In this document: positions 1-64,000 of the stretch, piece after piece
Position numbering within the stretch: the first letter of the stretch is position 1
Layout: every line of letters begins with the position of its first letter
Source of the DNA: Candidatus Berkelbacteria bacterium
Lineage (GTDB): Bacteria; Patescibacteriota; UBA1384; DTJR01
DNA: 64,000 bases
NCBI GenBank assembly: GCA_029865605.1
Contig: JAOUGE010000005.1
Span: 338-64,337, forward strand
Direction: 5' to 3'
Position numbers and translations under genes: made by a program
Notes under the pieces: model-generated
The model's input: the letters and a program-made list of their open reading frames with translations, nothing else
Database searches by the model: none
What the model was told of the DNA's origin: nothing

Positions 1-1060
1 CAAGCTAAATCTATCTTTTTTAAACAGGATTACAGTTAAAGACAAGGCCCTTTTCACTCGGTCTTTGTCGGCAATGATTGGTGCTGGTTTGCCGCTGGTT
101 AAAGCCTTAGGATTGCTAGCGGCACAGACGACCAATAAGCGCTTCGCGGCAGTAATTAAAAATGTAGTAACTAGGCTGGAGGAGGGAGAAAGCATTGCCG
201 ACGCTTTTTCTCACCAAGGCGGGGTTTTTGATCCGGTTTATATTGCTTCAATCCGTGCCGCCGAATCATCGGGCAAATTTGAGCAGATTCTTCAAGACCT
301 GTCAGAACAGCAGGAAAGGGAATATAAGCTTGCCTCCGGCATAAGAGCGGCAATTTCCTATCCTATTTTTATCGTTGCGGTAATGATAGTTGCCGCGGGG
401 GTTCTTCTGGTAACAGTTGTTCCAAAGCTCGAAGGTTTGTTTGTTGAAATGGAGATGCAACTGCCCCTCTCGACTCGAATGCTTATAGCGGTTTCCAATT
501 TTTTGATTAACTATTGGTATATTATAGTGCTTATTCTGGGTGGCGGCGCTTATGCTATAAGATACTACTTAAAAACCGAACAAGGAAAGTTTTTTTATTC
601 TAAGACAATAATTCGCACCCCGATCGTCAAAGAACTTTTTATTAGCGCCTATATGGCTAGATTTGCGAGGACTTTTGGTATTTTAGGGGGAGCGGGAGTT
701 CCTATAGTCCAGTCGGTGAGATTATTGGCAGGTGTGATGAATAACGTAATTTTTGAGAGAGCGCTTTTAGGGGCTGTTGAAAAAATTCAAAAGGGGGTTC
801 CGCTGTCGACTTCCTTAGTCGAAGAAAATTGTTTTCATCCTCTTGTTATTCAAATGATAGAAGTTGGGGAGCATACAGGCAAAATGGATGAGACAATGTT
901 TTCCTTGGCTCGATTTTTTGATGATGAGACCTCTAAAAAAATTACCAGTGCGATGAGCCTGCTTGAGCCCATTCTACTTATAATCATCGGCGCCGGAGTG
1001 GCTACTATCGTATTCTCGGTTATAATCCCAATTTATCAGTTGACTGGAGGGGTAGAGTAA
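1..1060 (+). CDS. pilC: type IV pilus assembly / type II secretion platform protein PilC/GspF family, C-terminal part (5' end outside window)
   Basis: The reading frame is open from position 2 with no stop before the listed ORF at 65..1060. Translation shows a GspF/PilC-like polytopic membrane protein with repeated T2SF-domain motifs (GLPLVKAL..., EVGEHTGKMDETM). It sits directly upstream of pilin and prepilin peptidase genes. Confidence 0.75.
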   Translation, partial: KLNLSFLNRITVKDKALFTRSLSAMIGAGLPLVKALGLLAAQTTNKRFAAVIKNVVTRLEEGESIADAFSHQGGVFDPVYIASIRAAESSGKFEQILQDLSEQQEREYKLASGIRAAISYPIFIVAVMIVAAGVLLVTVVPKLEGLFVEMEMQLPLSTRMLIAVSNFLINYWYIIVLILGGGAYAIRYYLKTEQGKFFYSKTIIRTPIVKELFISAYMARFARTFGILGGAGVPIVQSVRLLAGVMNNVIFERALLGAVEKIQKGVPLSTSLVEENCFHPLVIQMIEVGEHTGKMDETMFSLARFFDDETSKKITSAMSLLEPILLIIIGAGVATIVFSVIIPIYQLTGGVE

Positions 1061-1140
1061 TTGTTAAGGAGGTGACAAGATATTGCATAACATTAAATTA
1101 GTGTTAAGATAAGTTATATAAGAGATAAAAGGAGGGAAAT

Positions 1141-1671
1141 ATGAAGAAGTTAAGGGCGTTTACGTTAGTTGAACTCTTAATTGTGGTGGTCATAATCGGT
1201 ATTTTGGCGACCTTTGTTGCTATCTCGCTTCTTTCGGCCCGAAGCAAGGCAGCTGATGCAAAGGCGAAAGATTCGGTATCTAAGGTAAGAGACGCGGTTG
1301 AACTTGTTGTCTCAGGCAGTGACAACGGGATAGCGGCACTGGTCAATGCAAATTGCGACATCACCAATGGCGTTGTGCCAAAGGGCGCTGCTATAACGGG
1401 CGGGGAGTCATCGGGGAGCTGTAACGCTAGGTTCTATGATGCCGGGGCGGCAGTCTTCAAGTCGGCTGCGCAGGATGCAAAGGGGGAAAACGCCAGAGTA
1501 TATTCTTCAGATACTGCTGCCGGGGTTTGGGTCATCGTGGGAAAGGCATCAAATTATGTTAATGGAACTGCTGTCGACGCTGAAAAGAGATGTTTCTACT
1601 ATAATTCTAACGGTGGTAATAATATGGGTGCCAGTAAAGCGGGGGATAATACCTGCCAAGGCGTCTATTAG
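1141..1671 (+). CDS. type IV pilin / prepilin-type N-terminal cleavage-methylation domain protein
   Basis: N-terminus MKKLRAFTLVELLIVVVIIGILA is a classic class III signal peptide (G/F cleavage site, E at +5). AGGAGG ribosome-binding site 7 nt upstream. Confidence 0.8.
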   Translation: MKKLRAFTLVELLIVVVIIGILATFVAISLLSARSKAADAKAKDSVSKVRDAVELVVSGSDNGIAALVNANCDITNGVVPKGAAITGGESSGSCNARFYDAGAAVFKSAAQDAKGENARVYSSDTAAGVWVIVGKASNYVNGTAVDAEKRCFYYNSNGGNNMGASKAGDNTCQGVY

Positions 1672-1687
1672 TAACTAACCAAGTGCT

Positions 1688-2452
1688 TTGTCCAGTTGGA
1701 TTATAGTTGTTATATTCGGTCTTGCTTGGGGCTCGTTTCTATCGGTTGTAAAGAACCGTCTCGATAATCTCGGGACGGTTCTTTATACCAGAAGCCATTG
1801 CCCAAAGTGTAAAAGACAGCTAGGAGCGGTTGATCTCATCCCGATTTTGAGTTTTATTCTCCTTCGCGGTCGCTGCCGCTATTGTAAAAAGAGGATAAGC
1901 TGGGAGTATCCGCTGTTTGAAATCTTAAGCCTCATCCTGGCTGTTTTTGTCTATTATAAGTTCGGCTTTAGTCTTGCTTCTGTTGTTTTATTTCTTTCCC
2001 TCTCGGCTTTGCTTGTTTGCTCATTCGTTGATATCCAGAGTCAGGAAGTTGATCTACCTCTCTTTATTTTTGGAATTTTAACAGCGCTTTTTTGGGCTCT
2101 TTTAAGAAACGGAGCTAGTCCTGATGCTTTTAAGGAGCTTTTTTGGGCTGTTGCCGTGGCGGTTGTTGTTCCCCTTGGGCTATATCTTATAAGTCGCGAA
2201 AAGTGGATGGGGTTAGGGGACAGTTTTTTTGCTCTTTGGGTAGGACTTTTATCGGGCTTCCCCCAGGCCGCCTTGGCTATCTTTTTAGCGTTCTTTTTGG
2301 GAGCTATTTTTGGTATAATTGCCTTGGTAATTAAAGGCAAGAGAAAAACATCGAGGGTCGCTTTTGGCCCGTTTATCGGGTTAGGGGGGATAATCGCCCT
2401 CGGTTGGGGCCAACAAATTATTGATTTTTATTTGAGTTTTATTGGTCTTTAA
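1688..2452 (+). CDS. pilD: prepilin peptidase (A24 family, PilD-like), TTG start
   Basis: N-terminal CPKC...CRYC tetracysteine zinc-binding motif typical of PilD, followed by a polytopic membrane domain. Follows the pilin gene. Confidence 0.7.
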   Translation: MSSWIIVVIFGLAWGSFLSVVKNRLDNLGTVLYTRSHCPKCKRQLGAVDLIPILSFILLRGRCRYCKKRISWEYPLFEILSLILAVFVYYKFGFSLASVVLFLSLSALLVCSFVDIQSQEVDLPLFIFGILTALFWALLRNGASPDAFKELFWAVAVAVVVPLGLYLISREKWMGLGDSFFALWVGLLSGFPQAALAIFLAFFLGAIFGIIALVIKGKRKTSRVAFGPFIGLGGIIALGWGQQIIDFYLSFIGL

Positions 2453-2644
2453 ATCTACCCCGTTAAATTAGTTCCAATTCACGGGCATTTAACGGGGCAA
2501 GAGGAGGCCAGGTAGTAGAAATTTGATAAATGCCAAACGCAGCATTTCGGTTCAAAATAAGAAATTTTATAGTCAATTTAATATGGATATGTGAAAGCAT
2601 TTTGCGAAGCAAAATAATCAAATTTTCACTACCCGGGAGGGAAT

Positions 2645-3217
2645 ATGGGAATCAAAAAAAGAAAAGTTAAATCGTTTACTCTAATTGAGCTGCTGATTGT
2701 AATAATTATCGTCGGTATTTTGGCAACTTTTGTCGCAATCAGCCTTGTTAGTTCGAGGGCAAAAGCTAGAGACGACAAAAGATTAGCTGATATTAACTCC
2801 ATTGCTAATGCGATCGATCAGTACTCGACCGAGCATTCAAGGAAATATCCGATCGTAACCGGTGGCGGGCAGGCTGATGAGGACGCCTATTATGTAGTCA
2901 GGGTTTCAAGAAGTACCTTTGTAGACCAGATCGATGACTATCTCAGGCCGGTTCCCGAAGACCCATCGGATAAGGCGGGCTCGGAGGAGTATAGATATAT
3001 TTATGTTGTGAAAGGCGATCGGCTGAAGGCGGCGCTGATAGTTGATAAGATGGAGAAAGGCAGGAGCAAGTGCAATATCCCCTCAAATAACACTTCTGGA
3101 GTGCCCGACACTGTTACGGCCTATATCGATAAAATTGGCGGAACCGTAAACGTTGTTTATGTCGGCTCTATAACACCACCGACAAATCCCAATCCTTGTT
3201 ATTACGTTGAAAGATGA
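2645..3217 (+). CDS. pseudopilin / minor pilin with prepilin-type signal
   Basis: N-terminal FTLIELLIVIIIVGILA prepilin motif. Confidence 0.65.
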   Translation: MGIKKRKVKSFTLIELLIVIIIVGILATFVAISLVSSRAKARDDKRLADINSIANAIDQYSTEHSRKYPIVTGGGQADEDAYYVVRVSRSTFVDQIDDYLRPVPEDPSDKAGSEEYRYIYVVKGDRLKAALIVDKMEKGRSKCNIPSNNTSGVPDTVTAYIDKIGGTVNVVYVGSITPPTNPNPCYYVER

Positions 3218-3693
3218 AGCCAAAATTAAAAGGCCTTACTTTAATTGAACTTTTGATTGCGATTACTGTTTCTTTGATTTTAGTCGTTGCCAGTATCCCG
3301 ATCATTGTTCGCTCAACAGGGAGAGAAGCGCTCCAGGACCAGGCGCGGATCGTAGCTTCTTTTGTCGAAAGGGCAAGAAATTATGCTCTTCATCCCGAAA
3401 ATGAGAATGCCCTAAATTACCGGGTTTATAGGATGAGTGACAATCAGCGGCTAGAAATTGAAAGATGGACTCCGGATGGAACGGGTTATGAGGGCTTTGG
3501 CGAGGAGCTTAAGCTGCCGGACGGTTTTGAGTTTAATGATACTTTCACGTCAATTGTTTTTTACGTGCCCCGTGGCAATTATAATGGGACAAGTGCTACT
3601 CAAGTTGAGATCGAAAAAACTGGCATTAACGGGGGCAAAATCCCGGTTATTATTGAGAGTCCAGGCACAATAAGTATTGGAGAGATCGAATAA
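3214..3693 (+). CDS. pseudopilin (GspH/FimT-like) with prepilin-type signal
   Basis: MKPKLKGLTLIELLIAITVSLIL N-terminus. Overlaps the upstream gene by 4 nt. Confidence 0.6.
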   Translation: MKPKLKGLTLIELLIAITVSLILVVASIPIIVRSTGREALQDQARIVASFVERARNYALHPENENALNYRVYRMSDNQRLEIERWTPDGTGYEGFGEELKLPDGFEFNDTFTSIVFYVPRGNYNGTSATQVEIEKTGINGGKIPVIIESPGTISIGEIE

Positions 3694-3703
3694 CAAGTTT
3701 TTT

Positions 3704-4300
3704 ATGAAAAAGTTGAGATCATTCGGCTTAATCGAGGCGGTAATTGCCTCTACGGTAATGGCCCTGATTTTAATTGGGTCAGCCGTTTTGTCTTCCTCAA
3801 CATTAAAGACATCCGTCGTTGAACAAAATTACCATGAGGCGGAGCATATTGCCGACGCGCTTTTGGAGAAAGTTAGATCAGCCAAGGAGAGTGGGCTTGT
3901 TGTTTTTACTAAAAATCAGGACGCGGACCTCGGTAGCAGCGAGCTTTTGTCGGTTGACTGTTTTGCTACCCCAAAGAGGGACGGTGCCAATTGCAAGACG
4001 GCTGGGGCTGGGGGGACCTATAAGGAACCGTTGCCCTATTATAATGGCATGGTGGAAGACGGCGACGGTTATATATTAGTTAAAAACAATTTAAAAATTC
4101 CTTTCAATAGTTCAAATTTTGCCAACGGTTTTTTTAGATGGAAGATGACCGTTACAAGGTCAACTTCTTGCCAAAGCATTGGTGGTGTATCAATTGATAG
4201 CTGGAAGTGCCGTCTTATCCAGGCTGAAATAAGATGGAATCAGCCAACGGGGGAAAAATCTTATCTTATCCGGCAATATTTTACCGATTGGAGCAGATGA
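3704..4300 (+). CDS. minor pilin (PilV/PilW-like); start moved to ATG 3704
   Basis: MKKLRSFGLIEAVIAS prepilin-like N-terminus begins at the internal ATG. The track's TTG at 3677 overlaps the stop of the upstream gene. Confidence 0.55.
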   Translation: MKKLRSFGLIEAVIASTVMALILIGSAVLSSSTLKTSVVEQNYHEAEHIADALLEKVRSAKESGLVVFTKNQDADLGSSELLSVDCFATPKRDGANCKTAGAGGTYKEPLPYYNGMVEDGDGYILVKNNLKIPFNSSNFANGFFRWKMTVTRSTSCQSIGGVSIDSWKCRLIQAEIRWNQPTGEKSYLIRQYFTDWSR

Positions 4301-5016
4301 TGAAACTTAGGAGTTTTACCCTAGTCGAAATATTAATCGCCTCGACAATATTTACGATTGTGATTATGACGGCTGTCTCCACCTTCGCCTTAATCAGACG
4401 TTCAAATTACAAATCAGCCGACAGCAAGGTGGCTGCCAGCTGCGCCAGGCAAATTGAGGATTTTATCAAAGCCGAAGTTACATCTTCCAATACCTCGCCG
4501 AGGATTGAGCTGATTAAGCAATCCCAGACTAACCGTAACCGTTATAGTATTTCTTCTGTGCCGGGTTTTGACCCGAGCAATTATCCTGTTTTAGGGCTGG
4601 CTCTCTTCCAGGGAGGGCGGGTTAAATTGATTTTCAAAGACCCTTCTCGCTCAGCTAACGGGGGTACTTATAGATATAAAAATGTGGTCTTAGCCTCCTA
4701 CACAAGCGACATTAAGCCAGGGGGAAATATTAATAATCTTTTGATTGCCGATTCATCTCCTCTTTTCTCTGATGAATGCCGAACTAGGGATGAAAATGAG
4801 ACTTTCCGCCTTAAATTTAGAGAAAAATACCCCGTGCAGACCACCACTCCGAGTACTGACGTTTCGGACGATATATACGAGGTGCAGATGGAAGATTCCG
4901 TTTTTCGCTATATTAAAGATGCAGGCAATTTAGATGACCAGTGGGCCCGGGCAGAAGATCAGGGAACGGTATCAAGGATAAATCTTGATGTAACAAATAG
5001 CGTAAGTCAAATATGA
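4297..5016 (+). CDS. minor pilin (PilW/PilX-like); start moved to ATG 4297
   Basis: MMKLRSFTLVEILIASTIFTIVIMTAV prepilin signal begins at 4297, in frame with track ORF 4234..5016. Confidence 0.55.
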   Translation: MMKLRSFTLVEILIASTIFTIVIMTAVSTFALIRRSNYKSADSKVAASCARQIEDFIKAEVTSSNTSPRIELIKQSQTNRNRYSISSVPGFDPSNYPVLGLALFQGGRVKLIFKDPSRSANGGTYRYKNVVLASYTSDIKPGGNINNLLIADSSPLFSDECRTRDENETFRLKFREKYPVQTTTPSTDVSDDIYEVQMEDSVFRYIKDAGNLDDQWARAEDQGTVSRINLDVTNSVSQI

Positions 5017-6002
5017 AAATAAAATCATCAGCTCTTCTTATAACTTTAGCCCTGGGAATAGTTTTGTCAGGGATTATTATCGGGGTGGCGGCAACCTATT
5101 CTCAATTTGTGAAATCCTCGGCCCAAGCCAGAGAGGGCAAGAAGTCTTATCGGGCCGCTTTGAGTGGAATAGAAGACGGCCTTTTGAGATATAAATATTA
5201 CCTTGCTGGCACTCAAAACCCCGCCGACCTTTATGATCTTCCTGACGATCCGATTAGTTTGAACGCTGACGTTTCTTATAGGCTTTCCTTTAAGATGGAT
5301 TCTATTACCTACGGTAACGCCGAGTTTCCTGCTGGTTTTAAAATCGGAACGACAAGTAGCACTGCTGATATAGCTTCACGCCAAGCGGCTATAAGGCAAA
5401 ATGTTGATGATGTAATTGATATTGATCTGTCCTATTTTACTTATTTGCCAGAAGAGGAACAGCCCGAGTCTCTAACGATTCATTTTACCCCCCCTTGCGA
5501 TCCGGCATACTGCACCGCAGCGACCTATAGGCCCTTAAGTGGATATTTTACGGCGATGAACTATCGCCTTGTCGATGTTAAGGCGACAAACGAAGACCAA
5601 ATGATTTATGAGGAGACCGTTAATAGCTCCTCGCTAACCAGTATAGCCGTTCATGTTAATAGTCTTGTCGTCGAGTGCCGAAAAACTTCTAGAAATTGTC
5701 ATTTGAGGATTACGCCCCGGGTGGCTAAAAATTCCTTGGTGGGAGCCGGGAGACTCGAGGGTATGGGCGTGGCCTCTCAGGGCAAACGGGTTTTTCTGGC
5801 AATAGAAGCTAGAACATCTGGCGACCAGAATCCTCTTATTCCATCTACCGGCAAAAGGCCGGGGACAATTACCATTACTTCTGTCGGGGTGGCCAGAGGC
5901 GCTGAGCGGAAACTTGAGGCAAGGGTAGACTCTTCTTCGGGAAGATATATCGGTCTTTTTGACTACGGAATTTATTGCGGAGCTGAATGTATAGGGATTT
6001 GA
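5013..6002 (+). CDS. hypothetical pilus-associated protein with N-terminal transmembrane helix
   Basis: N-terminal hydrophobic segment LLITLALGIVLSGIIIGVAA. Last gene of the pilin operon. No recognisable catalytic motif. Confidence 0.35.
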   Translation: MKIKSSALLITLALGIVLSGIIIGVAATYSQFVKSSAQAREGKKSYRAALSGIEDGLLRYKYYLAGTQNPADLYDLPDDPISLNADVSYRLSFKMDSITYGNAEFPAGFKIGTTSSTADIASRQAAIRQNVDDVIDIDLSYFTYLPEEEQPESLTIHFTPPCDPAYCTAATYRPLSGYFTAMNYRLVDVKATNEDQMIYEETVNSSSLTSIAVHVNSLVVECRKTSRNCHLRITPRVAKNSLVGAGRLEGMGVASQGKRVFLAIEARTSGDQNPLIPSTGKRPGTITITSVGVARGAERKLEARVDSSSGRYIGLFDYGIYCGAECIGI

Positions 6003-6005
6003 TAA

Positions 6006-6413
6006 ATGGATAAAGTTCTCATCTTTTGCGATGGGGGGGCAAGAGGGAATCCGGGTCCGGCGGCAATTGGTGTTGTAATTAAATCACCCGATGGAAAGAC
6101 GGTCAAAGAAATCAGCCGCAAGATCGGCAGGGCTACTAATAATGTTGCCGAATACAAAGCGGTTTTAGCCGCTTTGGGATGGATTTTAGAGAATCAACCG
6201 GCTAATATAATTGAATTTTATTTGGATTCTGAACTTGTAACGCGGCAGCTAAACGGCCAGTACAAGGTCAAAGATACCGATTTGAAGCCGCTTTATTATA
6301 AAATTAGAGAATTGGTTTTTAGCTCGGGCAGGGCAGTGATCTTTAAGCATGTAAGGAGAGAAGAAAATTTGGAAGCAGATAGATTAGTAAATGAGGAACT
6401 CGATCGAGCTTAA
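6006..6413 (+). CDS. ribonuclease H (RNase HI-like)
   Basis: LIFCDGGARGNPGPAAIGVV...NNVAEYKAVLAALGW matches the RNase H DGG(S/A)RGNPGP...E...D core. 135 aa. Confidence 0.65.
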   Translation: MDKVLIFCDGGARGNPGPAAIGVVIKSPDGKTVKEISRKIGRATNNVAEYKAVLAALGWILENQPANIIEFYLDSELVTRQLNGQYKVKDTDLKPLYYKIRELVFSSGRAVIFKHVRREENLEADRLVNEELDRA

Positions 6414-6447
6414 ATTAAAAAAGCAGCCTTCGAATCTGCTGCTCTCA
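6414..6447 (-). terminator. intrinsic terminator (hairpin GCAGC...GCTGC plus T6 on the minus strand) ending the tRNA-Met/element transcript; the same hairpin follows rnhA on the plus strand
   Basis: Minus strand reads gagcagcagattcgaaggctgctttttta. Confidence 0.55.
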
Positions 6448-6466
6448 AACCCTAGTCTTGTTATCT

Positions 6467-6609
6467 TGGTAGCGGGGGTGGGATTTGGTCACAAGTCGGC
6501 GCGCATATTTTTCTTAAAGAGTGTGCCGCTCGCGACCCCGCCTCATCCCGCCGTGGCGGGACTCCGGCCTTCAAATCCCATCGCTCCCAATTCTCGGCTT
6601 ACGCCGATC
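6467..6609 (-). repeat. conserved structured element after a tRNA 3' end, copy 1 (appended to tRNA-Met)
   Basis: Minus-strand order is antisense T-loop segment GGGATTTGAAGGCCGG, hairpin CCCGCC-ACG-GCGGG, GAGGCGGGGTCGCGA, second hairpin, TTGTGACC, then a 21-nt copy of the tRNA T-loop-to-CCA end (CAAATCCCACCCCCGCTACCA). Confidence 0.8.
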
Positions 6610-6686
<77 letters not shown>

Positions 6687-6812
6687 TTCTAGATGCTAGT
6701 ATAGCTTAATACTTAGTAACTTAAAAGTCAATCTCATAATCCTTTTATTTTAATTTGTGGCAAAGCCTTCATTCTGGTAATCTGGAATAAATTTGAGGTT
6801 AAAAGCCGATTA

Positions 6813-7412
6813 ATGTTTTTTATCCGCAATATTCAAAAAATAAGAAAATTCAGGCTAAATTCTAGGCTTAGTTTACTGCTTGGGTTCTTTTTGCTAGTAG
6901 TTTTAGCGAGCATCTTTTTTACCAAGGGCAAAACAGCTCCGGGCAGCTCTATGGCTTCTCCTACCCCAAGCGCTGAAGAATCAGTCCTCGACAAAAATTT
7001 TGCCCTAGAGGTTGAAAAGCTCTCAATCTCGGTACCAATAATTAAGGATGTCGACGGAAGCGATAAAGATAAGTACAACGAGGCTCTCAAAAAAGGATTG
7101 GCTCACTATAAAGGCACTGCCTTACCGGGCGAAAAAGGCAATATTTTCATTTTCGGTCACTCAAGCTCGGATGAGGTCGGGGATTACGGCAAGGTTTTTT
7201 CCCACCTTGATGATCTGGAAAAGGGCGACCTTATCAGGGTTTATTACAAGCTTGAACAGCACGATTATGAGGTTTTTGAAGAGAAGGTTGTTGAAGCAAC
7301 CGATTTGTACGTCCTTGACAGAGGAAATAAAGAAAAGCTGACTCTTATGACCTGTTGGCCGGTGGGAACGAAAGACAAAAGACTTGTCGTCATCGGCTAC
7401 CCTAAGAAATAA
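6813..7412 (+). CDS. sortase family transpeptidase
   Basis: N-terminal transmembrane helix, a conserved His (IFIFGHSS) and catalytic TLXTC motif (LTLMTCWPVG). Confidence 0.7.
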   Translation: MFFIRNIQKIRKFRLNSRLSLLLGFFLLVVLASIFFTKGKTAPGSSMASPTPSAEESVLDKNFALEVEKLSISVPIIKDVDGSDKDKYNEALKKGLAHYKGTALPGEKGNIFIFGHSSSDEVGDYGKVFSHLDDLEKGDLIRVYYKLEQHDYEVFEEKVVEATDLYVLDRGNKEKLTLMTCWPVGTKDKRLVVIGYPKK

Positions 7413-7464
7413 TTGGCTCATAGGATTGAAAAGATTTAAAAAAAGTGTAGAATATTTAGATGCT

Positions 7465-7541
7465 GGCAACGTAGCTCAGTTGGTTAGAGCGAGGGAATCA
7501 TAACCCCTAGGTCACAGGTTCGAATCCTGTCGTTGCCACCA
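7465..7541 (+). tRNA. tRNA with anticodon CAT (Met or Ile2/lysidine)
   Basis: GGCAACG acceptor paired with CGTTGCC, D-arm GCTCAGTTGGTTAGAGC, anticodon loop ATCATAA, T-arm ACAGGTTCGAATCCTGT, encoded ACCA. Confidence 0.8.
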
Positions 7542-7659
7542 GGTTGTTTTTTGGTGAAACGGCGGATTCGAAGGCCGCAGCGAGCGAAGGCGAGCGAGGC
7601 GGGGTCGATTGCCGCGCCAGCAGGTGCGGACAAGTGACCGAATCCTGTCGTTGCCACCA
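7542..7659 (+). repeat. conserved structured element after a tRNA 3' end, copy 2
   Basis: Starts GGTTGTTTTTTGGTGAAACGGCGGATTCGAAGGCCG. Contains GAGGCGGGGTCG, hairpin CCGCGCC-AGCA-GGTGCGG and AAGTGACC. Ends with a 25-nt repeat CGAATCCTGTCGTTGCCACCAGGTT of the tRNA 3' end. Confidence 0.8.
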
Positions 7660-7727
7660 GGTTTTAAGTTAGGCCATGCCACCCCTTGCTTCGCAAGCCT
7701 ACTAGTTTTACGTTTTAAATTTTAAAT

Positions 7728-9515
7728 ATGCGTTCAGATCAAATCAAAGCCATAACCACAATTGTAATAGTCCTTCTTATTGCAGGGGCTTTATTTAACG
7801 TTTTCGGACCGCTTTATCAAAAATCAGCTGAAGAGGTTTCGTTGAGCGATATCTCACGCGAATTCACGTCCGGAACTATTGAAAAAATCACGGTTGATAA
7901 AAATGAGGTTACGGCCCAGCTCAAAGATGGTCGCAACTTTAAAACTTATAAGGAGCAGGATGTATCGCTGGTTGACTATGGGATAACACCGGATAAGGTT
8001 AAAATCGAGGTCAAAAACCCCGACAGCGGCTCATTTTGGCTCACATTCTTGTCGGTCATTTTACCCTTCTTGCTTTTGGGCGGTTTTATCTACTTTATGA
8101 TGCGCCAGGCTCAAGGGGCAAATATTAAGGCGATGAGCTTTGGCCGGTCATCGGCCCGGTTGGCAAATTTTAAAAACAGGATTACCTTTGATGATGTTGC
8201 CGGTCTTGAAGAGTCAAAAGACGAGCTTAAGGAGGTGGTTGAGTTTTTACGCACCCCCGGCAAGTTTAAAAATCTCGGTGCGGAGATCCCCAAGGGGGTC
8301 CTTCTGGTTGGGGCTCCGGGAGTGGGCAAGACTCTTCTGGCAAAAGCTGTAGCGGGTGAGGCCGGCGTGCCGTTTTTCTCGATTTCGGCATCGGAATTTG
8401 TTGAAATGTTTGTCGGGGTTGGCGCCTCCCGCGTACGCGATCTGTTTACCAAGGCTAAGCGCAATGCTCCCTGTGTTATATTCGTTGATGAGCTTGATGC
8501 GATTGGGCGCCAAAGGGGGGCGGGGCTGGGCGGTTCTCATGATGAGCGTGAGCAGACTCTAAATCAGATTTTGGTTGAGATGGACGGTTTTGACACTGAT
8601 GCCAGGGTGATTGTTCTGGCGGCAACTAACCGGCCAGACGTTTTGGATCCGGCCCTTCTGCGTCCGGGGCGCTTTGACCGCCGGGTGATGCTTAATCTGC
8701 CGGATAAGAGAGAACGTGAAGCAATTCTTAAAATCCACATTAAAAACAAACCGATCGAAAAAACTGTTGATTTATCAAGGATTGCCGCCAACACGGTCGG
8801 GATGAGTGGAGCTGACTTGCGCAATATAATGAACGAAGCAGCAATAATCGCCGCTCGGCTCAACCAAAAAACAATCACCGAAAGGGATATTTTCAGAGCA
8901 ATAGAAAAAGTTACTCTTGGGCCGGAGAAGAAATCAAAAGTGATGACCGAAAATGAAAGAGAGATTTCCGCCTATCATGAGGCAGGTCACGCGATCATCG
9001 GCAAGGCGTTGAAGCCGCACGAAGAGTTGCAAAAAATTTCGATTGTCTCTCGAGGGATGGCTCTGGGTTACACTTGGAGTGTGCCTAAAGAAGACTATTA
9101 TCTTAAGTCAAGAACTTCTTTTATGTCTGATATTTCGCAACTCTTGGCCGGCCGAGTGGCGGAAAAAATGATTTTTGATGAGCTGACAACCGGTGCGTCA
9201 AATGACTTAGAGCAGGCAACTAAAATCGCTCGTGATATGGTTCAAGTTTACGGGATGTCTGATGTGATTGGTCCGGTTGCCTTAGGCCAACGCGATGAAC
9301 TTGTCTTTTTAGGGCGGGAATTAGCCGAGCACAAAAATTATTCGGAAAAAATCGCTTCTCAAATTGACAGCGAGATCGAGCGCATAATCAGTGAAGGAGA
9401 GAAAAAAGCCAGAGAAGTTTTAACTAAGAACAAATCGAAGCTCAAAAAACTCGCTACGATTCTTCTCAAGAAGGAAACTCTCGAGAGGGAAGAGCTGGGA
9501 AAGGTTTTGACCTAG
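7728..9515 (+). CDS. ftsH: ATP-dependent zinc metalloprotease FtsH
   Basis: N-terminal transmembrane helices, Walker [12 protein letters not shown] second region of homology, zinc motif HEAGHA. 595 aa. Confidence 0.92.
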
Positions 9516-10777
9516 TAAGTGCTTCTGGCCTGATCCCAACAAGCGCGCCACAGCCTCGTAACTTCCGCCGTCTTATTGGGTGAATCTTGTTTGCCATCCC
9601 AAAAAGGACCGAGTGTCTTTAGAACCGGAGCATATTCGCAGTTGATTGCATTTTCTCCTAGCCTACATGTATTAGCACCGTCTGAGCCTGATTCTAAAAC
9701 ATAGTCGTATTGATCTCTAAGCCTTCCATTGTTCATCCAGGCAGCCATTTGGATTTTGATTTCTCTTCCACCTATGATTTCAGATTTAGTTATATCGATA
9801 TTAATGTCCTCGTACTTACCGCTTGACAATGTCTTTGTTTCTCCGGCAATTATATTATCGTTTTGAATAACCACAGCACAGACCCAGGCCCCGTGGTCTC
9901 TTTGGGTGTCAACTGTCTTGCCTCTATCTTTCGAATAAACAAGTCCACTTCTTCCTCTAGTCACGATTATTGAGCTGAGGAGGTTGGCAGGCAAGACTGT
10001 CACCGGCTCCGAAGAGTATCGAGGCTTGCCCTCTTCACCGGTAGCCGGTTCAGCTTCGGTGCTAGTTTGGCTTTTTGAGCCTGAAGTAACGGGTGCGCCA
10101 AGCTGACTGGAGCTTGGTGGACCGATTGCCGGTTGGGCGGCCGGAGCTGCTTGTTGGGCGGCGGCTTTGGCCTTTGCTTCTTCTTGCTCCTTTTTCCAGG
10201 TTTCGTAAGTCGTGTTTTTCTGGACTGGATTAATTGGTATGTCGTTAATGGCCAATACGTCATAATCAACGCTGTTGGGGCCAACGCAGGCCGGTTTCAG
10301 CGAAGATTGAATGACAGCGTATTTTTTTTGGTTGTCAGGCAAGGCATCAAAAGCCGCCTTGTCCTGAACGATTTGAATTTTCTGCCCGCCGGAGGTTGCT
10401 CTGGAAATGTAAGCATCTACTACCGTAGCGTTAGCAGCGCTGTTGCAGGGTTCATCTTCATTAATCTCCGGAACTTTGATTTGGGTGCATCTCCAATATT
10501 CTTCTCCCATCTTGTCATAATAAGCTTGATGGGCTCCTTTTTCGGTAATTCCTCCAGGGTAGTTATTGATTGCCACCTTGCCGCCGATGCATTTATCCAT
10601 ACTTAAACGGGTGGTTGAAGTGGCATTTTGCGAAGTGCTTGCCAGCAGGGGGTTTTGAGCATTCTGATAGGCCAAAAATCCCACCGTAAAAGCAAAGACC
10701 GTCGCACCGATCCCTGCCATTGCCCAGCTTGCCACACTAAAAAACCTTGGAGCTTCGCGTTTTTCGCCTTCCGCCAT
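9512..10777 (-). CDS. hypothetical secreted/membrane-anchored protein with an Ala/Gln/Pro-rich low-complexity linker
   Basis: N-terminal transmembrane helix (FFSVASWAMAGIGATVFAFTVGFLAY), then an AKAKAAAQQAAPAAQPAIGPP linker. Convergent with ftsH, with a 4-nt overlap. Confidence 0.4.
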   Translation of the reverse strand: MAEGEKREAPRFFSVASWAMAGIGATVFAFTVGFLAYQNAQNPLLASTSQNATSTTRLSMDKCIGGKVAINNYPGGITEKGAHQAYYDKMGEEYWRCTQIKVPEINEDEPCNSAANATVVDAYISRATSGGQKIQIVQDKAAFDALPDNQKKYAVIQSSLKPACVGPNSVDYDVLAINDIPINPVQKNTTYETWKKEQEEAKAKAAAQQAAPAAQPAIGPPSSSQLGAPVTSGSKSQTSTEAEPATGEEGKPRYSSEPVTVLPANLLSSIIVTRGRSGLVYSKDRGKTVDTQRDHGAWVCAVVIQNDNIIAGETKTLSSGKYEDINIDITKSEIIGGREIKIQMAAWMNNGRLRDQYDYVLESGSDGANTCRLGENAINCEYAPVLKTLGPFWDGKQDSPNKTAEVTRLWRACWDQARSTY

Positions 10778-10933
10778 TTTTCCTCCTTTAAAGTCCTTGT
10801 TTCTTGCCTTAATGATAACAGACCAGACTAAGGTTTGTCAAAGTGGAATCTGCCAGCCACTATCGTGTATTATATGGTATGTTATGAGTTTTTCTATTCT
10901 ATATTCTTAATTCATGACCCTTAATTCACTCAC

Positions 10934-12802
10934 ATGGATATTCTAAAGGACTTAAACGACCGGCAAAAAAAAGCGGTTATTCAAACCGAGGGCCCTGTTT
11001 TGATATTAGCCGGAGCGGGATCGGGCAAAACCCGAGCTTTGACCCATCGGATCGCTTATTTAATTAAGGAAAAACATATACGAGCTGATAACATTTTAGC
11101 CGTTACCTTCACCAACAAAGCCGCCGGGGTGATGAAAGAACGTGTTGCCGCACTACTGGGGGCTAGAGACTGGAGGCTAAAGGCTGCTCTGCCCTGGCTT
11201 GGAACTTTCCACTCGATTTGTGTCAGGATTTTAAGGAGGGAAGGGAAGGCCCTTGGGATTTCAAATAAATTTATTATTTATGACGAGGATGACTCGATGC
11301 GGGCGATCAAGAGGGCGATGAGAGAACTTGAAATTGCGGAAAAAAAACACAATCCACGCGCAATTAAGGCCTATATTTCGGGTGCGAAAGGGGAGTTGAT
11401 CAAAGCCGAGGCCTACAGTGGCTATGCCAACGATTATTTTCAAAAAATCGTCGCCCGTGTTTATCTTAAATATGAAAAGATGTTGGAGGGCTCTGATGCG
11501 CTTGATTTTGACGATCTTATCTTAAAAACAGTTGAACTTTTTCAAAAATTCCCCGAAATTCTAGATAAATATCAAGACAGGTTTCGCTATATTTTGGTTG
11601 ACGAATATCAGGATACCAATCACGCTCAATATATTTTTCTCAAACTTCTTTCTCAAAAGTATCGCAATGTCTTTGTGATAGGGGACGACTGGCAGTCAAT
11701 TTACTCGTTTCGGGGCGCAAAATTCCAAAATATCCTTGATTTTAAGAAGGATTATCCGGAGGCCAAGGTCATTTTACTTGAAGAAAATTATCGCTCAACA
11801 GCGCCGATTTTGGGGGCAGCTCAAGAGGTGATAAGGCAAAACGAAATGCGTTCCGATAAAAACCTATTTACAAAAAAGGGTGGGGGAGCGCCGGTAGTGC
11901 TCGTTGTCTCTCGCGACAAATTTTTGGAAATTAGTTTTATTTTGGACGAAATTCTTTCTCTGACGGTAGGGGAGAGCAAAAAATTATCGGATTTTGTTAT
12001 TTTATTTCGGACTAATGCCCAGACGAGAACTTTTGAGGAGAAACTAATCGAGAGACGACTCCCCTATCGGATCGTCGGCGGAGTCCGCTTTTATGAAAGG
12101 CGCGAGGTGAAAGATATCCTCGCCTATCTTAAATTAATCCAAAATGAAAAAGATATAGTCTCCCTCTCTCGAGTTATTAATACCCCACCCCGCGGCATAG
12201 GAGCGAAGACACTTGAAAAGATAATTTCTCTTGGAGATGAAGCTGGGGAGCAGGTGCCAAAATTCTCCGAATTTAATAATTTAATTCAGGATTTAAGGAA
12301 AGATTCAGAGCGTCTTCCCCTTCCCGACCTGATTGACAAAATTATGACAAAAACCCGTTATCGAGAATATCTTTCTGATGGGACGGTCGAGTCGCAAGGT
12401 CGGCTGGAAAATATCGAAGAGCTTAAAGCAGCCGCTTCCTCACACGCTGACTTAGCGGCTTTCTTAGAGTCGGTCTCGCTGGTTGCCGATATAGATCTGT
12501 ATAATGAAAAGGAGGAGGCGCTGACTTTAATGACTGTTCATTCGGCCAAGGGGTTGGAGTTTCCGGTTGTTTTTATTTCTGGTCTTGAAGAAGGTCTTTT
12601 TCCCCACTCGCAGTCTCTTGATAATCAGTTTGATCTTGAAGAAGAAAGACGTTTATTCTATGTTGGAATGACAAGGGCAATGGAAAGATTGTATTTAAGC
12701 TATTCAAAAGCAAAATTTACTTATGGCTCGTTTCAGGTTTGCTTGCCATCGAGGTTTTTAGATGAGCTCTCTCAGGACAAAATGGATCTAGTTGAGATAT
12801 AA
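10934..12802 (+). CDS. ATP-dependent DNA helicase UvrD/PcrA family
   Basis: Helicase motif I AGAGSGKT, motif Ia TFTNKAA, motif II DEYQDTN, motif III FVIGDDWQSIYSFRGA, motif VI VGMTRA. Confidence 0.9.
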   Translation: MDILKDLNDRQKKAVIQTEGPVLILAGAGSGKTRALTHRIAYLIKEKHIRADNILAVTFTNKAAGVMKERVAALLGARDWRLKAALPWLGTFHSICVRILRREGKALGISNKFIIYDEDDSMRAIKRAMRELEIAEKKHNPRAIKAYISGAKGELIKAEAYSGYANDYFQKIVARVYLKYEKMLEGSDALDFDDLILKTVELFQKFPEILDKYQDRFRYILVDEYQDTNHAQYIFLKLLSQKYRNVFVIGDDWQSIYSFRGAKFQNILDFKKDYPEAKVILLEENYRSTAPILGAAQEVIRQNEMRSDKNLFTKKGGGAPVVLVVSRDKFLEISFILDEILSLTVGESKKLSDFVILFRTNAQTRTFEEKLIERRLPYRIVGGVRFYERREVKDILAYLKLIQNEKDIVSLSRVINTPPRGIGAKTLEKIISLGDEAGEQVPKFSEFNNLIQDLRKDSERLPLPDLIDKIMTKTRYREYLSDGTVESQGRLENIEELKAAASSHADLAAFLESVSLVADIDLYNEKEEALTLMTVHSAKGLEFPVVFISGLEEGLFPHSQSLDNQFDLEEERRLFYVGMTRAMERLYLSYSKAKFTYGSFQVCLPSRFLDELSQDKMDLVEI

Positions 12803-12804
12803 AG

Positions 12805-13782
12805 ATGGATAATCCCCTTTTTATTTTTAGGTTGACTTATATTACCCTCTTTTCTCTTCTTATAGTTTTCGCCGTCGTTTTTTGGCCGCAGCAGCACCGC
12901 CGCGCCCAAGTTTTAGGGGCATACGATGAGAATTATTTAGTTGGACGCGCGATTAGTTTAGCTGGCTTTGGGGCGGAGGATAGAGCGGTTGAGCCGGAGA
13001 TAAATTATCTTTTCCCAGGCGAAAAAATCGAATTAGATATTCTCGATCCATCTTTGAGGGTTGTTAATATTTTTGATTTAAACCTTGGTGTGGGTGCCAT
13101 TCAGGTCATTTTTCACGCCCCTGAATATAAAGTTACCGATGCTGGAAGGGCGACTTATGTCCGTAGTTTTAAGGCGAAAGTAGGGGGTGTAATCGCTGAC
13201 GGAGGAATTGTTTTGGCCAAAGAAGATATGGTCAAGCCGTCTCTTGACTCTCTTGCGCAGCGCGACATAGAGATAACGCGGGTCAGCATTGCAGAGATCG
13301 AGGAATTTGAAACTATCTCCTATCAGACGAAGGAGATTGAGGATTCAAATCTTGAGCGAGGCCTTAAAAGGGTTGAGAAAGCGGGTCGGACCGGAAAGAA
13401 AAAACATGTTTTTAAAGTTCGGCGCGAGAACGGCCTTGAAGTTGCTCGAGACTTGATTCGCTCGGAAGTGGTTGAAAAGCCAGAAGACAGGGTAATAAGA
13501 ATTGGCACTAAGGTTGTTGTTTTAAGTTCGGTTAGAGGTTACGCGACAGCAACAAATCTTTCTAATGCCGTTGTGAGCGCCAATTATCGGCGAGGGACTT
13601 TGATCAGAATAACTAATCTGGCAAATGGGGTATCAATTTTCAAGACCGTCAACTATACTTGGGGCATCGCCTCGCCGCCGGATGGCGTCGTTCTGGATTT
13701 ATCCTGGAACATTCTGGACGAACTGAAGTTTAGTGGTCAAGGTAAGGGCCCGATGGTTTTAGTTGAGGAAATTAAACAGTAA
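12805..13782 (+). CDS. YabE-like protein: N-terminal transmembrane helix and a C-terminal 3D/RlpA-like (double-psi beta-barrel) domain
   Basis: The C-terminus TLIRITNLANGVSIF...VVLDLSWNILDEL resembles the RlpA/3D motif (xIDLSxxAFxxL). It sits directly upstream of ksgA, as yabE does in Firmicutes. Confidence 0.45.
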   Translation: MDNPLFIFRLTYITLFSLLIVFAVVFWPQQHRRAQVLGAYDENYLVGRAISLAGFGAEDRAVEPEINYLFPGEKIELDILDPSLRVVNIFDLNLGVGAIQVIFHAPEYKVTDAGRATYVRSFKAKVGGVIADGGIVLAKEDMVKPSLDSLAQRDIEITRVSIAEIEEFETISYQTKEIEDSNLERGLKRVEKAGRTGKKKHVFKVRRENGLEVARDLIRSEVVEKPEDRVIRIGTKVVVLSSVRGYATATNLSNAVVSANYRRGTLIRITNLANGVSIFKTVNYTWGIASPPDGVVLDLSWNILDELKFSGQGKGPMVLVEEIKQ

Positions 13783-13784
13783 AG

Positions 13785-14585
13785 ATGAAAGAAAAGGTTT
13801 TTGCTAAAAAGTCGCTTGGACAACACTTTCTTAAATCTGAAAGGGTCTTAGACGGTATTGTTAAGGCGGCGGAGATTAAAAAAGAGGACACGGTTTTTGA
13901 AATCGGGCCGGGAACGGGAAATCTCACTCAGAAATTGCTCGCCTCCCCCGCTAAAATGATTATTGCCTGTGAAAAGGATGATGAATTATACCGAAGTTTA
14001 TTGGAAAAGTTTAAAAGCAAAAGATTGAAATTAATTCATCAAGATGCACTTTTGCTGATACCTGGTTTACAAGCCGAGTCCCCCCTTAAAGTCGTGGCAA
14101 ATCTTCCTTATAATATTGCATCTCCGGCAATTATTTCTCTTTTGAGTGTTTGCCCGACTCTGCCGGAGCGCCTCGTCGTAATGGTTCAAAAAGAAGTCGC
14201 CGAGCGCTTAACTGCTAAGCCCGATGATTCAAATAGGGGACTTTTAACCGTTTTTCTTGAGCTTTTTGGAACGGTAAAAATTATCGAGAAGGTGTCGCGA
14301 AGCCAGTTCTATCCCCCGCCCCAGGTAGAGTCGGCGGTGATTTTGATCGGCGGTATAAAGAGGCCCGAATTTAAACCAAAAGATACCTTAAAAATCTTAA
14401 AGCTTGCCTTTGCCGGAAAACGCAAAAAAATAAAAAATTCGCTTTTTTCGAGTTTGCAGATCTCCTCTAGCAAATCAGAAGTGATAGCAACAGAATGTGG
14501 CATCTCCCTCGACCAAAGGCCGGAGGAGCTCGATAGAAATCAGTGGGCCAAATTAATAAATTCTCTAGTCAATAGTTTGGAATAA
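13785..14585 (+). CDS. ksgA: 16S rRNA (adenine1518/1519-N6)-dimethyltransferase
   Basis: LGQHFL and the SAM-binding motif EIGPGTGNLT. 266 aa. Confidence 0.88.
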   Translation: MKEKVFAKKSLGQHFLKSERVLDGIVKAAEIKKEDTVFEIGPGTGNLTQKLLASPAKMIIACEKDDELYRSLLEKFKSKRLKLIHQDALLLIPGLQAESPLKVVANLPYNIASPAIISLLSVCPTLPERLVVMVQKEVAERLTAKPDDSNRGLLTVFLELFGTVKIIEKVSRSQFYPPPQVESAVILIGGIKRPEFKPKDTLKILKLAFAGKRKKIKNSLFSSLQISSSKSEVIATECGISLDQRPEELDRNQWAKLINSLVNSLE

Positions 14586-14611
14586 GTTAGCACCTTCTTC
14601 TCGGGCTCTAC

Positions 14612-14815
14612 CTACTCATCTGCGGAGAGTGCCGGTTCGTCGGGAAGCGTTGAGCTGCAGCTGGCTTCGTTTTCAGCTTGGAGATTTCTCTGACTGGCGA
14701 TCCAGTATCCACCCATACCGAAAACAATTGCTGCGATTGCCACCAGACAGATTACCGACGTCAGGCTAAAGTTCGTTGCTTTTGGCTGTTCTTCCGCCAT
14801 CGCCCCCCTGCCCAT
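14612..14815 (-). CDS. small single-pass membrane protein
   Basis: One hydrophobic helix ICLVAIAAIVFGMGGYWIA. 67 aa. Confidence 0.3.
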   Translation of the reverse strand: MGRGAMAEEQPKATNFSLTSVICLVAIAAIVFGMGGYWIASQRNLQAENEASCSSTLPDEPALSADE

Positions 14816-14848
14816 AATTCTTAATTCTAAGTTCTTAATTCTGAGTTG

Positions 14849-15484
14849 CTAGTTGACCGCCATATTAATCGCCCAACCTAGTAGAAAATACTGCAAGCCT
14901 GAACTAACCCTGTCTTTGAGAGGAATTTCAACTGATAGATTAGCATTGTCCCCGATTCTGGTTTGAAAATAAAGGCTCTGGCCGAACATATTGCTCCATG
15001 GTACATTGTAGGGAAGCATACTGCCATATCTTGGAAAGGCTTGGCACTCGGGGCGGGGTAAAATCGAGCGCATTAGAACACAGTTAGTAAGCCAGTCCTG
15101 ATTGTTGTCGTATCCGCCAGGATAATTATCTCCCCATGGGTATTGGGACATTCTGTCCCAGTAAGGCATATTTTGTTCAAATCCGGCTCTATACCAAGGG
15201 TCATAATAGGGGTTGCCAATCCAGCTATTTGGGACTCCTAGCGCGCAGGTATTAAGCGGATCACCGGGCGGCGCCCAAGTGCCGTCTGGTAGCTGCTGCC
15301 ATTGACCCCCCTCGTGTTCGATACAAGTCCCCGGCGCGTATTTTGTCAGTGAACCCAAAGGATTTGCCTCTTGAGCAAAAGCAAAAATCGGCACTATTAT
15401 AACTGCTAAAAGAGATAAACAAAGCAGAAATTTTCTCATCAAGAACATTATATCACTTTTGTGAGAATATATATCAAGTTGCAT
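14849..15484 (-). CDS. secreted Trp/Tyr/Pro-rich hypothetical protein (true start probably the internal Met that precedes the signal peptide)
   Basis: Signal-peptide-like MRKFLLCLSLLAVIIVPIFAFAQEA. An aromatic-rich mature region. Confidence 0.4.
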   Translation of the reverse strand: MQLDIYSHKSDIMFLMRKFLLCLSLLAVIIVPIFAFAQEANPLGSLTKYAPGTCIEHEGGQWQQLPDGTWAPPGDPLNTCALGVPNSWIGNPYYDPWYRAGFEQNMPYWDRMSQYPWGDNYPGGYDNNQDWLTNCVLMRSILPRPECQAFPRYGSMLPYNVPWSNMFGQSLYFQTRIGDNANLSVEIPLKDRVSSGLQYFLLGWAINMAVN

Positions 15485-16364
15485 TCAAGAAGTGCTTTGC
15501 GATTTTTTCGGCTTCTTTATAGCTTGGTACCCACTTGACATTGCCATGATGGCGAAACCAGGTCAACTGGCGTCTTGCGTAAGCATGAATTTTGTATTTT
15601 AGCTCTTGCGACATCTGTTCAAAAGTTTGTTTATCTGGATTTAAAATGTGGTTTCCAATGATTTTATATTCTAGGCCGAGGTTCAATAGCCACTTTGGGT
15701 CAACGCCGCAGTTTAAAAGATCTCGCACTTCCTCTAACATGCCAAGTTTGAAACGCTCATTAACGCGCCGGTCAATCTTTTCGTAGAGTTTTTCTCGCGG
15801 TAAATTGATTCCAATCTGTAATGTTTGAAAATCAGGTTTTGTTTTGGTGGCACTTATTCCCTCTCCTGCCTTTTCAATTGCCCGAATCAGCCGGCGAGGG
15901 TTATTAATATCTAGCTTTTCTGTGTTGACTCGCAGTTTTTCGCATATTTTTATTAACTCTTTTGCTGTTTTCTTCTCCAACTCTTTTCTTTTATAATTTT
16001 TGCTCTTTGCTTTTGATTTTTTATTTAAATCGTAGCCCTCGCAGAGGGCTTCTACATACAGTCCTGTTCCTCCAACTACAATCGGTGATTTTCCTCGGCT
16101 AAAAATATTATCAATCGCAACCTTCGTGTTTTTAAGCCAATCAAAAACTGTGAATTTCTTCCCGGGATTACATATGTCAATCAAATGATATTTGATTTTT
16201 TCGTACTCGCCGAGATCTTTGCCGGTGCCGATATCTAATTTCTTGAAAACTTGTCTTGAGTCCGCTGAAATAATCTCACCGTTAAATTTTTCAGCGAGTT
16301 TAATCCCGACCGCTGTTTTCCCCGACGCTGTCGGCCCGACAATACAGGTTATTTTTTTGTTCAT
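15474..16364 (-). CDS. miaA: tRNA dimethylallyltransferase
   Basis: P-loop IVGPTASGKT at the N-terminus and the usual length (296 aa). Confidence 0.85.
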   Translation of the reverse strand: MNKKITCIVGPTASGKTAVGIKLAEKFNGEIISADSRQVFKKLDIGTGKDLGEYEKIKYHLIDICNPGKKFTVFDWLKNTKVAIDNIFSRGKSPIVVGGTGLYVEALCEGYDLNKKSKAKSKNYKRKELEKKTAKELIKICEKLRVNTEKLDINNPRRLIRAIEKAGEGISATKTKPDFQTLQIGINLPREKLYEKIDRRVNERFKLGMLEEVRDLLNCGVDPKWLLNLGLEYKIIGNHILNPDKQTFEQMSQELKYKIHAYARRQLTWFRHHGNVKWVPSYKEAEKIAKHFLNAT

Positions 16365-16441
16365 AAATTTGTTTATAAGAAGGTCGAAGGCGGTCGGGGC
16401 TTGGGGCCGCCGACCGCCTGGTAGCTAGGGGGGAGCAGTTG

Positions 16442-16786
16442 TCAGAGGAGAGGGGATGGCATCCCGGCTGGAGCGGCTGAAGCGATTGCCCGGCTGATGG
16501 TCGCGGGAGTCCAGAGGGTTCCCTTGTCGAACCGTACTCTGCGGTCTCCGTGAACTGACCTGGTTGCGCGCAGCCAGGCGGATTCGACCTCGTTGGGTGG
16601 CGGCTCGTAGTGGAACAGTACTCTCACCACCCAAGCTGTCGCTGTCTGTGACCAGACATCAACGTCCGCTTCCAGTCTTCTCTCTTCTCGCCTCAGTGCA
16701 GCGATGAACTCAGCGAATACCTGTGTTACCGGCTCGGTTTGCACTTCCTCACTCCCCTTCCGTGAGTAGTACTCGCAATCTATCAA
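16442..16786 (-). CDS. hypothetical protein encoded in a short GC-rich island
   Basis: ORF of 114 aa in a locally GC-rich segment between miaA and comM. No recognisable motifs. Weak. Confidence 0.25.
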   Translation of the reverse strand: MIDCEYYSRKGSEEVQTEPVTQVFAEFIAALRREERRLEADVDVWSQTATAWVVRVLFHYEPPPNEVESAWLRATRSVHGDRRVRFDKGTLWTPATISRAIASAAPAGMPSPLL

Positions 16787-16823
16787 AAATCAGGTTATAC
16801 TTCAAGCGGAAAGGGCTGGTTTT

Positions 16824-18335
16824 ATGGAGAAACTCTCAATTATTAAGTCGGTTGTTGCAGTCGGGCTCGAGCCACAGGTAGTTGATGTTGAAGTTGATGT
16901 TGGAGCGGGACTACCGGGGTTGACGATTGTCGGCCTTCCCGACAAAGCAGTTGAGGAATCGAAGGAACGAGTCCGCCTCGCTTTGAAAAATTCCGGTTTT
17001 GACTTCCCGCAAAAGAAAATTGTCGTCAACCTTGCTCCGGCTGATGTCAAAAAGGAAGGCCCGGCTTATGATTTGCCGATTGCCGTTGGAACTTTAATTG
17101 CCTCAGGCATCATCAAACCAAAAGAAATTAATAAAACCATCTTTATCGGCGAGCTCTCATTAAGCGGGAAACTGCGGGCAACGAAAGGGATAATTCAGGC
17201 CTCAATTCTAGCGAAAAAAAAGAACCTTTCCCTTGTCTGCCCGATTCAGAACCAAGCCGAAGCCAATTTGATCTCGGGTATAGAAATCCTAGCTGCCGAA
17301 GATCTTAAATCAATGGTTGCGGCATTGCTTGCTGATGATACCAGGATTTTTTCAAAAACCACCGGCGTTAAAGATGTCCCAGAGCCCGACTACGGCGATT
17401 ATGATTTTCAAAATGTTGTTGGCCAGTCTCAAGCCAAGAGAGCGCTTGAGATCGCCGCCGCCGGCGGCCACAACGTGCTTTTGTCCGGCCCGCCCGGCGG
17501 CGGCAAAACACTCTTGTCTCGCAGTATTATCTCGATCCTGCCCCCGCTTGAGGAAGAGGAGCTTTTAGAGGCAACTAAAATTTATTCCGTGGCTGGCCTT
17601 TTAACCGAAGACGAGCCGATTATTATTCGTCGTCCCTTCCGCTCCCCCCATCACACAACCTCCGCCGTGGCAATAATCGGCGGCGGGACATATCCCAAGC
17701 CCGGTGAAATATCATTGGCCAACAAAGGTGTTTTATTTTTAGATGAATTCCCCGAATTTCCCCGCTCGGTTTTGGAAGCCTTGCGCCAGCCGCTTGAAGA
17801 TAAAGTGGTTACTGTTAGCCGGGCCCAAGCCACCTATCGTTTTCCGGCTGACTTTATTTTGGTCGCGGCTAAAAATCCCTGCCCCTGCGGTTTTCTGGGA
17901 GACGAGCATCACGAGTGTAAGTGTCCGGCGACCCAAATTCTAAGCTACGATCGTCGCGTTTCCGGCCCGCTTCTAGACAGGATAGATCTTTATCTTAATG
18001 TCGGGAAAATCCCTCTCAAGAAAATCCAGTCCTCACAAAAAGAAGAAAAATCAAGTGAGGTAAAAAAGAGAGTTATCAAAGCGAGGAGACTGCAAATCTC
18101 AAGGCAGGGGAAGCTAAATAGCCAGCTTAGTAAAAAGGATCTTAATAGATTCGCCGCTCTCAACGAAGAACAGGAAGAATTTTTGGAGGGAGCGGCAGAG
18201 AAGCTTGGCCTTTCGATGCGCGGTTTTATCAAAGTTTTAAGAATTTCAAGGACTATTGCCGACCTTGCCCAAAGCAAAAATGTTTTAATGGAGCATTTGG
18301 CTGAAGCTCTCCAATATCGCCAGCGCGAGCAGTAA
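16824..18335 (+). CDS. comM: Mg-chelatase-like AAA+ ATPase ComM/YifB family
   Basis: N-terminal Lon-like domain, Walker A GPPGGGKT, Walker B FLDEFPEF, C-terminal ChlI-like region. 503 aa. Confidence 0.88.
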   Translation: MEKLSIIKSVVAVGLEPQVVDVEVDVGAGLPGLTIVGLPDKAVEESKERVRLALKNSGFDFPQKKIVVNLAPADVKKEGPAYDLPIAVGTLIASGIIKPKEINKTIFIGELSLSGKLRATKGIIQASILAKKKNLSLVCPIQNQAEANLISGIEILAAEDLKSMVAALLADDTRIFSKTTGVKDVPEPDYGDYDFQNVVGQSQAKRALEIAAAGGHNVLLSGPPGGGKTLLSRSIISILPPLEEEELLEATKIYSVAGLLTEDEPIIIRRPFRSPHHTTSAVAIIGGGTYPKPGEISLANKGVLFLDEFPEFPRSVLEALRQPLEDKVVTVSRAQATYRFPADFILVAAKNPCPCGFLGDEHHECKCPATQILSYDRRVSGPLLDRIDLYLNVGKIPLKKIQSSQKEEKSSEVKKRVIKARRLQISRQGKLNSQLSKKDLNRFAALNEEQEEFLEGAAEKLGLSMRGFIKVLRISRTIADLAQSKNVLMEHLAEALQYRQREQ

Positions 18336-18337
18336 CT

Positions 18338-19021
18338 ATGGAATTTAAGCTACCCAAGAGTTTTGAGGGCGTGCGGATTTTTTCAAGCGAAATTACTGAC
18401 GGGCCGATGAATCGTCTTCTGGAGGAGGGCAGGAGAAACGCCCCAAAATTTCTAAGAAAAATCAGGGCAAGTAAGCCCTTCTCTTCAGCCGGCCAGCCTC
18501 ATAAGGACTTAATTAAAATTATTGAAAAAGACGGCTTTTACAAAAACGCCGATGGGCTGCTGACAAGAGGGGATTATGTCTTGGCGGTCAAGACGGCGGA
18601 CTGCATTCCCCTGCTTCTCTTTAGCCGTGAATCCTGTGTGATTGGGGCGGTTCATTTGAGCCGAAAGAACTTAATCTCGGGAATGGTTTCTAAATCCCTT
18701 AAAGAGAATCTTAAAAAATTAAAGGTCACTCCCCTATCACTCAAGATTTTTTTGGCGCCTCATATAAGATGGCCTCATTATGAAATTAAAAAGGATATTT
18801 ACGACCCCCTGCGCGGGACAAAGTGGGAGGGGTTTATTAAATCCAAAAATTCCAAAAATTATTTTGACCTAACTCAAGCGGCGGTTTGCGAGCTTGAAGG
18901 GATCGGAGTTTTAAAGGATAATATTTATGACAGCAAAGTAGACACTTATCTGTCAGATAAGTTTTATAGCGCGAGGAGGGGGCAGAACTTTGTTTTTCTA
19001 ACAGTGATTTTTAAAAAATGA
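18338..19021 (+). CDS. YfiH/PgeF (DUF152) family protein
   Basis: Conserved TADCIPLLLF motif and a downstream His (AVHLS), characteristic of DUF152. Confidence 0.45.
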   Translation: MEFKLPKSFEGVRIFSSEITDGPMNRLLEEGRRNAPKFLRKIRASKPFSSAGQPHKDLIKIIEKDGFYKNADGLLTRGDYVLAVKTADCIPLLLFSRESCVIGAVHLSRKNLISGMVSKSLKENLKKLKVTPLSLKIFLAPHIRWPHYEIKKDIYDPLRGTKWEGFIKSKNSKNYFDLTQAAVCELEGIGVLKDNIYDSKVDTYLSDKFYSARRGQNFVFLTVIFKK

Positions 19022-20064
19022 GCCGACCTACAAAAAAGTTTATTTATAAGGGATTGTTTATTTTAGCTTCAATCGCTTTTATTTTTATCTTTTTTAAACA
19101 ATTCGGCTCAATCGCCAACGCGGTTGAAACTTTAGCCAAGGGCTCCTGGTATTTTATGATCGCGGTTTTTGCCCTCGTTGCCTTGGCGATTGTCAATCGG
19201 GGAGCTTTTTATCATTCACTTTACGATTTTTTCGGGGTTAATGACTCGTTAAAAAGACTGATTATCCTCTCTCTTGCTTCCAATTTTGTTAACTTAGCCG
19301 CCCCTACTGCTGGTCTTTCCGGTATGGCGATTTTTATTTCCGAGGCTGAAGATCAGGGCATGACCAAGAGCCGGGCGACTTTTGTCAATATCTTTGCCCA
19401 GTTTTTAATTTATGGAGTTTTTCTTGTCATTTTGCTTTTTGGTCTTTTTTACCTTTTGTTTAACCATCAGCTTCACAAGTATCAGGTTATAACGGCAGCG
19501 ATTTTATTTGGCATTATCTTTTTTGCCCTGGTAGTGATGTTTATTGCGCTTGAAAGCGCTGCCAGGTTAAAAAAGCTCTTTCGCTTTGTTCAAGCAATCG
19601 TTAATTTCGTGACTGGGCTATTGCAAAGAAGAGAGGTCATCAACGAAAGTCATGTCCATCTTATCAGTCAGGAAATAAGGCAGTGCCTTGGCTTGATAGA
19701 GAGAAATTGGAAGAAGCTCTGGCTTCCGGTGCTTCATGTTTTTCTAATGGAAGCGATCGAGATTTTGATTTTATATTATCTGTTTTTAGCTTTTAGATAT
19801 CCCATATACGCCGGAATTTTAATCACAGTTTACGCAATTGCCGTTCTTTTTTCTCTGATATCGATTACTCCAAGCGGCATTGGTATTGTTGAGGCAACGA
19901 TGATTTTGGTTTTAAGCAGCCTGGCTGTGCCGGTTGAAACTTCGACGATTGTCGTAGTTGGCTACAGAATTTTTACCTACTGGATTCCATTTGTTCTGGG
20001 TTATTTCGCCTTTAGGATCTTTCAAAAAACAAAGGTTGAAAGAGTGGAAAATGGCTCTCGTTGA
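19018..20064 (+). CDS. polytopic membrane protein (UPF0104/flippase-like, lysyl-PG synthase transmembrane-domain-like)
   Basis: Eight or more predicted transmembrane helices. 348 aa. Confidence 0.4.
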   Translation: MSRPTKKFIYKGLFILASIAFIFIFFKQFGSIANAVETLAKGSWYFMIAVFALVALAIVNRGAFYHSLYDFFGVNDSLKRLIILSLASNFVNLAAPTAGLSGMAIFISEAEDQGMTKSRATFVNIFAQFLIYGVFLVILLFGLFYLLFNHQLHKYQVITAAILFGIIFFALVVMFIALESAARLKKLFRFVQAIVNFVTGLLQRREVINESHVHLISQEIRQCLGLIERNWKKLWLPVLHVFLMEAIEILILYYLFLAFRYPIYAGILITVYAIAVLFSLISITPSGIGIVEATMILVLSSLAVPVETSTIVVVGYRIFTYWIPFVLGYFAFRIFQKTKVERVENGSR

Positions 20065-20713
20065 TAGCGTGGGTTACGATTTGAATAAGTTAAGGGGCCC
20101 TAGAGAATATCGCCCCCCGCATTTTTTAGTTTCAACTTTTAGAAATCTCAGCCTGATCATATTTTTTTCTGCCCTCGTTTTTGTGAGCGTTAATCTGCCG
20201 GCTTACTGGATTATTGCCAAATATCGTTTTAGCCCACCCAGTGAAGAGACTATTTTGGCAAGGTCTAGTGAGCTTAAAGAAAACTTGGTCACTCAATATC
20301 CTAACAATACCCTTGTTATCCCCAAGATTAATCTTCAAGCTCCCGTCAATTGGGATACGTCAGAAGCGGAAGTGATGTCGGCTTTGGAAAGGGGCGTTGT
20401 TCACGTTAAGGGTTCGGGTCTGCCGGGGGAGAAAAAGAGCATATTTATTACTGGACACAGCTCTAATTATTGGTGGAAAAGTGGCGATTTTAACACGATT
20501 TTTGCTCTTCTGCCGGAGCTGGCGGTTGATGATGAGGCTTTCATTGTTAAGGACGGTAAAATTACTAGATATAAGGTGGTGGAAAGGGTTGAAGTTGGGA
20601 AGAAGGAGGTCGTCTCTTACGCCGAGCGAAAAGAAGAGGAACTAACTCTTATGACTTGTTATCCGGTAGGCACGAACCTGAAGCGTCTTTTGATTATTGC
20701 CCGGCCGATTTGA
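20051..20713 (+). CDS. sortase family transpeptidase (second copy); start moved to ATG 20051
   Basis: N-terminal transmembrane helix, conserved His (ITGHSS), catalytic TLXTC (LTLMTCYPVG). The track start at 19958 overlaps the upstream gene. Confidence 0.7.
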   Translation: MALVDSVGYDLNKLRGPREYRPPHFLVSTFRNLSLIIFFSALVFVSVNLPAYWIIAKYRFSPPSEETILARSSELKENLVTQYPNNTLVIPKINLQAPVNWDTSEAEVMSALERGVVHVKGSGLPGEKKSIFITGHSSNYWWKSGDFNTIFALLPELAVDDEAFIVKDGKITRYKVVERVEVGKKEVVSYAERKEEELTLMTCYPVGTNLKRLLIIARPI

Positions 20714-20746
20714 TTGTTATTGCAGAATTATTTACAATAGATATTA

Positions 20747-21055
20747 ATGAGGAAATTTTTAATTATATTTGCCGTTTTGGCTTTCAGTGCTCTTTCGGCA
20801 GTTATTGCTCGGGCTCAAACAGAGCCGCCAACCCCAAACCTCCCGATTGAGAGCGAGACGGCTACTTCAGCTTATGATGCGTATGAAGGTGACGATAGCT
20901 ATGCCTATTCCACCATAACTGTAACCTCACAAGAGGCAATAGATGATGCTGAAACAGGTTCAGAAATAGTTGTCCTTGGCGCCCTATCGCTTTTGGCAGG
21001 AATCGGACTTTTCTTAATCAAAAGATATTTTGACCTAAAGAAATACTCGATCTAG
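20747..21055 (+). CDS. small secreted protein with a signal peptide and a C-terminal hydrophobic anchor plus basic tail (possible sortase substrate)
   Basis: MRKFLIIFAVLAFSALSAVIARA signal. C-terminus ...DAETGSEIVVLGALSLLAGIGLFLIKRYF resembles the tripartite sorting-signal architecture. Adjacent to a sortase gene. Confidence 0.4.
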   Translation: MRKFLIIFAVLAFSALSAVIARAQTEPPTPNLPIESETATSAYDAYEGDDSYAYSTITVTSQEAIDDAETGSEIVVLGALSLLAGIGLFLIKRYFDLKKYSI

Positions 21056-21111
21056 GATATGGCTAACAGCTGCTAGCTGTAAGCTGATTTGATTATTGCT
21101 ATAATCAAGCT

Positions 21112-22578
21112 ATGGAAGATCCTTTTGGGTTGGCATCGCCCTCTAATTTTCGAAACCAAAAAGAAGGCAGAGCAAGCTCCCCCAAGAGATATTTTTGGGT
21201 TATGGGAGCTATGCTTGGTGTGATTACCCTTCTCTCTTTCGGGCTGTTTTTTGCGTTTAGGGGGAAGATTTCGGCTGATGTTAACGGGGCTAATTATCAA
21301 GCGAGTGTGGCTGTTTCCGGATTGCCCCAAGAGCTCACTTCGGGAGAGCAATTTCTTGCCTCTGTTTCTCTAAACAATAAGAAGGGTTCGACGATTCGCT
21401 CGGGCTTTATTTTAGTTCAGGGCTCTGGGGTGGACCTTAGCGAAACCCTATCGCTCTCGCAGAATCTGTCATCAAGCGAGGTCGGCTATGTTCGGCGCCT
21501 AAACTCCGAGGAGGAAGCTTTGTTTGAAGAAAAAGGGGAGAGCGGTTTTTATCTTTTCGTTGGGGATTTAGCCAAGGATCAAACCAAGTCAAATCAATTT
21601 AAAGGGACTGTTTCAGCGACCGGCAGCTCCCGGGTAAAGCTTGAGGTTAAATATTATGTTAAAAGCGATCTTCAGACGAACTGCGGTTTTCTAGGCCTTT
21701 CTAAGTGTTCACAGGAATCCAAATATACTCAAGTCGGTTACGCTGTCGCGACAGTTAGTCTGTCCGACCAGGGCAAAATTAAGCTAAGAGTGGGTTATAA
21801 TTTTATCACCTTGCCTTACGTTTTTACTCTGTCGGCCGCCCAGTCATTTTTGGGCAGTTTGGATAGCGGAAAATGGGCCTATTATTTTGACCCCACTTCG
21901 GGCGGTTACATCGATTTGAACTCGGGCAATAATGCCGAGAAGTTGAAGCCCGGCGTCGGCTTCTGGGTCAAAGTTGCCAAGGAGGGTGACTATGCTCTCC
22001 CCTCGCCTCGGGTGGACTCCAATATTTCCGAGAGCTATTCTGTGCCTTTAGCAATCGGCGAGAACCATATTGGCAACCCTTATCCGAAGCGGATAATCTG
22101 GTCGGGAACAGACATTTTAGTCCAAGAGCTGGATGACGCCGGCGAGGCAACCGGTATCAGCTATTCGCTCAAAACGGCAATCGATAATCAAATCATCGGC
22201 GGCGGTTATGTTATTAGCTATAAAAGTTTTACCGATTCTACTGGGACGACAAATGATCTCTCAAGCCTGATTGAGTATAAACCTTTGCCGCTCGGTTCGT
22301 ATTTGAATTCGACCATGGGACTGACTATTCAGAGTACAAAAATGGTCAACTTAGTTTTCCCCGGCCGCGCGGTTATCGCTCCGGGTGATCTTTTATCTGA
22401 CTCTGAAATGAGAAAAATTGAGGAGTGGATTATCAAGAACGGCCTTAATCAATTTGGTGATCCCTCCGGGACAGCTTATTCTTCAGGTACACCCCTGATT
22501 GACAGTGCTACCGGCTGGCCGATTGACCGCTATGATTATATTGTTTCAAAGCACTCCGATAGGCCGTGGAACCGTTGA
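21112..22578 (+). CDS. hypothetical surface protein with N-terminal transmembrane helix
   Basis: Transmembrane helix YFWVMGAMLGVITLLSFGLFFAF, then a 440-aa Ser/Gly/Thr-rich extracellular region. Confidence 0.4.
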   Translation: MEDPFGLASPSNFRNQKEGRASSPKRYFWVMGAMLGVITLLSFGLFFAFRGKISADVNGANYQASVAVSGLPQELTSGEQFLASVSLNNKKGSTIRSGFILVQGSGVDLSETLSLSQNLSSSEVGYVRRLNSEEEALFEEKGESGFYLFVGDLAKDQTKSNQFKGTVSATGSSRVKLEVKYYVKSDLQTNCGFLGLSKCSQESKYTQVGYAVATVSLSDQGKIKLRVGYNFITLPYVFTLSAAQSFLGSLDSGKWAYYFDPTSGGYIDLNSGNNAEKLKPGVGFWVKVAKEGDYALPSPRVDSNISESYSVPLAIGENHIGNPYPKRIIWSGTDILVQELDDAGEATGISYSLKTAIDNQIIGGGYVISYKSFTDSTGTTNDLSSLIEYKPLPLGSYLNSTMGLTIQSTKMVNLVFPGRAVIAPGDLLSDSEMRKIEEWIIKNGLNQFGDPSGTAYSSGTPLIDSATGWPIDRYDYIVSKHSDRPWNR

Positions 22579-22581
22579 GGC

Positions 22582-22878
22582 CTAAACATTAATGTTTAAA
22601 GCTTGCGAGATCCAAGCTCCTAACTTAAGGATGAAGTCTGTTTTGATGTTTACCAAATAAACAGCAATGATTATTATCACTAACAGACCGATCGTTAGAA
22701 GAATTTTTTTAATGTCTTTTTTGACTCGAGTCGCCTCTTCGCAGCGTTGCTCGAGTTCTCTTGGCTGCTCTTTATCTACAGCTTCGGCTCTTTCTTCAGC
22801 TCTAGCCATCTCTCTCTCTTGAGCGGCCGCTTGGGCCCTCAAGAGCTTTTTAATCTTATGCTTTTTCTTTTTACCCAT
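22582..22878 (-). CDS. small protein with a charged coiled-coil N-terminus and a C-terminal transmembrane helix
   Basis: MGKKKKHKIKKLL...ERAE repeats, then ILLTIGLLVIIIIAVYLV. Confidence 0.3.
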   Translation of the reverse strand: MGKKKKHKIKKLLRAQAAAQEREMARAEERAEAVDKEQPRELEQRCEEATRVKKDIKKILLTIGLLVIIIIAVYLVNIKTDFILKLGAWISQALNINV

Positions 22879-22880
22879 GA

Positions 22881-23129
22881 TTATTGAATACTATTTTTTA
22901 TTTGCTTTTTCAAATCTTCTTTTGGTTTATGTTCTTTGAGCTGTTTCTCTCTTTTGGCAGCGTCTTTTTTACTTAGGTAGCTTTCTAGGTAGACCAATTT
23001 GACAGGCAATTTAGATCTTGTTGATTTAACAAGTCCTTTTTTGTGTCTATTAATCCTGATTTTAACATCGGAGCATGAACCAATATACAGATCTCCGTTT
23101 GCGCATTTTAACGCATAAACTTGGTACAT
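22881..23129 (-). CDS. GIY-YIG nuclease superfamily protein (YhbQ/UPF0213-like); start trimmed to an internal Met to avoid the tRNA overlap
   Basis: MYQVYALKCANGDLYIGSCSDVKIRINRHKKG...KLVYLESYLSKKDAAKREKQLK shows the GIY...YIG...R...E motifs. The track start at 23165 would overlap tRNA-Cys. Confidence 0.55.
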   Translation of the reverse strand: MYQVYALKCANGDLYIGSCSDVKIRINRHKKGLVKSTRSKLPVKLVYLESYLSKKDAAKREKQLKEHKPKEDLKKQIKNSIQ

Positions 23130-23141
23130 AATTTTGGCTTT

Positions 23142-23215
23142 TGGAGGCATCGCCGGGATTTGCACCCGGGTAAACGGTTTTGCAGACCGTTGCCTGACTA
23201 CTCGGCCACGATGCC
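23142..23215 (-). tRNA. tRNA-Cys (GCA)
   Basis: Reverse complement GGCATCG...CGATGCC-T-CCA with anticodon loop CTGCAAA and a short variable loop. The T-loop TGCAAAT is slightly atypical. Confidence 0.65.
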
Positions 23216-23391
23216 AAAATTATGTTTGTTATTTAAGCTATCAAGCGGTTTTGTCCTGCGGAGCAGGATCTAGCTTTGCTACGACAGACCGTTGTGTAAC
23301 CACTCCACCACCAGGCCGACAGCCAAATCTTATCAGATTTAAGGCGAAAAAAAAGACCGCCTAAGCGGTATGGCGGCCCGGCTCGAGCCCC

Positions 23392-23619
23392 CTACGGGAA
23401 GTAGGGGAACTCGGCCGGGCCGTGGACGATCTTGACTTGGGCCAAGGCGCGGTTAATCACGCCGAAGGCCCAGTCGATCTGGGGCCAGATCACGAGCGTC
23501 AGGGACGCCCCGACTAAGGCCCAGACCCAGCACATGGGGCTGGGTGTTACGGGTTGGGCGGCTGCGAACGGCCACAGCGCCCACCACGCGAGAACGGCGA
23601 GAGCTGCCTTCCAGTTCAT
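23392..23619 (-). CDS. small GC-rich Trp-rich membrane protein
   Basis: AAGGAG ribosome-binding site 8 nt upstream of the ATG. Two hydrophobic segments. GC content far above the neighbouring sequence. Confidence 0.4.
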   Translation of the reverse strand: MNWKAALAVLAWWALWPFAAAQPVTPSPMCWVWALVGASLTLVIWPQIDWAFGVINRALAQVKIVHGPAEFPYFP

Positions 23620-23825
23620 CAGTTGGCTCCTTCCGCTTCAGGGCGCGGCTACCCTAATGTCTTATCAAACATCGCGCCTTCGGAGTTCTACCCCCTCCAG
23701 CGTGACCATTATTTATACCATATTTCTTGATAAAAGTCAAGTCCTGACAGGTTAAAGTTATCGGATCAAAGTTTTTTACTGGGAATATTTACAAAAATGT
23801 ATTTTAAGATACAATTAGACCTGTT

Positions 23826-23900
23826 GCGGGTGTCGTATAGCGGTTATTACACGTGCTTGCCAAGCACGAGAGGGCGGTTCAATTCCGCTCACCCGCTCCA
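23826..23900 (+). tRNA. tRNA-Gly (GCC)
   Basis: GCGGGTG paired with CACCCGC, anticodon loop CTTGCCAAG, T-arm GGCGGTTCAATTCCGCT, encoded TCCA. Confidence 0.85.
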
Positions 23901-24039
23901 ACGAGATGGCCTTTAGGCCATTTTTCGTTGGAGCACCCTGCCGAGAATTGAAGGCCGGACCCCGCCACGGCGGGGGAGGCGGGGTCGCGAAATTTACCAG
24001 CAGGTAAATATTTGTGACCAATTCCGCTCACCCGCTCCA
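23901..24039 (+). repeat. conserved structured element after a tRNA 3' end, copy 3
   Basis: Hairpin plus T-tract ATGGCC-TTTA-GGCCATTTTTCG, then GAGAATTGAAGGCCGG (antisense Gly T-loop), CCCCGCC-ACG-GCGGGGG, GAGGCGGGGTCGCGA, AAATTTACC-AGCA-GGTAAATATT, TGTGACC, and a 21-nt repeat CAATTCCGCTCACCCGCTCCA. Confidence 0.85.
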
Positions 24040-24044
24040 GCCAG

Positions 24045-24068
24045 AATCGCCGAAGGCGATTTTTTGTT
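24045..24068 (+). terminator. intrinsic terminator after element copy 3
   Basis: AATCGCC-GAAG-GCGATT followed by TTTTTGTTT. Confidence 0.6.
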
Positions 24069-24156
24069 TGTTAATTCTTGACTTATTTTGAAATAAAAAG
24101 TACTATTTTCTCTTAACCCATGAAGTCCCCGAAGATGGGTTCTTTATGGGTGATAT

Positions 24157-25038
24157 TTGACATTACATTCCGCGCCGCCCGCAGGGCGGCGCACCAAGGA
24201 GGAACCGCTTTATGATTTACCCCGCCGAGGCGGACGGCCGCCGGTCAACGACGAGTGGCGAGTGGAGTACTGCGACGGCCTATGCTGCGGCGTCTCGGCG
24301 ACATACGAGTTGCACTGGGCACTGACCGGTAACTGCTTCGATATCGAAGCCGAGATCGTCCGCCACGTCGCTCTAGCAGACAAGAGCGACGAGGGGTGGG
24401 TAACCGTTCTGACTCGTACCGACGAGATCAGAGCATTGGCGGACAGCTCCGTCGCGCAGCTTGAACACATCAACCCGCTGGCGCCGGTCGGCTCGCGCGT
24501 CATCCTTCCGTGGCCGCGGGTTGACTGCGTCATCGACCGCGACGGAACGACGTCGCCTTACGCTAACCCCTTCGTCGAAGTCACGGGGGAAGCCCTGGCA
24601 GGCCGCAAGAAGGAGCACTGCTTCTTCACCCATATCCGGCCTGACGATGATGGCTGGGTGGCCGCGGCGCTTCAGGGTCCCAAGGGAACGGGGATCGGCG
24701 TGCGCTCCAAGTACGACAAGCGGTTGCCCTTCTTCTCTGTCTGGTTCTCCCGCACGGGCAAGAAGGGCGTGGCGGCAATCGGCCTTGAGCCGGGTCCACT
24801 GCCGCTCGGCGCGGCAGAGACAGATCGACTCGAGATGAGGGCTGTCCTCGAGGGGGGAGAGGAGATGACGCGCATGACTGAACTCTACTTCCTCGATACT
24901 TCCGAGAGGATGACAACCTTCCTCGAGAGCAACGGGATGAGCGCTGGCTCGCTTCCCAAGCAGTTCGAGAAGATCGGCACCGACAAGAAGGACTGGCCGA
25001 CGCTCTGCAGGGCGGCTGGTATCAACGGCAAGCGCTAG
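24157..25038 (+). CDS. hypothetical protein in a GC-rich island (start uncertain; the track start is TTG)
   Basis: Open frame of 293 aa at about 60%+ GC. A separate 38-aa ORF with a perfect AAGGAGG ribosome-binding site starts at 24203 in another frame (see findings). Confidence 0.4.
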   Translation: MTLHSAPPAGRRTKEEPLYDLPRRGGRPPVNDEWRVEYCDGLCCGVSATYELHWALTGNCFDIEAEIVRHVALADKSDEGWVTVLTRTDEIRALADSSVAQLEHINPLAPVGSRVILPWPRVDCVIDRDGTTSPYANPFVEVTGEALAGRKKEHCFFTHIRPDDDGWVAAALQGPKGTGIGVRSKYDKRLPFFSVWFSRTGKKGVAAIGLEPGPLPLGAAETDRLEMRAVLEGGEEMTRMTELYFLDTSERMTTFLESNGMSAGSLPKQFEKIGTDKKDWPTLCRAAGINGKR

Positions 25039-25090
25039 GGCGGCCGAAGGCCGCCCCGGATCTGATCACATCTGTGCGGGGGAACTCACT

Positions 25091-25246
25091 ATGCCGCGTA
25101 AGCCCCGCAAGGTTATCGAGGAAGAAAATGCGTGCGAGCGCCGCTCGCGCCCCAGGCGCTACGTCTCGGCCCGCTCTTATGTCCATCATAAGGATTGGGA
25201 AGACGGAGGCCGACGTAAGGCCAAAGGAAAGGAGCATTCCTGGTGA
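25091..25246 (+). CDS. possible small basic protein (51 aa) inside the GC-rich island, not in the ORF track
   Basis: ATG 25091 to TGA 25246 encodes MPRKPRKVIEEENACERRSRPRRYVSARSY.... It ends just before a strong terminator. The overlapping track ORF 25074..25304 reads through that terminator. Confidence 0.2.
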   Translation: MPRKPRKVIEEENACERRSRPRRYVSARSYVHHKDWEDGGRRKAKGKEHSW

Positions 25247-25261
25247 GCACACGCTCACCCC

Positions 25262-25305
25262 CACGGGCCCCGCCATTGGCGGGGCCCGAGTTGTTTTTGT
25301 TTAAT
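25262..25305 (+). terminator. intrinsic terminator closing the GC-rich island
   Basis: GGGCCCCGCC-ATTG-GCGGGGCCC followed by GAGTTGTTTTTGTTT. Confidence 0.6.
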
Positions 25306-25433
25306 TTTTTGCTGGAGACTAGAGCCTAAAAGACTAGAGACTATTTTCCCCCCAAACAAACCCCGAAAATTAACCAAGAAAATGGGGTTTACCCCTTGAC
25401 AAGGTATTTTTTTTAAGTACACTAGTTGGCGTT

Positions 25434-25667
25434 ATGTTGAAAGCATTCTCCATCATAGAGTTGGTCACCGCGGTTTCGCTTATTGCAGCTGTGCTTTTGC
25501 AGCACCGCGGGACGGGACTCGGCGGGGCGTTTGCGTCGGAAGCGAACGCCTTCAGATCAAAAAGAGGGATTGAAAAATTTCTTTATAACTCGACGATCAC
25601 CATCGCCATTGTTTTGTGTGCGACCGTCCTAGCGCATCTTTTCTTGCGCCTCAAGCTTTCGGCCTAA
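25434..25667 (+). CDS. secG: preprotein translocase subunit SecG
   Basis: 77 aa with two transmembrane helices and the central LLQ...GLGGAF...F motif. Confidence 0.65.
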   Translation: MLKAFSIIELVTAVSLIAAVLLQHRGTGLGGAFASEANAFRSKRGIEKFLYNSTITIAIVLCATVLAHLFLRLKLSA

Positions 25668-25675
25668 ATTTCCAA

Positions 25676-27019
25676 ATGGAAATACCACTGCGCGGCATCA
25701 GTCGCGTCAAACCTACATCGCTTATCTACATCTTAAAAAACTGGAAGAATTGCCTTAATTTTTTGGAGAAAGCGGTCATAATTCTTTTGGCTCTCTTTGT
25801 CGTTTTGACTTCCTGGCGCTGGGTTTTGGCGGCGGGAGAGTTTAAGGGGATTGTGCCGCGTCGCGGAGGTAGTTTTATTGAAGGGGTCGCAGGATTAAAT
25901 GTTGACGGTTTTGACCCAGGGCGTTTGACCAAGTCAGCCTTGGTAAAAATCGACCCAAGCGGTCAAGTAATGGCCGACGTTGCCCAGAGTTGGGAAGTAT
26001 CTGCCGATAAGCTCACTTACAAGTTTGTTATTAATCCAAAATATTCCGCTTATGAGTTAGCGGACATTTTGTCTAAAAACCCGACTTATCTTGGTGGAGC
26101 TATGCCTGAGGTTTTAGATAACAGTATTTTGGCTTTCAAACTTGATGAACCGGATAATGATTTTTTGCAGAACTTTTCAAAACCTATTTTTCCCTATGGT
26201 CCCTACAAAATTGATAAAAAAACAAAAAATGAGATTCGCTTGAAACCCAACAAGGATTATCATCTCCAGTCTCCATATATCGAAAAATTTGTTATTCGGG
26301 GCTATCAGGACCAAACCGCGCTTGAGAAGGCGGCAAAAAAGAACAAGATTACTGCCGCTATAGGCCTTGAGAGCTTGCCCAAGGATTGGCAGCAAGCAAA
26401 GACTATCTTAAGCAAAAAACACATTCTTTTTGTTAACAGTTCAAAATCATATCTCAAAAAAACTGCCATCAGAGAAAAAATTCTAAACGGTGAGAAACCG
26501 GAGACCATTCAGACTCTTGATCTTCTTGAGGTTAACGGGAACGGTCAGGATCAGGAATACGAGGCGCTTAAAGAAAAGCTCAAAGCTTCCGGCATTGATT
26601 TGAAGGTGAGACAGATAGGTCTGAAGGATGCGCTTTTGCAGGAATTGCCGAAAAGAAATTACGATCTTCTCTATATCTTGGTTGATGTGGGCGTGGCTTC
26701 TGATCCGCGTCAGCTCTGGAGTTCAACTCAGAGAAGCGGCGAGGGGCAAAATTTTGCCGAACTGGCCAATGCCGATATTGATGATTTGACTTATGAGTAC
26801 GCAAAGACCGATGATCCAACCAAAAAAGCAACGATTGCAGAAAAAATTAACGAGCTTATCGCCCGCGAAAAAGTTGCTGTTGAGTATAAGAATTTGGAAT
26901 TTAACTATGCTGTTTCTCCTAAGTTGAAAGGTTTTACTATTCCACAAGCGTCTTATTGCGAGTCTGGCCGGTTTGATTTTGCTTCTTCGTGGTATTTCTA
27001 CGAGAAGAAACAGCGATAG
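25676..27019 (+). CDS. extracellular solute-binding protein, family 5 (peptide/nickel ABC transporter substrate-binding protein-like)
   Basis: N-terminal transmembrane/signal segment, then SBP_bac_5-like sequence (LVKIDPSGQVMADVAQSWEVSADKLTYKF). Start chosen at an internal Met after the overlap with secG. Confidence 0.5.
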   Translation: MEIPLRGISRVKPTSLIYILKNWKNCLNFLEKAVIILLALFVVLTSWRWVLAAGEFKGIVPRRGGSFIEGVAGLNVDGFDPGRLTKSALVKIDPSGQVMADVAQSWEVSADKLTYKFVINPKYSAYELADILSKNPTYLGGAMPEVLDNSILAFKLDEPDNDFLQNFSKPIFPYGPYKIDKKTKNEIRLKPNKDYHLQSPYIEKFVIRGYQDQTALEKAAKKNKITAAIGLESLPKDWQQAKTILSKKHILFVNSSKSYLKKTAIREKILNGEKPETIQTLDLLEVNGNGQDQEYEALKEKLKASGIDLKVRQIGLKDALLQELPKRNYDLLYILVDVGVASDPRQLWSSTQRSGEGQNFAELANADIDDLTYEYAKTDDPTKKATIAEKINELIAREKVAVEYKNLEFNYAVSPKLKGFTIPQASYCESGRFDFASSWYFYEKKQR

Positions 27020-27072
27020 CCATAGGGCCTCGACAATCTGTTCTATATCTAGTAAAATTTTGCTAAAACAAA

Positions 27073-27167
27073 GGGCAAGTGGTGAAATGGTATACACGCT
27101 AGCTTCAGGAGCTAGTGACCGCAAGGCCGTGGCTTCGCGAGGGTGGAACTCGCGAAAATACCTTGTA
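27073..27167 (+). pseudogene. tRNA-Leu-like pseudogene (degenerate T-loop and acceptor 3' strand)
   Basis: The 5' two-thirds is closely similar to the tRNA-Leu genes here (D-arm GTGGTGAAATGGTATACAC, anticodon loop TTCAGGA). The T-loop reads GGTGGAA and the 3' strand cannot pair with the 5' acceptor strand. Confidence 0.4.
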
Positions 27168-27172
27168 TTTGT

Positions 27173-27258
27173 GCCGAAGTGGTGGAATGGTAGACACGCA
27201 GCGTTCAGAGCGCTGTGAGCGCAAGCTCGTGAGAGTTCAAATCTCTCCTTCGGCACCA
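27173..27258 (+). tRNA. tRNA-Leu (CAG), type II with a long variable arm
   Basis: GCCGAAG paired with CTTCGGC, anticodon stem-loop CAGCG-TTCAGAG-CGCTG, variable arm, T-arm GAGAGTTCAAATCTCTC, ACCA. Confidence 0.8.
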
Positions 27259-27341
27259 TCTATAATTTCGAATCCGCAACATTAGTTTTTCGTTCCACCC
27301 GAAAAACGCTTGCCCACCAGAATTAAACTTTTAACTGATTT

Positions 27342-28178
27342 ATGGATCGAATTCCCTTTACCGTTACAATGCGCAAGGACCTTTTAAAAAGGGTCGATTC
27401 TTTAGTTGATGGCACGCAAATCAGAAATCGTTCCCACGCTCTTGAATCAATTGTTTCGAGCCATTTCAGGCCGAAGATTAAAAAAGCTCTTATCTTAGCC
27501 GGCGGCGAAGGGATTAAGATAAAGCCATTCACCTATGAGCTCCCCAAGACAATGCTGCCAGTTAAGGGACGGCCGATTTTTGAATACATCCTCGACCTGC
27601 TTCAGAAACAGGAGGTAAAAGAAATTTATGTAGCCATCGGCCATTTGGGCGGGAAAATCAAGGGGCAGTTTGGCGACGGGGCAAAGTACTCTGTGGATAT
27701 TACCTATCTTGAAGAAAAGGGTAGTCTCGGCACCGGCGGTGCCTTAAAGGCCGCTCTTCCCAAGATGGGCGACGACCCTTTCTTGATGATTTGGGGCGAT
27801 GAGTTGATTGATATTGATCTTGGGGACATGATTGATTTTCATATGACGCAAAAGCCGGTTATGACAATTGCCTTGACTTCTGTTTCTGACCCGACGGGCT
27901 ATGGGGCGGTCAAGCTAAGACGGGATATGGTTGTTGAACATATTGAGAAACCGGCAAAAACCAAGGATGTATCTCATCTTGTCAGTGCCGGCGTTCATGT
28001 TGTTGATCCGAGAATTGCCAGTTTTTTGCCTCGAAAGAAAACTTTTATGCTGGAAAGCGACATTATGTCTCAGCTGACTAAAAAAGGCCAGATCCGAGGT
28101 TATCTTTTTGAAGGACAGTGGTTTGATGTAGGAACTCCCGAAATTTACCAACGGGCAATAAGAGAGTGGAGAGGGTAA
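27342..28178 (+). CDS. sugar-phosphate nucleotidyltransferase with an N-terminal ribbon-helix-helix (CopG-like) domain
   Basis: Residues 1-45 FTVTMRKDLLKRVDSLV...RSHALESIV match the ribbon-helix-helix pattern. Then KALILAGGEGIKIKP...LPKTMLPVKGRP gives the nucleotidyltransferase G-loop. Confidence 0.6.
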   Translation: MDRIPFTVTMRKDLLKRVDSLVDGTQIRNRSHALESIVSSHFRPKIKKALILAGGEGIKIKPFTYELPKTMLPVKGRPIFEYILDLLQKQEVKEIYVAIGHLGGKIKGQFGDGAKYSVDITYLEEKGSLGTGGALKAALPKMGDDPFLMIWGDELIDIDLGDMIDFHMTQKPVMTIALTSVSDPTGYGAVKLRRDMVVEHIEKPAKTKDVSHLVSAGVHVVDPRIASFLPRKKTFMLESDIMSQLTKKGQIRGYLFEGQWFDVGTPEIYQRAIREWRG

Positions 28179-28282
28179 ATTCTGTATCTTGTATTTTGTA
28201 TCAGGTATCTAGTATTGAACGGTGAATACATGATACATGCTACTTGATACATGATACTTTTTCTTGTACAATCTAACCTGAT

Positions 28283-28368
28283 GCCGAGGTGGTGGAATTG
28301 GTATACACGATAGCTTGAGGAGCTATGCTCGCAAGAGCGTGCAGGTTCGAGTCCTGTCCTCGGCACCA
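28283..28368 (+). tRNA. tRNA-Leu (GAG), type II
   Basis: GCCGAGG paired with CCTCGGC, anticodon loop CTTGAGGA, variable arm, T-arm CAGGTTCGAGTCCTG, ACCA. Confidence 0.85.
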
Positions 28369-28523
28369 AGCAGAACTGCCCTTGTGGCAGTTTTTTGCTT
28401 GGTGCCCCGTGGACTCGAAGGCCGGACCTCGCCACGGCGGGGGTTCGAGGGGTGGCACCTGAGAAGGGTCGCGAGGCCCGCCAGCAGGCGGGAACTTGTG
28501 ACCGAGTCCTGTCCTCGGCACCA
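28369..28523 (+). repeat. conserved structured element after a tRNA 3' end, copy 4
   Basis: Hairpin plus T-tract ACTGCC-CTTG-TGGCAGTTTTTTG, then GGACTCGAAGGCCGG (antisense T-loop), CTCGCC-ACG-GCGGGG, a variant core with an insert (GAGG...GGGTCGCGA), CCCGCC-AGCA-GGCGGG, CTTGTGACC, and a 21-nt repeat CGAGTCCTGTCCTCGGCACCA. Confidence 0.85.
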
Positions 28524-28528
28524 CAAAG

Positions 28529-28552
28529 ATCCCGCTTTAGCGGGGTTTTTCT
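28529..28552 (+). terminator. intrinsic terminator after element copy 4
   Basis: CCCGC-TTTA-GCGGG followed by GTTTTTC. Confidence 0.6.
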
Positions 28553-28616
28553 ATGTATTAGGGTTGAAAAATTTTGTGAAAAAAGCTAAAATTACTCCAG
28601 AAGGTCGATAACTTAA

Positions 28617-28868
28617 ATGGAGATGAATATGGCAGACACAAAAATTGGTGTGATAACACACTACTTTGACAAAATTGGGGTTGGGATCATCAAGCTTGAG
28701 GCGCCGCTAAAGAAAGGCGAAACAATTAAGATTGGCGAGGTGGAACAAGTAGTTGATTCAATGCAGGTTGACCATAAGGATATTGATGAAGGCCAACCGG
28801 GTCAGGAAGTCGGCGTCAAAGTCAGCGCCAAGGTTCGCGAAGGCGAGGAAGTTTATAAGGTAGAGTAG
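28617..28868 (+). CDS. small beta-barrel protein resembling EF-Tu/IF2 domain 2 (function unknown)
   Basis: 83 aa. KIGVITHYFDKIGVGIIKLEAPLKKGETIKIGE...VGVKV resembles a translation-factor beta-barrel domain. Weak. Confidence 0.3.
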   Translation: MEMNMADTKIGVITHYFDKIGVGIIKLEAPLKKGETIKIGEVEQVVDSMQVDHKDIDEGQPGQEVGVKVSAKVREGEEVYKVE

Positions 28869-28930
28869 GGGGCGGCTAGCTTGGGCTAGAAGCTCATCGG
28901 CCTTTGGCTGACAGCGGGATTTTTAGATGT

Positions 28931-29005
28931 GGGCGGTTAGCTCAACGGTAGAGCATTTGGTTTACATCCAAGGGGTTAAAGGTTCGAATCCTTTACCGCC
29001 CACCA
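28931..29005 (+). tRNA. tRNA-Val (TAC)
   Basis: GGGCGGT paired with ACCGCCC, anticodon loop TTTACAT, T-arm AAGGTTCGAATCCTT, ACCA. Confidence 0.85.
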
Positions 29006-29030
29006 TCGGCTTGCATGAATGGTTTGAAAC

Positions 29031-29106
29031 GCCGGGGTAGCTCAGTGGTTAGAGCACTGGTCTGAAAAACCAGGTGTCGACAGTTCGATTCTGTCCCCCG
29101 GCACCA
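29031..29106 (+). tRNA. tRNA-Phe (GAA)
   Basis: GCCGGGG paired with CCCCGGC, anticodon stem-loop CTGGT-CTGAAAA-ACCAG, T-arm CGACAGTTCGATTCTGTC, ACCA. Confidence 0.85.
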
Positions 29107-29240
29107 GGCGGAATTGCGAAGCAATTATTTGACTGGTGCGGCGAACCGAGAATCGAAGGCCGGAGCGCGACGGCGCGAGGCGGGGTCGAGCGCAAAATCA
29201 GCAGATTTTGACGGGTGACCGATTCTGTCCCCCGGCACCA
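29107..29240 (+). repeat. conserved structured element after a tRNA 3' end, copy 5 (after tRNA-Phe)
   Basis: Hairpin AATTGC-GAA-GCAATT, then GAGAATCGAAGGCCGG (antisense Phe T-loop), CGCG-ACGG-CGCG, GAGGCGGGGTCGAGCG, CAAAATC-AGCA-GATTTTG, GGGTGACC, and a 21-nt repeat CGATTCTGTCCCCCGGCACCA. Confidence 0.85.
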
Positions 29241-29443
29241 TCGCGTATGTCCTCATCTGCCAGAAAAGGTAGATGTGGAGACGCGATTTGACGGGGGCGG
29301 CAGGTCGATAACCTGAGAACCTGCCGACAAGAATCGAAACGCGCAGGCTCGACGGAGCCGAGCGGGGGTCGCGAGGCCCGCCAGCAGGCGGGAACTTGTG
29401 ACCGATTTCCTGCCTGCCGGCAGGCAGGTGTCCCTCTGCACCA
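29241..29443 (+). repeat. conserved structured element, copy 6, in tandem after copy 5, with a non-cognate tail
   Basis: Contains AGAATCGAA (antisense Phe T-loop again), GAGCGGGGGTCGCGAGGCCCGCC-AGCA-GGCGGGAACTTGTGACC (identical over 36 nt to copy 4). It ends in a palindrome CCTGCCTGCC/GGCAGGCAGG plus GTGTCCCTCTGCACCA, which is not the Phe 3' end. Confidence 0.7.
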
Positions 29444-29469
29444 CTTACCCCGCATGAGCGGGGTTCAAT

Positions 29470-29943
29470 GTGAAATTAAAAATGCAAAACGTCACGGCTT
29501 TTTTGGGTGAAATATTCAGCTTTTTCAAAGAAAAAGTTTTTGATTTTGAGAAGTTTTTTAGTTGGGGTTATCTTAATGCGTCAGCGTCCACAATTCTCCG
29601 GTATTGGATAGTTTACGTCGTGATTTTTGCTCTTTTAATAGTGGTCGGACTATTTATTCAGTTTTATTTTGGGCGCAAAACCCTGCCGAAATTCAGAAAA
29701 AAATTTTATAAGCGTTTGGGCGACTTTCTCGTTTACCCGCCGCTTGTTTATCTTTTTCTTATCACTGTAAGAAGGGCCGGGCTGGAAGGCTTGAATAAGA
29801 GGATTCTTCCAGTTTCTCTTGCGCTTATATGGTTGATTTGGCTGGGCTTTCTGGTATACTACAGAATAGCCGTTGTTTCAAAACTCCAAAAGATGTATTT
29901 GGAACAGCGGAGAAAGGAAAAATATATAAGAAATGGTAGTTAA
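29470..29943 (+). CDS. hypothetical polytopic membrane protein
   Basis: Four hydrophobic helices. 157 aa. Confidence 0.35.
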   Translation: MKLKMQNVTAFLGEIFSFFKEKVFDFEKFFSWGYLNASASTILRYWIVYVVIFALLIVVGLFIQFYFGRKTLPKFRKKFYKRLGDFLVYPPLVYLFLITVRRAGLEGLNKRILPVSLALIWLIWLGFLVYYRIAVVSKLQKMYLEQRRKEKYIRNGS

Positions 29944-31018
29944 ATCGAAGGATGTTACGGAAGAGAAGGCAGGACCAATGGACGCTCTGATCGAGGAACA
30001 CGACGGGGATTTGGTCCCTTTTAATGCTGGAGACGTTGTTGACTGCAAGGTGATTCAAGTTTCTCGCTCCAGAGTCTTATGTGATGTGGGCGGTTTAACC
30101 TATGGCTTTGTACCGGAAAAAGAATTTTCCTTTGACACAAAGGATTTAAAGCCCGGCGATGTTATCTCGGCTAATGTGATGGCAATGGAAAACAAAGACG
30201 GCTATGTTGTTTTGAGCCTTCGGCGTGCCGATAGAAATCGTCTTTGGGGAGTCTTGACTGAGAAGAAGGACAAAGGCGTCTTGGTTGATGTCAAGGTTGT
30301 TGGTGCCAATCGCGGAGGACTGATGGTTGAAGCCGGCGGGATTCAGGGCTTTTTGCCGGTCTCCCAGCTTTCGGTTGAGCACTATCCTCGGGTTGAAGGC
30401 GGCGATCCCAACCAGATCTTACAGAGACTAAGGAAGCTGGTAGGCGAGGCTCTTCAAGTGAAGATAATCTCCGTAGATAAAAATGAGGAAAAGCTGATTT
30501 TTTCTGAAAAACAGGCGGTTAGCGAGTCGATCGGCGACCTTGGCGAGCAATTTAGCGTTGGTCAGGTGGTCGAAGGCACGATAACCGGCATCGCTCCGTT
30601 TGGCCTGTTTGTAAATCTCGGCGGCATCGAAGGTTTAATTCATATTTCGGAGGTTTCTTGGGATCATGTTGATGACTTGTCGGGGATGTACAAGGTAGGG
30701 CAGAAAGTCAAGGCGAAGGTAGCAAAGATTGAAAATGGGCGGATATCCCTCTCGCTTAAGAGACTCTTGCCTGATCCTTGGATTGAAGAGATGAAAAAGC
30801 TGAAAGTCGGTGAGAAAGTTGAGGGAGAGATAACCAGAGTTACTGCCTATGGCGCCTTCGTCAGGTTGAAGAATAATTTAGATGGTTTGGTCCATGCCTC
30901 TCAAGTTGGGGGAGATGTTGCTAAGATTAAGGCATTACAGGTTGGTGACAAGAGGCGATTTGAGGTTATCGAGTTGAAGCCGGAGTCCCGAAGAATAGGG
31001 TTGAGGCTTTTAGAATAA
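29933..31018 (+). CDS. rpsA: 30S ribosomal protein S1 (four S1 domains)
   Basis: Repeated S1 motifs (G.V.G.V..I...G.FV.L....G..H.S....). 361 aa. Confidence 0.75.
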   Translation: MVVKSKDVTEEKAGPMDALIEEHDGDLVPFNAGDVVDCKVIQVSRSRVLCDVGGLTYGFVPEKEFSFDTKDLKPGDVISANVMAMENKDGYVVLSLRRADRNRLWGVLTEKKDKGVLVDVKVVGANRGGLMVEAGGIQGFLPVSQLSVEHYPRVEGGDPNQILQRLRKLVGEALQVKIISVDKNEEKLIFSEKQAVSESIGDLGEQFSVGQVVEGTITGIAPFGLFVNLGGIEGLIHISEVSWDHVDDLSGMYKVGQKVKAKVAKIENGRISLSLKRLLPDPWIEEMKKLKVGEKVEGEITRVTAYGAFVRLKNNLDGLVHASQVGGDVAKIKALQVGDKRRFEVIELKPESRRIGLRLLE

Positions 31019-31162
31019 TGCGGAGGGCTAAAATGCCCGGAAAGTTTGGAAAATAGCGCTTCTGTCCGCTTAAAGGGGTGGATAGGGCGCTGTTTTCAAA
31101 GGCAAGCAGCTTGACATTAAACCCGCTTCAGCGGGTCAAGTGCCTGTAAGGAGGCCGCTAAG

Positions 31163-33031
31163 ATGCGCCCGAAACTGGTAGTAGTTCTTACTGTCTTTGC
31201 GGCCGCGCTAGCGGCCGCCACGGTTAACGCAGACGTCGTCGTGGCCATTCATGGCCACTCGAACTTCTCGGATGGTATGAAGCCCCTGCGCGAGACGTAC
31301 GTCGAAATGTGCTCGGGCGGGGCCGAGGTGGCGATCGTAACCGACCATACCGAGGTGATCGATCTGCCGCAGATTCCCGCTTCTTTTCTCAAGATGGAGT
31401 TTGCCAGGTACAGCCATTGGGAAATGGCTTCTGGCGCACTCCTGAAGGAGGCGGGACTGGCCAACTGGAAGGCGGCCTACCGGAGTCTCCAGACCGAGAG
31501 GGTGGTAGTGATCCCGGCAATGGAGGTCGGGCTAGTAGCCCGAAAGACGGATGCGTTGTGGGATCGCCGCTGCCACTTCCTGTTCATCGGCGGGTCGGTC
31601 GAGGATAACACCTACGATCAAGTGATGCAGTGGGCATCGGCCTATACCACCGAGAAAGGGGCGGTGGAATGTCTCAAGAAACTCACCGCCCTGGCACAGG
31701 AGCGCGGTGCGTTGCTTGTTGCTGCTCATCCAACTAACTCAGGCTGGCTGATAGACTCTAGCCTTCTTGAGTTGGTGAACGGGATTGAGGCAATGAATCA
31801 CGATCTCCTCCCTGGCGCCAGCATAAGAGGAGATACTCCCGAGAACCTCCTCAAGACAATGCCGGCGGTTCCTTCTTCCCCTGTGGTAACGGCGGGGCTG
31901 GACTGGCACGGTGTCATCGGCCAGTCGGGATTCAGGGACATTTTCCGGCGCTTCACTGTCGTCCTGACAGACGAGAGGACACCAACGGGAATTGTGGGCG
32001 CTCTTCAAGCGCGGCGAAGTTATGCCGCTCTCGGCGACGCTCGGATCACCCGCGGCAAGGAGCTCATCGGCGGCGAGGTCGGCTTCGACCAGCCGTTTGA
32101 GATGGGCTTCGAGGGGGTAAGGGGCAACAAGGCCTGGCTCGTCTGCCGCTCGAGCGATAGTGCCTACCGCGAGTTCAAGCCAGTCTCGCTTAAGAGCGGC
32201 ACTCTCAACATCAAGAACCTCGGGAAGGCCCTGGGGCCAGCGATGACGTCCGGCGGCTGGATCGTCGTTGCTGCCCCTGCTGGCACGCCCCAGATCATCA
32301 CCTCCGGCATCAAGGTCAATCCGGCCGAAGCCGGCGGTGGCGAACCCTCCTTCGTCTTCTACGACAAGCCGCTCGGCCCTGGACAGCTGGCTAGGCCCAA
32401 GAAACCTGGCTTCTGGGATCAGGTCCGAGGGGGGCTGGGAGATATCGTTGCGGGAGCGCTCTCCGGTGGGATGGATCTACCTGGGATGCGCATCCGCATT
32501 ACTCCGGGCAGTAGCATGCCGGGCGAAGGCATACCGCAAGTGCCAGCCGGGGGCACAGTACCCCAGGGCGGGCAGGCCGGGCTCGGTGAGGATTTCAGCA
32601 ACTGGCCGATGGAGTATAGCGGGGTGCACCCCACCGCGCGGGGACAAACCCGCGATCAGGTTGTAGCGACCCTCTACGTGAACCCAGAGGCGCAGCAGGG
32701 GCTGCTTGCGTTCCAACTCAACGATCTGCAGCAGCAGATCCCAGTTACGCTGCCCGGCGTGTTCGGTAACGGAGGCTTCTGGCGATCCTCTTGGCAGTCG
32801 AAGCTCCCGTCTCGTCCGAGGTTTATGCATCCCCAACCCAGTTCACTCGGGGGGGGTCCGCGACCTGCCTGCCTTGAGGGTTGGCATCTCGGTCACAGTT
32901 ACAGGGATAAGAACGACCCCGCTACATACCACTTCGATCTGACTCTTAGAGCCCTTGCCGATGTACCTGAGCGTGTGCCTGTCGCGGTAGGGTACTGGGA
33001 GATGCGCATGGAGCTTCTCCGCGTCCGCTAG
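31163..33031 (+). CDS. secreted PHP-domain (polymerase/histidinol-phosphatase-like) protein with a Pro/Gly-rich C-terminal region, encoded in a GC-rich island
   Basis: AAGGAGG ribosome-binding site. Signal peptide MRPKLVVVLTVFAAALAAATVNA. PHP motif IHGHSNFSDG...VTDH...AAHP. About 60%+ GC against about 43% around it. Confidence 0.55.
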   Translation: MRPKLVVVLTVFAAALAAATVNADVVVAIHGHSNFSDGMKPLRETYVEMCSGGAEVAIVTDHTEVIDLPQIPASFLKMEFARYSHWEMASGALLKEAGLANWKAAYRSLQTERVVVIPAMEVGLVARKTDALWDRRCHFLFIGGSVEDNTYDQVMQWASAYTTEKGAVECLKKLTALAQERGALLVAAHPTNSGWLIDSSLLELVNGIEAMNHDLLPGASIRGDTPENLLKTMPAVPSSPVVTAGLDWHGVIGQSGFRDIFRRFTVVLTDERTPTGIVGALQARRSYAALGDARITRGKELIGGEVGFDQPFEMGFEGVRGNKAWLVCRSSDSAYREFKPVSLKSGTLNIKNLGKALGPAMTSGGWIVVAAPAGTPQIITSGIKVNPAEAGGGEPSFVFYDKPLGPGQLARPKKPGFWDQVRGGLGDIVAGALSGGMDLPGMRIRITPGSSMPGEGIPQVPAGGTVPQGGQAGLGEDFSNWPMEYSGVHPTARGQTRDQVVATLYVNPEAQQGLLAFQLNDLQQQIPVTLPGVFGNGGFWRSSWQSKLPSRPRFMHPQPSSLGGGPRPACLEGWHLGHSYRDKNDPATYHFDLTLRALADVPERVPVAVGYWEMRMELLRVR

Positions 33032-33060
33032 GCCAGCAGGCCGAGCGGACCTGAACTCAA

Positions 33061-33090
33061 GGGGGCCCTCACGGGCCCCCTTCGACGTTT
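33061..33090 (+). terminator. intrinsic terminator after the PHP-protein gene
   Basis: GGGGGCCC-TCAC-GGGCCCCC followed by TTCGACGTTT. Confidence 0.5.
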
Positions 33091-33144
33091 GCGCCAAGGC
33101 GCTATTTTTGCTAGAATAAGACCTCAATCAAATTAAAAAAAGCG

Positions 33145-33624
33145 ATGCAAATTCAAAAGAACAAAGATGGGAATCTCGAGATAAAGTCTAAAAAAGCCAC
33201 CGTTGTGTTTGATGGAAAGGTTGTCGTAAATGATGTTGAGCTTGAAGGTGCGGGCGAATATGAAGTTGGAGAGATTGCAATCGAAGGGATTGACGACGAC
33301 ATTTATATTTTTCAAATCGAGGATGTTGTCTTGGGTTCGGTCAATTTCAAATCTAAGATTACTAAGGAAAATGTCGAAAGATTGGCCAACTGCGACGCGG
33401 TTTTAGTGCGGCTTGACGGCAAAGTTCATGAGGCGGTAGAGCAGGCCGGGCAAATTCAGCCGGACACCATAATTTATGCCGGGACTTCTCGATCGGCAAC
33501 AGAGCTTAAATCAAGCGGGGTTTCTTTTACAAAATCGGATTCGATTAAACTAAGCAAGGCGGATATTGGACAGGAAAAATCGTATTTCCTCGAACTAGCA
33601 GATGGTAATGGTCAAAACCTTTGA
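33145..33624 (+). CDS. hypothetical acidic protein
   Basis: 159 aa. Overlaps the nrnA-like gene downstream. No recognisable motif. Confidence 0.35.
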   Translation: MQIQKNKDGNLEIKSKKATVVFDGKVVVNDVELEGAGEYEVGEIAIEGIDDDIYIFQIEDVVLGSVNFKSKITKENVERLANCDAVLVRLDGKVHEAVEQAGQIQPDTIIYAGTSRSATELKSSGVSFTKSDSIKLSKADIGQEKSYFLELADGNGQNL

Positions 33625-34570
33625 GAAGATCCTAGCTGTTTTCGAAAAATCTGAGAGGGTTTTGATTCTGCTGCACCTTTATCCAGACGGAGATACTGTG
33701 GCGTCGTCCTTGGCTCTGGCGACTTTTCTGAAAAGGAGAGGCATACTTGCTGATTGCGCAGTTAGAGGGGAAATACCCAAGCCCTTTCATTTCTTGCCCG
33801 GCGTTGATTCTATCAGGCATGATTTTCTACTCGGCGATTATGATGTAGTCGTCGCTGTTGATTGTGGTGATGCCCAGCGCACCGGTTTTCCGGTCCGTCT
33901 TGAGCAGATTTGCAAATCAAGAACATTTATTAATATTGATCATCACAACAAAAATAACTTGCATAGAATTGCTAAGATAAATCTGGTTGACAAGGGGGCT
34001 TCTGCGGCAGCAGAAATTATCTGGGACTTTTTAAAATTTGCCGGAGCGGAAATTGACAGCAAGATGGCGACATATATTTTGTCGGGGATATATTTTGACA
34101 CGGGCGGATTTCAACACTCGAACGTTACGACAAGAACTCTTGAAGTGGCATCGGATTGCTTGCGCCTTGGGGCAAGAATTTCAGCGATAACGGCGAATAT
34201 AAATGGAACGAAAACTTCATCAGCATTGAAGCTTTGGGGAATGGCACTGAAGAGGATGAGAATAAGCAGAAGTGGTATAGCAAGTTCTATTTTAACCCAG
34301 GAGGACTTAAAGGTTTGCCGGGCGAAAGCTGAAGATGCTTCAGGAGTTGTTAATTTGATAAGCTCGGTGCCTCAAGCCAAGCTGGCAATCTTGTTCTTAG
34401 AGAATCCTGATGGTAAAATTAAAGCCAGCTTGCGGACTGATTCGGTCAAGGTTGATGTGGCTCAATTCGCTCGTCTTTTCGGCGGCGGAGGGCACAAAAA
34501 AGCAGCTGGGTTTACAATAGAAGGGAAGCTGGTTGAAAAAACCGGAAAGTGGGGGATAGCGGAGGGGTGA
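33602..34570 (+). CDS. DHH/DHHA1 phosphoesterase (NrnA-like oligoribonuclease/pAp phosphatase)
   Basis: Motifs HLYPDGDTVASS, DCGD, DHHNKN, and a C-terminal GGGH (DHHA1). Confidence 0.7.
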   Translation: MVMVKTFEKILAVFEKSERVLILLHLYPDGDTVASSLALATFLKRRGILADCAVRGEIPKPFHFLPGVDSIRHDFLLGDYDVVVAVDCGDAQRTGFPVRLEQICKSRTFINIDHHNKNNLHRIAKINLVDKGASAAAEIIWDFLKFAGAEIDSKMATYILSGIYFDTGGFQHSNVTTRTLEVASDCLRLGARISAITANINGTKTSSALKLWGMALKRMRISRSGIASSILTQEDLKVCRAKAEDASGVVNLISSVPQAKLAILFLENPDGKIKASLRTDSVKVDVAQFARLFGGGGHKKAAGFTIEGKLVEKTGKWGIAEG

Positions 34571-34577
34571 AGAATCT

Positions 34578-34663
34578 GGGCGAGTGGTGGAATGGTATAC
34601 ACGTTGGACTTAAAATCCAATGGTCGCAAGACCATGTGGGTTCGAATCCCACCTCGCCCACCA
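34578..34663 (+). tRNA. tRNA-Leu (TAA), type II
   Basis: GGGCGAG paired with CTCGCCC, anticodon stem-loop TTGGA-CTTAAAA-TCCAA, variable arm, T-arm TGGGTTCGAATCCCA, ACCA. Confidence 0.85.
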
Positions 34664-34782
34664 GGTTGTTTTTTGGTGAACAGGGGGGATTCGAAAGCCG
34701 GACCAGCCCAGGGCTGGGAGACGGGGTCGCACAAAAATTCAGCAGAATTTTATGAGTGACCGAATCCCACCTCGCCCACCAG
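34664..34782 (+). repeat. conserved structured element after a tRNA 3' end, copy 7
   Basis: Starts GGTTGTTTTTTGGTGAA, as copy 2 does. Then GGGGGATTCGAAAGCCGG (antisense T-loop), CAGCC-CAG-GGCTG, GAGACGGGGTCGC, AAAAATTC-AGCA-GAATTTT, GAGTGACC, and a 30-nt repeat CGAATCCCACCTCGCCCACCAGGTTGTTTT. Confidence 0.85.
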
Positions 34783-34829
34783 GTTGTTTTCGGTAGCCTA
34801 TCGTTTAACATTAAATCTGAAGGAGGCAA

Positions 34830-35069
34830 ATGGCAGAAACTAGTGCAAGGAGTCTAACCAAGGCGATTAGCTGGCGTATTTTTGCCACCATTGCCACGGT
34901 GATTATAGTTTATGTTTTTACTGGGGAGTTAATTTTATCCTTGGGCGTTGGCTTGGCCGATATTCTTATAAAGCTGGTCCTTTATTATTTTCATGAGAGG
35001 ATTTGGAACTGCGTAAAATTTGGTAGAGTTGGCGAAAAGTCTGACGGACAAAAGAGAACACCCTACTAG
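34830..35069 (+). CDS. small membrane protein (DUF2061-like)
   Basis: 79 aa with two transmembrane helices. The WRI...FHERIWN pattern is typical of DUF2061. Confidence 0.4.
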   Translation: MAETSARSLTKAISWRIFATIATVIIVYVFTGELILSLGVGLADILIKLVLYYFHERIWNCVKFGRVGEKSDGQKRTPY

Positions 35070-35070
35070 T

Positions 35071-35601
35071 TTATTTAGGAATTTTCTCTAGTACTTCGTA
35101 CAAGATTATTCCTGTTGCGGTAGCGACATTTAGACTGTTTGCACGACCGTGCATTGGGAGCTCAACAGTTAGATCTGCCAGTTTAAGCACGTCATTTGTA
35201 ATTCCCCTCAATTCGTGTCCGACGACAACCGCCACCGGCGCTTCGTATTTAGCTTTTTTAAAATGAATCGAATTATCGGTCTGTTCAAGGCAGACAATCC
35301 GGACCCCCTTTTCTTTTAGTTCTCTCACTGCCTGGATGGCTTTTTTGCGATATTCCCAATCAACCCACTCAACCGCCCCAAGCGAGGTCTTAAATATTTT
35401 TTCTCTTGGCGGCTGGGCGGTGATACCGCAGAGATAAATTTTTTTTGCCCTTACCCCATCGGCCGTGCGAAACATTGCGCCCACATTGTACATTGAGCGG
35501 ATATTGTCTAATACCAAATAGATCTCGTTTCTTGGGGCGGATTTGAGTCGTCTTATTCCTCCCTTGAGCTTGATGTTTTGCTTCGCCGTTCGTTTTTTCA
35601 T
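35071..35601 (-). CDS. SpoU/TrmH family RNA 2'-O-methyltransferase
   Basis: SPOUT motifs YNVGAMFRTADG, LGHE, ANSLNVATA. 176 aa. Confidence 0.7.
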   Translation of the reverse strand: MKKRTAKQNIKLKGGIRRLKSAPRNEIYLVLDNIRSMYNVGAMFRTADGVRAKKIYLCGITAQPPREKIFKTSLGAVEWVDWEYRKKAIQAVRELKEKGVRIVCLEQTDNSIHFKKAKYEAPVAVVVGHELRGITNDVLKLADLTVELPMHGRANSLNVATATGIILYEVLEKIPK

Positions 35602-35681
35602 ATTGGGTTAGAATACCATAAATTCCTATCCTGTTGAACCCCTTGTTGGTTTTTTTTCATAATTACGCTAAACTTATACTA

Positions 35682-36401
35682 ATGAGAAGAAGAGTAACCC
35701 AAATCATTATAGTGGTGCTGGTGTTGTCTGTTGTGGGATTTGGCGCCTATCGTTTTTTACCCCAGATTATTGCTGACGAGGCCTACCCACTCGAGTATAT
35801 TGGCGAAATAAACCAATGCGCTGACGCCTTCGGGCTCGATAAACCGCTTTTGGCCGCTTTAATCTTAAAAGAATCGGGCTATAACCCCAGAGCTCAATCG
35901 CACGCTGGGGCAATGGGTTTGACTCAAGTAATGCCGGCAACTTTTCGGGCCAATGTCGGCAAAATGGGCGAAATTCAAGGTATTATCGAAAATCAGGACC
36001 CCTGGGATCCCAAGACGAATATTTGTGTTGGTGCCGGAATCTTAGCCGGATTGATGGCAAAATACGGTGGCGACTGGACGGCGGCCCTGATTGCTTATAA
36101 TGGTGGTGACGGGGCGGCGAGGAGATATTTGGCAGCCAAGTCAACTGCCGTTTTGGTTACGGAAACCCGCCTTTATGCGCCGAAGATACTGGCCGCCCGA
36201 GATGTTTATGCCACGATGTACGCCGATAGGTTTACCGGCTCATATCCCCCGACTGGCGGTGGAATATTCCTCGGCGGCGGCACGGTCGGAGGGGGGGCAC
36301 CGAGCTTGATTTCTGTTCCGGTTTCAAAGCCATCGGAGAAAGCTAGAGAATTTTGGAAAGGGTTTGCTAAAGATGTCTTCGCCAGATTTTTCTCCACATA
36401 G
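35682..36401 (+). CDS. lytic transglycosylase (SLT domain) with N-terminal membrane anchor
   Basis: SLT catalytic region ES.YNP.A.S.AGA.GLTQVMP.TF. Start set at the Met preceding the transmembrane helix. Confidence 0.65.
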   Translation: MRRRVTQIIIVVLVLSVVGFGAYRFLPQIIADEAYPLEYIGEINQCADAFGLDKPLLAALILKESGYNPRAQSHAGAMGLTQVMPATFRANVGKMGEIQGIIENQDPWDPKTNICVGAGILAGLMAKYGGDWTAALIAYNGGDGAARRYLAAKSTAVLVTETRLYAPKILAARDVYATMYADRFTGSYPPTGGGIFLGGGTVGGGAPSLISVPVSKPSEKAREFWKGFAKDVFARFFST

Positions 36402-38238
36402 TCTAAGAGAGAAGTTTTTAAAGTTCTTTGAGCAAAGGGGTCACAGGGTGATCCCGCCTTCGTCTTTAGTGCCGGAAAACGACCCAACTGTCCTATTTAC
36501 CACTGCGGGGATGCACCCTCTTATTCCCTACTTAATGGGCGAAAAGCACCCGGAAGGGAAGCGTCTGGTCAATATTCAACCCTGCTTGCGTACAGACGAC
36601 ATTGATGAGATAGGCGACACCTACCATCACACTTTTTTTGAAATGCCTGGTAATTGGTCGCTTGGTGATTATTGGAAAGAAGATGCAATCAAATGGAGCT
36701 GGGAATTTTTAACTGAAGAACTAAAAATCGATAAAAATAAAATTGCAATTAGCTGTTTTGCTGGAGATGGGAATGCGCCCCGCGATGATGAATCGGCGAA
36801 TGTATGGAAATCTCTGGGCGTTAGCAAAAAAAGAATTAAGTTTTTGGGCAAGAAGGACAACTGGTGGGGACCAGCCGGCCAGACCGGACCCTGCGGACCG
36901 GACACGGAAATGTTCGTTTGGGCTGGAGACGGCGAGCCGCCGGAAGAATTTGCCGGTCCGGAGGATATTCGGTGGGTTGAAGTCTGGAATGATGTTTTTA
37001 TGGAGCATGACAAGCAGGCAGACGGGACTTTTAAAGAACTGAATCAAAAAAATGTCGATACGGGAATGGGGTTTGAAAGGATGCTAGCTGTTCTAAACGG
37101 CGCAGACGATGATTATAAAACTGAATTATTTTGGCCAATAATCCAAAAGATAGAGGAAATTTCAGGCAAAAAATATGGGGAAAGGTCTGATCAAGAATAT
37201 ATTGATACTGGCGATCAATGCTGGGTTAACACGAGAAGGTCATTCAGGATTATTGCTGACCATATCAAAGCAGCGGTTTTTATTCTAACCGAAGGAATTA
37301 CCCCTTCAAATAAACTGCAGGGTTATGTCTTGCGCCGGCTAATAAGACGAGCGGTTGTTAAAGGACAAAACTTAGGGATGAAAGATGATTTTACCTCAAA
37401 GTTAGCTAGCGCAGTTATCGAAATATACAAGGATAGGTTTCCTCGTCTTAAAAAAGCGCAGATGGTAATTGGGGCGGGATTGGAAGAGGAAGAAGTAAAA
37501 TTTAGAAAAACGCTGGATGAGGGGCTGAAACAGTTTGAGAAGAAACTGGGCGGCTTTGGTTCAGCAGCATTTGGGCGGGCTGCATTTGGGGCTGGTGGGG
37601 TAAAGAAGACAATTGATGGGCAGAAGCTATTCGATCTTTACCAAACTTATGGCTTTCCCCTTGAGTTATCGCTAGAATTAGCAAAAGAGAAGGGTACTCC
37701 CTTGTCGGAAAAATATCAGGACGAATTTAATAAGGAATTTGAGAAACATCAAGAAATATCTCGCGCGGGAATAGGTGCTTTCAGGGGCGGACTGGCCGAC
37801 GCAAAAGAGGAAACAACTAAGCTTCATACTGCTGCCCATCTTTTGCACTCAGCGTTACGAAAAGTTCTGGGGGAGCATGTTTTGCAAAAGGGCTCAAATA
37901 TTACAGCCGAGCGATTGCGTTTTGATTTTTCGCACCCCGATAAATCGACCGAAGAACAGATTAAAAAAGTCGAGGATTTGGTCAACGAGCAAATCCAAAA
38001 AAATCTTCCGGTTGAAATGGAAGAAATGTCAGTTGACGAAGCTAAAAAATCCGGTGCGCTCGGCGTTTTCGACGAGCGCTACGGCAACAAGGTCAAAGTA
38101 TACACAATAGGCAACTTTTCAAAAGAAATCTGCGGCGGCCCGCACGCCAAATCAACCGGCGAGTTAGGAACTTTTAAGATTACCAATGAAATGTCCTCTT
38201 CGGCAGGAATTAGAAGAATTAAAGCGGTTTTAGAGTAA
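36373..38238 (+). CDS. alaS: alanine--tRNA ligase (catalytic, tRNA-recognition and editing domains; no C-Ala domain)
   Basis: Class II motifs FTTAGM, the HHTFFEMPGNWS region, and editing-domain HxxxH...CGGPH (HTAAHLLHSAL...CGGPHA). Confidence 0.85.
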   Translation: MSSPDFSPHSLREKFLKFFEQRGHRVIPPSSLVPENDPTVLFTTAGMHPLIPYLMGEKHPEGKRLVNIQPCLRTDDIDEIGDTYHHTFFEMPGNWSLGDYWKEDAIKWSWEFLTEELKIDKNKIAISCFAGDGNAPRDDESANVWKSLGVSKKRIKFLGKKDNWWGPAGQTGPCGPDTEMFVWAGDGEPPEEFAGPEDIRWVEVWNDVFMEHDKQADGTFKELNQKNVDTGMGFERMLAVLNGADDDYKTELFWPIIQKIEEISGKKYGERSDQEYIDTGDQCWVNTRRSFRIIADHIKAAVFILTEGITPSNKLQGYVLRRLIRRAVVKGQNLGMKDDFTSKLASAVIEIYKDRFPRLKKAQMVIGAGLEEEEVKFRKTLDEGLKQFEKKLGGFGSAAFGRAAFGAGGVKKTIDGQKLFDLYQTYGFPLELSLELAKEKGTPLSEKYQDEFNKEFEKHQEISRAGIGAFRGGLADAKEETTKLHTAAHLLHSALRKVLGEHVLQKGSNITAERLRFDFSHPDKSTEEQIKKVEDLVNEQIQKNLPVEMEEMSVDEAKKSGALGVFDERYGNKVKVYTIGNFSKEICGGPHAKSTGELGTFKITNEMSSSAGIRRIKAVLE

Positions 38239-38293
38239 AGCGACAGGGCGCCAGCGGCGCTGGCGCCCGTGGGGAGACAACGCAAGAATGGCT

Positions 38294-38503
38294 TCAGGCG
38301 GGGATAGGGCCTCGGTAGCCGGGGAAGATGCATCGAGAAGGCGGCCCGCCAAGAGCCCGAAGGGCCTCGTCATAGCGCTCAAGGTAACGCTCGTCTGCTC
38401 TTCGGAGCATTCTCTCGATCAGTGCTGGGTCATTACGGCGGCGCCTTCGGCGGCTGGTAGGCCCCTTCGTGGTCGTTGCCATTCCCATCACCTCCGAGAA
38501 CAT
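38294..38503 (-). CDS. hypothetical small Arg-rich protein in a GC-rich islet
   Basis: 69 aa with RRRRRR and helix-rich sequence. The coding call is weak. Confidence 0.2.
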   Translation of the reverse strand: MFSEVMGMATTTKGPTSRRRRRRNDPALIERMLRRADERYLERYDEALRALGGPPSRCIFPGYRGPIPA

Positions 38504-38524
38504 TATATCAGATGATGAGAGTGC

Positions 38525-39304
38525 TTAGGCAAAGTATTTTTCAACAAATAAACGGGCTTTTTTGAGGTTTGAGACTACCCTCTCGTCGCTTTGACCGGCA
38601 TCAACCGATTCGGGTACCAGTTCGATCACTATATAGCCCTGATATTTGAGCTCTTTTAGCTTTTTCAAAAATTCTTTAAGCGGCAGTTTGCCCTTGCCTG
38701 GCATGAGGTGGCAATCAGCAATCAGCTTCGGGTTGTCTGGGCGGCGTCTAAAATCGCTGTCGGACAGGTGAACGTGAATTAGTTTGCCGATAATTTTATC
38801 TAGCGCCCCGAGCAAATCACCCTTTGTTGTTCCGAAATGGCTGGTGTCAAAAACGAGACTCGGGAACTGATTAAAAGACCTGACAGTGTGGTTAGGCCTC
38901 CTCGAAGTACTATTTTCAAAGGCAACTCTAAGCGGTTTGGCCATTTTTATAATCGAATTTTTATTTTTTTTAACCCAAGCGAAAAAGCTCTCGTCCAAGT
39001 AATCGTGGGGATGAAAAACAATAATTTCCGCTTTGATTTCTTTGGCAATTTTGATGCTCTCTTCAAGCCTTTTTTTGGGATCGCCTCCCCAGCAGCCGGC
39101 GAATTCCATAGCCGAGTGGACCGACGGGATTTTCAATTTAAATTCTCTCATCAGCTGTTTAATGTAGGCTGGCTGCCTTTTATCCCAGCAATCATCAATT
39201 ACCAACTCAACGCCGGAATAGCCGGCTTTTTTTGCCAGCTCAAAAGTCCGGTTTAAGCCGTAATTGTATAGTGTGCCTGTGCCTAAAAGAATTCGGTTTT
39301 TCAT
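38525..39304 (-). CDS. sugar phosphate isomerase/epimerase (xylose-isomerase-like TIM barrel) family protein
   Basis: 259 aa with conserved His/Glu/Asp positions (FHPHD, HVHLSD, ELVPE) typical of the AP-endonuclease-2/TIM-barrel family. Confidence 0.5.
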   Translation of the reverse strand: MKNRILLGTGTLYNYGLNRTFELAKKAGYSGVELVIDDCWDKRQPAYIKQLMREFKLKIPSVHSAMEFAGCWGGDPKKRLEESIKIAKEIKAEIIVFHPHDYLDESFFAWVKKNKNSIIKMAKPLRVAFENSTSRRPNHTVRSFNQFPSLVFDTSHFGTTKGDLLGALDKIIGKLIHVHLSDSDFRRRPDNPKLIADCHLMPGKGKLPLKEFLKKLKELKYQGYIVIELVPESVDAGQSDERVVSNLKKARLFVEKYFA

Positions 39305-39370
39305 TTCTTAAACATTATAATGTTTTTTCAAAATCTGGAAAGTGGTAGAATAATTAAAGGAGGATGACCT

Positions 39371-40627
39371 TTGAGTATTTTTAATCTTTTCAAAGGTAAA
39401 GTTAACTTTGATGAGTACGCAATAGCTCTTGATATTGGAACCGAGTTTGTCAAAACTCTGATTTTTAAGATTGAGAAAGATAAAGCCAGAGTGATCGGGG
39501 TTGGCCGCCAACGCGAGCGACTCGCCGACATCCAGGGCGGCGTGGTAACTGATATTTATGGCGTAATCCGAAACTGCGAAGTGGCCCTTGAGCAGGCGGC
39601 CACCCAAGCTCGGATTATGCCCGAGCAGGTTGTAATCGGTATTGCTGGTGAGCTGGTTAAGGGGATAACTTGTGAAGTTAAGTATATCCGACCGGATCAA
39701 AACGCCAAAATTACTCATAACGAACTTGAAGAGATCGTTGAAAAAATTCAAAAACAGACTTACGAAAGGGCGCGCCGGGTTTTGGCTTTTGAGACCGGTC
39801 ACAAAGAGATAAATGTAAAGCTTGTCAACGCCGCCGTAGTTGATGTTAAAATCGACGGTTATCACGTTACCAACCCACTCGGTTTTCAGGGTAAAGAACT
39901 CGAGGTAAGCATCTTCAATGCTTTCGCGCCCAATGTCCACCTTGGAGCTCTTCAGACAATCGCTGAAAGCTTGGACCTTGATCTTTTATCAATCGCTGCC
40001 GAGCCCTTTGCCGTAGCCCGCTGTCAGGGCTCGGATCAAGGCACCGACTTTTCGGCCATTTTCATTGACATTGGCGGCGGTACGACCGATATTGCCATCG
40101 TCAGCCAAGGCGGGCTGGTCGGCACAAGAATGTTCGCCTTGGGCGGCCGGGCTTTTACTAAAAGAATCGCTGCTGTGTTGGGCGAGTCCTTTCTCGAAGC
40201 CGAAGCCGATAAGCTTTCTTATTCGGCGGGTAAAGTTTCAGATGAGAAGAAAGGCAAGATTGCTAAAGCAATTCAGGACGACACTGAAGTCTGGCTTTCC
40301 GGCGTTCAGTTAACGCTTGAAGAATTTTCGGAAAAGGGCATTCTCCCCTCTAGAATCATGCTTTGCGGCGGAGGCAGCAATTTGCCGGACGTCGGTAAAA
40401 TTATGGCTGATGCCAAATGGGGCAGAAATGTCGCTTTTGCCAAGCGCCCGACGATTGGCTATTTGAAGCCAAAGAATGTAACATCAGTAATTGATGATAC
40501 CGGAGAGCTCAAAGGAGTTGAGGATGTGACGCCGATGGCCTTGGCCAATTTGGCAATTGATATGGTCGGTGAAGAAAAGCTGGTTGACGGGATTTTATCA
40601 AGAGTAATTGGAGGCTTGAGGAGTTAA
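39371..40627 (+). CDS. ftsA: cell division protein FtsA (actin-like ATPase)
   Basis: ALDIGTEFVK phosphate-1, DIGGGTTD phosphate-2, actin-fold topology. 418 aa. Confidence 0.8.
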   Translation: MSIFNLFKGKVNFDEYAIALDIGTEFVKTLIFKIEKDKARVIGVGRQRERLADIQGGVVTDIYGVIRNCEVALEQAATQARIMPEQVVIGIAGELVKGITCEVKYIRPDQNAKITHNELEEIVEKIQKQTYERARRVLAFETGHKEINVKLVNAAVVDVKIDGYHVTNPLGFQGKELEVSIFNAFAPNVHLGALQTIAESLDLDLLSIAAEPFAVARCQGSDQGTDFSAIFIDIGGGTTDIAIVSQGGLVGTRMFALGGRAFTKRIAAVLGESFLEAEADKLSYSAGKVSDEKKGKIAKAIQDDTEVWLSGVQLTLEEFSEKGILPSRIMLCGGGSNLPDVGKIMADAKWGRNVAFAKRPTIGYLKPKNVTSVIDDTGELKGVEDVTPMALANLAIDMVGEEKLVDGILSRVIGGLRS

Positions 40628-42394
40628 ATGGATGAGGTTTTATATTTAGAGGCAGATGAGGAGATAACCTCGGTAGTCGACAAGCTTAAGGGGCTTGAGG
40701 CCCAGTCAATCGGGCTGGTCGCGCCGAAAGGTTCGGCTATCGTTCAGTCTTTAGTCAGTCTTCGATTGCTGCGCAAAGAAGCCGAAAAATTAAGGAAAGA
40801 TATCTCGATTATTACTTCCGATGAGGTGGGCAGAAATCTGGCTTCTCAGGCTGGTCTGCCGATTTTTGCCGACATTAAATCCCGCGTTCCACTTTCCGTC
40901 AACGAAATTAAAGAACCTCTCAATGAGCCGATTGAAATTGATATGACTGGCCGGGCAAAACCTTCGGCTGAAAAACTCAATCAGCTTAAAAAAGCGGAGG
41001 GGCCTCAAGCTGAAGAGGCCCTTAGCGAGAACGTCGGAGATTTTAAGGTCCACCGTTATGACGAGGGTGAGTTGGGAGAACAAGCGGAGGAAAAGGCGGA
41101 AGAGCTGGCGCCAAAAGTAAAGAAGGAAGAAAAGGAAGAAGGATTTGTTTCGAGAGAAATTGACGATGCCCCTAAGGAGATGCGCTCGGTTCATGAGATC
41201 GAGGCGGAACGGCCAATTCGCGAGCCCCAGCCGTCAAAACCGGTGCCTAGGAAGCTAAAGTACAAACGTCTTTTGATTATTGGCTCTCTAGCCTTCCTCT
41301 TTCTACTAATAGTGGTTATGGCCGATCTTGTTTTTGCGAGAGTAACTGTAAAGCTTGGTATGCCGGCTGAGGAAGTTCAAAAAGATGTTGAAGTTACGGT
41401 GGAAAAAGACAGACAGGTGATTGACTTTGAGAAAAATATTATCGGTGGCGTGCAGTCGGTCAAGGAAAAATCGGTTGAGAAGGTTTTTAAATCTACTGGA
41501 GAAAAGGATGCCGGCGAGGCGGCGAAAGGGACATTAAATTTTAGAAATGAAGCCGGAGTGGATGAAGCAATCGCTGCCGGCACGACCGTAACTAGCACTA
41601 CCAATATTGGGTTTACGCTTGATTCCGCCATAACCGTGCCCAAGGCGGTTTTAGACAGCAACGGCGACAAAGTTCTTGGCCAGACGACGGGTGCGGTAAC
41701 GGCTAAAAATCCCGGCTCCGGTGGCAATATGCCTTCTTCTATGGCTTATATTGCCTCGGGCAAGCCCAAGATTTCCGCTTCCGGCGCAACTAGCGGCGGC
41801 GTGACCAGGAAGCTTAAAGTTGTTTCAAAATCGGATATTGACAAGGCAAAATCAGAGCTTAAAAGCCAGGGCGAGGTTGAATTGACCGCCCTGCTTGCAG
41901 AAAATAAAGCAGAGACTTATGTTGAAGGATCGGGCTTAGTTGAAATTGATAAATTTGAGTCAAGCAAGAATGCTGGCGATGAAGCGGAAGAATTTTCTGC
42001 TAAGGCAACAGTTAGGATGACGGTAATTACTTTTAAAGCCGATGATTTGCGCCAAGTCGTGGTCAAATCAGTTGAAAAAACGCTTGAGGGGCAGGATAAA
42101 AGTCTTCTCTCAAGCGACACCGATACTCTTGCCACAACCCTGAAAGAGGGCGGAATCAATGTTGGCAAAATGGTTTTGAATGTTAATCTCAAAAGCCATG
42201 TTGGCAGGCGCACCGACCTTGCTGCTTTAAGTCGCTCGTTGCGGTTTAAGAGAATAAAAACAGTTAGGCAAAAGGTCTCCGAAGTTGAAGGGGCAACGCT
42301 TGAGTCGGTTGATCTTGTGCCTTCATTCGCCCTGCCAGTATCACCGGTTGTCTCGCGCAATATAAAGATAAATATTGAATACAGCCAAGAATGA
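40628..42394 (+). CDS. hypothetical bitopic membrane protein downstream of ftsA (cytoplasmic N-domain, one transmembrane helix, large extracytoplasmic domain)
   Basis: Transmembrane helix LLIIGSLAFLFLLIVVMADLVF at about residue 215. No FtsZ GGGTGTG motif. Confidence 0.4.
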   Translation: MDEVLYLEADEEITSVVDKLKGLEAQSIGLVAPKGSAIVQSLVSLRLLRKEAEKLRKDISIITSDEVGRNLASQAGLPIFADIKSRVPLSVNEIKEPLNEPIEIDMTGRAKPSAEKLNQLKKAEGPQAEEALSENVGDFKVHRYDEGELGEQAEEKAEELAPKVKKEEKEEGFVSREIDDAPKEMRSVHEIEAERPIREPQPSKPVPRKLKYKRLLIIGSLAFLFLLIVVMADLVFARVTVKLGMPAEEVQKDVEVTVEKDRQVIDFEKNIIGGVQSVKEKSVEKVFKSTGEKDAGEAAKGTLNFRNEAGVDEAIAAGTTVTSTTNIGFTLDSAITVPKAVLDSNGDKVLGQTTGAVTAKNPGSGGNMPSSMAYIASGKPKISASGATSGGVTRKLKVVSKSDIDKAKSELKSQGEVELTALLAENKAETYVEGSGLVEIDKFESSKNAGDEAEEFSAKATVRMTVITFKADDLRQVVVKSVEKTLEGQDKSLLSSDTDTLATTLKEGGINVGKMVLNVNLKSHVGRRTDLAALSRSLRFKRIKTVRQKVSEVEGATLESVDLVPSFALPVSPVVSRNIKINIEYSQE

Positions 42395-42816
42395 TATTAG
42401 AGGGAAGAACAGTCCTTGCTCTTGATGTTGGAGAAAAAAGAATCGGAGTTGCGCTCTCGCACGGGGTAGTTGCCGAGGGGTTTGGCGTTTTGGATTTTAG
42501 AAAAGACAAACCCGAAGAAACGATCGCCAAAATCAAAAATATAATCTCCGAGCAGAAGGTTGATAAGATTGTCATCGGCTTGCCTCTCGGGCGCGATGGC
42601 AAAGAGACTGCCCAGAGCCAAAAAATTAGAGCTTTCACCGCTAACCTTGAAGGGGCACTGGGGCTCGAGTGTGATTTTGTTGAGGAGTCTTATTCCACCG
42701 TCGAAGTTGAAAGGGAGCAGGAGAACCTTAAAGAAAAAGGCAAGCTTAAGTCGCTCGATGTAGATGCCGAAGCGGCAAGAGTTATTTTGGAGCAATATTT
42801 ACAAGAGAATGAATGA
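42391..42816 (+). CDS. ruvX: Holliday-junction-resolvase-like nuclease YqgF/RuvX
   Basis: LALDVGEKRIGVA and IVIGLPL...DG motifs. Confidence 0.8.
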   Translation: MILEGRTVLALDVGEKRIGVALSHGVVAEGFGVLDFRKDKPEETIAKIKNIISEQKVDKIVIGLPLGRDGKETAQSQKIRAFTANLEGALGLECDFVEESYSTVEVEREQENLKEKGKLKSLDVDAEAARVILEQYLQENE

Positions 42817-43894
42817 GTTTGATATTGAAAGATACGATAAAAAGCAAGAGAGCCATAAGAGCGCTCGGGAATTGGAGATTAAGACAGGTAAAGATGGCCA
42901 CCCCAGAAAACGCAGCCGAATCAATCTTGTCATTGGTCTTTTGATCGGCCTTTTAGTGGTAGGGTTTTTAATTGTTTTTTCGGTTGTGGACTTTGCTAGA
43001 AGGCCTGTTCTTGCTGATACTTCGGTTGATTTTCAGTATTTTGAAGTTGAAAAAGGCCGTTCGATCCGCTCTGTTGGCGCCGATCTCGGAGAGTCGGGTT
43101 TGATAAGGTCTAGTTTTGCCTTTTATTGGGTGGCTAAATTGGAGGGGGTTTCAATTCAGGCCGGTCACTATAAGCTTTCCCCCTCAATGTCAACCGACGA
43201 GATATTGCAGAAAATGGCTAGCGGGGAGATTGACGCTTTCCGTATCACAATCCCAGAGGGTTATCGAGCACTTCAGATCGCTAAGCTCCTGGAGGAAAAA
43301 AGCGACATAAATCAGCTTAAATTCGTTGATGCCGCCTCCGGAACTGAAGGAACTCTCTTTCCTGATACTTATGTAATTCCGACAAACACCGAGGTGACGA
43401 AAATCGTCCGGCAGATGAAGGAAAATTTTGAGAAGCGAACTGAAAAGCTAAGGCCTTCTTATGAGCAGCTGATTTTGGCTTCGATTATTGAGAGAGAAGC
43501 TAAAGATGATGATGAGAGGACAAAAATTGCCGCAGTTTATAAAAATAGAGCCGACAATAATATGCTTCTCCAGGCCGATCCGACTGTGAGATATGCGCTC
43601 GACAGCCAAGCGTATCTGAAGAGCCACCAGCTAAACTTTGATTTTTGGCAGCCGATTACCAAACCCGATTATCAAAACCTGAGTTCTTCTTTTAATACTT
43701 ATAAGCAAAAAGGATATCCGCCGGCTCCGATTTGCAATCCCGGCCTGAAGAGTATCGAAGCGGCAGTCAATCCGGCTAAAGATTTTGGAGATTATTTTTA
43801 CTTTTTCCACGACAAAGACGGCAATATTCATTTTTCCAAAACTCTCGACGAGCACCAAAAAGCTATTCAGGAATTTGGGGTCTCGGGGCGATAA
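42809..43894 (+). CDS. mltG: endolytic murein transglycosylase MltG/YceG family
   Basis: N-terminal transmembrane helix and YceG-like domain. Start set at ATG 42809 (MNEF...), overlapping the ruvX stop. Confidence 0.65.
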   Translation: MNEFDIERYDKKQESHKSARELEIKTGKDGHPRKRSRINLVIGLLIGLLVVGFLIVFSVVDFARRPVLADTSVDFQYFEVEKGRSIRSVGADLGESGLIRSSFAFYWVAKLEGVSIQAGHYKLSPSMSTDEILQKMASGEIDAFRITIPEGYRALQIAKLLEEKSDINQLKFVDAASGTEGTLFPDTYVIPTNTEVTKIVRQMKENFEKRTEKLRPSYEQLILASIIEREAKDDDERTKIAAVYKNRADNNMLLQADPTVRYALDSQAYLKSHQLNFDFWQPITKPDYQNLSSSFNTYKQKGYPPAPICNPGLKSIEAAVNPAKDFGDYFYFFHDKDGNIHFSKTLDEHQKAIQEFGVSGR

Positions 43895-44013
43895 GTGGTG
43901 GGAATTTACAATAACTTTACCCTTTACCCTTTTAACTTTTAACTGCATGCAGAGTGATTTGACAAATGAGCTCTAGTCGTTAGAATTCAATTTGCTAACC
44001 ATATTTTTAAATT

Positions 44014-45057
44014 ATGTTTGGAAGAGTTTTTAGTATTTTATCTTCTGATATTGGCATTGACCTTGGGACTGCCAATACTTTGGTTTACGTTCGCGGTCGA
44101 GGTGTTGTTTCAAACGAGCCCTCTGTTGTTGCCATTAATCAAAAGACAAAGCAGGTTCTAGCAATCGGCGACGAGGCGAAAAAAATGGTCGGCCGAACTC
44201 CCGCTCATATCGTTGCTGTTAGGCCTCTCTCCGATGGGGTAATCTCGGATTTTGAGGTTACCGAACAGATGCTCAAGTATTTTATCCAAAAGACCAATAG
44301 CGGCCGCTGGAGCCTCTCGCCGCGGCCGCGGGTAATAATCGGCGTCCCTTATGGCGTAACGGAGGTTGAAAGAAGAGCGGTCGAGGAAGCGGTCAAAAAC
44401 GCCGGTGCCCGGGAAGTTTATCTTATAGAGGAACCAATCGCCGCGGCAATTGGGGCAAGAATTCCTATTCAGGAAGCAAGCGGAAATATGATTGTCGATA
44501 TCGGCGGCGGCACTTGCGAGGTGGCGATGATTTCTTTGGGTGGGGTAGTGGCCTCGAGATCTTTGAGAATTGCCGGAGATGAAATGAACGACGATATCGT
44601 TAATTTCGCTCGCGATAAATTTAATATGGACCTGGGCCTTAAAACTGCCGAGGAAATAAAAATTGCTATCGGTTCGGCAACCGAACTTCAGGAGGTTTTG
44701 ACTTATCCGATGCGCGGCAGGGATTTGGTCAGCGGTCTGCCTAAAGAAATCGTGATTGATGATGCGGTGGTTAGGGCGGCCATTGCCAGGTCGGTCAAGT
44801 CAATCGTTGATGCGGTTAAGACAACTATCGAAGAGGCTCCTCCCGAGCTGGTAGCTGATATTTTGGAGAGAGGCATATTTTTAGCCGGCGGCGGCGCCCT
44901 TCTTCGTGGTTTAGACTTGGCCATTAATCACGCTACCCAGACTAAGGTTATCATCGCGGACGATCCTCTGACCTGTGTTGTTAGAGGCACCGGAGTCGTC
45001 ATCGAAGACATAGATAATCTCCGGGAAGTTCTTTTATCTTCAGCTTTGTCGGGATAG
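44014..45057 (+). CDS. mreB: rod shape-determining protein MreB
   Basis: DLGTANTLVYV, the IGVPYGVTEVERRAV region, DIGGGTCEVA. Confidence 0.9.
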   Translation: MFGRVFSILSSDIGIDLGTANTLVYVRGRGVVSNEPSVVAINQKTKQVLAIGDEAKKMVGRTPAHIVAVRPLSDGVISDFEVTEQMLKYFIQKTNSGRWSLSPRPRVIIGVPYGVTEVERRAVEEAVKNAGAREVYLIEEPIAAAIGARIPIQEASGNMIVDIGGGTCEVAMISLGGVVASRSLRIAGDEMNDDIVNFARDKFNMDLGLKTAEEIKIAIGSATELQEVLTYPMRGRDLVSGLPKEIVIDDAVVRAAIARSVKSIVDAVKTTIEEAPPELVADILERGIFLAGGGALLRGLDLAINHATQTKVIIADDPLTCVVRGTGVVIEDIDNLREVLLSSALSG

Positions 45058-45066
45058 CACCAGACT

Positions 45067-45837
45067 ATGAAGTATAAATTCTTTCTTTATTTCGCTCTAG
45101 CGGCAACTTTACTGGTAATCTTATATTTTCTTTGGCCGCTTCCTTTTTGGTATCTTTCCTCCCGTATCGTTCTGCCGGCGGTTGAAAAGACGACTGATGC
45201 CGCGCAGGCCATTGCTTCTCCTGTTTCCATTTTGTTTCGCATCGATGATTTAGCTAAAGAAAATAAAAGGCTTGAGGAGGAGAACGCGGTTCTCAAGTCG
45301 GGATTGATCAAAGCAACGGAGCAAACGAGTATCTGCACTCTTTACAGCAAAGAGTTTGCCAGCGCGAATCAGAGCGAGGTAGCGGCTATTGCCCGGGTTA
45401 CTGGCAGAACTCCGAGGGGGCAAAGCCAAACCTTGGTGGTCGACAAAGGGGGTCAAGACGGGGTGAGGGAGGGGGCGGCGGTAATGACCTCGGGTTATCT
45501 TGTCGGTCGGGTCAAGAGGGTTGATTCAAGCTCGAGCGAGGTGCTTTTGATTTCAAGTTATTTAAGTATGGTTCCGGCGATCACCGGCACCGGCCGGCAA
45601 ACCGGCTTGGTCAGGGGTGGCCTTGAGGGGCTGTTTCTTATTGAGTTACCGATAAATGCCAAAATTGGCGAAAGCGAAGCGGTTCTAACCAGCGGCTTGG
45701 GCGGTGATTTTCCGCCCGGGCTATCTATCGGCGCTCTGGCTCAATCTCCCGGGATAAAGAAGGGTCCCTTTCGGTCTTTGAAGATTATCTCCCCCATTAA
45801 TTTTTCCTCAATCGAGTTTATAAGTATTTTAAAATGA
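45067..45837 (+). CDS. mreC: rod shape-determining protein MreC
   Basis: N-terminal transmembrane helix, coiled-coil (LEEENAVLKSGL), beta-rich C-terminal domain. Follows mreB. Confidence 0.65.
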   Translation: MKYKFFLYFALAATLLVILYFLWPLPFWYLSSRIVLPAVEKTTDAAQAIASPVSILFRIDDLAKENKRLEEENAVLKSGLIKATEQTSICTLYSKEFASANQSEVAAIARVTGRTPRGQSQTLVVDKGGQDGVREGAAVMTSGYLVGRVKRVDSSSSEVLLISSYLSMVPAITGTGRQTGLVRGGLEGLFLIELPINAKIGESEAVLTSGLGGDFPPGLSIGALAQSPGIKKGPFRSLKIISPINFSSIEFISILK

Positions 45838-46307
45838 GAAATATTTATTTGGCTGTTGGCTTGGTCGTCGTATTTTTTCTTTTAGAGGTCGGTATTGCCG
45901 CTCGCTATCTCGGTGAGTTTAGTCCGGTTTTGGTCGTGCCGCTTTTATATCTTATCTCGCGCCAACTGAGCCTCAAGCAGATGCTGGTTTTAAGTCTGGT
46001 CTTCGGCTTACTCTTTGATTTGAGCCTGCTTGACCACGTCCCTTTTGTAACTTTATTTTTCATTGCCCAAACTCTCATTCTCAATTATTTGAGCCAGAAG
46101 ATCCTTGATTTTAGTGCCCCTTTTGTTTTGGTCAGCGCCGGAGTGGTTTTGGCGCTGGTTTTTTCTCTTTTGAAGCTTTTAGTTTTGTCGGAATTTGTCT
46201 TGGGGGTGGGGCTCGGGAAAATCCTGCTTTTTAATTTGGTTTTGTCAGCTTTGATTTGTTCAGCCTGGGTAATTATTTCAAGACGCTATGGCCAAGCCTC
46301 GATTTAG
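45834..46307 (+). CDS. mreD: rod shape-determining protein MreD-like
   Basis: 157 aa polytopic membrane protein between mreC and PBP2. Confidence 0.5.
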   Translation: MRNIYLAVGLVVVFFLLEVGIAARYLGEFSPVLVVPLLYLISRQLSLKQMLVLSLVFGLLFDLSLLDHVPFVTLFFIAQTLILNYLSQKILDFSAPFVLVSAGVVLALVFSLLKLLVLSEFVLGVGLGKILLFNLVLSALICSAWVIISRRYGQASI

Positions 46308-48147
46308 TATCAAAGATTATTTGGGCGAGCACGTCTTTTTTGATGATCATGTTGATGGCTCGGAGGTTTTTACCAGAAGCCGTGGGCGGTCCGCCGTTTG
46401 GGGCGTGCTTTTTGCCTTCGTTTTTTTTGTTGCCATCGCCGTAGCGCTGTTTCGCCTTCAGGTGCAGGAGGGCTTCGTTAATTTGAGCTTGGCCGAGGGC
46501 AACCGGCTTAAAAATGTTCCCTTGGCCGCGCCGCGGGGCGTAATTTATGATGATCAAGGCGAGCCGCTCGTAACAAATGAGCCGATTTATCAGCTGGTAG
46601 TTCAGGCCAGCCGGGTTAAGGATATTGAGAAAATAGATCCTAAGGCCTTTGAGCTTACCCAAGTAACAAAAGAAGGGGTGATTGATAAAGTCAGGGACGA
46701 CCGCCAGCGGGTGGGTTTGGTCGTGCTTCGAGATAAAATTGCAAGAGATGATGCCCTGCTTTTAAAGTCCCGCCTTGTGTCCTATAGCCAGTTTGAAGTA
46801 GTCGAGAGCTATGTCCGCCATTACACCGATCCTGCTTTAAGCCATATTTTAGGCTATATTGGCAAACTCTCTCAAGACGAGGCGACTGGCAATCCGACCG
46901 CCGTGGTCAACCGCTTTATTGGCAAGTCGGGCCTTGAAAAAAAGTATGATGAGTATTTACAGGGAATGCCGGGGACAAGAAAGGCGGAAGTTGACGCATC
47001 GGGGCGGGTGATGAGATTGCTGTCCACCACCGAGCCGCAAAAAGGCGATGATCTTTACACCTCTATTGATAGTGAACTGCAGATTTATCTGACCTCTATT
47101 TTAAAATCCAAGGCGGAAGGGCTTCAAACCAAAGCGGCGGCGGTAGTGATGGACCCACGCGACGGCTCGGTCAAGGCCCTTGCCAGTATTCCCTATTATG
47201 ATAATTCCAAAATGTCCTTTGGCTTAACGCAGGAGGAATACGATAAAATCGCCAAGGATGAAAATCTACCCCTTTTTGATCGGGCAATTGCCGGCACCTA
47301 TCCGCCCGGTTCCTCAATCAAGCCTTTTATCGCCTCAGCCGGCTTGACCGAGGGGGTAGTTAACGACTCAATTGCTTTTGACACGCCAAGCGAGATTGTC
47401 ATCGGCGATTGGCACTTTCCTGACTGGAAAGATCACGGCACAACCGACATCAAGCGGGCTATCGCTGAATCAAATAATATCTTTTTCTTTGCTGTCGGTG
47501 GGGGCTGGGGGCCGATTAAACAAGGGTTGGGAGTGGAGCGGATAAAAACCGGCCTTGAAAAGTTTTCGTATGGGTCGAAAACCGGCATTGATTTGCCCGG
47601 CGAGGCGGAGGGATTTATCCCGACGCCGGAGTGGAAAAAGAAAAAGAAGAAAGAAAGCTGGTATATCGGCGATACCTATAATCTTTCAATTGGCCAAGGC
47701 GATCTTTCGGTCACGCCGCTTCAGCTTGCCAACGCTACTGCCACCATTGCTAACGGAGGCAAGCTGTTTAAGCCCCATTTTGCTAAAAAAATTATTGAGG
47801 ATAATAAAGAAGTTAAGGAGTTTACTGATACGGATTATCTTGTGGCAAAAGATGTTTTTCCGGCCGGTCATCTTAAGACGGTCAGAGAGGGGATGAGGAT
47901 GACTATCACCCAAGGATCGGCCTATAGTGTTTTTGGTGATGGGTTTCCGATCAAAATTGCCGGAAAAACCGGAACCGCTCAGTTCGGTAATAAAGAAAAG
48001 ACCCACGCTTGGTTCACCTCGTTCGCGCCCTATGACGACCCGCAAATTGTGGTTACGATTTTGATTGAGGGGGGCGGCGAGGGCTACCAAACTGCCGCCC
48101 CCCTCGCCAAACAGGTCTACCAGTGGTGGGCAGGACACAGGACGTGA
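46288..48147 (+). CDS. mrdA: penicillin-binding protein 2 (class B transpeptidase)
   Basis: N-terminal anchor, SxxK (GSSIKPF), SxN (ESNNIFF), KTGT (AGKTGTA). Confidence 0.88.
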   Translation: MAKPRFSIKDYLGEHVFFDDHVDGSEVFTRSRGRSAVWGVLFAFVFFVAIAVALFRLQVQEGFVNLSLAEGNRLKNVPLAAPRGVIYDDQGEPLVTNEPIYQLVVQASRVKDIEKIDPKAFELTQVTKEGVIDKVRDDRQRVGLVVLRDKIARDDALLLKSRLVSYSQFEVVESYVRHYTDPALSHILGYIGKLSQDEATGNPTAVVNRFIGKSGLEKKYDEYLQGMPGTRKAEVDASGRVMRLLSTTEPQKGDDLYTSIDSELQIYLTSILKSKAEGLQTKAAAVVMDPRDGSVKALASIPYYDNSKMSFGLTQEEYDKIAKDENLPLFDRAIAGTYPPGSSIKPFIASAGLTEGVVNDSIAFDTPSEIVIGDWHFPDWKDHGTTDIKRAIAESNNIFFFAVGGGWGPIKQGLGVERIKTGLEKFSYGSKTGIDLPGEAEGFIPTPEWKKKKKKESWYIGDTYNLSIGQGDLSVTPLQLANATATIANGGKLFKPHFAKKIIEDNKEVKEFTDTDYLVAKDVFPAGHLKTVREGMRMTITQGSAYSVFGDGFPIKIAGKTGTAQFGNKEKTHAWFTSFAPYDDPQIVVTILIEGGGEGYQTAAPLAKQVYQWWAGHRT

Positions 48148-48475
48148 GCGGGTCCTGTCGGGCACCGTTTTCTCTCGGCCCGCGTCGGAATTCCCAGCGA
48201 GAATTCCGCGCTTAGCCTCGCCCTCACTCTTCCGCCTTCGGCGTAAACCATGCCCGTTCGGCACGCCTGCCGGAGGCAGGGCTCCGGATGACCTCGATAA
48301 AAGGTGCCCGCCACCCGCTGTTCGACAGGAAGGTTACAGTGAAATCTGGGAAATAAAAAATTGAATTTTCCGATAAATTTCTCTTATTTCGTGTTATCGC
48401 TTTTTATTTTTAGATAAAGAATATGTATAATTTGTCTAGCCGTCATCACCGGCGCTTGAAAGGAGGGAGCAGCTC

Positions 48476-49099
48476 GTGACAGATGAGATCGAGCGACAGT
48501 CTGCCGGCTTAAGAACGGCGCTGGCAGCACTTGTCTTCGTTGATCCGTCAGAGCTTGCGCCTGGGGGGCTGCACCCCGGGCTTGAGTTCCTCACCTGGAC
48601 CTCCGGCACGCCGGGCGAGGTTCTCCGGCAGATGATCAACGAAGGTGATGTTGACGACAAGACGGCCAAGCTTTTCCTCGACCTGATGATCTCGGTCTGG
48701 TCTGCCGGCTACAGCTCTTCCCCCGGGCTTGTTGTGAGAGGGGGGAATATTGTACCGGCAGAGTTGAGAGAGGGCGTTGCGAGTTACTGTGTGGATCACT
48801 TCAGCACTCTCCTCTCCCAGCTCATCGAGGACTTGCCGGAGCGTGTGGATGCGGCGACGAAGAGACGCGCTCGCACTCGTTCCCTCTCATTGCTTGCAGG
48901 TGAAGCGCCCCCCACGACTGACTGGCGGATGACAAAGGCTGGGAGTGCGAAGTGTCTCTTGATCTTGGGCCGGGTGGCTCGCCTCCGGCGCCATGCCGGG
49001 GTTTGGTTCGAGATCGAGTTAACAGGTCTGGGGGAACTTCTGGGTGTAGCCCAGCAGTCTCTCCCAGAGCGTTCCGTGGCCAGCCCGCCTGACGAATGA
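48476..49099 (+). CDS. hypothetical protein in a GC-rich island
   Basis: 207 aa at about 60%+ GC, preceded by about 300 nt of GC-rich non-coding sequence. No motif. Confidence 0.3.
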   Translation: MTDEIERQSAGLRTALAALVFVDPSELAPGGLHPGLEFLTWTSGTPGEVLRQMINEGDVDDKTAKLFLDLMISVWSAGYSSSPGLVVRGGNIVPAELREGVASYCVDHFSTLLSQLIEDLPERVDAATKRRARTRSLSLLAGEAPPTTDWRMTKAGSAKCLLILGRVARLRRHAGVWFEIELTGLGELLGVAQQSLPERSVASPPDE

Positions 49100-49435
49100 C
49101 GGGCTGGCCACCACTTTTTAAAAGTATGGGGGCTCTTAAAAGCATCGCCAAAGTCAGCTCCTTCCCCAAGAGTCAACCTTGCGCTTCGAAAGAAGCTGGA
49201 TTGAATATCTGCTTTATTTATAAACAGGATGAATGTTCAGAGTGTCTTTCAGAAAGCAAGGTTGAACTTTTGAGCGAGCTAGGGGGTTGGTTGTTAGGAT
49301 AGGGGGAACGCTTCGCAAGTAGGTCCCCTTATCCTAACGTGGGTCGGCAGGCTTTAGCCTGCCCTAATTTATGGATTTTTTAAAAATCGGTCCCGTGCGT
49401 TTGCTCGGATTAGGGAAACGGGTTAAGCTATAAGT

Positions 49436-50338
49436 ATGAGTCCTAATATTTCGTCAAAGAAAGTAATCTCTACTTCTTTGCTGGTTGATATTCTTGATGT
49501 TTTACTAAACGGCATTGTCGCCCTTATTACGGGAAGCTCGGTTATGCTGGCTGAAGCCCTGCAGGGGGTGGCAGACTTGCTGACAGTGATTTTTTTGTAT
49601 ATCGGAGTCAAGCGATCGGCCAGAAGGCCGAATAAATATTATAATTTTGGATATGGCCGGGAGCTATATTTTTGGGTAATGTGCGCGGCTGTAGCGATGT
49701 TTTCAATAACGGCGACTCTATCTGTCTATTCGGGCATTCATAAAATCCTCAATCCCGCAGCTTTGGAGAACACTTTTTGGGCGTACCTTGTGCTTACTAT
49801 CGGCGTCGCGTCAAATGCCTATGCTCTCTCCTTGAGTGTGCGGAAAATTCGTCAGACGCCGATTAAAGCGAGCGTCTTAAAAAGTTTTATCAGTTCAAAC
49901 TTAATTGAAGTAAAGACGGCTTCGCTGACGGATATGATGGGTACGACCGCGGCGGTTTTCGGAATCATATCGCTTATAGTTTACGCGATAACAGGCGATC
50001 CTTTTTTTGATGGGCTCGGCGCTGTCATTATCGGCATAACCATCGCAACCTTTGCTATCTTTTTGATAATTGATGTGAAGGATTTAATCATTGGCAAGAG
50101 CGCTTCGCCAGATAAGATTGAATTGATTAGAAAAACCGCCCACGAAAACCCCTCCGTCGAGCGGGTTTCAAAAATTATGAGCATGCATTTTGGCTCGGAG
50201 GACATTTACGTTAATTTAAACCTTGAGCTTGATGACAAGCTTAAAACCCCGGAAATCGAAAAACTTAACGAAAAAATAGAAAGAGATATCAAGCAAGCCG
50301 TTCCCGAGGTTGACCTAGTCCACATCGAGCTTGGGTGA
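49436..50338 (+). CDS. cation diffusion facilitator family transporter
   Basis: Six transmembrane helices and a C-terminal cytoplasmic domain. 300 aa. Confidence 0.6.
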   Translation: MSPNISSKKVISTSLLVDILDVLLNGIVALITGSSVMLAEALQGVADLLTVIFLYIGVKRSARRPNKYYNFGYGRELYFWVMCAAVAMFSITATLSVYSGIHKILNPAALENTFWAYLVLTIGVASNAYALSLSVRKIRQTPIKASVLKSFISSNLIEVKTASLTDMMGTTAAVFGIISLIVYAITGDPFFDGLGAVIIGITIATFAIFLIIDVKDLIIGKSASPDKIELIRKTAHENPSVERVSKIMSMHFGSEDIYVNLNLELDDKLKTPEIEKLNEKIERDIKQAVPEVDLVHIELG

Positions 50339-50466
50339 TTTTATGCTCTTAGGAAAACGAGCTAAGCGGGCCAAACTATTGATCTTTCCTCCCCTTTTTG
50401 CTACTCTTGACATTACCCCCAAAAGACGATTAGATATCTAAAGTAAAAAATAAGGGGGGATTTATT

Positions 50467-50931
50467 ATGGCCGTAAAATCGATCAATTTAACCAAGGCAG
50501 GTAAGGAGAAACTCGAATCAGAACTTGAAGAGCTAAAGAAAATCAAACGTCCCCAAGTGATTGAAAGAATCAAACGGGCTAAGGATTTCGGCGATTTGAG
50601 TGAAAATGCCGAGTACGAAGACGCTCGCAACGAGCAGTCTTTTATTGAAGGAAGAATTCAAGAAATTGAATATATTTTGAAGTATGCCCAAATTGTTGAA
50701 AACGGCAAGAGTAGGGGTGTGGTTGCTCTCGGTTCAAAGGTTACGGTGAGCTTGGGTGGTGACAAAGTGGGATATGAGCTTGTTGGCTCAACCGAAGCCG
50801 ACCCCTCCTCGGGTAAAATTTCAAGCGAATCGCCTATTGGCTCGGCGATTTTGGGGAAGAAGGTAGGGGAAATGGTTGTCGCCAAAACCCCCAGCGGCTC
50901 CCTTAAAGTCAAAGTCCTGAAGATTCAGTAA
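50467..50931 (+). CDS. greA: transcription elongation factor GreA
   Basis: N-terminal coiled-coil with GDLSENAEYE and a C-terminal FKBP-like domain. Confidence 0.88.
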   Translation: MAVKSINLTKAGKEKLESELEELKKIKRPQVIERIKRAKDFGDLSENAEYEDARNEQSFIEGRIQEIEYILKYAQIVENGKSRGVVALGSKVTVSLGGDKVGYELVGSTEADPSSGKISSESPIGSAILGKKVGEMVVAKTPSGSLKVKVLKIQ

Positions 50932-51238
50932 TTAGTTCTCGCCGAGAGCTAGCCTCTTCTCTCGGGAACGGCTTGCCCGCTCCAGCGGCGGTCTACGCCT
51001 CTGGGGAGAATTCTCGCGTTCCACCCGCTCGAAGCACTGAAATTTTCCCCAAATATGGGGAAACCGAGCAATTTCAGCTCCGGATGTTCCTCAAGAAGGA
51101 CTATCTCTCGGCTAAGACAGCCCGGCAGAAGGTGCCAGCTACCCGCCCTTACCCTTTACCCCCTTCACTTTTAACTGAATTCCTTGTAATCGAGGAATTT
51201 TAAGGGTATATTTGAGCTGAAATCAAGGAAGGAGATAA

Positions 51239-52540
51239 ATGTTGGATTTGGAGTTTATTAGAACGAACATTAAGCAGGTAAAAGGCGCGATTGAGAAAAA
51301 GGATCTCAAGGTTGATTTGGATGAATTTTTGGCTTTGGACGACAAAAGGCGGGGGTTGATTCAGGAAATCGACAGCCTGCGCGAAAGGCAGAATGCTTTC
51401 AACAAGAAGGTAGTCGGCTTGTCCAAAGAAGAAAAAGATAAGTCGATGGCGGATATGAAAGTGCTCTCGAATGATTTGAGTAGCTTGGAAACAGAACTTT
51501 CTAAAATTGAGCAAAAGTGGAACGATCTCTATCTTCTAATTCCCAATATTCCCTCTGACGACACGCCGGTTGGGGGCGAAAACGCCAATCTTGAAATTGA
51601 AAAATGGGAAACGCCGAAAAGGTTTGGTTTTTCCCCCAAGAGCCATATTGAGCTTGGGCGCGATTTGGATCTGATTGATATCGAAAAGGGCGTACGAACT
51701 TCGGGCTTTCGGGGGTATTATTTGAAGAACGAGGCAGCCCAGCTTCATTTGGCTGTTTTGCAGTATGCTTTTAGCAAGATTATCTCCAAGGGTTTTAAAC
51801 CGATGATAACGCCGGCGATTGTCCGAGAATTTGTTTTGATTGGCAGCGGCCATTTTCCTTTCGGCAAAGATGACGTCTATGAGCTAGCTAATACCGGCAA
51901 GAATGAAAGGGGGGAGAAGATCGGCGAGTCGCTTTATCTTGCTGGCACCTCTGAGCCGGCACTTTTGGCTTATTTTGCCGACTCGGTTTTGGAGGAAAGT
52001 GAATTGCCGGTTAAAGTCTGCGCCCTCTCGCCTTGCTATCGTAATGAAGTCGGCTCTTATGGCAAGGATACCAAGGGCCTTTACCGTATCCATGAGTTTA
52101 TGAAAGTAGAGCAGGCGGTTTTGTGCAAGGATGATGTGGGTGAATCTGACCGGTGGCTTAATGAGATGAGGCATTACTCGCAGGAGATCCTCAGAGATCT
52201 AGAGCTGCCCCATCGGGTTGTTCAGATTGCAACTGAGGATATGGGCGCCGGTAAGCGGAAGATGTATGATATTGAAACCTGGATGCCTTCGCGCGAAGCC
52301 TACGGCGAGACCCACTCTGACTCCGACTTGACTGACTGGCAGCCAAGGCGCTTGAACATTAAATACAAAACCAAGGGCGGCGAGAAAAACTATGTGTACG
52401 CTCTTAACAACACGGTTATCGCCAGCCCGAGAATTTTAATTGCCATTTTGGAGAATTATCAGAACGAAGATGGCTCTGTCAGCGTGCCTAAGGTCCTAGT
52501 GCCACTTTGCGGTTTTGACAAGATTGAGGCTAAAAGATGA
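51239..52540 (+). CDS. serS: serine--tRNA ligase
   Basis: N-terminal coiled-coil arm, class II motifs (FRGYYL..., the YRIHEF region, GSG.F). Confidence 0.88.
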   Translation: MLDLEFIRTNIKQVKGAIEKKDLKVDLDEFLALDDKRRGLIQEIDSLRERQNAFNKKVVGLSKEEKDKSMADMKVLSNDLSSLETELSKIEQKWNDLYLLIPNIPSDDTPVGGENANLEIEKWETPKRFGFSPKSHIELGRDLDLIDIEKGVRTSGFRGYYLKNEAAQLHLAVLQYAFSKIISKGFKPMITPAIVREFVLIGSGHFPFGKDDVYELANTGKNERGEKIGESLYLAGTSEPALLAYFADSVLEESELPVKVCALSPCYRNEVGSYGKDTKGLYRIHEFMKVEQAVLCKDDVGESDRWLNEMRHYSQEILRDLELPHRVVQIATEDMGAGKRKMYDIETWMPSREAYGETHSDSDLTDWQPRRLNIKYKTKGGEKNYVYALNNTVIASPRILIAILENYQNEDGSVSVPKVLVPLCGFDKIEAKR

Positions 52541-52905
52541 ACCTGCAGATTAAATCCCTCTCCGGTGAGCTGACCGAAGAAGAAAAAAGGTTATTGAGGA
52601 AAAAGCTCCTCCGACTTGAAGAATATATTCCCAATAGTTCCGTTTTAACCGTTGGGTTGAAACAGCATATCACCAAGAAATCAAACCAAGCTTATGAGAT
52701 AATTATTCATCTTATTATTCCTTCAGTTAAGAGAAGTGTTTATGTCAAGGTTTTTAAAAATAGTTTTACCGAGGCGGTAGATGTGGCAAAAGATAAAGTC
52801 GAGGATATCGTCATAAAAAGAAAGAACAAAAAACTCTCATTGAGGTTTAAAGTTCCCAAATTCAGCCTCGGTTTTTTGAGGAAGAAGAATGAGGAATCTG
52901 CTTAG
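52537..52905 (+). CDS. hpf: ribosome hibernation promoting factor / RaiA family
   Basis: 122 aa with C-terminal A.D.A.DK.E....K.K. It lies immediately upstream of secA, as yvyD-secA does in Firmicutes. Confidence 0.6.
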
Positions 52906-55588
52906 AACTATCTTTGGCGGTGGTAACCAGCGCGAACTTAATCGACTTGACCCGCAGGTCAAAAAGATTAATGAACTTGAAAGTGAATTTGAGGCTTTGA
53001 CCGATGCGCAACTCAAGGCAAAAACCGGTGAATTTAGGGAACGGGTAGAAGGGGGAGAAGCGCTGGATGATCTTATACCCGAAGCTTTTGCTACTGTCCG
53101 GGAAGCGGCCAAAAGGGAAATTAAACAGCGTCATTTTGATGTTCAGCTTATCGGCGGACTTGTTCTTCATCATGGTAAGATTGCTGAAATGAAAACGGGT
53201 GAAGGAAAAACTTTGGTTGCCACCCTACCTCTTTACCTTAACGCTTTGGCGGGCAAGGGAGCTCATTTGGTAACAGTCAATGACTATCTAGCCAAGTTTC
53301 AGGGGGAGTGGATGGGCAGAATTTATGATCGCCTCGGAATGACCACCGGAATTATTCAGAACCAAGGTATAAGCTTTGTTTTTGACGAGGATTGGGGGAA
53401 GAAGAGCAAAAAGGAAACCGAAGGTGAGAATATCACCGATGTCCAATATGATAATTTACGACCGTGCATGAGGGGGGAAGCATATGAAGCAGACATTACT
53501 TATGGGACAAATAATGAGTTTGGGTTTGACTATCTTAGGGACAATATGGCTCAGCATAAAGACCAGTCGGTCCAAAGAGGGCTTTTTTATGCCATAGTCG
53601 ACGAAGTTGATTCAATCTTAATTGACGAAGCTAGAACGCCTCTTATTATTTCTGCACCAGCCGAGGAATCGGCCGATCTTTACGCTCGTTTTGCCATGAT
53701 CGTCCCGCGCCTTACCGAGAAAAAGCATTATGAGGTTGACGAAAAAGCTAGGGCGGTCTCTCTTACTGACGAAGGGATTCAATACGTGGAGAAAGAACTT
53801 GGCGTGACTAATATTTATGACCCGGATATGATTGCTCAGGTTCATCACCTTGAGGAAGCGCTAAAAGCCCAGATTCTTTTCAAAAAAGATCGGGACTATG
53901 TAGTTAGAGACGGCGAAGTAATAATCGTTGATGAGTTTACCGGCCGAATGATGCCCGGCCGGCGTTTTTCTGAGGGTTTGCATCAGGCGATTGAAGCCAA
54001 AGAGGGTGTTGAGATTAAAAGAGAATCGGAGACGCTAGCGACGATTTCTTTTCAGAATTTGTTTCGCCTTTATGATAAGTTGGCTGGTATGACCGGCACG
54101 GCAGCGACCGAGGCCGAGGAATTTCACAAGATTTATAAGCTAGATGTGGTTGAGGTTCCGACCAATAAACCGATGATTAGAGCTGATTGCCAAGACCAAA
54201 TTTATAAAACCGAAGAAAGTAAATTCCGGGCGATCGTTGAGAAAATAAAGTCATTAAACGAGAACGGCCAGCCGGTTTTGGTTGGCACTATCTCGATTGA
54301 GAAATCGGAGCGACTCTCAAAGATGCTGAAGCGCTCCGGTATTCCCCATGAGGTATTAAACGCCAAGCACCACGAAAAAGAAGCAAAGATTATTGCTCAG
54401 GCCGGCAGATTTAAGGCGGTCACCGTGGCTACTAATATGGCTGGTCGGGGAGTCGATATTATCTTGGGTGGCAACCCACCGGTTTCTGGCGAGGCCCAAA
54501 AAGTGATTGACGCCGGTGGTCTGTTTGTTTTGGGCACAGAAAGACACGAGTCAAGAAGGATTGACAATCAGTTGCGAGGCCGCTCCGGTCGCCAGGGAGA
54601 TCCGGGCGATAGTCAGTTTTATATTTCGATGGAAGATGATTTGATGAGAATTTTCGGTGGCGAGAGATTGAGAAGTCTTATGGATCGCTTAGGGCTGCCT
54701 GACGATCAGCCGATTGAACATTCTGTTGTTTCAAAATCAATTGAGAATGCTCAGCGCCGTGTTGAGGGTCATAATTTTGATATCAGAAAGCATCTCGTTG
54801 AATATGACGATGTGATGAACAGACAGAGAGAAATCTTGTATAAGCGCCGCCACTCTATTCTTCTTTTAGACCCGAATAAAGATAGCTTCTTGCACGATCA
54901 GGTATTGGTTAAGATGTCTGAAGAAGAGAGGTCGCAATACAAAGCCAGTTCAGCTAAAGTCCCCCTTCCTATAGTTTTTGATTTAGAGAGAAGGATTTAT
55001 CTCTCAGTCATAGATCAGCTTTGGGTCGAACATTTAAATACGATGGACTCGCTGAGAGACTCAATCGGGCTTCGCGGCTATGGCCAAGTTGATCCCCTCG
55101 TCGTTTACAAGCAGGAATCATACACTCTTTTTGAAGGCTTGATTAAAACAATTGACGATGAAGCAATCGGGATAATTTTAAAAATTGATTTTTCGCAGAT
55201 TCAGGCTTTGCCCGCGAGAAAGGAAGAAGCCCAGCCTCTTGAGTATCACGGGGCGGATACCGCCGCCGGAGAAGAGGTGATTGAAAAGGCCGCTGCCGAA
55301 GAAGAGACCGATGTTATTGCCCAAGAACCGAGCCTGCCTGCTCGCCTCGATTCGGCGAAGCGGGCCAAAAGCCACGGTCTGCCCGAAAAGCCCGCCCAAG
55401 AGATTGTACCAAAGGAAGAGGCTCGGACCAAAGGTGATGTGGTAACCCTTGTCCGCTCTGTTGGAGATAAAATGAATCAAACAGTTGAGTCAAGCCGGGG
55501 CGCATCGCAAGCAGTGCCGAAAGTCGGCCGCAATGAGCCCTGTCCGTGCAGGTCGGGAAAGAAATATAAAAAATGCCATGGCAGATAA
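52889..55588 (+). CDS. secA: preprotein translocase ATPase SecA
   Basis: DEAD-like motor motifs ([26 protein letters not shown]), C-terminal zinc finger [14 protein letters not shown]. 899 aa. Confidence 0.93.
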
Positions 55589-56885
55589 GACCACCCTAGT
55601 CATTTTAGCGGCGGGATTCGCAGCACGACTTGAACCCCGGACTCTTAATTTTCCCAAACACCTCCTTTCTCTGGGTAAGGAAGTCCTAATGGACCTTCTG
55701 CTTGATTCTCTCAAAGGGGTTAGAAAAGAATTTGGCCGGACGGTTTTGATAACTAACGAAAAGTATTATCCTCATTTTAGAAAATGGGCTGCGACCTCCC
55801 CTTGGGATATCGAAGTTTATTCTGACGGTGTTCGCCGAAAAGAGGACAAGCTCGGTGCGGTTGGCGATTTAATTTACGTTTTGGATCGAGCCAAAATTAA
55901 GACCGACTTTTTTGCTTGCACCCCAGATTATGTTATGGAAAATTTTGATTTTAAAAACTTTATTCGGTTTGCCAAGGTATCTTCTTGTTCGGCTACGATT
56001 GCCAAAGTCGAGCCGGACAAAGGGCTCATTAAGGCTGGTTCTTGTCTTAAATTCGATAAATGTTCGAAAGTGACCCATTTTGAGGAAAAGCCGAAACAGC
56101 CGTTTTCTCAATATTACGGTATACCTTACTATTTTATTAAAAGGAAAGATTTAGAAACAATCAGAGAGCTACCCGAAAAGCTTAGAGATAATTCTGGTCA
56201 GTTGGTGAAGATTCTTGTTGAGAAATCGCAGGTAGCCTGCCGGGTTTATGAAGGATTAAGCATCCACTTAACAACGGAAAGGGATTATCAGGTTTTAGTC
56301 AGAAGATTTTCCGCGCCGCTTATCGTGCTTGATTTTGACGGGACGATTTATGATGTTGAGAAGCTTAAGCATGATTTCCGTGCGGTTTCTGCCAAATATG
56401 ATCTTGAGTTTGATTCGGTTTATCGCCGACTTTCAAAACATAAGCCATTTAGTCTTGATCTTGTTGAGAAATACCTGAAAATTCCCCAAAAAGATAAAAT
56501 AAGTCTTATAAAAAAATATAGAGGATTGATTTCGCAAGGCAAAAAATATCTTTATCCTGATGTGGTAGGGCTAATTAATAAATTTCCCGGCCGGGTGGCA
56601 ATTTTGACTTACGGTGATACCAGTTTCCAGGTTGAAAAATTAATCGGCACGGGTATTTCTCATCTTTTTGATAAGGTTTGTATTACTCAAAAAGAAAAGC
56701 ACCTGTGTTCTGATTTTCTTGCGAAGGCAAAAATTATTGTTGACGACAGTCCGGTCAACCTGTTCAACATTAAAAAGCGGCGTTGCAAGGCAAAGCTTTA
56801 TTTTCTAGCGAGAAACAAGCAAAAACTTGTTCCAAGCGGTATAAAAGTAATTCACACATTAAAGGAGATTAAAAATGTCTCTTGA
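55578..56885 (+). CDS. bifunctional-looking protein: N-terminal sugar nucleotidyltransferase-like domain, C-terminal HAD-like hydrolase domain
   Basis: [11 protein letters not shown] glycine-rich loop, then [11 protein letters not shown] (HAD motif I). Start set at ATG 55578 overlapping the secA stop. Confidence 0.5.
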
Positions 56886-57192
56886 AGAAATAAAAAAGAG
56901 GAGCAGAAGTCTGTTTGAAAGGTTTGAGAAAATAGAGCCTAGGCGCTGGACAGTGGAGGGCTCGGTGATGGAACTTGCTACCGAAGTCGGGGATTTGACA
57001 GAAGTGGTTTTACGTAAAGAATACTACAAGCAGAATATTTACGAAGATCTTGACTATCAAATCCGCGATGAGGTTGCTGACGTTTTATTTGTTTTGATGA
57101 GGATTGCTGACTATTATGGAATAAATCTGGATGAAGCTTACGAAGAAATGGAAAAACTGGTAAGTGACAGGCTGAAAAGCAGAGGGGTTTAA
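56875..57192 (+). CDS. MazG-like nucleotide pyrophosphohydrolase domain protein
   Basis: EVGDLTEVV...EVADVLFVLMRIADYYGINLDEAYEEM with the EExxE/D motifs of all-alpha NTP pyrophosphatases. Confidence 0.6.
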   Translation: MSLEEIKKRSRSLFERFEKIEPRRWTVEGSVMELATEVGDLTEVVLRKEYYKQNIYEDLDYQIRDEVADVLFVLMRIADYYGINLDEAYEEMEKLVSDRLKSRGV

Positions 57193-58908
57193 ATGGTTTC
57201 GAATTCGGAGTTCGCTAAAATTTTTGAGGAGTTTTCCGAAATTTTGGAGCTGAAGGACGCAAATCGTTTTAGAATTGCCGCTTACCAGAAGGCCTCGCAG
57301 ACAGCTAAATCATTAGGAGAGCCGATTGAGCAAATTTACGAACGCGGAGGAGCTAAAGAACTTGATAATATTCCCGGGATTGGCAAAGGGATAGCTCAAA
57401 AGATTGAGGAGTATATTAAAACCGGGCGGGTAAAGGAGCTCGAAGGTCTCAGAAAATCTCTACCCAGACAAGAGGTTGAATATATGAGGGTACCCGGGAT
57501 CGGGCCAAAGACAGCAACGAAACTACACAAGGAATTTAGGGCGAAAGATTTAGCTGATCTCAAATCTAGGCTGGAAAAAAGCGGCTCGAAATATTTTAAA
57601 GAAAAAACATTGGCTAATATCCTGCGCGGGATTGAGGTGTACAAAGGAATGGGCGGAAGGATGCTTTTGGTTGAAGCCCGGGAAATAGCCCGCGAGGCAG
57701 TTGAATATCTTGAAAAGTCTCGGCTGGCCTCTAAAGTAACGCCCGTGGGGAGCCTCCGACGTTTTAAGGAAACGGTTGGCGACATAGATATTGTAGCTAT
57801 TGCTCCGGATCCTAAAAAAGCGATCGAGTATTTCTCAAAATTTCCGGGTGCGAAGGAAGTAATTTCGAAAGGCGAGGCGAAGGGAACGATTATTCATCGG
57901 CTTGGAGCCCAGGTGGATTTTGAGATAATGCCCGAGGAGTCGTTTGGCTCGCTTTTGCAGCATTTTACGGGGTCAAAAGAGCACAATATTCACCTGCGTA
58001 CATATGCCCAGGAGCACGGCATGAGCGTTTCTGAACATGGCATTAAAAAAGGCAAAAAGCTTATTAGATGTAGGACAGAGGAGGAGGTTTATGGAACCCT
58101 GGGGATGAAATATATCGAGCCGGAGCTTAGGGAAGACAGGGGAGAGATTGAAGCCGCCTTAAACGATAAGCTTCCGGAACTTATTGAGATGAAGGACATC
58201 AAGGGCGACTTTCATGTTCACTCAAACTGGTCTGACGGCAATGCTAAAATTGAGGATTTAGCCAGAAAAGCAGTTGAACTCGGCCATAAGTTTCTTGCGA
58301 TTTCAGACCATACCGTAACGCTTGGCATTGCCCGCGGACTCGATTCGAAAAGGTTTAACCAGCGAAGGCGAGAAATAGAATCTGTCCGTAAAAAATACCG
58401 CGGCCTCAATCTTTTTGACTCATGCGAAGTGAATATTGGCTCAGACGGTAGTCTTGATCTGCCTGATGAGGCAATGAAATATTTTGATGTTGTAACAGCC
58501 TCGATTCACTCTGGTTTCAATCAGTCCAAAGAGCAGATAACAAAGAGAATGATCCGGGCAATGGAGAACGCTTATGTTGATGTAATTGGCCACCCGACCG
58601 GGCGGCTTATTAACCGCCGTGAGGGATATTCGGCCGATTGGGAGCAGGTTTTTAAAACGGCAGCTCAAGAAAATGTGGCTTTAGAGATTAATGCTTCGCC
58701 AGATCGGCTTGATCTGCCGGACGGACTGGTTTTAAAAGCTAAAAAAATGGGGGTCAGGTTTGCGATATCAACCGACTCTCACTCACTTGAGCAGCTTAGT
58801 TTTCTTCCCTTTGGTATTTCTGTTGCCCGGCGCGGATGGTGCGAGAAAAAAGACATTGTTAATGCCTTGGAATTAGAGGAACTAATTAAGTGGCTAAGGG
58901 GCGGCTAG
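57193..58908 (+). CDS. DNA polymerase X family protein with C-terminal PHP domain
   Basis: Helix-hairpin-helix motifs (IPGIGKGIAQKI, VPGIGPKTATKL), Pol beta-like nucleotidyltransferase core (GSLRRFKETVGDIDIV), PHP motif FHVHSNWSDG. Confidence 0.8.
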   Translation: MVSNSEFAKIFEEFSEILELKDANRFRIAAYQKASQTAKSLGEPIEQIYERGGAKELDNIPGIGKGIAQKIEEYIKTGRVKELEGLRKSLPRQEVEYMRVPGIGPKTATKLHKEFRAKDLADLKSRLEKSGSKYFKEKTLANILRGIEVYKGMGGRMLLVEAREIAREAVEYLEKSRLASKVTPVGSLRRFKETVGDIDIVAIAPDPKKAIEYFSKFPGAKEVISKGEAKGTIIHRLGAQVDFEIMPEESFGSLLQHFTGSKEHNIHLRTYAQEHGMSVSEHGIKKGKKLIRCRTEEEVYGTLGMKYIEPELREDRGEIEAALNDKLPELIEMKDIKGDFHVHSNWSDGNAKIEDLARKAVELGHKFLAISDHTVTLGIARGLDSKRFNQRRREIESVRKKYRGLNLFDSCEVNIGSDGSLDLPDEAMKYFDVVTASIHSGFNQSKEQITKRMIRAMENAYVDVIGHPTGRLINRREGYSADWEQVFKTAAQENVALEINASPDRLDLPDGLVLKAKKMGVRFAISTDSHSLEQLSFLPFGISVARRGWCEKKDIVNALELEELIKWLRGG

Positions 58909-59819
58909 ATTTTCACGTTCTTTCTGATTGAGAGCCAGCTTGAGCCGATGCCGATCACAGTACCGACGACGGCCTGAAGCAGGGTGATAAACCAAAAATC
59001 CTGATAATAAATCGGTACCATTCTGGCGACAAAGCGGGCAAAAATCGTGCTAGATGAAAGAGAAGCAGCGACATTTATCACCACGAAGATAACCAGGGTG
59101 GAGATAACCAGCCCAAACAAACCGTATAAGAACCCCTCAATTAAAAAGGGGATTCGGACAAATGAGTCGGAGGCGCCGACTAAGCGCATAATCTCGATTT
59201 CTTTTGATTTATAGGTAACGGCCATCTTAACGGTGTTAAAGACGACTAAAATCGCCACTGCCGTAAAGAAAATTGATAGGACAATACCGAAGCGCTCGAT
59301 AAACTTGGTCGCATTGTCAATATTCTCGATAATCAGCTTGTTGTCCTCGTAGCTAGAGGAATCAATATAGGGCGAGTAGACAGGGTCTTTGGTGAGAGCC
59401 GAAACATATTCGTACTCGTTGAAATCAACCGACTGGACTTGCAGCCCTCTCGGTAGCGGGTTGTCTTGAGGAGAAACTAGTTCTCTTACCTCGCGCTTGA
59501 CTGTCGTCCTGGCCTTGAATTCGCGCAAAGCATCTTCCTTGGAAATATAACGAACGGATTGGATATTGGGTTTAGCCAGAAGTTCGCTTTTAAATTCCCC
59601 GATCAGAGCATCGGTGGCCTCGTCCTTGAAGTTCACAACGATATCAACCTTTCCCTTTAGCTCGGCAACAATTTTGTTGGTCGATAAGGTTATGATAAAA
59701 AATGAGCCAATGGCGAGAAGAGCCAATGTCATAATCAGGGTGGCCGATACGCTTAACCAGCCGTTTCTAAAAAAGTTGATGAAGGCGGTCTTTAATATCC
59801 TCTCGATTCGAATTAGCAT
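58905..59819 (-). CDS. ftsX: cell division ABC transporter permease FtsX
   Basis: Four transmembrane helices and a large first periplasmic loop. Directly downstream of ftsE. Confidence 0.75.
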   Translation of the reverse strand: MLIRIERILKTAFINFFRNGWLSVSATLIMTLALLAIGSFFIITLSTNKIVAELKGKVDIVVNFKDEATDALIGEFKSELLAKPNIQSVRYISKEDALREFKARTTVKREVRELVSPQDNPLPRGLQVQSVDFNEYEYVSALTKDPVYSPYIDSSSYEDNKLIIENIDNATKFIERFGIVLSIFFTAVAILVVFNTVKMAVTYKSKEIEIMRLVGASDSFVRIPFLIEGFLYGLFGLVISTLVIFVVINVAASLSSSTIFARFVARMVPIYYQDFWFITLLQAVVGTVIGIGSSWLSIRKNVKI

Positions 59820-59862
59820 TTTCTCCTAGCTTTTAACTTTTCACTTTCATCTTTTAACTTAC

Positions 59863-60558
59863 CTAGCACGTATACCTCCCTTGATTTTGATCGGAAACAA
59901 TCCTGCCCTGCTTCATCACCACGACCCTTTTTCTCATTCGGTCAACCAAGTCCTTATTGTGGGTAGCCAAAAGCACTGTCGTGCCTTGGCAGTTTATCTT
60001 CTCTAGTATGTCGGCAACCTCGCGGCTGGCCTGCGGATCGAGATTGCCAGTTGGCTCATCGGCAATTAAAATCTTAGGCAAATTAACTAAAGCCCGGGCA
60101 ATCGAGACCCTCTGGGCTTCTCCCCCCGAAAGCTGGTCGGGATAGGCCTTTTCTTTGCCGGACAAGTTGACTGCCGACAGGACTCTCGGGATTCTCCGCT
60201 GGATATCTTCGTCGCTTACATCCGAGACCTCGAGGGCATAGGCTATGTTTTCCCAAACCGAGCGGGTCGGGAGGAGCTTATAATCTTGAAAGACTATGCC
60301 GATATTTCTTCTATAATAAGGTAACTCCCGCGGGGCAAGGCGAGTGATGTCCCGTCCGGCAACTCTAATCTTGCCCGAATCGGGTTTTTCTTCTCTGATT
60401 ATTAGGCGCACTAAAGTTGATTTACCAGCGCCGGACGGTCCAACTAAAATTACAAACTCTCCCGGATAGATATCGAGCTTTACTCCATCCAAGGCCTTGT
60501 TCTTTCCATAAACCTTGGCAACATCGCGAACCTCAATTATAGGTTTTTTTTCTTCCAA
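59863..60558 (-). CDS. ftsE: cell division ABC transporter ATP-binding protein FtsE
   Basis: Walker A GPSGAGKST, ABC signature LSGGEAQR, Walker B ILIADEPT. Confidence 0.88.
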   Translation of the reverse strand: MEEKKPIIEVRDVAKVYGKNKALDGVKLDIYPGEFVILVGPSGAGKSTLVRLIIREEKPDSGKIRVAGRDITRLAPRELPYYRRNIGIVFQDYKLLPTRSVWENIAYALEVSDVSDEDIQRRIPRVLSAVNLSGKEKAYPDQLSGGEAQRVSIARALVNLPKILIADEPTGNLDPQASREVADILEKINCQGTTVLLATHNKDLVDRMRKRVVVMKQGRIVSDQNQGRYTC

Positions 60559-60665
60559 AACTTGCCTCCTTAAAACCTTTCCTTCCTTATTTTAACAAAA
60601 AGACTGCGAATACCAAATTTGGCCGAGGGATTTGCAAATTCTAGAATTGTTGCTATAGTTAAGAC

Positions 60666-61844
60666 ATGAAAAAAATGAGGGGAATAAAGGGTCTCATGCT
60701 TTTGTCTTCCGCAATGCTTCTGGCGGGACTGACTTTTTATCCTGCTTTAGCCTCTACTTTGGATGATCTTTATAAACAAAAAGAGGAGCTTCAGCAGGAG
60801 CAACAGAAATATCAAAGTGCAGCGGGGAATAAGGAAAAAGAAGCTAAAACAATTGCTGCCCAAATTGCCCAGATTGAATCAGATATTAAAAAGACTGAAG
60901 CGGAGATCCAAAATACCTCTAGTCAAATTACTGATGTGACAGCTCGGCTTGATCAGCTTAATAAGGATATTGAGGTCAAAAACGCTGAACTTGTTGTTTT
61001 AAAACAAAAGCTGAATAGTGCCATAGTTGAGATTTACCGTTCCTCGTCAAGATCCGACTGGGAGCTTTTGTTCGGCTTTAATTCCCTTTCCGATGCGGTT
61101 AATCAAACGAAATACGTTGAGTCAGTCGAGTCTCAAGCTAAGTCCTACCATGATCAAACCCAGAAAGTTAAAAGCGAGCTTGATGCCCAGAAATCCGAAG
61201 CCGAGAAGAAGAAAGCAGAACTGGATTCTCTTAAAAGCCAGCAAGAGGCTTATAAGAGAAGCAGTGAATCCCAAGTTGCTTATAAAGATCGCCTGCTTGG
61301 TTTGACTAAGGATCAGGAACAAGATTATCTTGATAAGGCTGATGCCGCAAGAAAAGAAGCCGCCTCGGTTGAGAACCAGATCAGAAGAATTCTTTCTTCC
61401 CGAAGCAGAAGGGCGGATGGCACTTTCGGTGATGGGCCCGGTGTTGGCAGCCGCGTTAGCCGAGGGGAGTATGTTGGAACGCAGGGCTCGACCGGGGCTT
61501 CAAGCGGTGATCACGTTCATTTTGAGGTAGATTTGACTGCTCCGGCGCGGGGGTGGACTAGCCCTTGGCCGTATATCAATAGTGGAATGTTAAGCTGGCC
61601 GCTTAGAAATTTTGTTATTACACAAGACTATGGTTGTACTGAATTTGCTGATTGCGGTAATCCCAGAGGACCATATGGCGGTGGTCCCCATATGGGAATT
61701 GATATCGCCGGCCCGATCGGCTCTCCCGTTCTCGCTCCGGCTGATGGCCTCGTTGTTTTAAATGAATACTTCGGTGGTTATGGTAATGCCTGGGCAATGA
61801 AAGTTGACAACGGTCCTTATGTCCTCCTCGGCCACTTGCGGTAA
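60666..61844 (+). CDS. EnvC-like coiled-coil protein with an M23 (LytM) peptidase domain whose conserved motifs are in permuted order
   Basis: Signal peptide, about 250 aa of coiled-coil, then STGASSGDHVHFE (normally the C-terminal M23 motif), followed by GGPHMGIDIAGPIGSPVLAPADG (normally the N-terminal HxxxD motif). The protein stops right after LGHL. Confidence 0.6.
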   Translation: MKKMRGIKGLMLLSSAMLLAGLTFYPALASTLDDLYKQKEELQQEQQKYQSAAGNKEKEAKTIAAQIAQIESDIKKTEAEIQNTSSQITDVTARLDQLNKDIEVKNAELVVLKQKLNSAIVEIYRSSSRSDWELLFGFNSLSDAVNQTKYVESVESQAKSYHDQTQKVKSELDAQKSEAEKKKAELDSLKSQQEAYKRSSESQVAYKDRLLGLTKDQEQDYLDKADAARKEAASVENQIRRILSSRSRRADGTFGDGPGVGSRVSRGEYVGTQGSTGASSGDHVHFEVDLTAPARGWTSPWPYINSGMLSWPLRNFVITQDYGCTEFADCGNPRGPYGGGPHMGIDIAGPIGSPVLAPADGLVVLNEYFGGYGNAWAMKVDNGPYVLLGHLR

Positions 61845-61871
61845 TCTTTATCTATCCTGTATTATTGAGAT

Positions 61872-64000
61872 ATGAAGCGAAAGCTCACCATAATTTTTTC
61901 GGTGCTGGCTCTTGTTCTAGTTGCTTCTGTCGCTTTTGGCGTAAGGGGAGGGGGGTTCTCCAGGATTTTAGCTGATGTTTTGAACGATGTCCCCGGCAAG
62001 GTTGACATTTTCGCCAAAGATAATCAAAACCACCCCCTGGGTGGCGTTAGTGTTAACACGAGCCTAGATAACGACAGCTACTTTTATGTCGGGATGACCG
62101 ATGACACCGGCCATTTGATTTTTAATGAGCCGGATTTTACTAGCCGCACCCGCTATTTCAAGGTGGATTTTCCAATGTATTCCTCGTCGCCGGAGGTTGT
62201 CCAAGTTAACACAGCTAAAAATACGACGAGGAATGCGAATTTTGTTCTAACTCCAATTTCGGGCACGGGGTCAGTCAGCGGTAAAATCACGATCTATAAT
62301 CCGGGTGGGGCTGACAACGGCAACCCTCTCTCTTCGGCAACGGTAAGAATTATAAATAGCACTGGCTCGGAAAAGGGGAGAACAACCTCGGCGGCCGACG
62401 GGCGCTACCAAATTAACAATATTCCCGAGGGGACGGGTTATGCTGTTTATGCTTCCAAATCAGGTTATGAGCAAAATTCTCGTCAGGGTATTAATATTGT
62501 CGCGAATCAAACGCTTCAAGATCAAAACCTTGGCCTTGTTCCTTCTGCTCGGCCCTCGCCGAGCCCCAGGGCTTCGCCGTCCGCCTCGGCCTCGGCTTCT
62601 TCAATCCCGCAGACCGCTCGAGTGGACTTGAATGTGAGAGTGTTTGATGCGTCTACTAATAAAAATATTTCTGGTCTTCCGGTTATTTTAGATAGTGCTC
62701 TTACAAGTAGCGTCGAGAAAATCACTAATTTGAATCAATACAATGCTGTCTTTGCCGATGTGCAGGCAGGACGTCACACCTTATCTGTTAACCCTCCTTC
62801 TCATCCAAATTATAATTCTAAATATGAGTACAAGTTTGTTGCCGCCCTCGAGGTTAAAAATGAAGTAGCTGGTATTCCGGCTGGTCAGGACGGTAGGCAA
62901 TATCTCGAGGTTGGCTTGAGCCAGAGAAGCGCTTACGAGATTCTGACGGTGATTGGGAAGATTACAGACGAAAGCAGCAATCCGATTTCTGGGGCTAGGG
63001 TTAAGGTTTTCTGCAGCGGTGACGATCTTTGCGGCCTCGTTCCGCAGGAGGGGATCTCGTCTAGCAGTTTCAACCGCATTGATAGAAAACCCGAGTATGA
63101 ATATAATTACCTGATTCGTAACGTCTATAACGCCCCGCGGATGATTAATCGTTCCCTTAGAGTTGTTGTGGAAAAGGACGGTTATATTTTGGATACTAAC
63201 AATAATAACCGCGACGATTTTGAAGAAGGGTTCCAGTTTAACATTAATCCCGGGGAAAGCTCGGTTTATGTCGCTAGTCTTAACTCCTGCATTGCGGTTG
63301 AATCTTTTACGATGAAGGAAATACCGGGTTATAAATTCTCTATTGCTGGAAAGGTTACGAATGTAAAAAATGGTCAGCTAGTGGGCGGCATTACAGTCGC
63401 GGTGAGGTTTGGCTCCGATGTTTCAAAGGATAATCTTCTATCTATGAAGATCGGTGGCAATAAATTCGCTAATTACTTCATCAAAGACGTTAAAAACGAG
63501 AGTGGTACTTCAAGCGTTTGGATCTCTGCTGTCAGCCCTGAAGGATGCAAGCTTAATTATAAGCCCGGGGATGAACTCCGGGGTGAATTGGAAATTGGGA
63601 AAGATATTGTCTTTAATCAGGAGCTTGAGATATGGCTCGGGATTGTAGATATCGAGATGGATTGCGGCGACAAATATATCTGGAGTGTCAAAGAAAATAA
63701 TTCCGGCAAATCTATTCCCGGAGCGAAGATAGAGCTAGGCGACCCAGGAGTAAGTTTTAGCCTCACGGCAACAACAGGTGCGGACGGGCTTGCGGTAATT
63801 GATCCGGGACGCATTGTCTCGTATTGCTCAAAGAGAGCCGGCGATTCTCTGTATCGGCTTATAGTCAAAATCAGCGCAAGCGGCCATATATCGAAAGTTG
63901 TTGTAGCCGATTTATCTTTCTGCGGTTCGGCGAAGGAGCCAAAAACTTTCTTTCTTGATAAAGCTGTCTCCTCAGTTGCCGAAGCCGTTCTTCTCGGTAG
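61872..64000 (+). CDS. large secreted protein with repeated carboxypeptidase-regulatory-like/Cna-B-like beta-sandwich domains (3' end outside window)
   Basis: The frame is open from ATG 61872 to the window end, at least 709 codons. It is absent from the track because no stop is reached. Signal peptide, then repeats of the G.V.D..G.PL.GA.V......T.T...G.Y.I..IP.G.Y type. Confidence 0.6.
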   Translation, partial: MKRKLTIIFSVLALVLVASVAFGVRGGGFSRILADVLNDVPGKVDIFAKDNQNHPLGGVSVNTSLDNDSYFYVGMTDDTGHLIFNEPDFTSRTRYFKVDFPMYSSSPEVVQVNTAKNTTRNANFVLTPISGTGSVSGKITIYNPGGADNGNPLSSATVRIINSTGSEKGRTTSAADGRYQINNIPEGTGYAVYASKSGYEQNSRQGINIVANQTLQDQNLGLVPSARPSPSPRASPSASASASSIPQTARVDLNVRVFDASTNKNISGLPVILDSALTSSVEKITNLNQYNAVFADVQAGRHTLSVNPPSHPNYNSKYEYKFVAALEVKNEVAGIPAGQDGRQYLEVGLSQRSAYEILTVIGKITDESSNPISGARVKVFCSGDDLCGLVPQEGISSSSFNRIDRKPEYEYNYLIRNVYNAPRMINRSLRVVVEKDGYILDTNNNNRDDFEEGFQFNINPGESSVYVASLNSCIAVESFTMKEIPGYKFSIAGKVTNVKNGQLVGGITVAVRFGSDVSKDNLLSMKIGGNKFANYFIKDVKNESGTSSVWISAVSPEGCKLNYKPGDELRGELEIGKDIVFNQELEIWLGIVDIEMDCGDKYIWSVKENNSGKSIPGAKIELGDPGVSFSLTATTGADGLAVIDPGRIVSYCSKRAGDSLYRLIVKISASGHISKVVVADLSFCGSAKEPKTFFLDKAVSSVAEAVLLG

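Follow-up and report, generated by a model that had tools for sequence, protein, structure and literature searches.

GC-rich, compositionally foreign islets in a Candidatus Berkelbacteria contig and their weak link to tRNA genes

Introduction

Genomic islands linked to tRNA genes are stretches of 10-200 kb that are integrated by tyrosine recombinases. The flexible-genome islands of Prochlorococcus are also said to lie near tRNA genes. Integron cassettes form arrays next to attI and intI, and their attC sites are imperfect palindromes with RYYYAAC and GTTRRRY cores. As to composition, acquired and orphan bacterial genes are reportedly AT-richer than their host in most cases, while GC-biased gene conversion in bacteria is said to affect GC3 by only a few percent. 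How the tiny genomes of the CPR acquire and retain lineage-specific genes is poorly known.

Here we describe six short GC-rich segments (islets 1 to 6) in a contig of Candidatus Berkelbacteria (CPR), studied over a 64-kb stretch referred to as the window. With tRNA-linked islands they share deviant composition, variable presence (islet 4 excepted), orphan cargo and, in two cases out of six, a tRNA gene as neighbor. They are unlike such islands in their size (0.3-2 kb), in showing neither a detected integrase nor att direct repeats, in lying mostly away from tRNA genes or, in one case, on the tRNAs' 5' side instead of the 3' side, and in deviating toward higher GC. The analogy with Prochlorococcus extends to a small genome, a syntenic backbone with recurrent hot spots and strain-specific genes of no known function, some of them at tRNAs; however, the islets are single genes rather than multi-gene blocks, and their composition is strikingly different and remains so in old residents. 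The islets resemble integron cassettes in being small, in having a single and mostly orphan ORF, and in the hairpin-forming sequence behind each unit; unlike cassettes, they are dispersed 1-10 kb apart among housekeeping genes and have promoters of their own. An assignment to integron cassettes was rejected, the 3' hairpins being, by inspection, short perfect GC stems with T-runs and no R''/R' cores, and no intI appearing among the families listed. Finally, GC-biased gene conversion predicts a higher GC3 for genes that recombine more, which would fit fast-evolving variable loci, but the islets are offset by 20-40 GC3 points and at codon positions 1 and 2 as well, where the reported effects are of a few points.

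Composition and anatomy of the islets

The six islets are as follows.

Islet 1, 16380..16800, minus strand: GC-rich ORF in the divergent miaA|comM spacer; GC 59.6%, z 3.8.
Islet 2, 23340..23700, minus strand: gene of a 75-aa hydrophobic protein (23392-23619); GC 65% (65.3% over 23390-23640), z 4.4, GC3 0.87.
Islet 3, 24078..25310, plus strand: promoter-like site, 293-aa ORF, GC-rich tail and terminator; GC 61.5% (over 24100-25310), z 6.7.
Islet 4, 31100..33110, plus strand: gene of a putative 622-aa secreted PHP-family metal phosphoesterase (31163-33031); GC 61.6% (over 31150-33110), z 8.4, GC3 0.71.
Islet 5, 38240..38520, no strand assigned: 280-nt GC-rich block between the convergent alaS and TIM-barrel genes; GC 62.6%, z 4.0.
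Islet 6, 48150..49110, plus strand: two GC-rich blocks, 207-aa ORF (48476-49099) and terminator hairpin; GC 57.7% (over 48150-49100), z 4.6.

The window as a whole is 46.6% GC, and its backbone (islets, tRNAs and tRNA-tail elements masked) is 44.8%. Each islet was compared with 1,500-2,100 backbone windows of equal length, and all six exceed the maximum of these windows. In tetranucleotide usage, the concatenated islets reach a correlation of only r = 0.43 with the backbone, where backbone chunks of equal size never fall below 0.88, and the GC3 of islet ORFs ranges from 0.63 to 0.87, against a backbone median of 0.47. The only other GC peaks of comparable height, at 28251-28600 and 28901-29500, consist of tRNA genes and tail elements. 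The six GC-rich stretches are real and compositionally foreign. This bears out the original prediction of six GC-rich islets on a low-GC backbone (58-65% against 44.8% GC) and places them outside backbone variance by both measures (z 3.8-8.4 and the r values above); the ORFs that it listed are all present in the sequence. Codon positions 1 and 2 are affected along with GC3, whose offset amounts to 20-40 points.

Most islets are single promoter-ORF-terminator units set in intergenic spacers and encode orphan proteins. A promoter-like site and terminators mark islets 2 and 3, and Shine-Dalgarno sequences and hairpins mark islets 4 and 6, in keeping with the earlier statement that several islet ORFs have good ribosome-binding sites and terminators. 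The islet ORFs that have been called are singleton clusters in the protein collection, and no family common to different islets was found among the islet proteins. Neither the ORFs of islet 5 nor a second small ORF of islet 3 was called by any gene caller on record.

The ORF of islet 1 (16442-16786; GC1/2/3 =.62/.52/.63) encodes 114 aa, or 100 aa as called by gene finders, and is followed by a hairpin, GGCGGTCGG...CCGACCGCC, at about 16392-16420. Its product has no family match in profile searches and is a singleton cluster. The islet is absent from two relatives, L128 and L127; in the latter, comM is 85% identical and the miaA|comM spacer measures only 56 nt. In L130 the same spacer holds a GC-rich insert unrelated to islet 1.

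tRNA-Cys and tRNA-Gly both turn their 5' ends toward islet 2, which has a predicted intrinsic terminator at 23369-23356. At E <= 1, the only Rfam match on the islet is to anti-hemB; it lies at the edge and, with 23 bits where the cut-off is 49.5, is weak. An orthologue of the 75-aa gene exists in the closest relative, L127 (8041-8271, minus strand), with 59% identity and a GC3 of 0.88. The pair has a dN of 0.30 and a dS of 0.51; for backbone genes, dN is 0.08-0.10 in three of four genes and 0.23 in the fourth, with dS 1.5-2.4. Both orthologues sit at GC3 0.87-0.88 between flanks at dS 1.5-2.4. In L003 and L130 the spacer contains GC-rich ORFs unrelated to this gene, and in L128 it is empty, so that recurrent occupancy is seen both here (L003, L130, L127) and at miaA|comM (L130).

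Between tRNA-Gly and the start of islet 3, about 200 nt further on, lie a tail element, a terminator and a predicted promoter-like site (TTGACT-17-TACTAT, 24078-24106). The ORF (24157-25038, 293 aa, GC3 0.78) is followed by a GC-rich tail of some 270 nt with a strong predicted terminator at 25264-25288. The sole match of the protein among 5.8e9 proteins is itself, and its single-sequence AF2 model is unusable (pLDDT 32). Membership in DUF4432 (PF14486) was considered and rejected: the match, at 28.7 bits, is below the cut-off of 32.5 and covers only profile positions 172-283 of 304, at the C-terminal end. L003, L128 and L130 lack the islet: none of them has it between tRNA-Gly and the secG/SBP genes that follow.

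Islet 5 is absent from L125, where alaS and the TIM-barrel gene are 44 nt apart, and from L047. Islet 6 comprises two GC-rich blocks, 48150-48345 and 48440-49110, with an AT-rich promoter-like spacer between them. Its 207-aa ORF is preceded by a Shine-Dalgarno sequence, GAAAGGAGG, has a GC of 0.61 and a GC3 of 0.67-0.68, and gives way at the 3' end to a terminator hairpin, GTGGCCAGCCCG...CGGGCTGGCCAC, and a T-run. The protein found no family match in profile searches and no relative in viral contigs. The islet is missing from L047, L052, L053 and L054, in which greA directly follows PBP2. All told, islets 1, 3, 5 and 6 are absent at orthologous junctions across L127, L128, L003, L130, L125, L047 and L054.

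Islet 4, a syntenic gene that stays GC-rich

The gene in islet 4 has a Shine-Dalgarno sequence, TAAGGAGG, and a downstream hairpin, GGGGGCCC...GGGCCCCC. Its AF2 model reaches pLDDT > 90 over most of residues 20-390, and the top Foldseek matches are the PHP phosphoesterases 2anu and 3e38 (E 4e-8). The putative metal ligands H30, H32, D37, H62, E121, H138, H189, D247 and H249 are invariant or nearly so among 25 homologues. The Pfam PHP match falls below the cut-off (14.3 against 26.4 bits); the predicted fold and the conserved ligands are those of a metal-dependent phosphoesterase of the PHP family, to which the protein is assigned.

Syntenic orthologues, flanked by both S1 and DHH, occur in L038, L042 and L044. 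A further syntenic orthologue is found in L131, where contig ends cut the flanking genes; L040 and L041, as short contigs, show the context only in part. All are GC-rich relative to their own flanks. Rather than a strain-specific insertion, islet 4 is a syntenic gene whose GC-richness extends to all relatives examined. In four genomes the PHP genes have a GC3 of 0.66-0.71 beside S1 genes at 0.38-0.51, and they are 26% identical where the adjoining S1 is 68-69% identical.

The 622-aa protein matches only itself among 5.8e9 proteins, and its family counts only 32 representatives in 1.84e9 proteins. Genomic context was looked up for nine members, two of which lie in contigs of 69% and 67.5% GC (L132 and L133) and are native to them in composition (GC3 0.77-0.89). 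Protein P0003 of L132 is 34% identical to the window protein and scores 152 bits against it, where the syntenic Berkelbacteria copies score only 36-77 bits. Homologues outside the clade in contigs of 67.5-69% GC point to a possible import from GC-rich bacteria. The tree of the family is star-like, unrooted and without support values, and the reverse course, export from Berkelbacteria followed by amelioration in GC-rich bacteria, is also conceivable.

Origin and persistence of the islets

The islets are foreign in composition, four of the six are absent in relatives, and PHP homologues exist in GC-rich contigs; it is therefore fair to read them as foreign-looking genes gained on a small scale. 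The repeated horizontal insertion that was originally proposed holds to this extent, but not for islet 4, which is syntenic in relatives, and the gene of islet 2 is common to L127. Likewise, the islet proteins are mostly orphans as expected, with the exception of the PHP protein and its homologues outside the clade. The ages differ as well: islets 1, 3, 5 and 6 look lineage-specific, and islets 2 and 4 look like older residents that are still GC-rich.

We propose that the islets represent a flexible layer of small, self-contained accessory genes, typically one promoter-ORF-terminator unit each, which in this clade would come and go, and diverge rapidly, within a restricted number of spacers (miaA|comM, tRNA-Cys|tRNA-Gly, tRNA-Gly|secG, S1|DHH, alaS|ftsA and PBP2|greA). 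Their ultimate source would most likely be DNA from GC-rich bacteria, entering by integrase-independent (illegitimate) recombination rather than at tRNA attachment sites. Once resident, islet genes appear to evolve several-fold faster at the protein level than the backbone and to keep their GC, including GC3, beyond what neutral amelioration would leave. Orthologues with synonymously saturated flanks still have a GC3 of 0.66-0.88; therefore, something keeps the composition high. One could envision this additional force as selection on secreted or membrane proteins rich in Ala, Gly, Pro and Arg, or as GC-biased repair where such variable loci recombine frequently. For the explanation taken as a whole, our confidence and our doubt are about equal. 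The distinctness of composition, the anatomy of the units, the pattern of presence and absence, the synteny and GC content of islet 4 and the homologues in GC-rich contigs are matters of observation, as is the fact that neither att repeats nor an integrase was detected; the direction of transfer, the mode of insertion and the force that maintains GC are inferences.

Several points weigh against this proposal. What would suggest a foreign origin for islets 1, 3, 5 and 6 is their composition and their absence in relatives; no donor or outside homologue was found for any of the four. The relatives are distant, the best having a comM protein 85% identical and dS > 1.5, and therefore absence in them could reflect loss. 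A single old acquisition of the PHP gene, with orthologues at 25% identity, demands a GC-maintaining force beyond GC-biased gene conversion as reported in bacteria, whose effects on GC3 amount to a few percent where the offset here is 25-40 points. Finally, recurrent use of the same spacers is hard to account for without a site-specific mechanism.

The same facts can be read vertically. The islets could be old lineage-specific genes, evolving so fast that homology has been lost, that a locus-specific process keeps GC-rich in situ and that are absent wherever they were deleted. Such a process might be gene conversion with a strong GC bias at hot spots of recombination, or selection acting on the composition of the mRNA or the protein. 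Such an origin fits the persistence of GC3 despite saturated flanks, the synteny and high GC of the islet 4 gene wherever a relative has the locus, the islet 2 gene shared with L127 (59% identity where comM is at 85%), the GC-rich DNA in the same spacers of several genomes and the host-like AT-rich promoters of the islets, and fast divergence would explain why the same spacer differs in content. However, it requires precise deletions (down to the 56-nt miaA|comM spacer of L127, the 44-nt gap of L125 and the passage from PBP2 into greA in four genomes), it leaves aside the natively composed PHP homologues in contigs of 67.5-69% GC, and no bacterial process is known to raise GC3 locally by 25-40 points. 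We regard it as somewhat unlikely.

A bolder version, in our opinion rather unlikely, is that the clade maintains a compartment of fast-evolving genes actively held at 58-67% GC (GC3 up to 0.88) in a genome of 40-46% GC by a locus-specific process, for instance GC-biased conversion of unusual strength at hot spots of recombination, or targeted mutagenesis or repair. In a related idea, the tail elements would represent a novel type of mobile element, small and structured, whose homing to tRNA 3' ends would contribute to the variable hot spots beside tRNAs. If a locus-specific process of this sort operates, composition would mark a mechanism and not the fading scar of a transfer.

Some of the short segments may not be coding at all, namely islet 5, the first block of islet 6 and the 3' tail of islet 3, which might be structured ncRNAs or regulatory or terminator regions rather than genes. 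The coding status of islet 5 is doubtful. It begins with a palindrome, GGGCGCCAGCG/CGCTGGCGCCC, the protein collection contains neither its 69-aa ORF on the minus strand nor its 75-aa ORF on the plus strand, and it lacks codon-position periodicity (GC1/2/3 =.63/.60/.66). The first block of islet 6 (48150-48345) is probably non-coding. In all three segments, periodicity is absent, the ORFs are called by no pipeline on record, and palindromes and hairpins are present; in the islet 3 tail (25040-25310), moreover, the folding z is -2.8 to -3.6. Folding is, however, unremarkable in islet 5 (z -1.1 to -1.3) and weak in the first block of islet 6 (-1.4 to -2.2); Rfam gave no match other than tRNAs at gathering scores in the whole window, and nothing at E <= 1 on islet 3, including its tail, in a scan of 23100-29500. 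That these segments are structured RNAs, or regulatory or terminator regions, strikes us as distinctly improbable.

tRNA-tail elements

The original prediction was of small-scale horizontal insertion at or near tRNA loci, for which the elements at tRNA ends might serve as att-like landing pads. The elements concerned are the following.

Tail element after tRNA-Gly, 23929..24039, plus strand, identified with covariance model R1.
Other tRNA-tail copies: 6467-6593 (minus strand), 7549-7659, 28396-28523, 29134-29240, 29315-29422 and 34672-34781.

Eight copies exist in the window and score 67-109 bits with the model; six of them terminate in 18 nt that repeat the 3' end of the preceding tRNA without a mismatch. 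Within the family, 90% of cells pair and compensatory changes affect 26 of 31 pairs. At E <= 1, Rfam yielded nothing on the elements at 23929-24039, 28396-28523, 29134-29240 and 29315-29422. The tail elements form a structured family of their own, with covarying stems, and do not behave as recombination scars.

Three features can be cited in favor of the landing-pad idea: tRNA-Gly and its tail element are closely followed by islet 3, both islet and element being absent from L003, L128 and L130; GC-rich DNA occurs repeatedly in the tRNA-Cys|tRNA-Gly spacer; and the elements end in an exact tRNA 3'-end copy, like attR sites. Yet the conserved, covarying structure is unlike a recombination scar, and seven of the eight copies in the window, along with all copies found in relatives, have no adjoining islet. 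When the 3'-terminal 18-mer of each of the nine tRNAs was searched for with up to three mismatches, no tRNA-derived direct repeats were found to bound islets; extra 18-nt copies occur only at tail-element ends, once each, and no third copy bounds any islet. No integrase or transposase appears in the precomputed Pfam lists for 14-35 kb or, for 35 further window ORFs, among the 25 families listed of 47 matched, and no recombinase domain was found in the islet ORFs. Nor does geography help. Two islets do physically abut tRNAs, as had been noted, but islet 2 is at the 5' side of both and only islet 3 is on a 3' side, some distance behind its tRNA, while islets 1, 4, 5 and 6 are not next to tRNAs at all. 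The tRNA link of the islets is weak, and recombination at tRNA ends is largely refuted for five of the six. An att-like landing pad is possible only at islet 3, where the joint absence of element and islet from relatives would be compatible with such a role without arguing positively for it. As a general account of the islets, the idea appears very improbable.

The notion of chimeric joins or contaminating GC-rich reads, which might come to mind with a metagenome-assembled genome and islets that have no homologues elsewhere, is practically negligible: the contig was recovered in several assemblies and the islets are therefore not chimeras, the ENA (MEGAHIT) and Logan contigs showing the same arrangement over the parts covered with two mismatches each to the window, the exact islet proteins being recorded also from an NCBI/JGI contig of 67,279 bp, orthologues of islets 2 and 4 lying at the same loci in other samples, and each islet requiring two chimeric junctions where the actual junctions fall on promoters and terminators.

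Implications

A compositional islet next to a tRNA need not be an integrase-mediated island, and the present case calls for caution in this respect. With more GC than their host, these orphan single-gene units depart from the rule that acquired and orphan genes are usually AT-rich, and the two GC-rich residents with synonymously saturated flanks provide a concrete case for or against locus-specific GC-maintaining forces in bacteria. If our reading of the islets as flexible accessory units is confirmed, their composition would be a simple means of recognizing the flexible gene pool of these bacteria, including secreted and membrane proteins that are likely to act at the cell surface.

Composition and integrity of the islets

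The original prediction that GC-rich islets punctuate a low-GC backbone was borne out. GC content is 46.6% in the whole window and 44.8% in the backbone, with islets, tRNAs and tRNA-tail elements masked. The six segments listed here reach 57.7-65.3%, with z scores of 3.8-8.4 against backbone windows of equal length, and every one lies above the maximum of 1,500-2,100 such windows.

Islets in the window
16380-16800, islet 1 (114-aa protein)
23390-23640, islet 2 (75-aa protein)
24100-25310, islet 3 (293-aa protein)
31150-33110, islet 4 (622-aa PHP protein)
38240-38520, islet 5
48150-49100, islet 6 (207-aa protein)

With composition normalised, the tetranucleotide usage of the islets taken together correlates with that of the backbone at r = 0.43, as against at least 0.88 for equal-size backbone chunks, and GC3 is 0.63-0.87 in islet ORFs versus a median of 0.47 in backbone ORFs. 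Because window GC, tetranucleotide usage and GC3 agree, the islets fall outside the normal variance of the genome. Islets 3, 4 and 6 are more alike (r 0.42-0.52) than they are like backbone pieces (0.30 +/- 0.08), at a level below that of backbone pieces among themselves (0.64 +/- 0.07). The remaining GC peaks of comparable height, 28251-28600 and 28901-29500, are tRNA genes with their tail elements.

Several other compositional features came to light. Islet 2 (23340-23700) is much more stably folded than its own dinucleotide shuffles on both strands (z -5.3 to -6.2), as is part of islet 3 (24300-24700) on the plus strand (z -4.4; backbone coding controls near 0); terminator hairpins account for only part of this stability. 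A mildly GC-rich (55%) 67-aa ORF at 14612-14815(-), between ksgA and a 211-aa gene and given by gene callers in a 62-aa version, could be a seventh, weaker islet beyond the range first described. Two variably present genes, a sugar-phosphate isomerase/epimerase-like TIM-barrel gene at 38525-39304(-) and a cation-efflux-like gene at 49436-50338(+), have a backbone-like GC content of 44%; accessory status alone therefore does not entail high GC in this clade.

An assembly chimera can be ruled out for practical purposes. Several assemblies agree: a 68-kb ENA MEGAHIT contig has the same arrangement over 14-35 kb of the window and a 21.9-kb Logan contig over 14-28.5 kb, each with 2 mismatches, and exact islet proteins are also recorded for a 67,279-bp NCBI/JGI contig. 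Misassembly would require two chimeric joins per islet, and orthologues of two islets occupy the same loci in other samples. The NCBI annotation of the 622-aa protein is that of a hypothetical protein from a Candidatus Berkelbacteria MAG.

Distribution among relatives

Syntenic relatives, found by way of their NTP-transferase, MreB and ComM proteins or of PHP family members, gave the following picture at the islet junctions (L numbers denote related loci).

Islet 1: absent in L127 (ComM 85% identical, 56-nt spacer) and in L128
Islet 2: orthologue of the 75-aa gene in L127, 59% identical
Islet 3: absent in L003, L128 and L130, where the tRNA-Gly tail element is absent too
Islet 4: present in L038, L042 and L044 in the order S1, PHP, 157-166-aa gene, DHH
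Islet 5: absent in L125 (44 nt from alaS to the TIM-barrel gene) and in L047
Islet 6: absent, like the cation-efflux gene beside it, from L047, L052, L053 and L054, in which greA comes straight after PBP2

Islet 4 is also present with the same neighbours in L131, cut at the contig ends, and on the short contigs L040 and L041 in partial context, with AT-rich flanks and a homologous upstream spacer. By these junctions, four islets behave as lineage-specific, islet 2 extends to the closest relative and islet 4 to the whole clade. The proposal of repeated small-scale horizontal insertions at or near tRNA loci holds in part: gain of foreign-looking DNA is a fair reading for islets 1, 3, 5 and 6, islet 4 is not specific to one strain, and the link with tRNA loci is weak (see below).

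Some of the spacers hold other material in relatives. The islet 1 spacer of L130 contains an unrelated insert of 55% GC, with z at most 1.5 against the islet 1 protein (Smith-Waterman with shuffling). The tRNA-Cys/tRNA-Gly spacer carries unrelated GC-rich ORFs in L003 (95 aa) and L130 (181-208 aa, 67% GC) and none in L128. The same hot spots in relatives hold other GC-rich orphan genes: the L130 ORF (L130/L042 16345-16971 / 3334-3960) contains a zinc ribbon, and a pectate-lyase-like gene of 66% GC lies directly 3' of the PHP gene in L041 (1746-2219).

tRNA genes and tail elements

The tail elements are GC-rich, structured stretches of roughly 110 nt located 3' of tRNA genes.

Tail elements in the window
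6467-6593(-)
7549-7659
23929-24039
28396-28523
29134-29240
29315-29422
34672-34781
Tail elements in relatives
L003 10992-11099
L038 2256-2366
L042 6094-6200 and 7526-7620
L130 865-992

They form a conserved three-way junction. The 3' strand of the closing helix repeats the final 18-25 nt of the upstream tRNA exactly, CCA included; the complementary 5' strand begins with TGG and resembles a primer-binding site. Next come two hairpins with covariation, of which one has a conserved CAGCAG loop. RNAalifold found compensatory changes in 16 of 31 pairs among eight copies. The covariance model of the elements, R1, detects 8 copies in the window, more after tRNAs in L003, L038, L042/L130, L043 and L044, and weak matches in a Kerfeldbacteria locus. 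In an alignment of the 18 distinct hits that was itself fitted to the model, pairing occurs in 90% of cells, compared with 64% in shuffles and 31-43% with partners slid, and double changes occur in 26 of 31 pairs. Rfam at gathering thresholds returned tRNAs only, and at E up to 1 in 23100-29500 neither islet 3 nor the four tail elements of that stretch had a match; the core pattern of the elements had no match in viral contigs.

It had been suggested that these elements serve as att-like landing pads for the islets, an idea that found no support. Six of the nine tRNA genes have an exact copy of their own last 18 nt 118-155 nt downstream, and the window contains no further copies, so that no pair of tRNA-derived repeats encloses an islet. 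In relatives the elements follow different tRNAs and precede ordinary backbone genes, while in the window the tRNA-Gly element is the only copy with an islet behind it. Neither integrase nor transposase was detected among the islet ORFs, in the Pfam lists for 14-35 kb or among the 25 families listed, of 47 matched, for 35 other ORFs. For islet 3 alone a landing pad is conceivable, though unlikely. The placement of the elements after different tRNAs suggests that they are mobile, and they may represent a new class of RNA or mobile element.

Other possible traces of rearrangement surround the tRNA genes. A 40-nt core (family D2) at 28466-28505, in the tail element 3' of tRNA-Leu(GAG), recurs with 100% identity at 29366-29405, in the tandem second element after tRNA-Phe. 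The tRNA-specific arms of the two elements differ, a sign that the core was recently copied between the loci or subject to gene conversion. The intact tRNA-Cys at 23142-23215(-) adjoins a 94-aa GIY-YIG endonuclease-like ORF (22881-23165(-)) with a weak match to group I intron endonucleases, and 70 nt upstream, at 23285-23319, is a remnant similar to the 5' half of tRNA-Cys from L003. The GIY-YIG gene is found in L127 and L128 too; L003 and L130 are without it. The region 22881-23330 has the appearance of a tRNA-Cys gene replaced in association with a homing endonuclease. A second 5' tRNA remnant beside an intact copy, a truncated tRNA-Leu-like sequence (27073-27135; 24.9 bits against Rfam tRNA, below cut-off, with no ARAGORN call), lies 40 nt upstream of tRNA-Leu(CAG).

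Islet genes and their products

The larger islets are monocistronic units, with the following signals.

Islet 2, minus strand: gene for a 75-aa hydrophobic protein, GC3 0.87, then a terminator
Islet 3, 24078-24106: promoter-like site TTGACT-17-TACTAT
Islet 3: 293-aa ORF, GC3 0.78
Islet 3, 25264-25288: terminator of 11 bp, all GC
Islet 4: Shine-Dalgarno site TAAGGAGG, 622-aa ORF, GC hairpin downstream
Islet 6: AT-rich promoter-like spacer, GAAAGGAGG site, 207-aa ORF, 12-bp hairpin then a T-run

Codon periodicity is missing from islet 5, from the opening 200 nt of islet 6 and from the final 270 nt of islet 3, and no gene catalogue lists the ORFs there; these stretches may therefore be non-coding.

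Islet 4 encodes the sole islet protein with a firm assignment, a member of the PHP phosphoesterase family with a signal-peptide-like N-terminus. An exhaustive HMMER search of 1.84 billion proteins yielded 32 representatives of this family; when 25 of them are aligned, the metal ligands of the PHP fold prove invariant or nearly so. The AF2 model built on the 25-homologue alignment predicts a PHP barrel and a beta-sandwich, with pLDDT above 90 over most of residues 20-390 and below 50 in the C-terminal 200 residues; among PDB entries it comes closest to the PHP phosphoesterases 2anu and 3e38. Scans of the islet ORFs against Pfam, NCBIfam, PADLOC and PHROGs gave only weak PHP and below-threshold DUF4432 matches, to the 622-aa and 293-aa proteins respectively, and no match for the others. 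The single-sequence AF2 model of the 293-aa protein (pLDDT 32) is unusable.

Outside homologues were found for islet 4; for the other islets, the searches made of 5.8e9 proteins, viral contigs and plasmids revealed none. The word-seeded search of the 5.8e9 proteins returned only self matches for the 622-aa and 293-aa proteins, viral contigs had no match to the 293-aa or 207-aa proteins, and plasmids none to the 293-aa protein (tblastn). All called islet ORFs form singleton clusters found in this organism only, and an all-against-all BLASTP comparison of 136 GC-rich ORFs, drawn from the window and from 15 related loci, uncovered no common families beyond PHP and the 75-aa gene.

Known types of mobile DNA were considered as well. 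Integron cassettes are ruled out (no array, no attC on inspection and no intI among the families listed), as is a prophage or defence island (no PHROG or PADLOC match). A diversity-generating retroelement was considered for this pattern of GC-rich, fast-evolving DNA; among 25 of 47 families listed there was no reverse transcriptase except an RNase H-like RVT_3.

Origin and persistence of the high GC content

Genomic context was looked up for 9 of the 32 PHP family members, and two of them reside on contigs that are GC-rich throughout: L132, at 69% GC, whose neighbouring genes have GC3 of 0.83-0.91 and include one for a 1001-aa GH5 enzyme, and L133, at 67.5%. Both PHP genes are native in composition to their contigs. 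The L132 protein is 34% identical to the window PHP protein (152 bits), compared with 36-77 bits for the syntenic Berkelbacteria copies, and in a star-like neighbour-joining tree, computed without support values, the two sequences from GC-rich genomes are interleaved with the Berkelbacteria ones. These findings favour import of the PHP gene from GC-rich bacteria, the direction falling short of proof.

How the high GC content has lasted is a separate question. The PHP orthologues have GC of 55-63% and GC3 of 0.66-0.71, against GC3 of 0.38-0.51 in the adjoining S1 genes of the four genomes compared, and are only about 25-28% identical among themselves as proteins, against 68-69% for S1. Between the window and L127, four backbone genes show dS of 1.5-2.4, with dN of 0.08-0.10 in three and 0.23 in the other; for the 75-aa gene dN is 0.30, and GC3 stays at 0.87-0.88 in both genomes. 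By a two-state estimate of our own, synonymous divergence this large should erase about 70-80% of the GC3 excess, leaving about 0.52-0.58. Either exchange was much more recent than the backbone divergence, or a GC-keeping force acts on the islet genes. Recent exchange of the genes of islets 2 and 4 does not sit easily with how far their proteins have diverged.

One could imagine from such persistence that the islets are old genes, passed down vertically and evolving extremely fast, which are held GC-rich in situ, and that their absences in relatives are deletions. We regard this main rival as rather unlikely. The account that we prefer, and to which we give about an even chance, is that the islets are flexible single-gene accessory units. 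Their DNA would ultimately be foreign and GC-rich, would have inserted into a few permissive spacers without a site-specific recombinase, and would then have evolved fast while a GC-favouring force kept its composition. The two explanations part mainly over the frequency with which new DNA comes into the genome.

We found nothing specific on GC-rich islets or tRNA-tail elements in the CPR literature. What we describe is a variant of genomic islets already known, unusual in its direction, toward higher GC, in its scale, that of single genes, and in the persistence of its signal.

Follow-up and report, generated by a model that had tools for sequence, protein, structure and literature searches.

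Integrases of the class that uses the T-loop sublocation of tRNA genes leave attL and attR as direct repeats of the segment between the T-loop and the 3′ end, with the upstream tRNA intact. REPs are single hairpins of 20-40 nt that are acted on by RAYT transposases, are not tied to tRNA genes and carry no target copies, and IS200/IS605 elements, moved by a HUH/Y1 transposase, use 4-5-nt targets without duplicating them. MITEs such as Correia, RUP and ERIC are small, multi-copy, non-autonomous and intergenic, can fold when transcribed and are polymorphic in their presence or absence. In Neurospora, the Mauriceville and Varkud retroplasmids reportedly form hybrid cDNAs with tRNA 3′ ends and enter the genome by homologous recombination at a tRNA gene; their plasmid-encoded reverse transcriptase (RT) is said to be needed, and the tRNA copies reportedly include the post-transcriptional CCA. 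In Aciduliprofundum boonei the casposase integrates at the 3′ end of a tRNA gene, where a T-psi-C-loop segment acts as the positioning "leader" (PMC5137440). Casposons are large, have terminal inverted repeats, encode Cas1, PolB and other proteins, and make a fixed 15-bp duplication with 5 bp inside the tRNA (PMC5137440). Template-switch (quasipalindrome) mutagenesis makes nearby reverse-complement copies in one event (PMC8794818). No group II introns are reported from Patescibacteria, and the group I introns of their tRNA genes sit in the anticodon loop and have a core of more than 200 nt (PMC13011429).

Here, we describe a folded element of 62-66 bases that lies behind tRNA genes across Patescibacteria (CPR), with an inverted copy of the tRNA 3′ end (the anti-strand) on its upstream side and a direct copy (the tail) on its downstream side. 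It is previously undescribed, being absent from Rfam and from the literature searched. Like a casposon it is inserted at tRNA 3′ ends in a defined orientation, with a duplication beginning beside the T-psi-C loop, but the insert is only about 90-130 nt long and ORF-less, its duplication is 18-21 nt or longer and starts inside the T-loop, and it carries an inverted target copy. No Cas1 gene and no fixed 14-15-bp duplication were found, and the T-psi-C-adjacent position alone is similar. Unlike integrase att sites, the repeats enclose no island or integrase, and the same core recurs at 37 tRNAs with a matching repeat and inverted copy. With REP/BIME and IS200/IS605 elements it shares a short, protein-less, multi-copy form, an imperfect hairpin on one strand and a strand-specific orientation, and an enzyme supplied in trans would likewise recognise it in ssDNA form; it differs in duplicating 18-21 nt, and no HUH/Y1 transposase was found in the window or the loci examined.

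The element resembles MITEs in the general features given above, and a target-site duplication is present, starting from tRNA position 57 and documented by a filled/empty pair, whereas the core has no terminal inverted repeats: identity ends outside GCC...GTGACC and the paired flanks are target-derived. Unlike MITEs, moreover, the element has no known parent IS, is specific for tRNA 3′ ends, has a long variable duplication plus an inverted copy, and folds into a covarying three-way junction; an autonomous parent or related IS with a transposase was neither found in the window nor enriched in 98 loci. As in the Mauriceville and Varkud plasmids, a mobile sequence is fused to copied tRNA 3′-end sequence, but no RT gene was found nearby in the window or the 98 loci, and a CCA that is not in the gene occurs in only 6 of 32 tails. 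The sole RT-related match in the window is an RNase H-like gene at 6006-6413. Template switching could create the anti-strand across a terminator hairpin; it is, however, a mutational process, which does not by itself explain how a conserved core of 62-66 nt is carried to new tRNA genes. The element further differs from group I introns in standing behind an intact tRNA, in its small core and in having no Rfam intron match, and from bridge and omega RNAs in not lying within or adjoining a recombinase or nuclease gene.

In the window, the whole 64-kb stretch of Berkelbacteria DNA that was analysed, two motif patterns gave 5 and 6 matches against 0.00 expected, and a covariance model built from relatives returned exactly seven copies at 50.8-86.5 bits, the next match scoring 11.8. 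Six of the nine tRNA genes have at least one copy behind them. Copy 1 occupies 6467-6609 on the minus strand behind tRNA-Met (6610-6686, minus; 53.8 bits), with tail at 6467-6486, core at 6487-6568 and anti-strand at 6572-6589; copy 1, listed also at 6478-6579 (minus strand), has an AT-rich and enlarged P2 loop, as stated in the earlier note. All other copies are on the plus strand. Copy 2 (7542-7659; 70.8 bits) follows another tRNA-Met (7465-7541) and consists of the spacer GGTTGTTTTT, anti-strand 7552-7570, core 7574-7639 and tail 7640-7659. Behind tRNA-Gly(GCC) (23826-23900), copy 3 (23901-24039; 80.2 bits) has a terminator hairpin at 23901-23927, anti-strand 23929-23950, core 23954-24019 and tail 24020-24039, and its duplicate of about 50 nt takes in the terminator. 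Copy 5 (29107-29240; 86.5 bits; anti-strand 29134-29155, core 29159-29220, tail 29221-29240) lies behind tRNA-Phe (29031-29106), and the older copy 6 (29329-29443; 72.9 bits) has been displaced downstream by it; the P2 of copy 6 is identical to that of copy 4, and its tail is a decayed tRNA-Phe 3′ end split by a 20-nt palindrome. Copy 7 (34664-34781; 75.9 bits), behind tRNA-Leu(TAA) (34578-34663), again begins with GGTTGTTTTT, followed by anti-strand 34674-34693, core 34697-34761 and tail 34762-34781.

Copy 4, also on the plus strand, has as its target the tRNA-Leu(GAG) gene at 28283-28368 (ARAGORN; Rfam tRNA, 56.4 bits), in which CCA is encoded. The trailer of this gene (28369-28399), which belongs to the tRNA locus itself, forms CTGCC-CTTGT-GGCAG, a terminator-like hairpin with a T run behind it, and a similar trailer hairpin, AGAGCTGCCCAGGGGCAGTTTTTG, is kept at an empty orthologous site (L125). 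The range of 28369-28523 first given for the structure thus takes in, at 28369-28399, a hairpin that lies outside the element. The anti-strand TGGTGCCCCGTGGACTCG (28400-28417) repeats the tRNA 3′ end imperfectly and in inverted orientation, as sequence, fold and a family-wide test indicate, and together with the preceding GCT it is complementary to GGCACCA plus the trailer bases AGC. The mobile unit, delimited by core-edge comparison, is the core at 28421-28503 (GCCGGA...GTGACC), which holds the P1 arm, a nested insertion and the P2 hairpin. P1 is CCTCGCC-ACG-GCGGGGG at 28427-28443, identified by sequence and covariation. It is followed at 28444-28465 by the small hairpin module TTCGAGGGGTGGCACCTGAGAA, an insertion of 35 nt relative to the model, which disrupts the GNC/GN′C helix of this copy. 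The motif insertion that had been ascribed to copies 4 and 6 alike is present in copy 4, where it is these 22 nt, while copy 6 has a single-base change in GAGGCGGGGTCG instead. P2, GGGTCGCGAGGCCCGCC-AGCA-GGCGGGAACTTGTGACC with a bulged A (28466-28503), is identified by motif match, covariation and RNAalifold. The tail GAGTCCTGTCCTCGGCACCA (28504-28523) is an exact 20-nt copy of positions 57-76 of tRNA-Leu(GAG) and pairs with the anti-strand as helix P0 plus an outer stem; behind it comes a second terminator-like hairpin, CCCGC-TTTA-GCGGG with a T run, at 28524-28550. The covariance model matches 28410-28512 with 50.8 bits.

Throughout the family the core of 62-66 nt forms two hairpins, the P1 arm and P2. 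The closing helix of the P1 arm, G-N-C/G-N′-C, covaries and the internal loops are rich in G and A, whereas P2 has about 17 bp, a bulged A and an A-N-Y-A loop; the anti-strand and the tail pair as helix P0, which closes a three-way junction around the two-hairpin core. This flank-derived helix is additional to the hairpins of the earlier note, in which neither the link to tRNA genes nor the origin of the flanks from tRNA 3′ ends had been seen. All the hairpin sequences quoted there were recovered in their places in the window. Around the loop AGCA the P2 stems are CCGCGCC/GGTGCGG in copy 2, AAATTTACC/GGTAAATATT in copy 3, CCCGCC/GGCGGG in copies 4 and 6, CAAAATC/GATTTTG in copy 5 and AAAAATTC/GAATTTT in copy 7, extended at the base by GGTC...GACC, and the P1 stems include CCCCGCC-ACG-GCGGGGG, CTCGCC-ACG-GCGGGG, CGCG-ACGG-CGCG and CAGCC-CAG-GGCTG. 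The motifs that had been called invariant and single-stranded are in part paired, the G-N-C of GCCGGAG with the G-N′-C of GAGGCG, and GGTC with GACC as the base of P2.

Covariation was assessed in 78 copies from the window and other genomes. Paired cells made up 89.5%, compared with 70.6% after shuffling and 35-44% in slid registers, and none of 500 shuffles reached the observed value. Double-change cells numbered 417 against 136 in shuffled data, and 21 of the 29 pairs had changes on both sides. The middle pair of the GNC/GN′C helix is CG in 50 copies, AU in 14, GC in 8 and UA in 2; all four pairs of helix 3 (P1) covary, and helix 4 (P2) is 97.2% paired with nine covarying pairs. RNAalifold independently recovered P2 and a third short helix, the GNC helix. 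The fold is strand-specific, with the given strand scoring 76-87 bits under the covariance model and the reverse strand about 10 (10-12 bits for background or reverse strand), and G.U pairs outnumber A.C pairs (91 vs 34); one G.U pair is invariant, but lies within positions that the search pattern fixes. The earlier suggestion of a selected secondary structure, as opposed to decaying duplicated DNA, is supported by the covariation of the 78 sequences, the strand specificity and the recurrence across Patescibacteria. A K-turn consists of a C-stem, a 3-nt bulge and tandem sheared G.A pairs. In the P1 arm the GNC/GN′C helix corresponds to a covarying C-stem and G-A/G-A positions flank P1, but the bulge is of 1 nt and the first G is a C in CCGCAG variants. 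Since template switching during replication can by itself produce compensatory-looking stems (PMC8794818), covariation alone is no proof of selection at the RNA level.

The association with tRNA genes is oriented: a same-strand tRNA gene lies less than 220 nt upstream in 126 of 175 copies, and an opposite-strand one in three. The target tRNAs comprise 37 anticodons. The tail is a direct and usually exact copy of the tRNA from T-loop position 56/57 to its end, with a modal length of 18-21 nt and sometimes 24-50 nt, and it is preceded by GTGACC in place of the tRNA's GGTTC. On the upstream side the tRNA 3′ end is repeated in inverted and imperfect form, and this copy often extends into the tRNA's own trailer. 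It pairs better with the real tRNA end and its unique trailer than with the tail and its flank (40 vs 3, p = 1.4e-9). Anti-strands are never perfect, even beside perfect tails, and the one at locus L131 retains a donor-type T-loop complement. Among 32 tails belonging to genes without CCA, six have a CCA and the other 26 do not (binomial p 0.01-0.04 at 6-8% background).

For 45 copies, another contig holds a core of 95% identity or more, with the anticodon shared in only 5 of them, and the nearest-neighbour core stands behind the same anticodon in 12 of 148 cases. In 47 such near-identical-core pairs, identity drops to about 0.3-0.45 directly outside GCC...GTGACC. A tRNA-Leu(CAG) gene of identical sequence has no insertion in the window but is occupied at L121 and L123, where the insert of 113 nt equals the element plus a 20-nt duplicate; at L122 the unit is present twice in tandem. 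An orthologous tRNA-Met locus carries a core of a different, copy-5-like lineage, and the tail there agrees with the tRNA of that locus. Behind tRNA-Phe, copies 5 and 6 form a stack, a nested insertion is found at L100, and decayed copies occur alongside the tandem and nested ones. The near-identical cores behind different tRNAs, the collapse of identity at the edges and the filled, empty and tandem sites argue that the core moves and that the flanks derive from the target. Precise deletion between direct repeats, as opposed to a site never having been occupied, could account for the "empty" cases, and gene conversion between copies could explain part of the exchange of cores among tRNAs.

The explanation that we prefer, and to which we give about an even chance, is that copy 4 is one copy of a non-autonomous mobile element colonising the 3′ flank of tRNA genes in Patescibacteria. 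The fold would be conserved because the single-stranded form must be recognised, or must fold, for the element to propagate, whether as top-strand ssDNA at the time of insertion, as read-through RNA, or in both guises. The earlier note had proposed either a functional RNA or an ssDNA hairpin recognised by a transposase or recombinase; the present data lend support to this pair of options, and the evidence for mobility tentatively favours the second. The flanks would be generated from the target at insertion. By the route that we tentatively favour, copy-choice, the nascent strand would fold back at the trailer/terminator hairpin, copy the tRNA end backwards up to the T-loop, change template at the T-loop complement to a donor core and return at the T-loop; this would require three ordered template switches. 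Alternatively, an integrase acting in trans might cut in a staggered fashion, with the T-loop as anchor. Neither a transposase nor an integrase or reverse transcriptase turned up beside any copy among the window proteins and the 98 loci. Copies may spread between genomes by homologous recombination in which the tRNA gene and the tail provide the homology arms. The imperfect anti-strands beside perfect tails mean that a model in which the flanks are copied at birth needs extra assumptions, namely gene conversion of the tail or selection against perfect antisense beside a tRNA.

One may also consider, as a possible though somewhat doubtful reading, a functional structured ncRNA made by read-through from the tRNA or from its own promoter, whose three-way junction, with a K-turn-like arm and ANYA loop, would bind a conserved CPR protein and act in tRNA 3′-end maturation, quality control or protection, the closing stem mimicking the 3′ end of the neighbouring tRNA; such an RNA may also be mobile. 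The strand specificity and G.U bias of the fold are in line with this, as are the G.U wobbles in the pairing of anti-strand and tail and the constant orientation with the tRNA. Unpaired nucleotides, namely the junction AAG, a bulged G, the G-A motifs, the bulged A and the ANYA loop, are near-invariant across Saccharibacteria, Paceibacterota, Berkelbacteria, WWE3 and Woesebacteria, and this conservation, with the persistence of the element in very small genomes, fits a functional RNA or RNP at least as well as the mobile element. Tails also stay identical to their tRNA where the adjoining duplicated terminator has diverged with compensatory changes, and the tail at L124 follows its own tRNA-Leu(GAG), which differs in sequence from that of the window. 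However, in 59 of 144 copies (41%) a terminator-like hairpin separates the element from its tRNA, compared with 19% that have one after the tail, which makes obligatory co-transcription with the tRNA awkward. The patchy presence among close relatives, the tandem, nested and decayed copies and the identical cores behind unrelated tRNAs are likewise difficult for a cellular RNA; the anti-strand is complementary to the unique trailer, a segment that plays no part in junction closure, and neither an Rfam family nor, in the 98 loci, a partner protein was found.

A guide RNA serving a recombinase or nuclease whose gene lies elsewhere in the genome, comparable to the IS110 bridge RNA or the omega RNA of TnpB/IscB, is improbable. 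The core would be the scaffold, and the antisense and sense tRNA segments would be guides for the two strands of the tRNA-gene 3′ end. A conserved scaffold flanked by about 20 nt of target match in both senses, with the tail 3′ of the scaffold as in omega RNA guides, has the appropriate layout, and GTGACC in place of GGTTC could tell self from target. Yet no recombinase, TnpB or IscB gene adjoins any of about 230 copies, the HEARO and omega-type Rfam models gave no match, and the anti-strand also matches the non-conserved trailer. Each copy, moreover, already sits at the site that its "guides" match, so that it looks like the product of an integration and not like a programme for integration elsewhere.

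That the direct repeats are attL/attR scars of islands or prophages around a decayed remnant is highly improbable and effectively refuted by the covariation, the identical cores at different tRNAs and the sharp core edges: although a T-loop-to-3′-end repeat is the classic identity block of tRNA-targeting integrases, and the casposon target also abuts the T-psi-C loop (PMC5137440), only about 90-130 nt lie between the repeats, the same conserved covarying structure recurs in about 230 copies behind 37 different tRNAs, no integrase gene is found among the window proteins and 98 loci, and the inverted target copy is left unexplained.

Several further candidates were rejected. A T-loop intron or a split or permuted tRNA does not agree with the complete upstream tRNA, and the element is too small for a group I intron (PMC13011429). 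The anti-strand is no repair template for the tRNA 3′ end, having mismatches and internal loops in the acceptor region, and snap-back copying through the terminator would not yield the sequence behind the tail, which is a direct and not an inverted copy of trailer and terminator. Hammerhead, hairpin, HDV, twister, T-box, tmRNA, SRP and Y-RNA-like structures fail by eye on core motifs or context. A scan of viral contigs gave no genuine copies, only four chance matches in GC-rich coding DNA, and a phage origin was dismissed.

Rfam 15 at gathering score identified only tRNAs in the whole window. When 28260-29460 was scanned at E<=10, only chance-level matches overlapped a copy: rnk_pseudo at 17.1 bits (gathering score 55; E 5.8) and, on the palindrome in the tail of copy 6, microRNA-precursor models at 17-22 bits (gathering scores 82-168). 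A literature search that included the sequence motif found no description of the element. It contains no ORF and encodes no protein; Pfam scans of 40 window proteins gave housekeeping families only, and all-against-all clustering of ORFs from the 98 loci yielded no protein cluster that recurs in over 11 of them. A family search identified none of the clusters, of which one of the highest-ranking appears to be an ORF spanning the element.

The taxa that carry the element are Saccharibacteria, Paceibacterota and related Parcubacteria groups, Berkelbacteria, WWE3 and Woesebacteria. A look-up of the window's exact NDP-sugar synthase gave no match, and homologues of it were used. The genomes of Patescibacteria include some of the smallest among bacteria. 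We propose, tentatively and with somewhat less than an even chance, that this is a new class of mobile element, with a protein-less folded core of about 64 nt that inserts in the 3′ flank of any tRNA and has an antisense "guide" and a sense "tail" templated at each insertion, either by polymerase copy-choice at the T-loop or by a CPR enzyme reading the three-way junction; or, equivalently, a new RNP with an RNA mimic of the neighbouring tRNA 3′ end. If mobile, it targets an essential and universal class of genes without damage and without an enzyme of its own, and its target-derived flanks are a natural case of target-templated retargeting. As an RNA, it would be a widely distributed orphan RNP candidate tied to tRNA 3′ ends in a lineage with largely uncharted RNA biology. 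Annotation of CPR genomes should recognise the element, since its tails can resemble partial tRNA genes. Its direct repeats promote tandem duplication and deletion beside tRNA genes, and it can serve as a marker of strain-level variation. Modules similar to TTCGAGGGGTGGCACCTGAGAA, nested in copy 4, occur at 27131-27158 of the window and at loci L077 and L131.

The best-supported reading of the repeated structure in the window is a non-autonomous, structure-dependent mobile element that is specific for the 3′ ends of tRNA genes and whose flanks are made from its target. The element is real and extends well beyond the window; least certain are its active form, RNA or DNA, and how it is copied. 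Six of the seven window copies lie directly 3′ of a same-strand tRNA gene, for Met (minus strand), Met, Gly, Leu-GAG, Phe and Leu-TAA, and the seventh, copy 6, sits behind copy 5. Each copy opens with an anti-strand roughly complementary to the tRNA segment from T-loop to CCA, continues through a folded core with an arm P1 and a hairpin P2, and closes with a tail that duplicates its own tRNA exactly from T-loop position 56/57 to CCA (decayed in copy 6). Anti-strand and tail pair as a helix, P0, the closing stem of a three-way junction whose other arms are P1 and P2. This tRNA linkage and the target-derived flanks were missed in the earlier note, which had described covarying hairpins P1 and P2 around invariant single-stranded motifs at 28369-28523.

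That interval, copy 4, directly follows tRNA-Leu(GAG) (28283-28368) and opens with a terminator-like hairpin at 28369-28399. An anti-strand of 18 nt (TGGTGCCCCGTGGACTCG, 28400-28417) and a junction AAG lead to the core GCCGGA...GTGACC (28421-28503), which holds P1, a nested 22-nt insertion and P2; the tail (GAGTCCTGTCCTCGGCACCA, 28504-28523) repeats the final 20 nt of the tRNA exactly. The fold of this interval in isolation has P2, the terminator hairpin and two stems, UGGUGCC/GGCACCA (outer) and GGACUCG/CGAGUCC (inner), with a z-score of −3.2. The insertion nested in copy 4 (28444-28465) is a short hairpin module, TTCG(N)GAGGGTGG(A/C)ACTC(N)CGAA, found also at 27131-27158 and in contigs of other genomes (L077:4655-4780 and L131:850-900); nested in elements and present elsewhere, it looks like a second, still smaller mobile hairpin.

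All stems quoted in the earlier note were found in the window sequence, where the pattern GGGTCG-N10-CAGCAG-N10-GTGACC matches six times against 0.00 expected. Built from 78 copies, of which the window supplied four, a covariance model identified exactly seven copies in the window (50.8-86.5 bits; next match 11.8 bits) and gave about 10 bits for the reverse strands of true copies. The covariation proposed for the hairpins held in this larger set. When the four-helix structure was measured on the 78-sequence alignment against a shuffled null (n=500) and slid registers, 89.5% of cells were paired compared to 70.6% after shuffling (0/500 shuffles reached the observed value), double-change cells numbered 417 compared to 136, and displacing the registers by 1-3 columns lowered pairing to 35-44%. 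P2 is 97% paired in this alignment, with nine covarying pairs. The single-stranded state proposed for the invariant motifs does not apply to G-N-C of GCCGGAG, which pairs with G-N′-C of GAGGCG; the middle position of this helix displays all four Watson-Crick pairs (CG 50, AU 14, GC 8, UA 2). RNAalifold, run independently, recovers both P2 and the GNC/GN′C helix. Outside the positions fixed by the search pattern G.U pairs exceed A.C pairs 91 to 34, and one G.U pair, inside the pattern-fixed part, occurs in 78/78 sequences, indicating that the structure is confined to this strand. Since unpaired nucleotides are conserved, we argue that the fold is read by some factor, as RNA or as ssDNA. A functional-RNA role is plausible and compatible with mobility.

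The association with tRNA genes is general. Among 175 distinct copies having full context, a same-strand tRNA ends <220 nt upstream in 126 and an opposite-strand tRNA in three, and 37 different anticodons are represented next to copies. All typical copies have a direct duplicate that begins at position 57 and has a modal length of 18-21 nt, sometimes extending to 24-31 nt (into the trailer) or about 50 nt (through the terminator); in type B copies it is limited to the last few tRNA bases and the trailer. A scan of species-representative genomes gave at least 120 loci, and about 98 of the matches listed were from Patescibacteria (Saccharibacteria, Paceibacterota/Parcubacteria, Kaiser-, Nomura-, Woese- and Berkelbacteria, and WWE3). 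Also genuine among those listed was a match in a candidate division WS2 MAG; the remaining ones, in Actinobacteria and Pseudomonas, lie inside GC-rich coding DNA and were discarded as chance. By covariance model search those 98 loci contain 131 copies. A metagenome scan added 120 further loci, and the viral contigs scanned yielded four matches, all chance, and no genuine copies.

Several observations indicate that the core moves. The closest core in another contig shares the anticodon in 12 of 148 tRNA-linked copies, and of the 45 copies with a core at least 95% identical to one in another contig, five share it. Cores 100% identical were found behind differing tRNAs (Ile-GAT/Val-TAC, Thr-GGT/Trp-CCA and Arg-TCT/Ser-GGA). 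In 47 pairs of near-identical cores, identity is about 0.3-0.45 right beyond the junction on one side and GTGACC on the other, and the mobile unit is therefore 62-66 nt. The tRNA-Leu(CAG) gene is identical between the window and contigs of relatives (neighbouring protein 85% identical). Its site is empty in the window, with TCTATAATTTCGAATCC directly after CCA, and is filled in L121 and L123 by a 113-nt insert, the element plus a 20-nt duplicate, followed again by the native flank; L122 has this unit twice in tandem. The window and a 74% relative have a filled tRNA-Leu(GAG) site, the relative's tail matching its own, different tRNA sequence; the site is empty in 85% and 67% relatives. At the orthologous tRNA-Met beside the sortase gene, the window has the copy-2 core, but a 79% relative has one like that of copy 5. 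Behind tRNA-Phe, copies 5 and 6 form a stack whose outer and older member has a decayed tail, and at L100, a locus of another genome, one element is inserted within another. In principle, deletion between direct repeats could account for empty sites, and gene conversion for the shuffling of cores. These readings weaken the evidence from filled, empty and tandem sites, patchy occupancy and orthologous sites, but not that from identical cores or sharp edges.

The flanks point to the tRNA end as their source. The anti-strand pairs better with the upstream tRNA end and its unique trailer (mean −23.8 kcal/mol) than with tail and flank (−20.1 kcal/mol), the upstream partner being favoured in 40 cases versus 3 (Wilcoxon p = 1.4e-9); copy 3 (GCTCCAACGA/TCGTTGGAGC) and copy 4 (GGCACCAAGC/GCTTGGTGCC) illustrate this. 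Because a terminator-like hairpin sits between tRNA and anti-strand in 59/144 copies (after the tail in 27/144; in random 80-nt windows 55/591), the anti-strand is the tRNA end mirrored across this hairpin. Anti-strands are always imperfect, with mismatches, wobbles or a central internal loop, and most tails are perfect. At L131, with a copy-5-like core, the anti-strand retains GGAATC, the T-loop complement of a GATTC-type donor, while its own tRNA has GAGTC; the boundary between target- and donor-derived sequence is therefore placed inside the T-loop complement. CCA is present in 6/32 tails though the gene encodes none (p about 0.01-0.04), which hints, though not decisively, that some events pass through an RNA intermediate.

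As the copying route we favour copy-choice. Fold-back at the trailer or terminator hairpin would produce the anti-strand, copying would jump to a donor core where the conserved T-loop complement lies, and a second switch, back at the T-loop, would let the tRNA end be copied again as the tail. Hairpins are known to arise by template switching (PMC8794818). Copy-choice accounts for the fixed right-hand junction at position 56/57 and the extent of the anti-strand to T54, for trailer complementarity and duplicated terminators, and for the absent enzyme gene and the restriction to genes bearing a T-loop. Alternatively, an integrase acting in trans could make staggered cuts positioned by the T-psi-C loop; casposases, with cuts anchored at this loop, provide a precedent (PMC5137440), but this route offers no explanation of the anti-strand. 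Casposon targets, integrase att repeats, MITEs and retroplasmid-tRNA hybrids have single features in common with the element, as do REP/RAYT and IS200/IS605 ssDNA hairpins, but it lacks a defining feature of each. No tested family explains it. No Rfam family matches the element, literature searches, sequence motif included, returned no description of it, and the only paper found on tRNA insertions in Patescibacteria deals with anticodon-loop group I introns (PMC13011429).

In L121 the insertion has a foreign trailer upstream (GGTAGTTTTTT, resembling those of copies 2 and 7) and the native flank after the tail, an arrangement that would be expected from homologous recombination of incoming DNA with tRNA and tail as arms. 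Type IV pilus and ComM-like competence functions are encoded in the window, by genes for a pilus assembly protein PilC/T2SSF (65-1060), a prepilin peptidase (1688-2452) and a ComM-like Mg-chelatase ATPase (16824-18335), and an RNase H-like protein (6006-6413) adjoins copy 1. These genes are relevant to DNA uptake and RNA/DNA hybrids; a link to the element was not found.

A tRNA-Leu-like 5′ fragment of repeat family D4 (27073-27158; acceptor, D and anticodon arms), uncalled by ARAGORN, has the hairpin GCTTCGCGAGGGTGGAACTCGCGAA in place of the T arm and is closely followed by the intact tRNA-Leu(CAG). On the 3′ side of this unoccupied gene, an orphan sequence similar to a tRNA 3′ end (TTCGAATCCGCAAC ... 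hairpin ... GCTTGCCCACCA; 27259-27322), kept in L121 and L123, may be the tail left by an element since lost. Relatives (L121:4838-5476, L122:1152-1790 and L123:1864-2508) have an additional ORF of about 210 aa, absent from the window, between tRNA-Leu(GAG) and the NDP-sugar synthase gene. In a near-identical strain (L130:1-400; sortase 95% identical) an insertion of roughly 290 nt, absent from the window, lies just upstream of the minus-strand tRNA-Met; a 22-nt repeat of the tRNA-Met 5′ end (TACCAGACTGCTCCACCCCGCG) flanks it, mirroring the 3′-end duplication of the element. The perfect 20-nt palindrome CCTGCCTGCCGGCAGGCAGG that breaks the copy 6 tail (29411-29430) is also found at an insertion edge in this strain contig (L130:~300-330).

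Variation within the family includes copies with an additional hairpin having a GAATACNTGGA loop, or with a GAAAGTGTACTCAC module. The latter segment lies between core and tRNA-like tail, just after GTGACC, in L002, L005, L026, L028 and L064, its bearers being several copies from Saccharibacteria and Nomurabacteria. In a variant of roughly 106 nt the loop modules are exchanged between the arms, the CAGCAG loop lying on P1 and a larger GA(A/G)CGACGG-type loop on P2 (L020:7686-7791, L045:4998-5103, L076:816-921, L101:5760-5865 and L021:1391-1496). A smaller related family (…CTTGCGAG-P1-GAGCAC-P2-GTGC…) gives weak covariance-model matches of 25-36 bits (L004:5625-5698, L119:4724-4795, L026:1765-1834, L051:4152-4226, L035:5266-5339 and L102:2318-2393); it has no adjoining tRNA and is placed at the tips of longer stems of unrelated sequence.

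Follow-up and report, generated by a model that had tools for sequence, protein, structure and literature searches.

The element downstream of tRNA-Phe

In the window, by which we mean the whole 64,000-nt stretch of Candidatus Berkelbacteria DNA analysed in this work, the tRNA-Phe(GAA) gene is followed by an element whose parts, all on the plus strand, are as follows.

29031-29106, plus strand: host tRNA-Phe(GAA) (ARAGORN; Rfam tRNA, 74.7 bits)
29084-29092, plus strand: nt 54-62 of tRNA-Phe
29086-29106, plus strand: first direct repeat, DR1 (nt 56-76 of tRNA-Phe)
29107-29133, plus strand: spacer with the apical hairpin AATTGC-GAA-GCAATT, seen in sequence and fold, the apex of the predicted helix H0
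29133-29157, plus strand: IR-L, an inverted copy of the tRNA 3΄ end
29133-29139, plus strand: distal block of IR-L, CTGGTGC, antisense to the CCA end
29140-29148, plus strand: middle of IR-L, eroded, nine bases without complementarity
29149-29157, plus strand: proximal block of IR-L, AGAATCGAA, antisense to tRNA-Phe nt 54-62
29159-29181, plus strand: P1, with a GCC/GGC base, a GGA/GA internal loop and a covarying upper stem
29184-29220, plus strand: P2, with a GGUCG.../...UGACC base, an invariant G.U pair and an invariant bulged A
29220-29240, plus strand: tail, an exact direct repeat of tRNA-Phe nt 56-76

The earlier note on this DNA had described an antisense copy of T-loop nt 54-62 in the 5΄ module of the element, and the match is exact: AGAATCGAA (29149-29157) is the reverse complement of TTCGATTCT (29084-29092). 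A second antisense block, absent from that note, pairs CTGGTGC at 29133-29139 with GCACCAG at 29101-29107 (the CCA end plus one nucleotide). The sense copy of the same nucleotides that had been placed in the tail is present from C56 on, where 29220-29240 repeats 29086-29106 at 21 of 21 positions (nt 56-76), but nt 54-55 are missing from it. In P2 the upper stem covaries, the loop is AGCA(G) and the last pair uses C56 of the tail. The GAA loop of the spacer hairpin, together with a GUAA loop, recurs in the spacers of other copies.

Other copies in the window

Repeat finding and a profile search identified seven copies at six of the nine tRNAs of the window, namely Met(-), Met(+), Gly, Leu-GAG, Phe (two in tandem) and Leu-TAA, and found none at Cys, Leu-CAG or Val. 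The copies other than the focal one are:

6467-6609, minus strand: element 3΄ of tRNA-Met(-) (6610-6686)
7542-7659, plus strand: element 3΄ of tRNA-Met (7465-7541), here Met(+)
23901-24039, plus strand: element 3΄ of tRNA-Gly(GCC) (23826-23900)
28369-28523, plus strand: element 3΄ of tRNA-Leu(GAG) (28283-28368)
29241-29453, plus strand: second, older tandem copy at tRNA-Phe, degenerate (repeat family D2)
34664-34781, plus strand: element 3΄ of tRNA-Leu(TAA) (34578-34663)

The T-loop antisense blocks of the non-focal copies (GGGATTTGAA, GGATTCGAA, GAATTGAA, GGACTCGAA and GGGATTCGAA) each match their own host. At Met(-), the proximal block of IR-L is the complement of 6570-6579, the tail is the complement of 6467-6487 and the P2 loop is enlarged. 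IR-L consists of TGGTG (7552-7556) and GGATTCGAA (7564-7572) at Met(+), with the tail at 7639-7659, and of TGGAGC (23929-23934) and GAGAATTGAA (23943-23952) at Gly, with the tail at 24019-24039. The Leu-GAG element, in which an additional hairpin separates P1 from P2, has TGGTGCC (28400-28406) and GGACTCGAA (28411-28419), a tail at 28503-28523 and a terminator at 28525-28550. In the Leu-TAA element these parts are TGGTG (34674-34678), GGGATTCGAA (34686-34695) and a tail at 34761-34781, from which the repeat runs 9 nt further. The older Phe copy has a tail (29405-29453) with two substitutions, interrupted by a palindrome at 29409-29428, and its P2 is identical to that of the Leu-GAG copy at 40 of 40 positions.

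Several further features lie among these copies. The Met(+) (7542-7560) and Leu-TAA (34664-34682) elements have the spacer GGTTGTTTTTTGGTGAA in common, and in both GGTT(GTTTT) is repeated 3΄ of the tail (7660-7663 and 34782-34790); read from the sequence, this suggests that the spacer is part of the element and that the inserted DNA slightly exceeded one unit length. The interruption in the tail of the older Phe copy is a 20-nt perfect palindrome, CCTGCCTGCCGGCAGGCAGG, which also occurs in a near-identical strain (L124, ~330-350) at one end of an insertion of ~350 nt; this insertion is located at the 5΄ end of the orthologous tRNA-Met(-), with tRNA nt 1-22 duplicated on both sides, and may be a second small mobile element. 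At 27073-27172, directly 5΄ of the real tRNA-Leu(CAG), there is a piece resembling the 5΄ two-thirds of that tRNA with the T-arm swapped for a hairpin, CTTCGCGAG-GGTGGAA-CTCGCGAAA, for which ARAGORN made no call; an optional hairpin with the loop GGTGGAA also separates P1 from P2 in some copies (window 28432-28462; L120). Between the Leu-GAG element and tRNA-Val there is an ORF of 79 aa (28630-28868), which is missing in the syntenic locus L077, where tRNA-Leu and tRNA-Val are 13 nt apart.

Family size, hosts and tracking of the host tRNA

One scan of a genome collection and one of metagenomes, followed by nhmmer, gave 192 unique elements, 147 of which have a same-strand tRNA 5-225 nt upstream, with 19 amino-acid types represented. 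The elements are ~110-220 nt long and non-coding, with no ORF inside. All confirmed copies with a named source organism (those from the genome-collection loci) belong to Patescibacteria, and the range covers Saccharibacteria, Paceibacterota, Kaiserbacteria, Berkelbacteria and relatives; high-GC pattern matches in other phyla were not confirmed by the profile. Among pattern matches in viral contigs, one of 32 was a true element, and this near absence speaks against a phage origin.

That the antisense module follows the tRNA upstream of it, as had been claimed from the window, holds across the family and is far beyond chance. The ungapped pairing run of the antisense block has a mean length of 6.8 with its own tRNA and of 3.3 with shuffled partners, the mean local alignment score against antisense nt 54-76 is 11.9 for the own tRNA and 7.8 for the control, and scores of at least 15 were reached by 20 of 139 elements and by none of the controls. 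Copies whose module does not track the host T-loop would speak against this rule; it mostly stands, but not without exceptions. One subfamily has GAGAAGG instead of TCGAAGG at the junction, so that its pairing starts only near nt 59, a single T-loop mismatch is found in L120, and in L055 the antisense block fits the tail and not the tRNA.

Saccharibacteria-type copies (L084, L088, L053, L015, L110, L202 and others) have a common 5΄ motif, ACGAAGTGAG, within the first 5-20 nt after different tRNAs. The same copies often carry an extra hairpin with the loop AACUGCUU, which is complementary to an AGCAG loop on P1 or P2, making a loop-loop contact possible.

The core as a structured RNA

The conserved core is ~65 nt long and forms two hairpins. 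In an alignment of 29 gapless copies over P0, P1 and P2 (P0 being the pairing of IR-L with the tail), 91% of the cells are paired, against ~40% with slid partners, and 21 of the 32 pairs vary on both sides; the covariation score is 0.50 and that of shuffles 0.17, none of 500 shuffles reaching the observed value. Invariant in P2 are one G.U pair and one bulged A, the latter located 8 nt ahead of the 3΄ boundary ...GUGAC. In 50 of 50 elements the plus strand gives the more stable fold (-36.1 kcal/mol, with 95 G.U pairs, against -27.6 kcal/mol for the minus strand), which rules out a minus-strand RNA or a perfect primer-binding site. Because of the covariation and the G.U pairs, we conclude that the tRNA-sense strand folds as RNA, and we regard the strongly covarying core of ~65 nt as a new, well-supported class of structured RNA.

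As to transcription, a promoter-like site is found at 28244-28272, 5΄ of tRNA-Leu(GAG), and the sole terminator that the scan detected on that strand at this locus is the one at 28525-28550, 3΄ of the tail. In all copies where a terminator was identified (Leu-GAG, Gly and Met(-)) it is 3΄ of the element, and no internal promoter was found in the element. Element and tRNA are thus predicted from sequence to form one transcription unit; in several copies a terminator-like hairpin ahead of IR-L would limit read-through.

Folding of the tRNA-element transcript

According to the earlier note, the antisense module could either invade the T-arm of the tRNA or pair with the tail of the element to close a helix, P0, around P1 and P2. 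Both pairings exist, the second being the fold adopted by the isolated element and the first that of the full transcript. In the computed folds of tRNA plus element, however, the closed P0 form was not the minimum-energy structure in any of the 79 transcripts, and invasion of the T-arm, which had been considered incompatible with tRNA folding, is not so in these folds, since the tail replaces the 3΄ strands of the acceptor and T-stem. The minimum-energy structure of 29031-29240 is tRNA-shaped and accommodates the element between nt 55 and 56: the 5΄ strands of the acceptor stem and T-stem are taken up by the tail, IR-L captures the native 3΄ segment of the tRNA in helix H0, which is capped by the spacer hairpin, and a four-way junction with H0, P1 and P2 takes the place of the T-loop. 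In 79 of 79 transcripts from elements with good tails this refolded form is more stable than cloverleaf plus P0, by a mean of 7.4 kcal/mol, a preference that is partly generic to an antisense and a second sense copy placed after any tRNA and that comes from a nearest-neighbour model ignoring both the tertiary energy of the T-loop/D-loop contact and co-transcriptional folding, two effects that favour the cloverleaf forming first.

Since the energy preference is partly built in and the model leaves aside tertiary and kinetic effects, evidence was sought in the sequences themselves. In 18 tails with one or two substitutions, 14 of the 24 changes fall in nt 56-60 (p = 0.0016) and only 5 of the 24 in nt 61-69 (p = 0.003), the segment that would pair with the tRNA 5΄ half, a roughly U-shaped pattern that could equally reflect edge erosion of the repeat or homology-dependent homogenisation. 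Where tRNA and tail differ at nt 56-64, IR-L pairs with the base of the tRNA ten times and with that of the tail twice, and its complementarity extends into the flank past the tRNA copy in 35 elements as against past the tail in 8 (p = 1.6e-5), although this better fit to the tRNA copy could simply mean that the tail mutated after insertion. In one subfamily the T-loop part of the tail tolerates an additional, inserted hairpin. The substitutions, the discordances, the flanks and this hairpin fit the refolded chimera better than P0. About 45% of the tails are imperfect, and at many loci the chimera therefore cannot form well.

We propose, giving it an even chance, that these sequences are accessory and probably mobile structured RNA elements that use the host tRNA as a scaffold through strand exchange. 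Each copy consists of an apical hairpin, IR-L (inverted nt 54-76, often eroded in the middle), the P1/P2 core and the tail (nt 56-73/76), is inserted between the tRNA gene and its terminator, and would be transcribed with the tRNA. In the read-through transcript, IR-L would pair with the tRNA's own 3΄ segment to form H0, and the tail would then pair with the 5΄ strands of the acceptor and T-stem, so that the RNA would become a tRNA-shaped molecule in which the four-way junction with H0, P1 and P2 replaces the T-loop. In this way the element would borrow the promoter of the tRNA and, presumably, its end maturation and stability, while the contiguous tRNA copy would leave the host gene intact. 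Our confidence in the anatomy of the element is much higher than in the strand-exchange mechanism; we infer that function resides in the refolded chimera and that the family consists of selfish, mobile elements.

Occupied and empty sites among relatives

Both tRNA-Met sites are filled in the window and in a relative with 88% FtsH identity, and both are empty in relatives with 77-82% FtsH identity, where the tRNAs are directly followed by an intrinsic terminator. The window's own FtsH matches a protein from a Candidatus Berkelbacteria MAG at 100% identity. A bin labelled WS2 has the element at one tRNA-Met site with a decayed tail, one strain has an internally deleted copy, and in the syntenic locus L077 the Phe copy is present and the Leu-GAG site empty. 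Two identical copies are arranged in tandem in L035, and two orphan copies occur without any tRNA. In the element-bearing loci 149 of 312 tRNAs in total carry an element, and a minority do so outside the ascertained copies. Cores that are 95-98% identical occur at Val, Pro, Gly and Ser tRNAs, with IR-L and tail made from each host; such re-made flanks weaken the idea of a guide evolving by point mutation. The empty sites in close relatives, the decayed and tandem copies and the near-identical cores at different tRNAs lead us to conclude that the elements are dispensable and duplicative.

The family could instead serve the host, with each element acting in cis as a two-state switch, an arrangement put forward in the earlier note, on the maturation or yield of its own tRNA, IR-L disrupting the T-arm or the tail neutralising IR-L. 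We consider this unlikely. Two alternative pairings and the predicted co-transcription with the tRNA are what such a device would need, and in three genomes IR-L follows the T-stem variants of the initiator tRNA-Met while keeping a shared distal mismatch, TGGGAG. The tRNA-Met alleles are mosaic among relatives, however, and for this reason co-evolution at orthologous loci cannot be separated from re-insertion or allele replacement. A regulator of this kind is also difficult to reconcile with its absence from the same tRNAs in close relatives and from most tRNAs of the element-bearing loci outside the ascertained copies, with the persistence of decayed and internally deleted copies and with tandem arrays and orphans, and its need for a conserved P1/P2 core is unexplained.

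The elongator-type tRNA-Met 5΄ of ftsH has three different acceptor stems (GGCAACG, GGTAGTG and GACAGCG) when L275, L276, L278, L279 and L120 are compared with window 7465-7541; their distribution departs from FtsH identity, suggesting from the sequences that the tRNA allele was replaced among close relatives. Another unusual arrangement is found in L052 (~4390-4620), where a core copy with a local T-loop-like hairpin lies within a 5΄ tRNA fragment that has been duplicated and is broken in the D-loop at GTGGTC/TAATG; the intact tRNA follows ~60 nt downstream, a mirror image of the usual 3΄ layout.

Direct and inverted repeats and the origin of copies

The comparison of this layout with terminal inverted repeats plus a target duplication, made in the earlier note, is apt as a description, but the arrangement is unusual in that the inverted repeat is made from the target itself and changes with every host, and the duplication varies in length. 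The direct repeat always begins at C56, but its right end varies between the discriminator and a point >30 nt inside the native terminator, and the resulting range of 18 to >45 nt rules out a target duplication of fixed length. Tails are identical to the tRNA over nt 56-73 in 69 of 146 cases. Given that IR-L and tail are host-made around near-identical cores, the copying mechanism must yield an a - a΄ - core - a layout from the target, for which template switching, quasi-palindrome correction and an RNA/cDNA route are candidates.

One could regard the family as mobile purely at the DNA level, a MITE-like element, a single-strand hairpin transposon or the remnant of an integrase insertion, with the inverted and direct repeats as terminal repeats and target duplication and the RNA fold as incidental. 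A direct repeat beginning in the T-loop, like integrase attachment sites in tRNA genes, a core bracketed by an inverted repeat, insertions polymorphic among relatives, tandem arrays and the resemblance of a - a΄ - core - a to a product of template switching or quasi-palindrome correction all agree with this reading, which we nevertheless hold to be quite improbable. The G.U-dependent strand asymmetry is seen in 50 of 50 elements, the helices covary, unlike double-stranded binding sites (a folded single DNA strand would still be compatible), the supposed terminal repeats differ by host, with a duplication of 18 to >45 nt, and no integrase or transposase is linked to the elements among the ORFs within 2.5 kb at 167 loci. 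When these ORFs were clustered, no recurrent protein family emerged, the most shared one being present in 12 loci, and a protein search from the Gly locus matched only the window's own genome.

A mobile element propagated through RNA, or an intron-like ribozyme, appears just as doubtful. Two routes could be envisaged. The core might attach itself to C56 of a tRNA, or of a pre-tRNA, that IR-L holds in place; alternatively, a reverse transcriptase might begin at the tRNA-like CCA end of the chimera, and homology would bring the cDNA into the tRNA gene. IR-L bridges the 55/56 junction in the manner of an internal guide, the tail ends at the 3΄ end of the mature tRNA or primary transcript, and CCA is found in 11 of 59 tails, against ~3.5 expected, from loci where neither the host gene nor most of the other tRNA genes encode it. 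In the same direction point the invariant bulged A 8 nt before a 3΄ boundary ending in AC and the genuine acceptor stem and 3΄ end that the modelled chimera would have. Several IR-Ls, however, are near-perfect full-length antisense copies that include the non-CCA flank of the gene and thus derive from DNA or primary transcript; the core is only ~65 nt, no similarity to group I or II models was found (E ≤10 in the window region, E ≤5 in six other loci), the ORFs within 2.5 kb at the 167 loci include no reverse transcriptase, and the intact upstream tRNA copy needs extra steps. In its boldest version, which is likewise improbable, this would be a new RNA-based mobile element with the tRNA as both target and template: a guide-like IR-L would align nt 55/56, the core would catalyse its own attachment to C56 or recruit an enzyme, and the CCA-ended chimera would be copied into DNA. 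If true, it would amount to a tRNA-templated retroelement of bacteria or to an 'intron' of the T-loop, and no counterpart of it is known.

Relation to known families and systems

Our results identify an undescribed family of accessory elements in Patescibacteria, located between a tRNA gene and its terminator. A full-text literature search found no description of such an element, and the paper on tRNA introns of Patescibacteria (group I introns in the anticodon loop) makes no mention of the T-loop, CCA or duplication. Rfam 15 at the gathering threshold matched tRNAs only. With the E-value limit relaxed to 10 for the window region and to 5 for six further loci, no match overlapped an element core (IR-L, P1, P2); two matches at chance level (17.1 bits, E 6.1; 19.7 bits, E 2.6) touched the edges of two elements, and no match was to a self-cleaving ribozyme (hammerhead, twister, pistol, hatchet or HDV-like).

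The elements share with tRNA-gene integrative elements (tyrosine-integrase attL/attR, T-loop sublocation) a repeat of the tRNA 3΄ end starting in the T-loop (21 of 21 positions in the focal copy; the 69 of 146 tails mentioned above), an intact gene and variable presence. They differ from them in being 110-220 nt long without an integrase or other gene, and in having an extra inverted copy of the target, an RNA core with covarying helices and a repeat of variable length. Like MITEs and REP/BIME-type repeats, they occur in many copies, are short and non-autonomous, and have inverted ends with a duplication flanking them; in MITEs and these repeats, however, the inverted ends are a family constant, and MITEs have a target duplication of fixed length, whereas here the ends are copied from each host tRNA and the repeat ranges from 18 to >45 nt, and the elements occur strictly in one orientation at tRNA 3΄ ends with a strand-specific fold containing G.U pairs. 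To our knowledge, none of IS200/IS605, IS91, integron attC, the IS110 bridge RNA or the TnpB guide-RNA systems fits an intact upstream tRNA together with target-derived inverted repeats.

The elements and the tRNA introns of Patescibacteria are both structured RNAs associated with tRNA genes of this phylum, and in both an antisense segment within the RNA spans the insertion point and a bulged A lies close to the 3΄ boundary. Unlike those introns, the element follows a complete tRNA instead of interrupting it, sits at the T-loop position and not in the anticodon loop, and has no catalytic core or Rfam intron match. Group I introns have a conserved P3-P9 catalytic core and interrupt the host gene; here there was no Intron_gpI match, and the core is two hairpins of ~65 nt with a complete tRNA upstream. 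Among the features of group II introns, an invariant bulged A is present 8 nt before ...GUGAC, but there was no Intron_gpII match, and both domain I and a 5΄ GUGYG are missing.

Pairing that is specific for a tRNA and includes its NCCA end is also known from T-box leaders and from retroviral primer-binding sites, the latter being complementary to the 3΄-terminal 18 nt. A T-box riboswitch combines specifier (anticodon) pairing with an antiterminator ahead of the gene that it regulates. The element resembles them in this tRNA-specific pairing with the NCCA end, but has no downstream expression platform or reverse transcriptase gene, and its target is the 3΄ segment of the adjacent tRNA itself; there was no T-box match in Rfam, and the element lies downstream of the tRNA, with a terminator 3΄ where identified. 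In the tRNA-miRNA genes of the herpesvirus MHV68, in mascRNA/MALAT1 and in engineered tRNA scaffolds, the promoter, shape and processing of a tRNA are used to make another RNA. The element would do the same under our proposal, but its predicted scaffold would arise by strand exchange, from a duplicated 3΄ end and an antisense trap, with the payload in the T-loop.

Significance

What do these elements mean for their hosts? Patescibacteria have tiny genomes, and despite this six of the nine tRNA genes in the window carry an element. In these phyla the elements call for caution in tRNA annotation, in the prediction of att sites and genomic islands and in tRNA-seq mapping. Whatever agent copies the elements must, at every new site, generate the target sequence twice, once inverted and once direct, and we know of no described bacterial transposition pathway that makes both. 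An antisense trap for the 3΄ strand of the tRNA, combined with a spare 3΄ strand, would, if the modelled refolding is correct, constitute a natural strand-exchange design that turns a tRNA into an RNA carrier.
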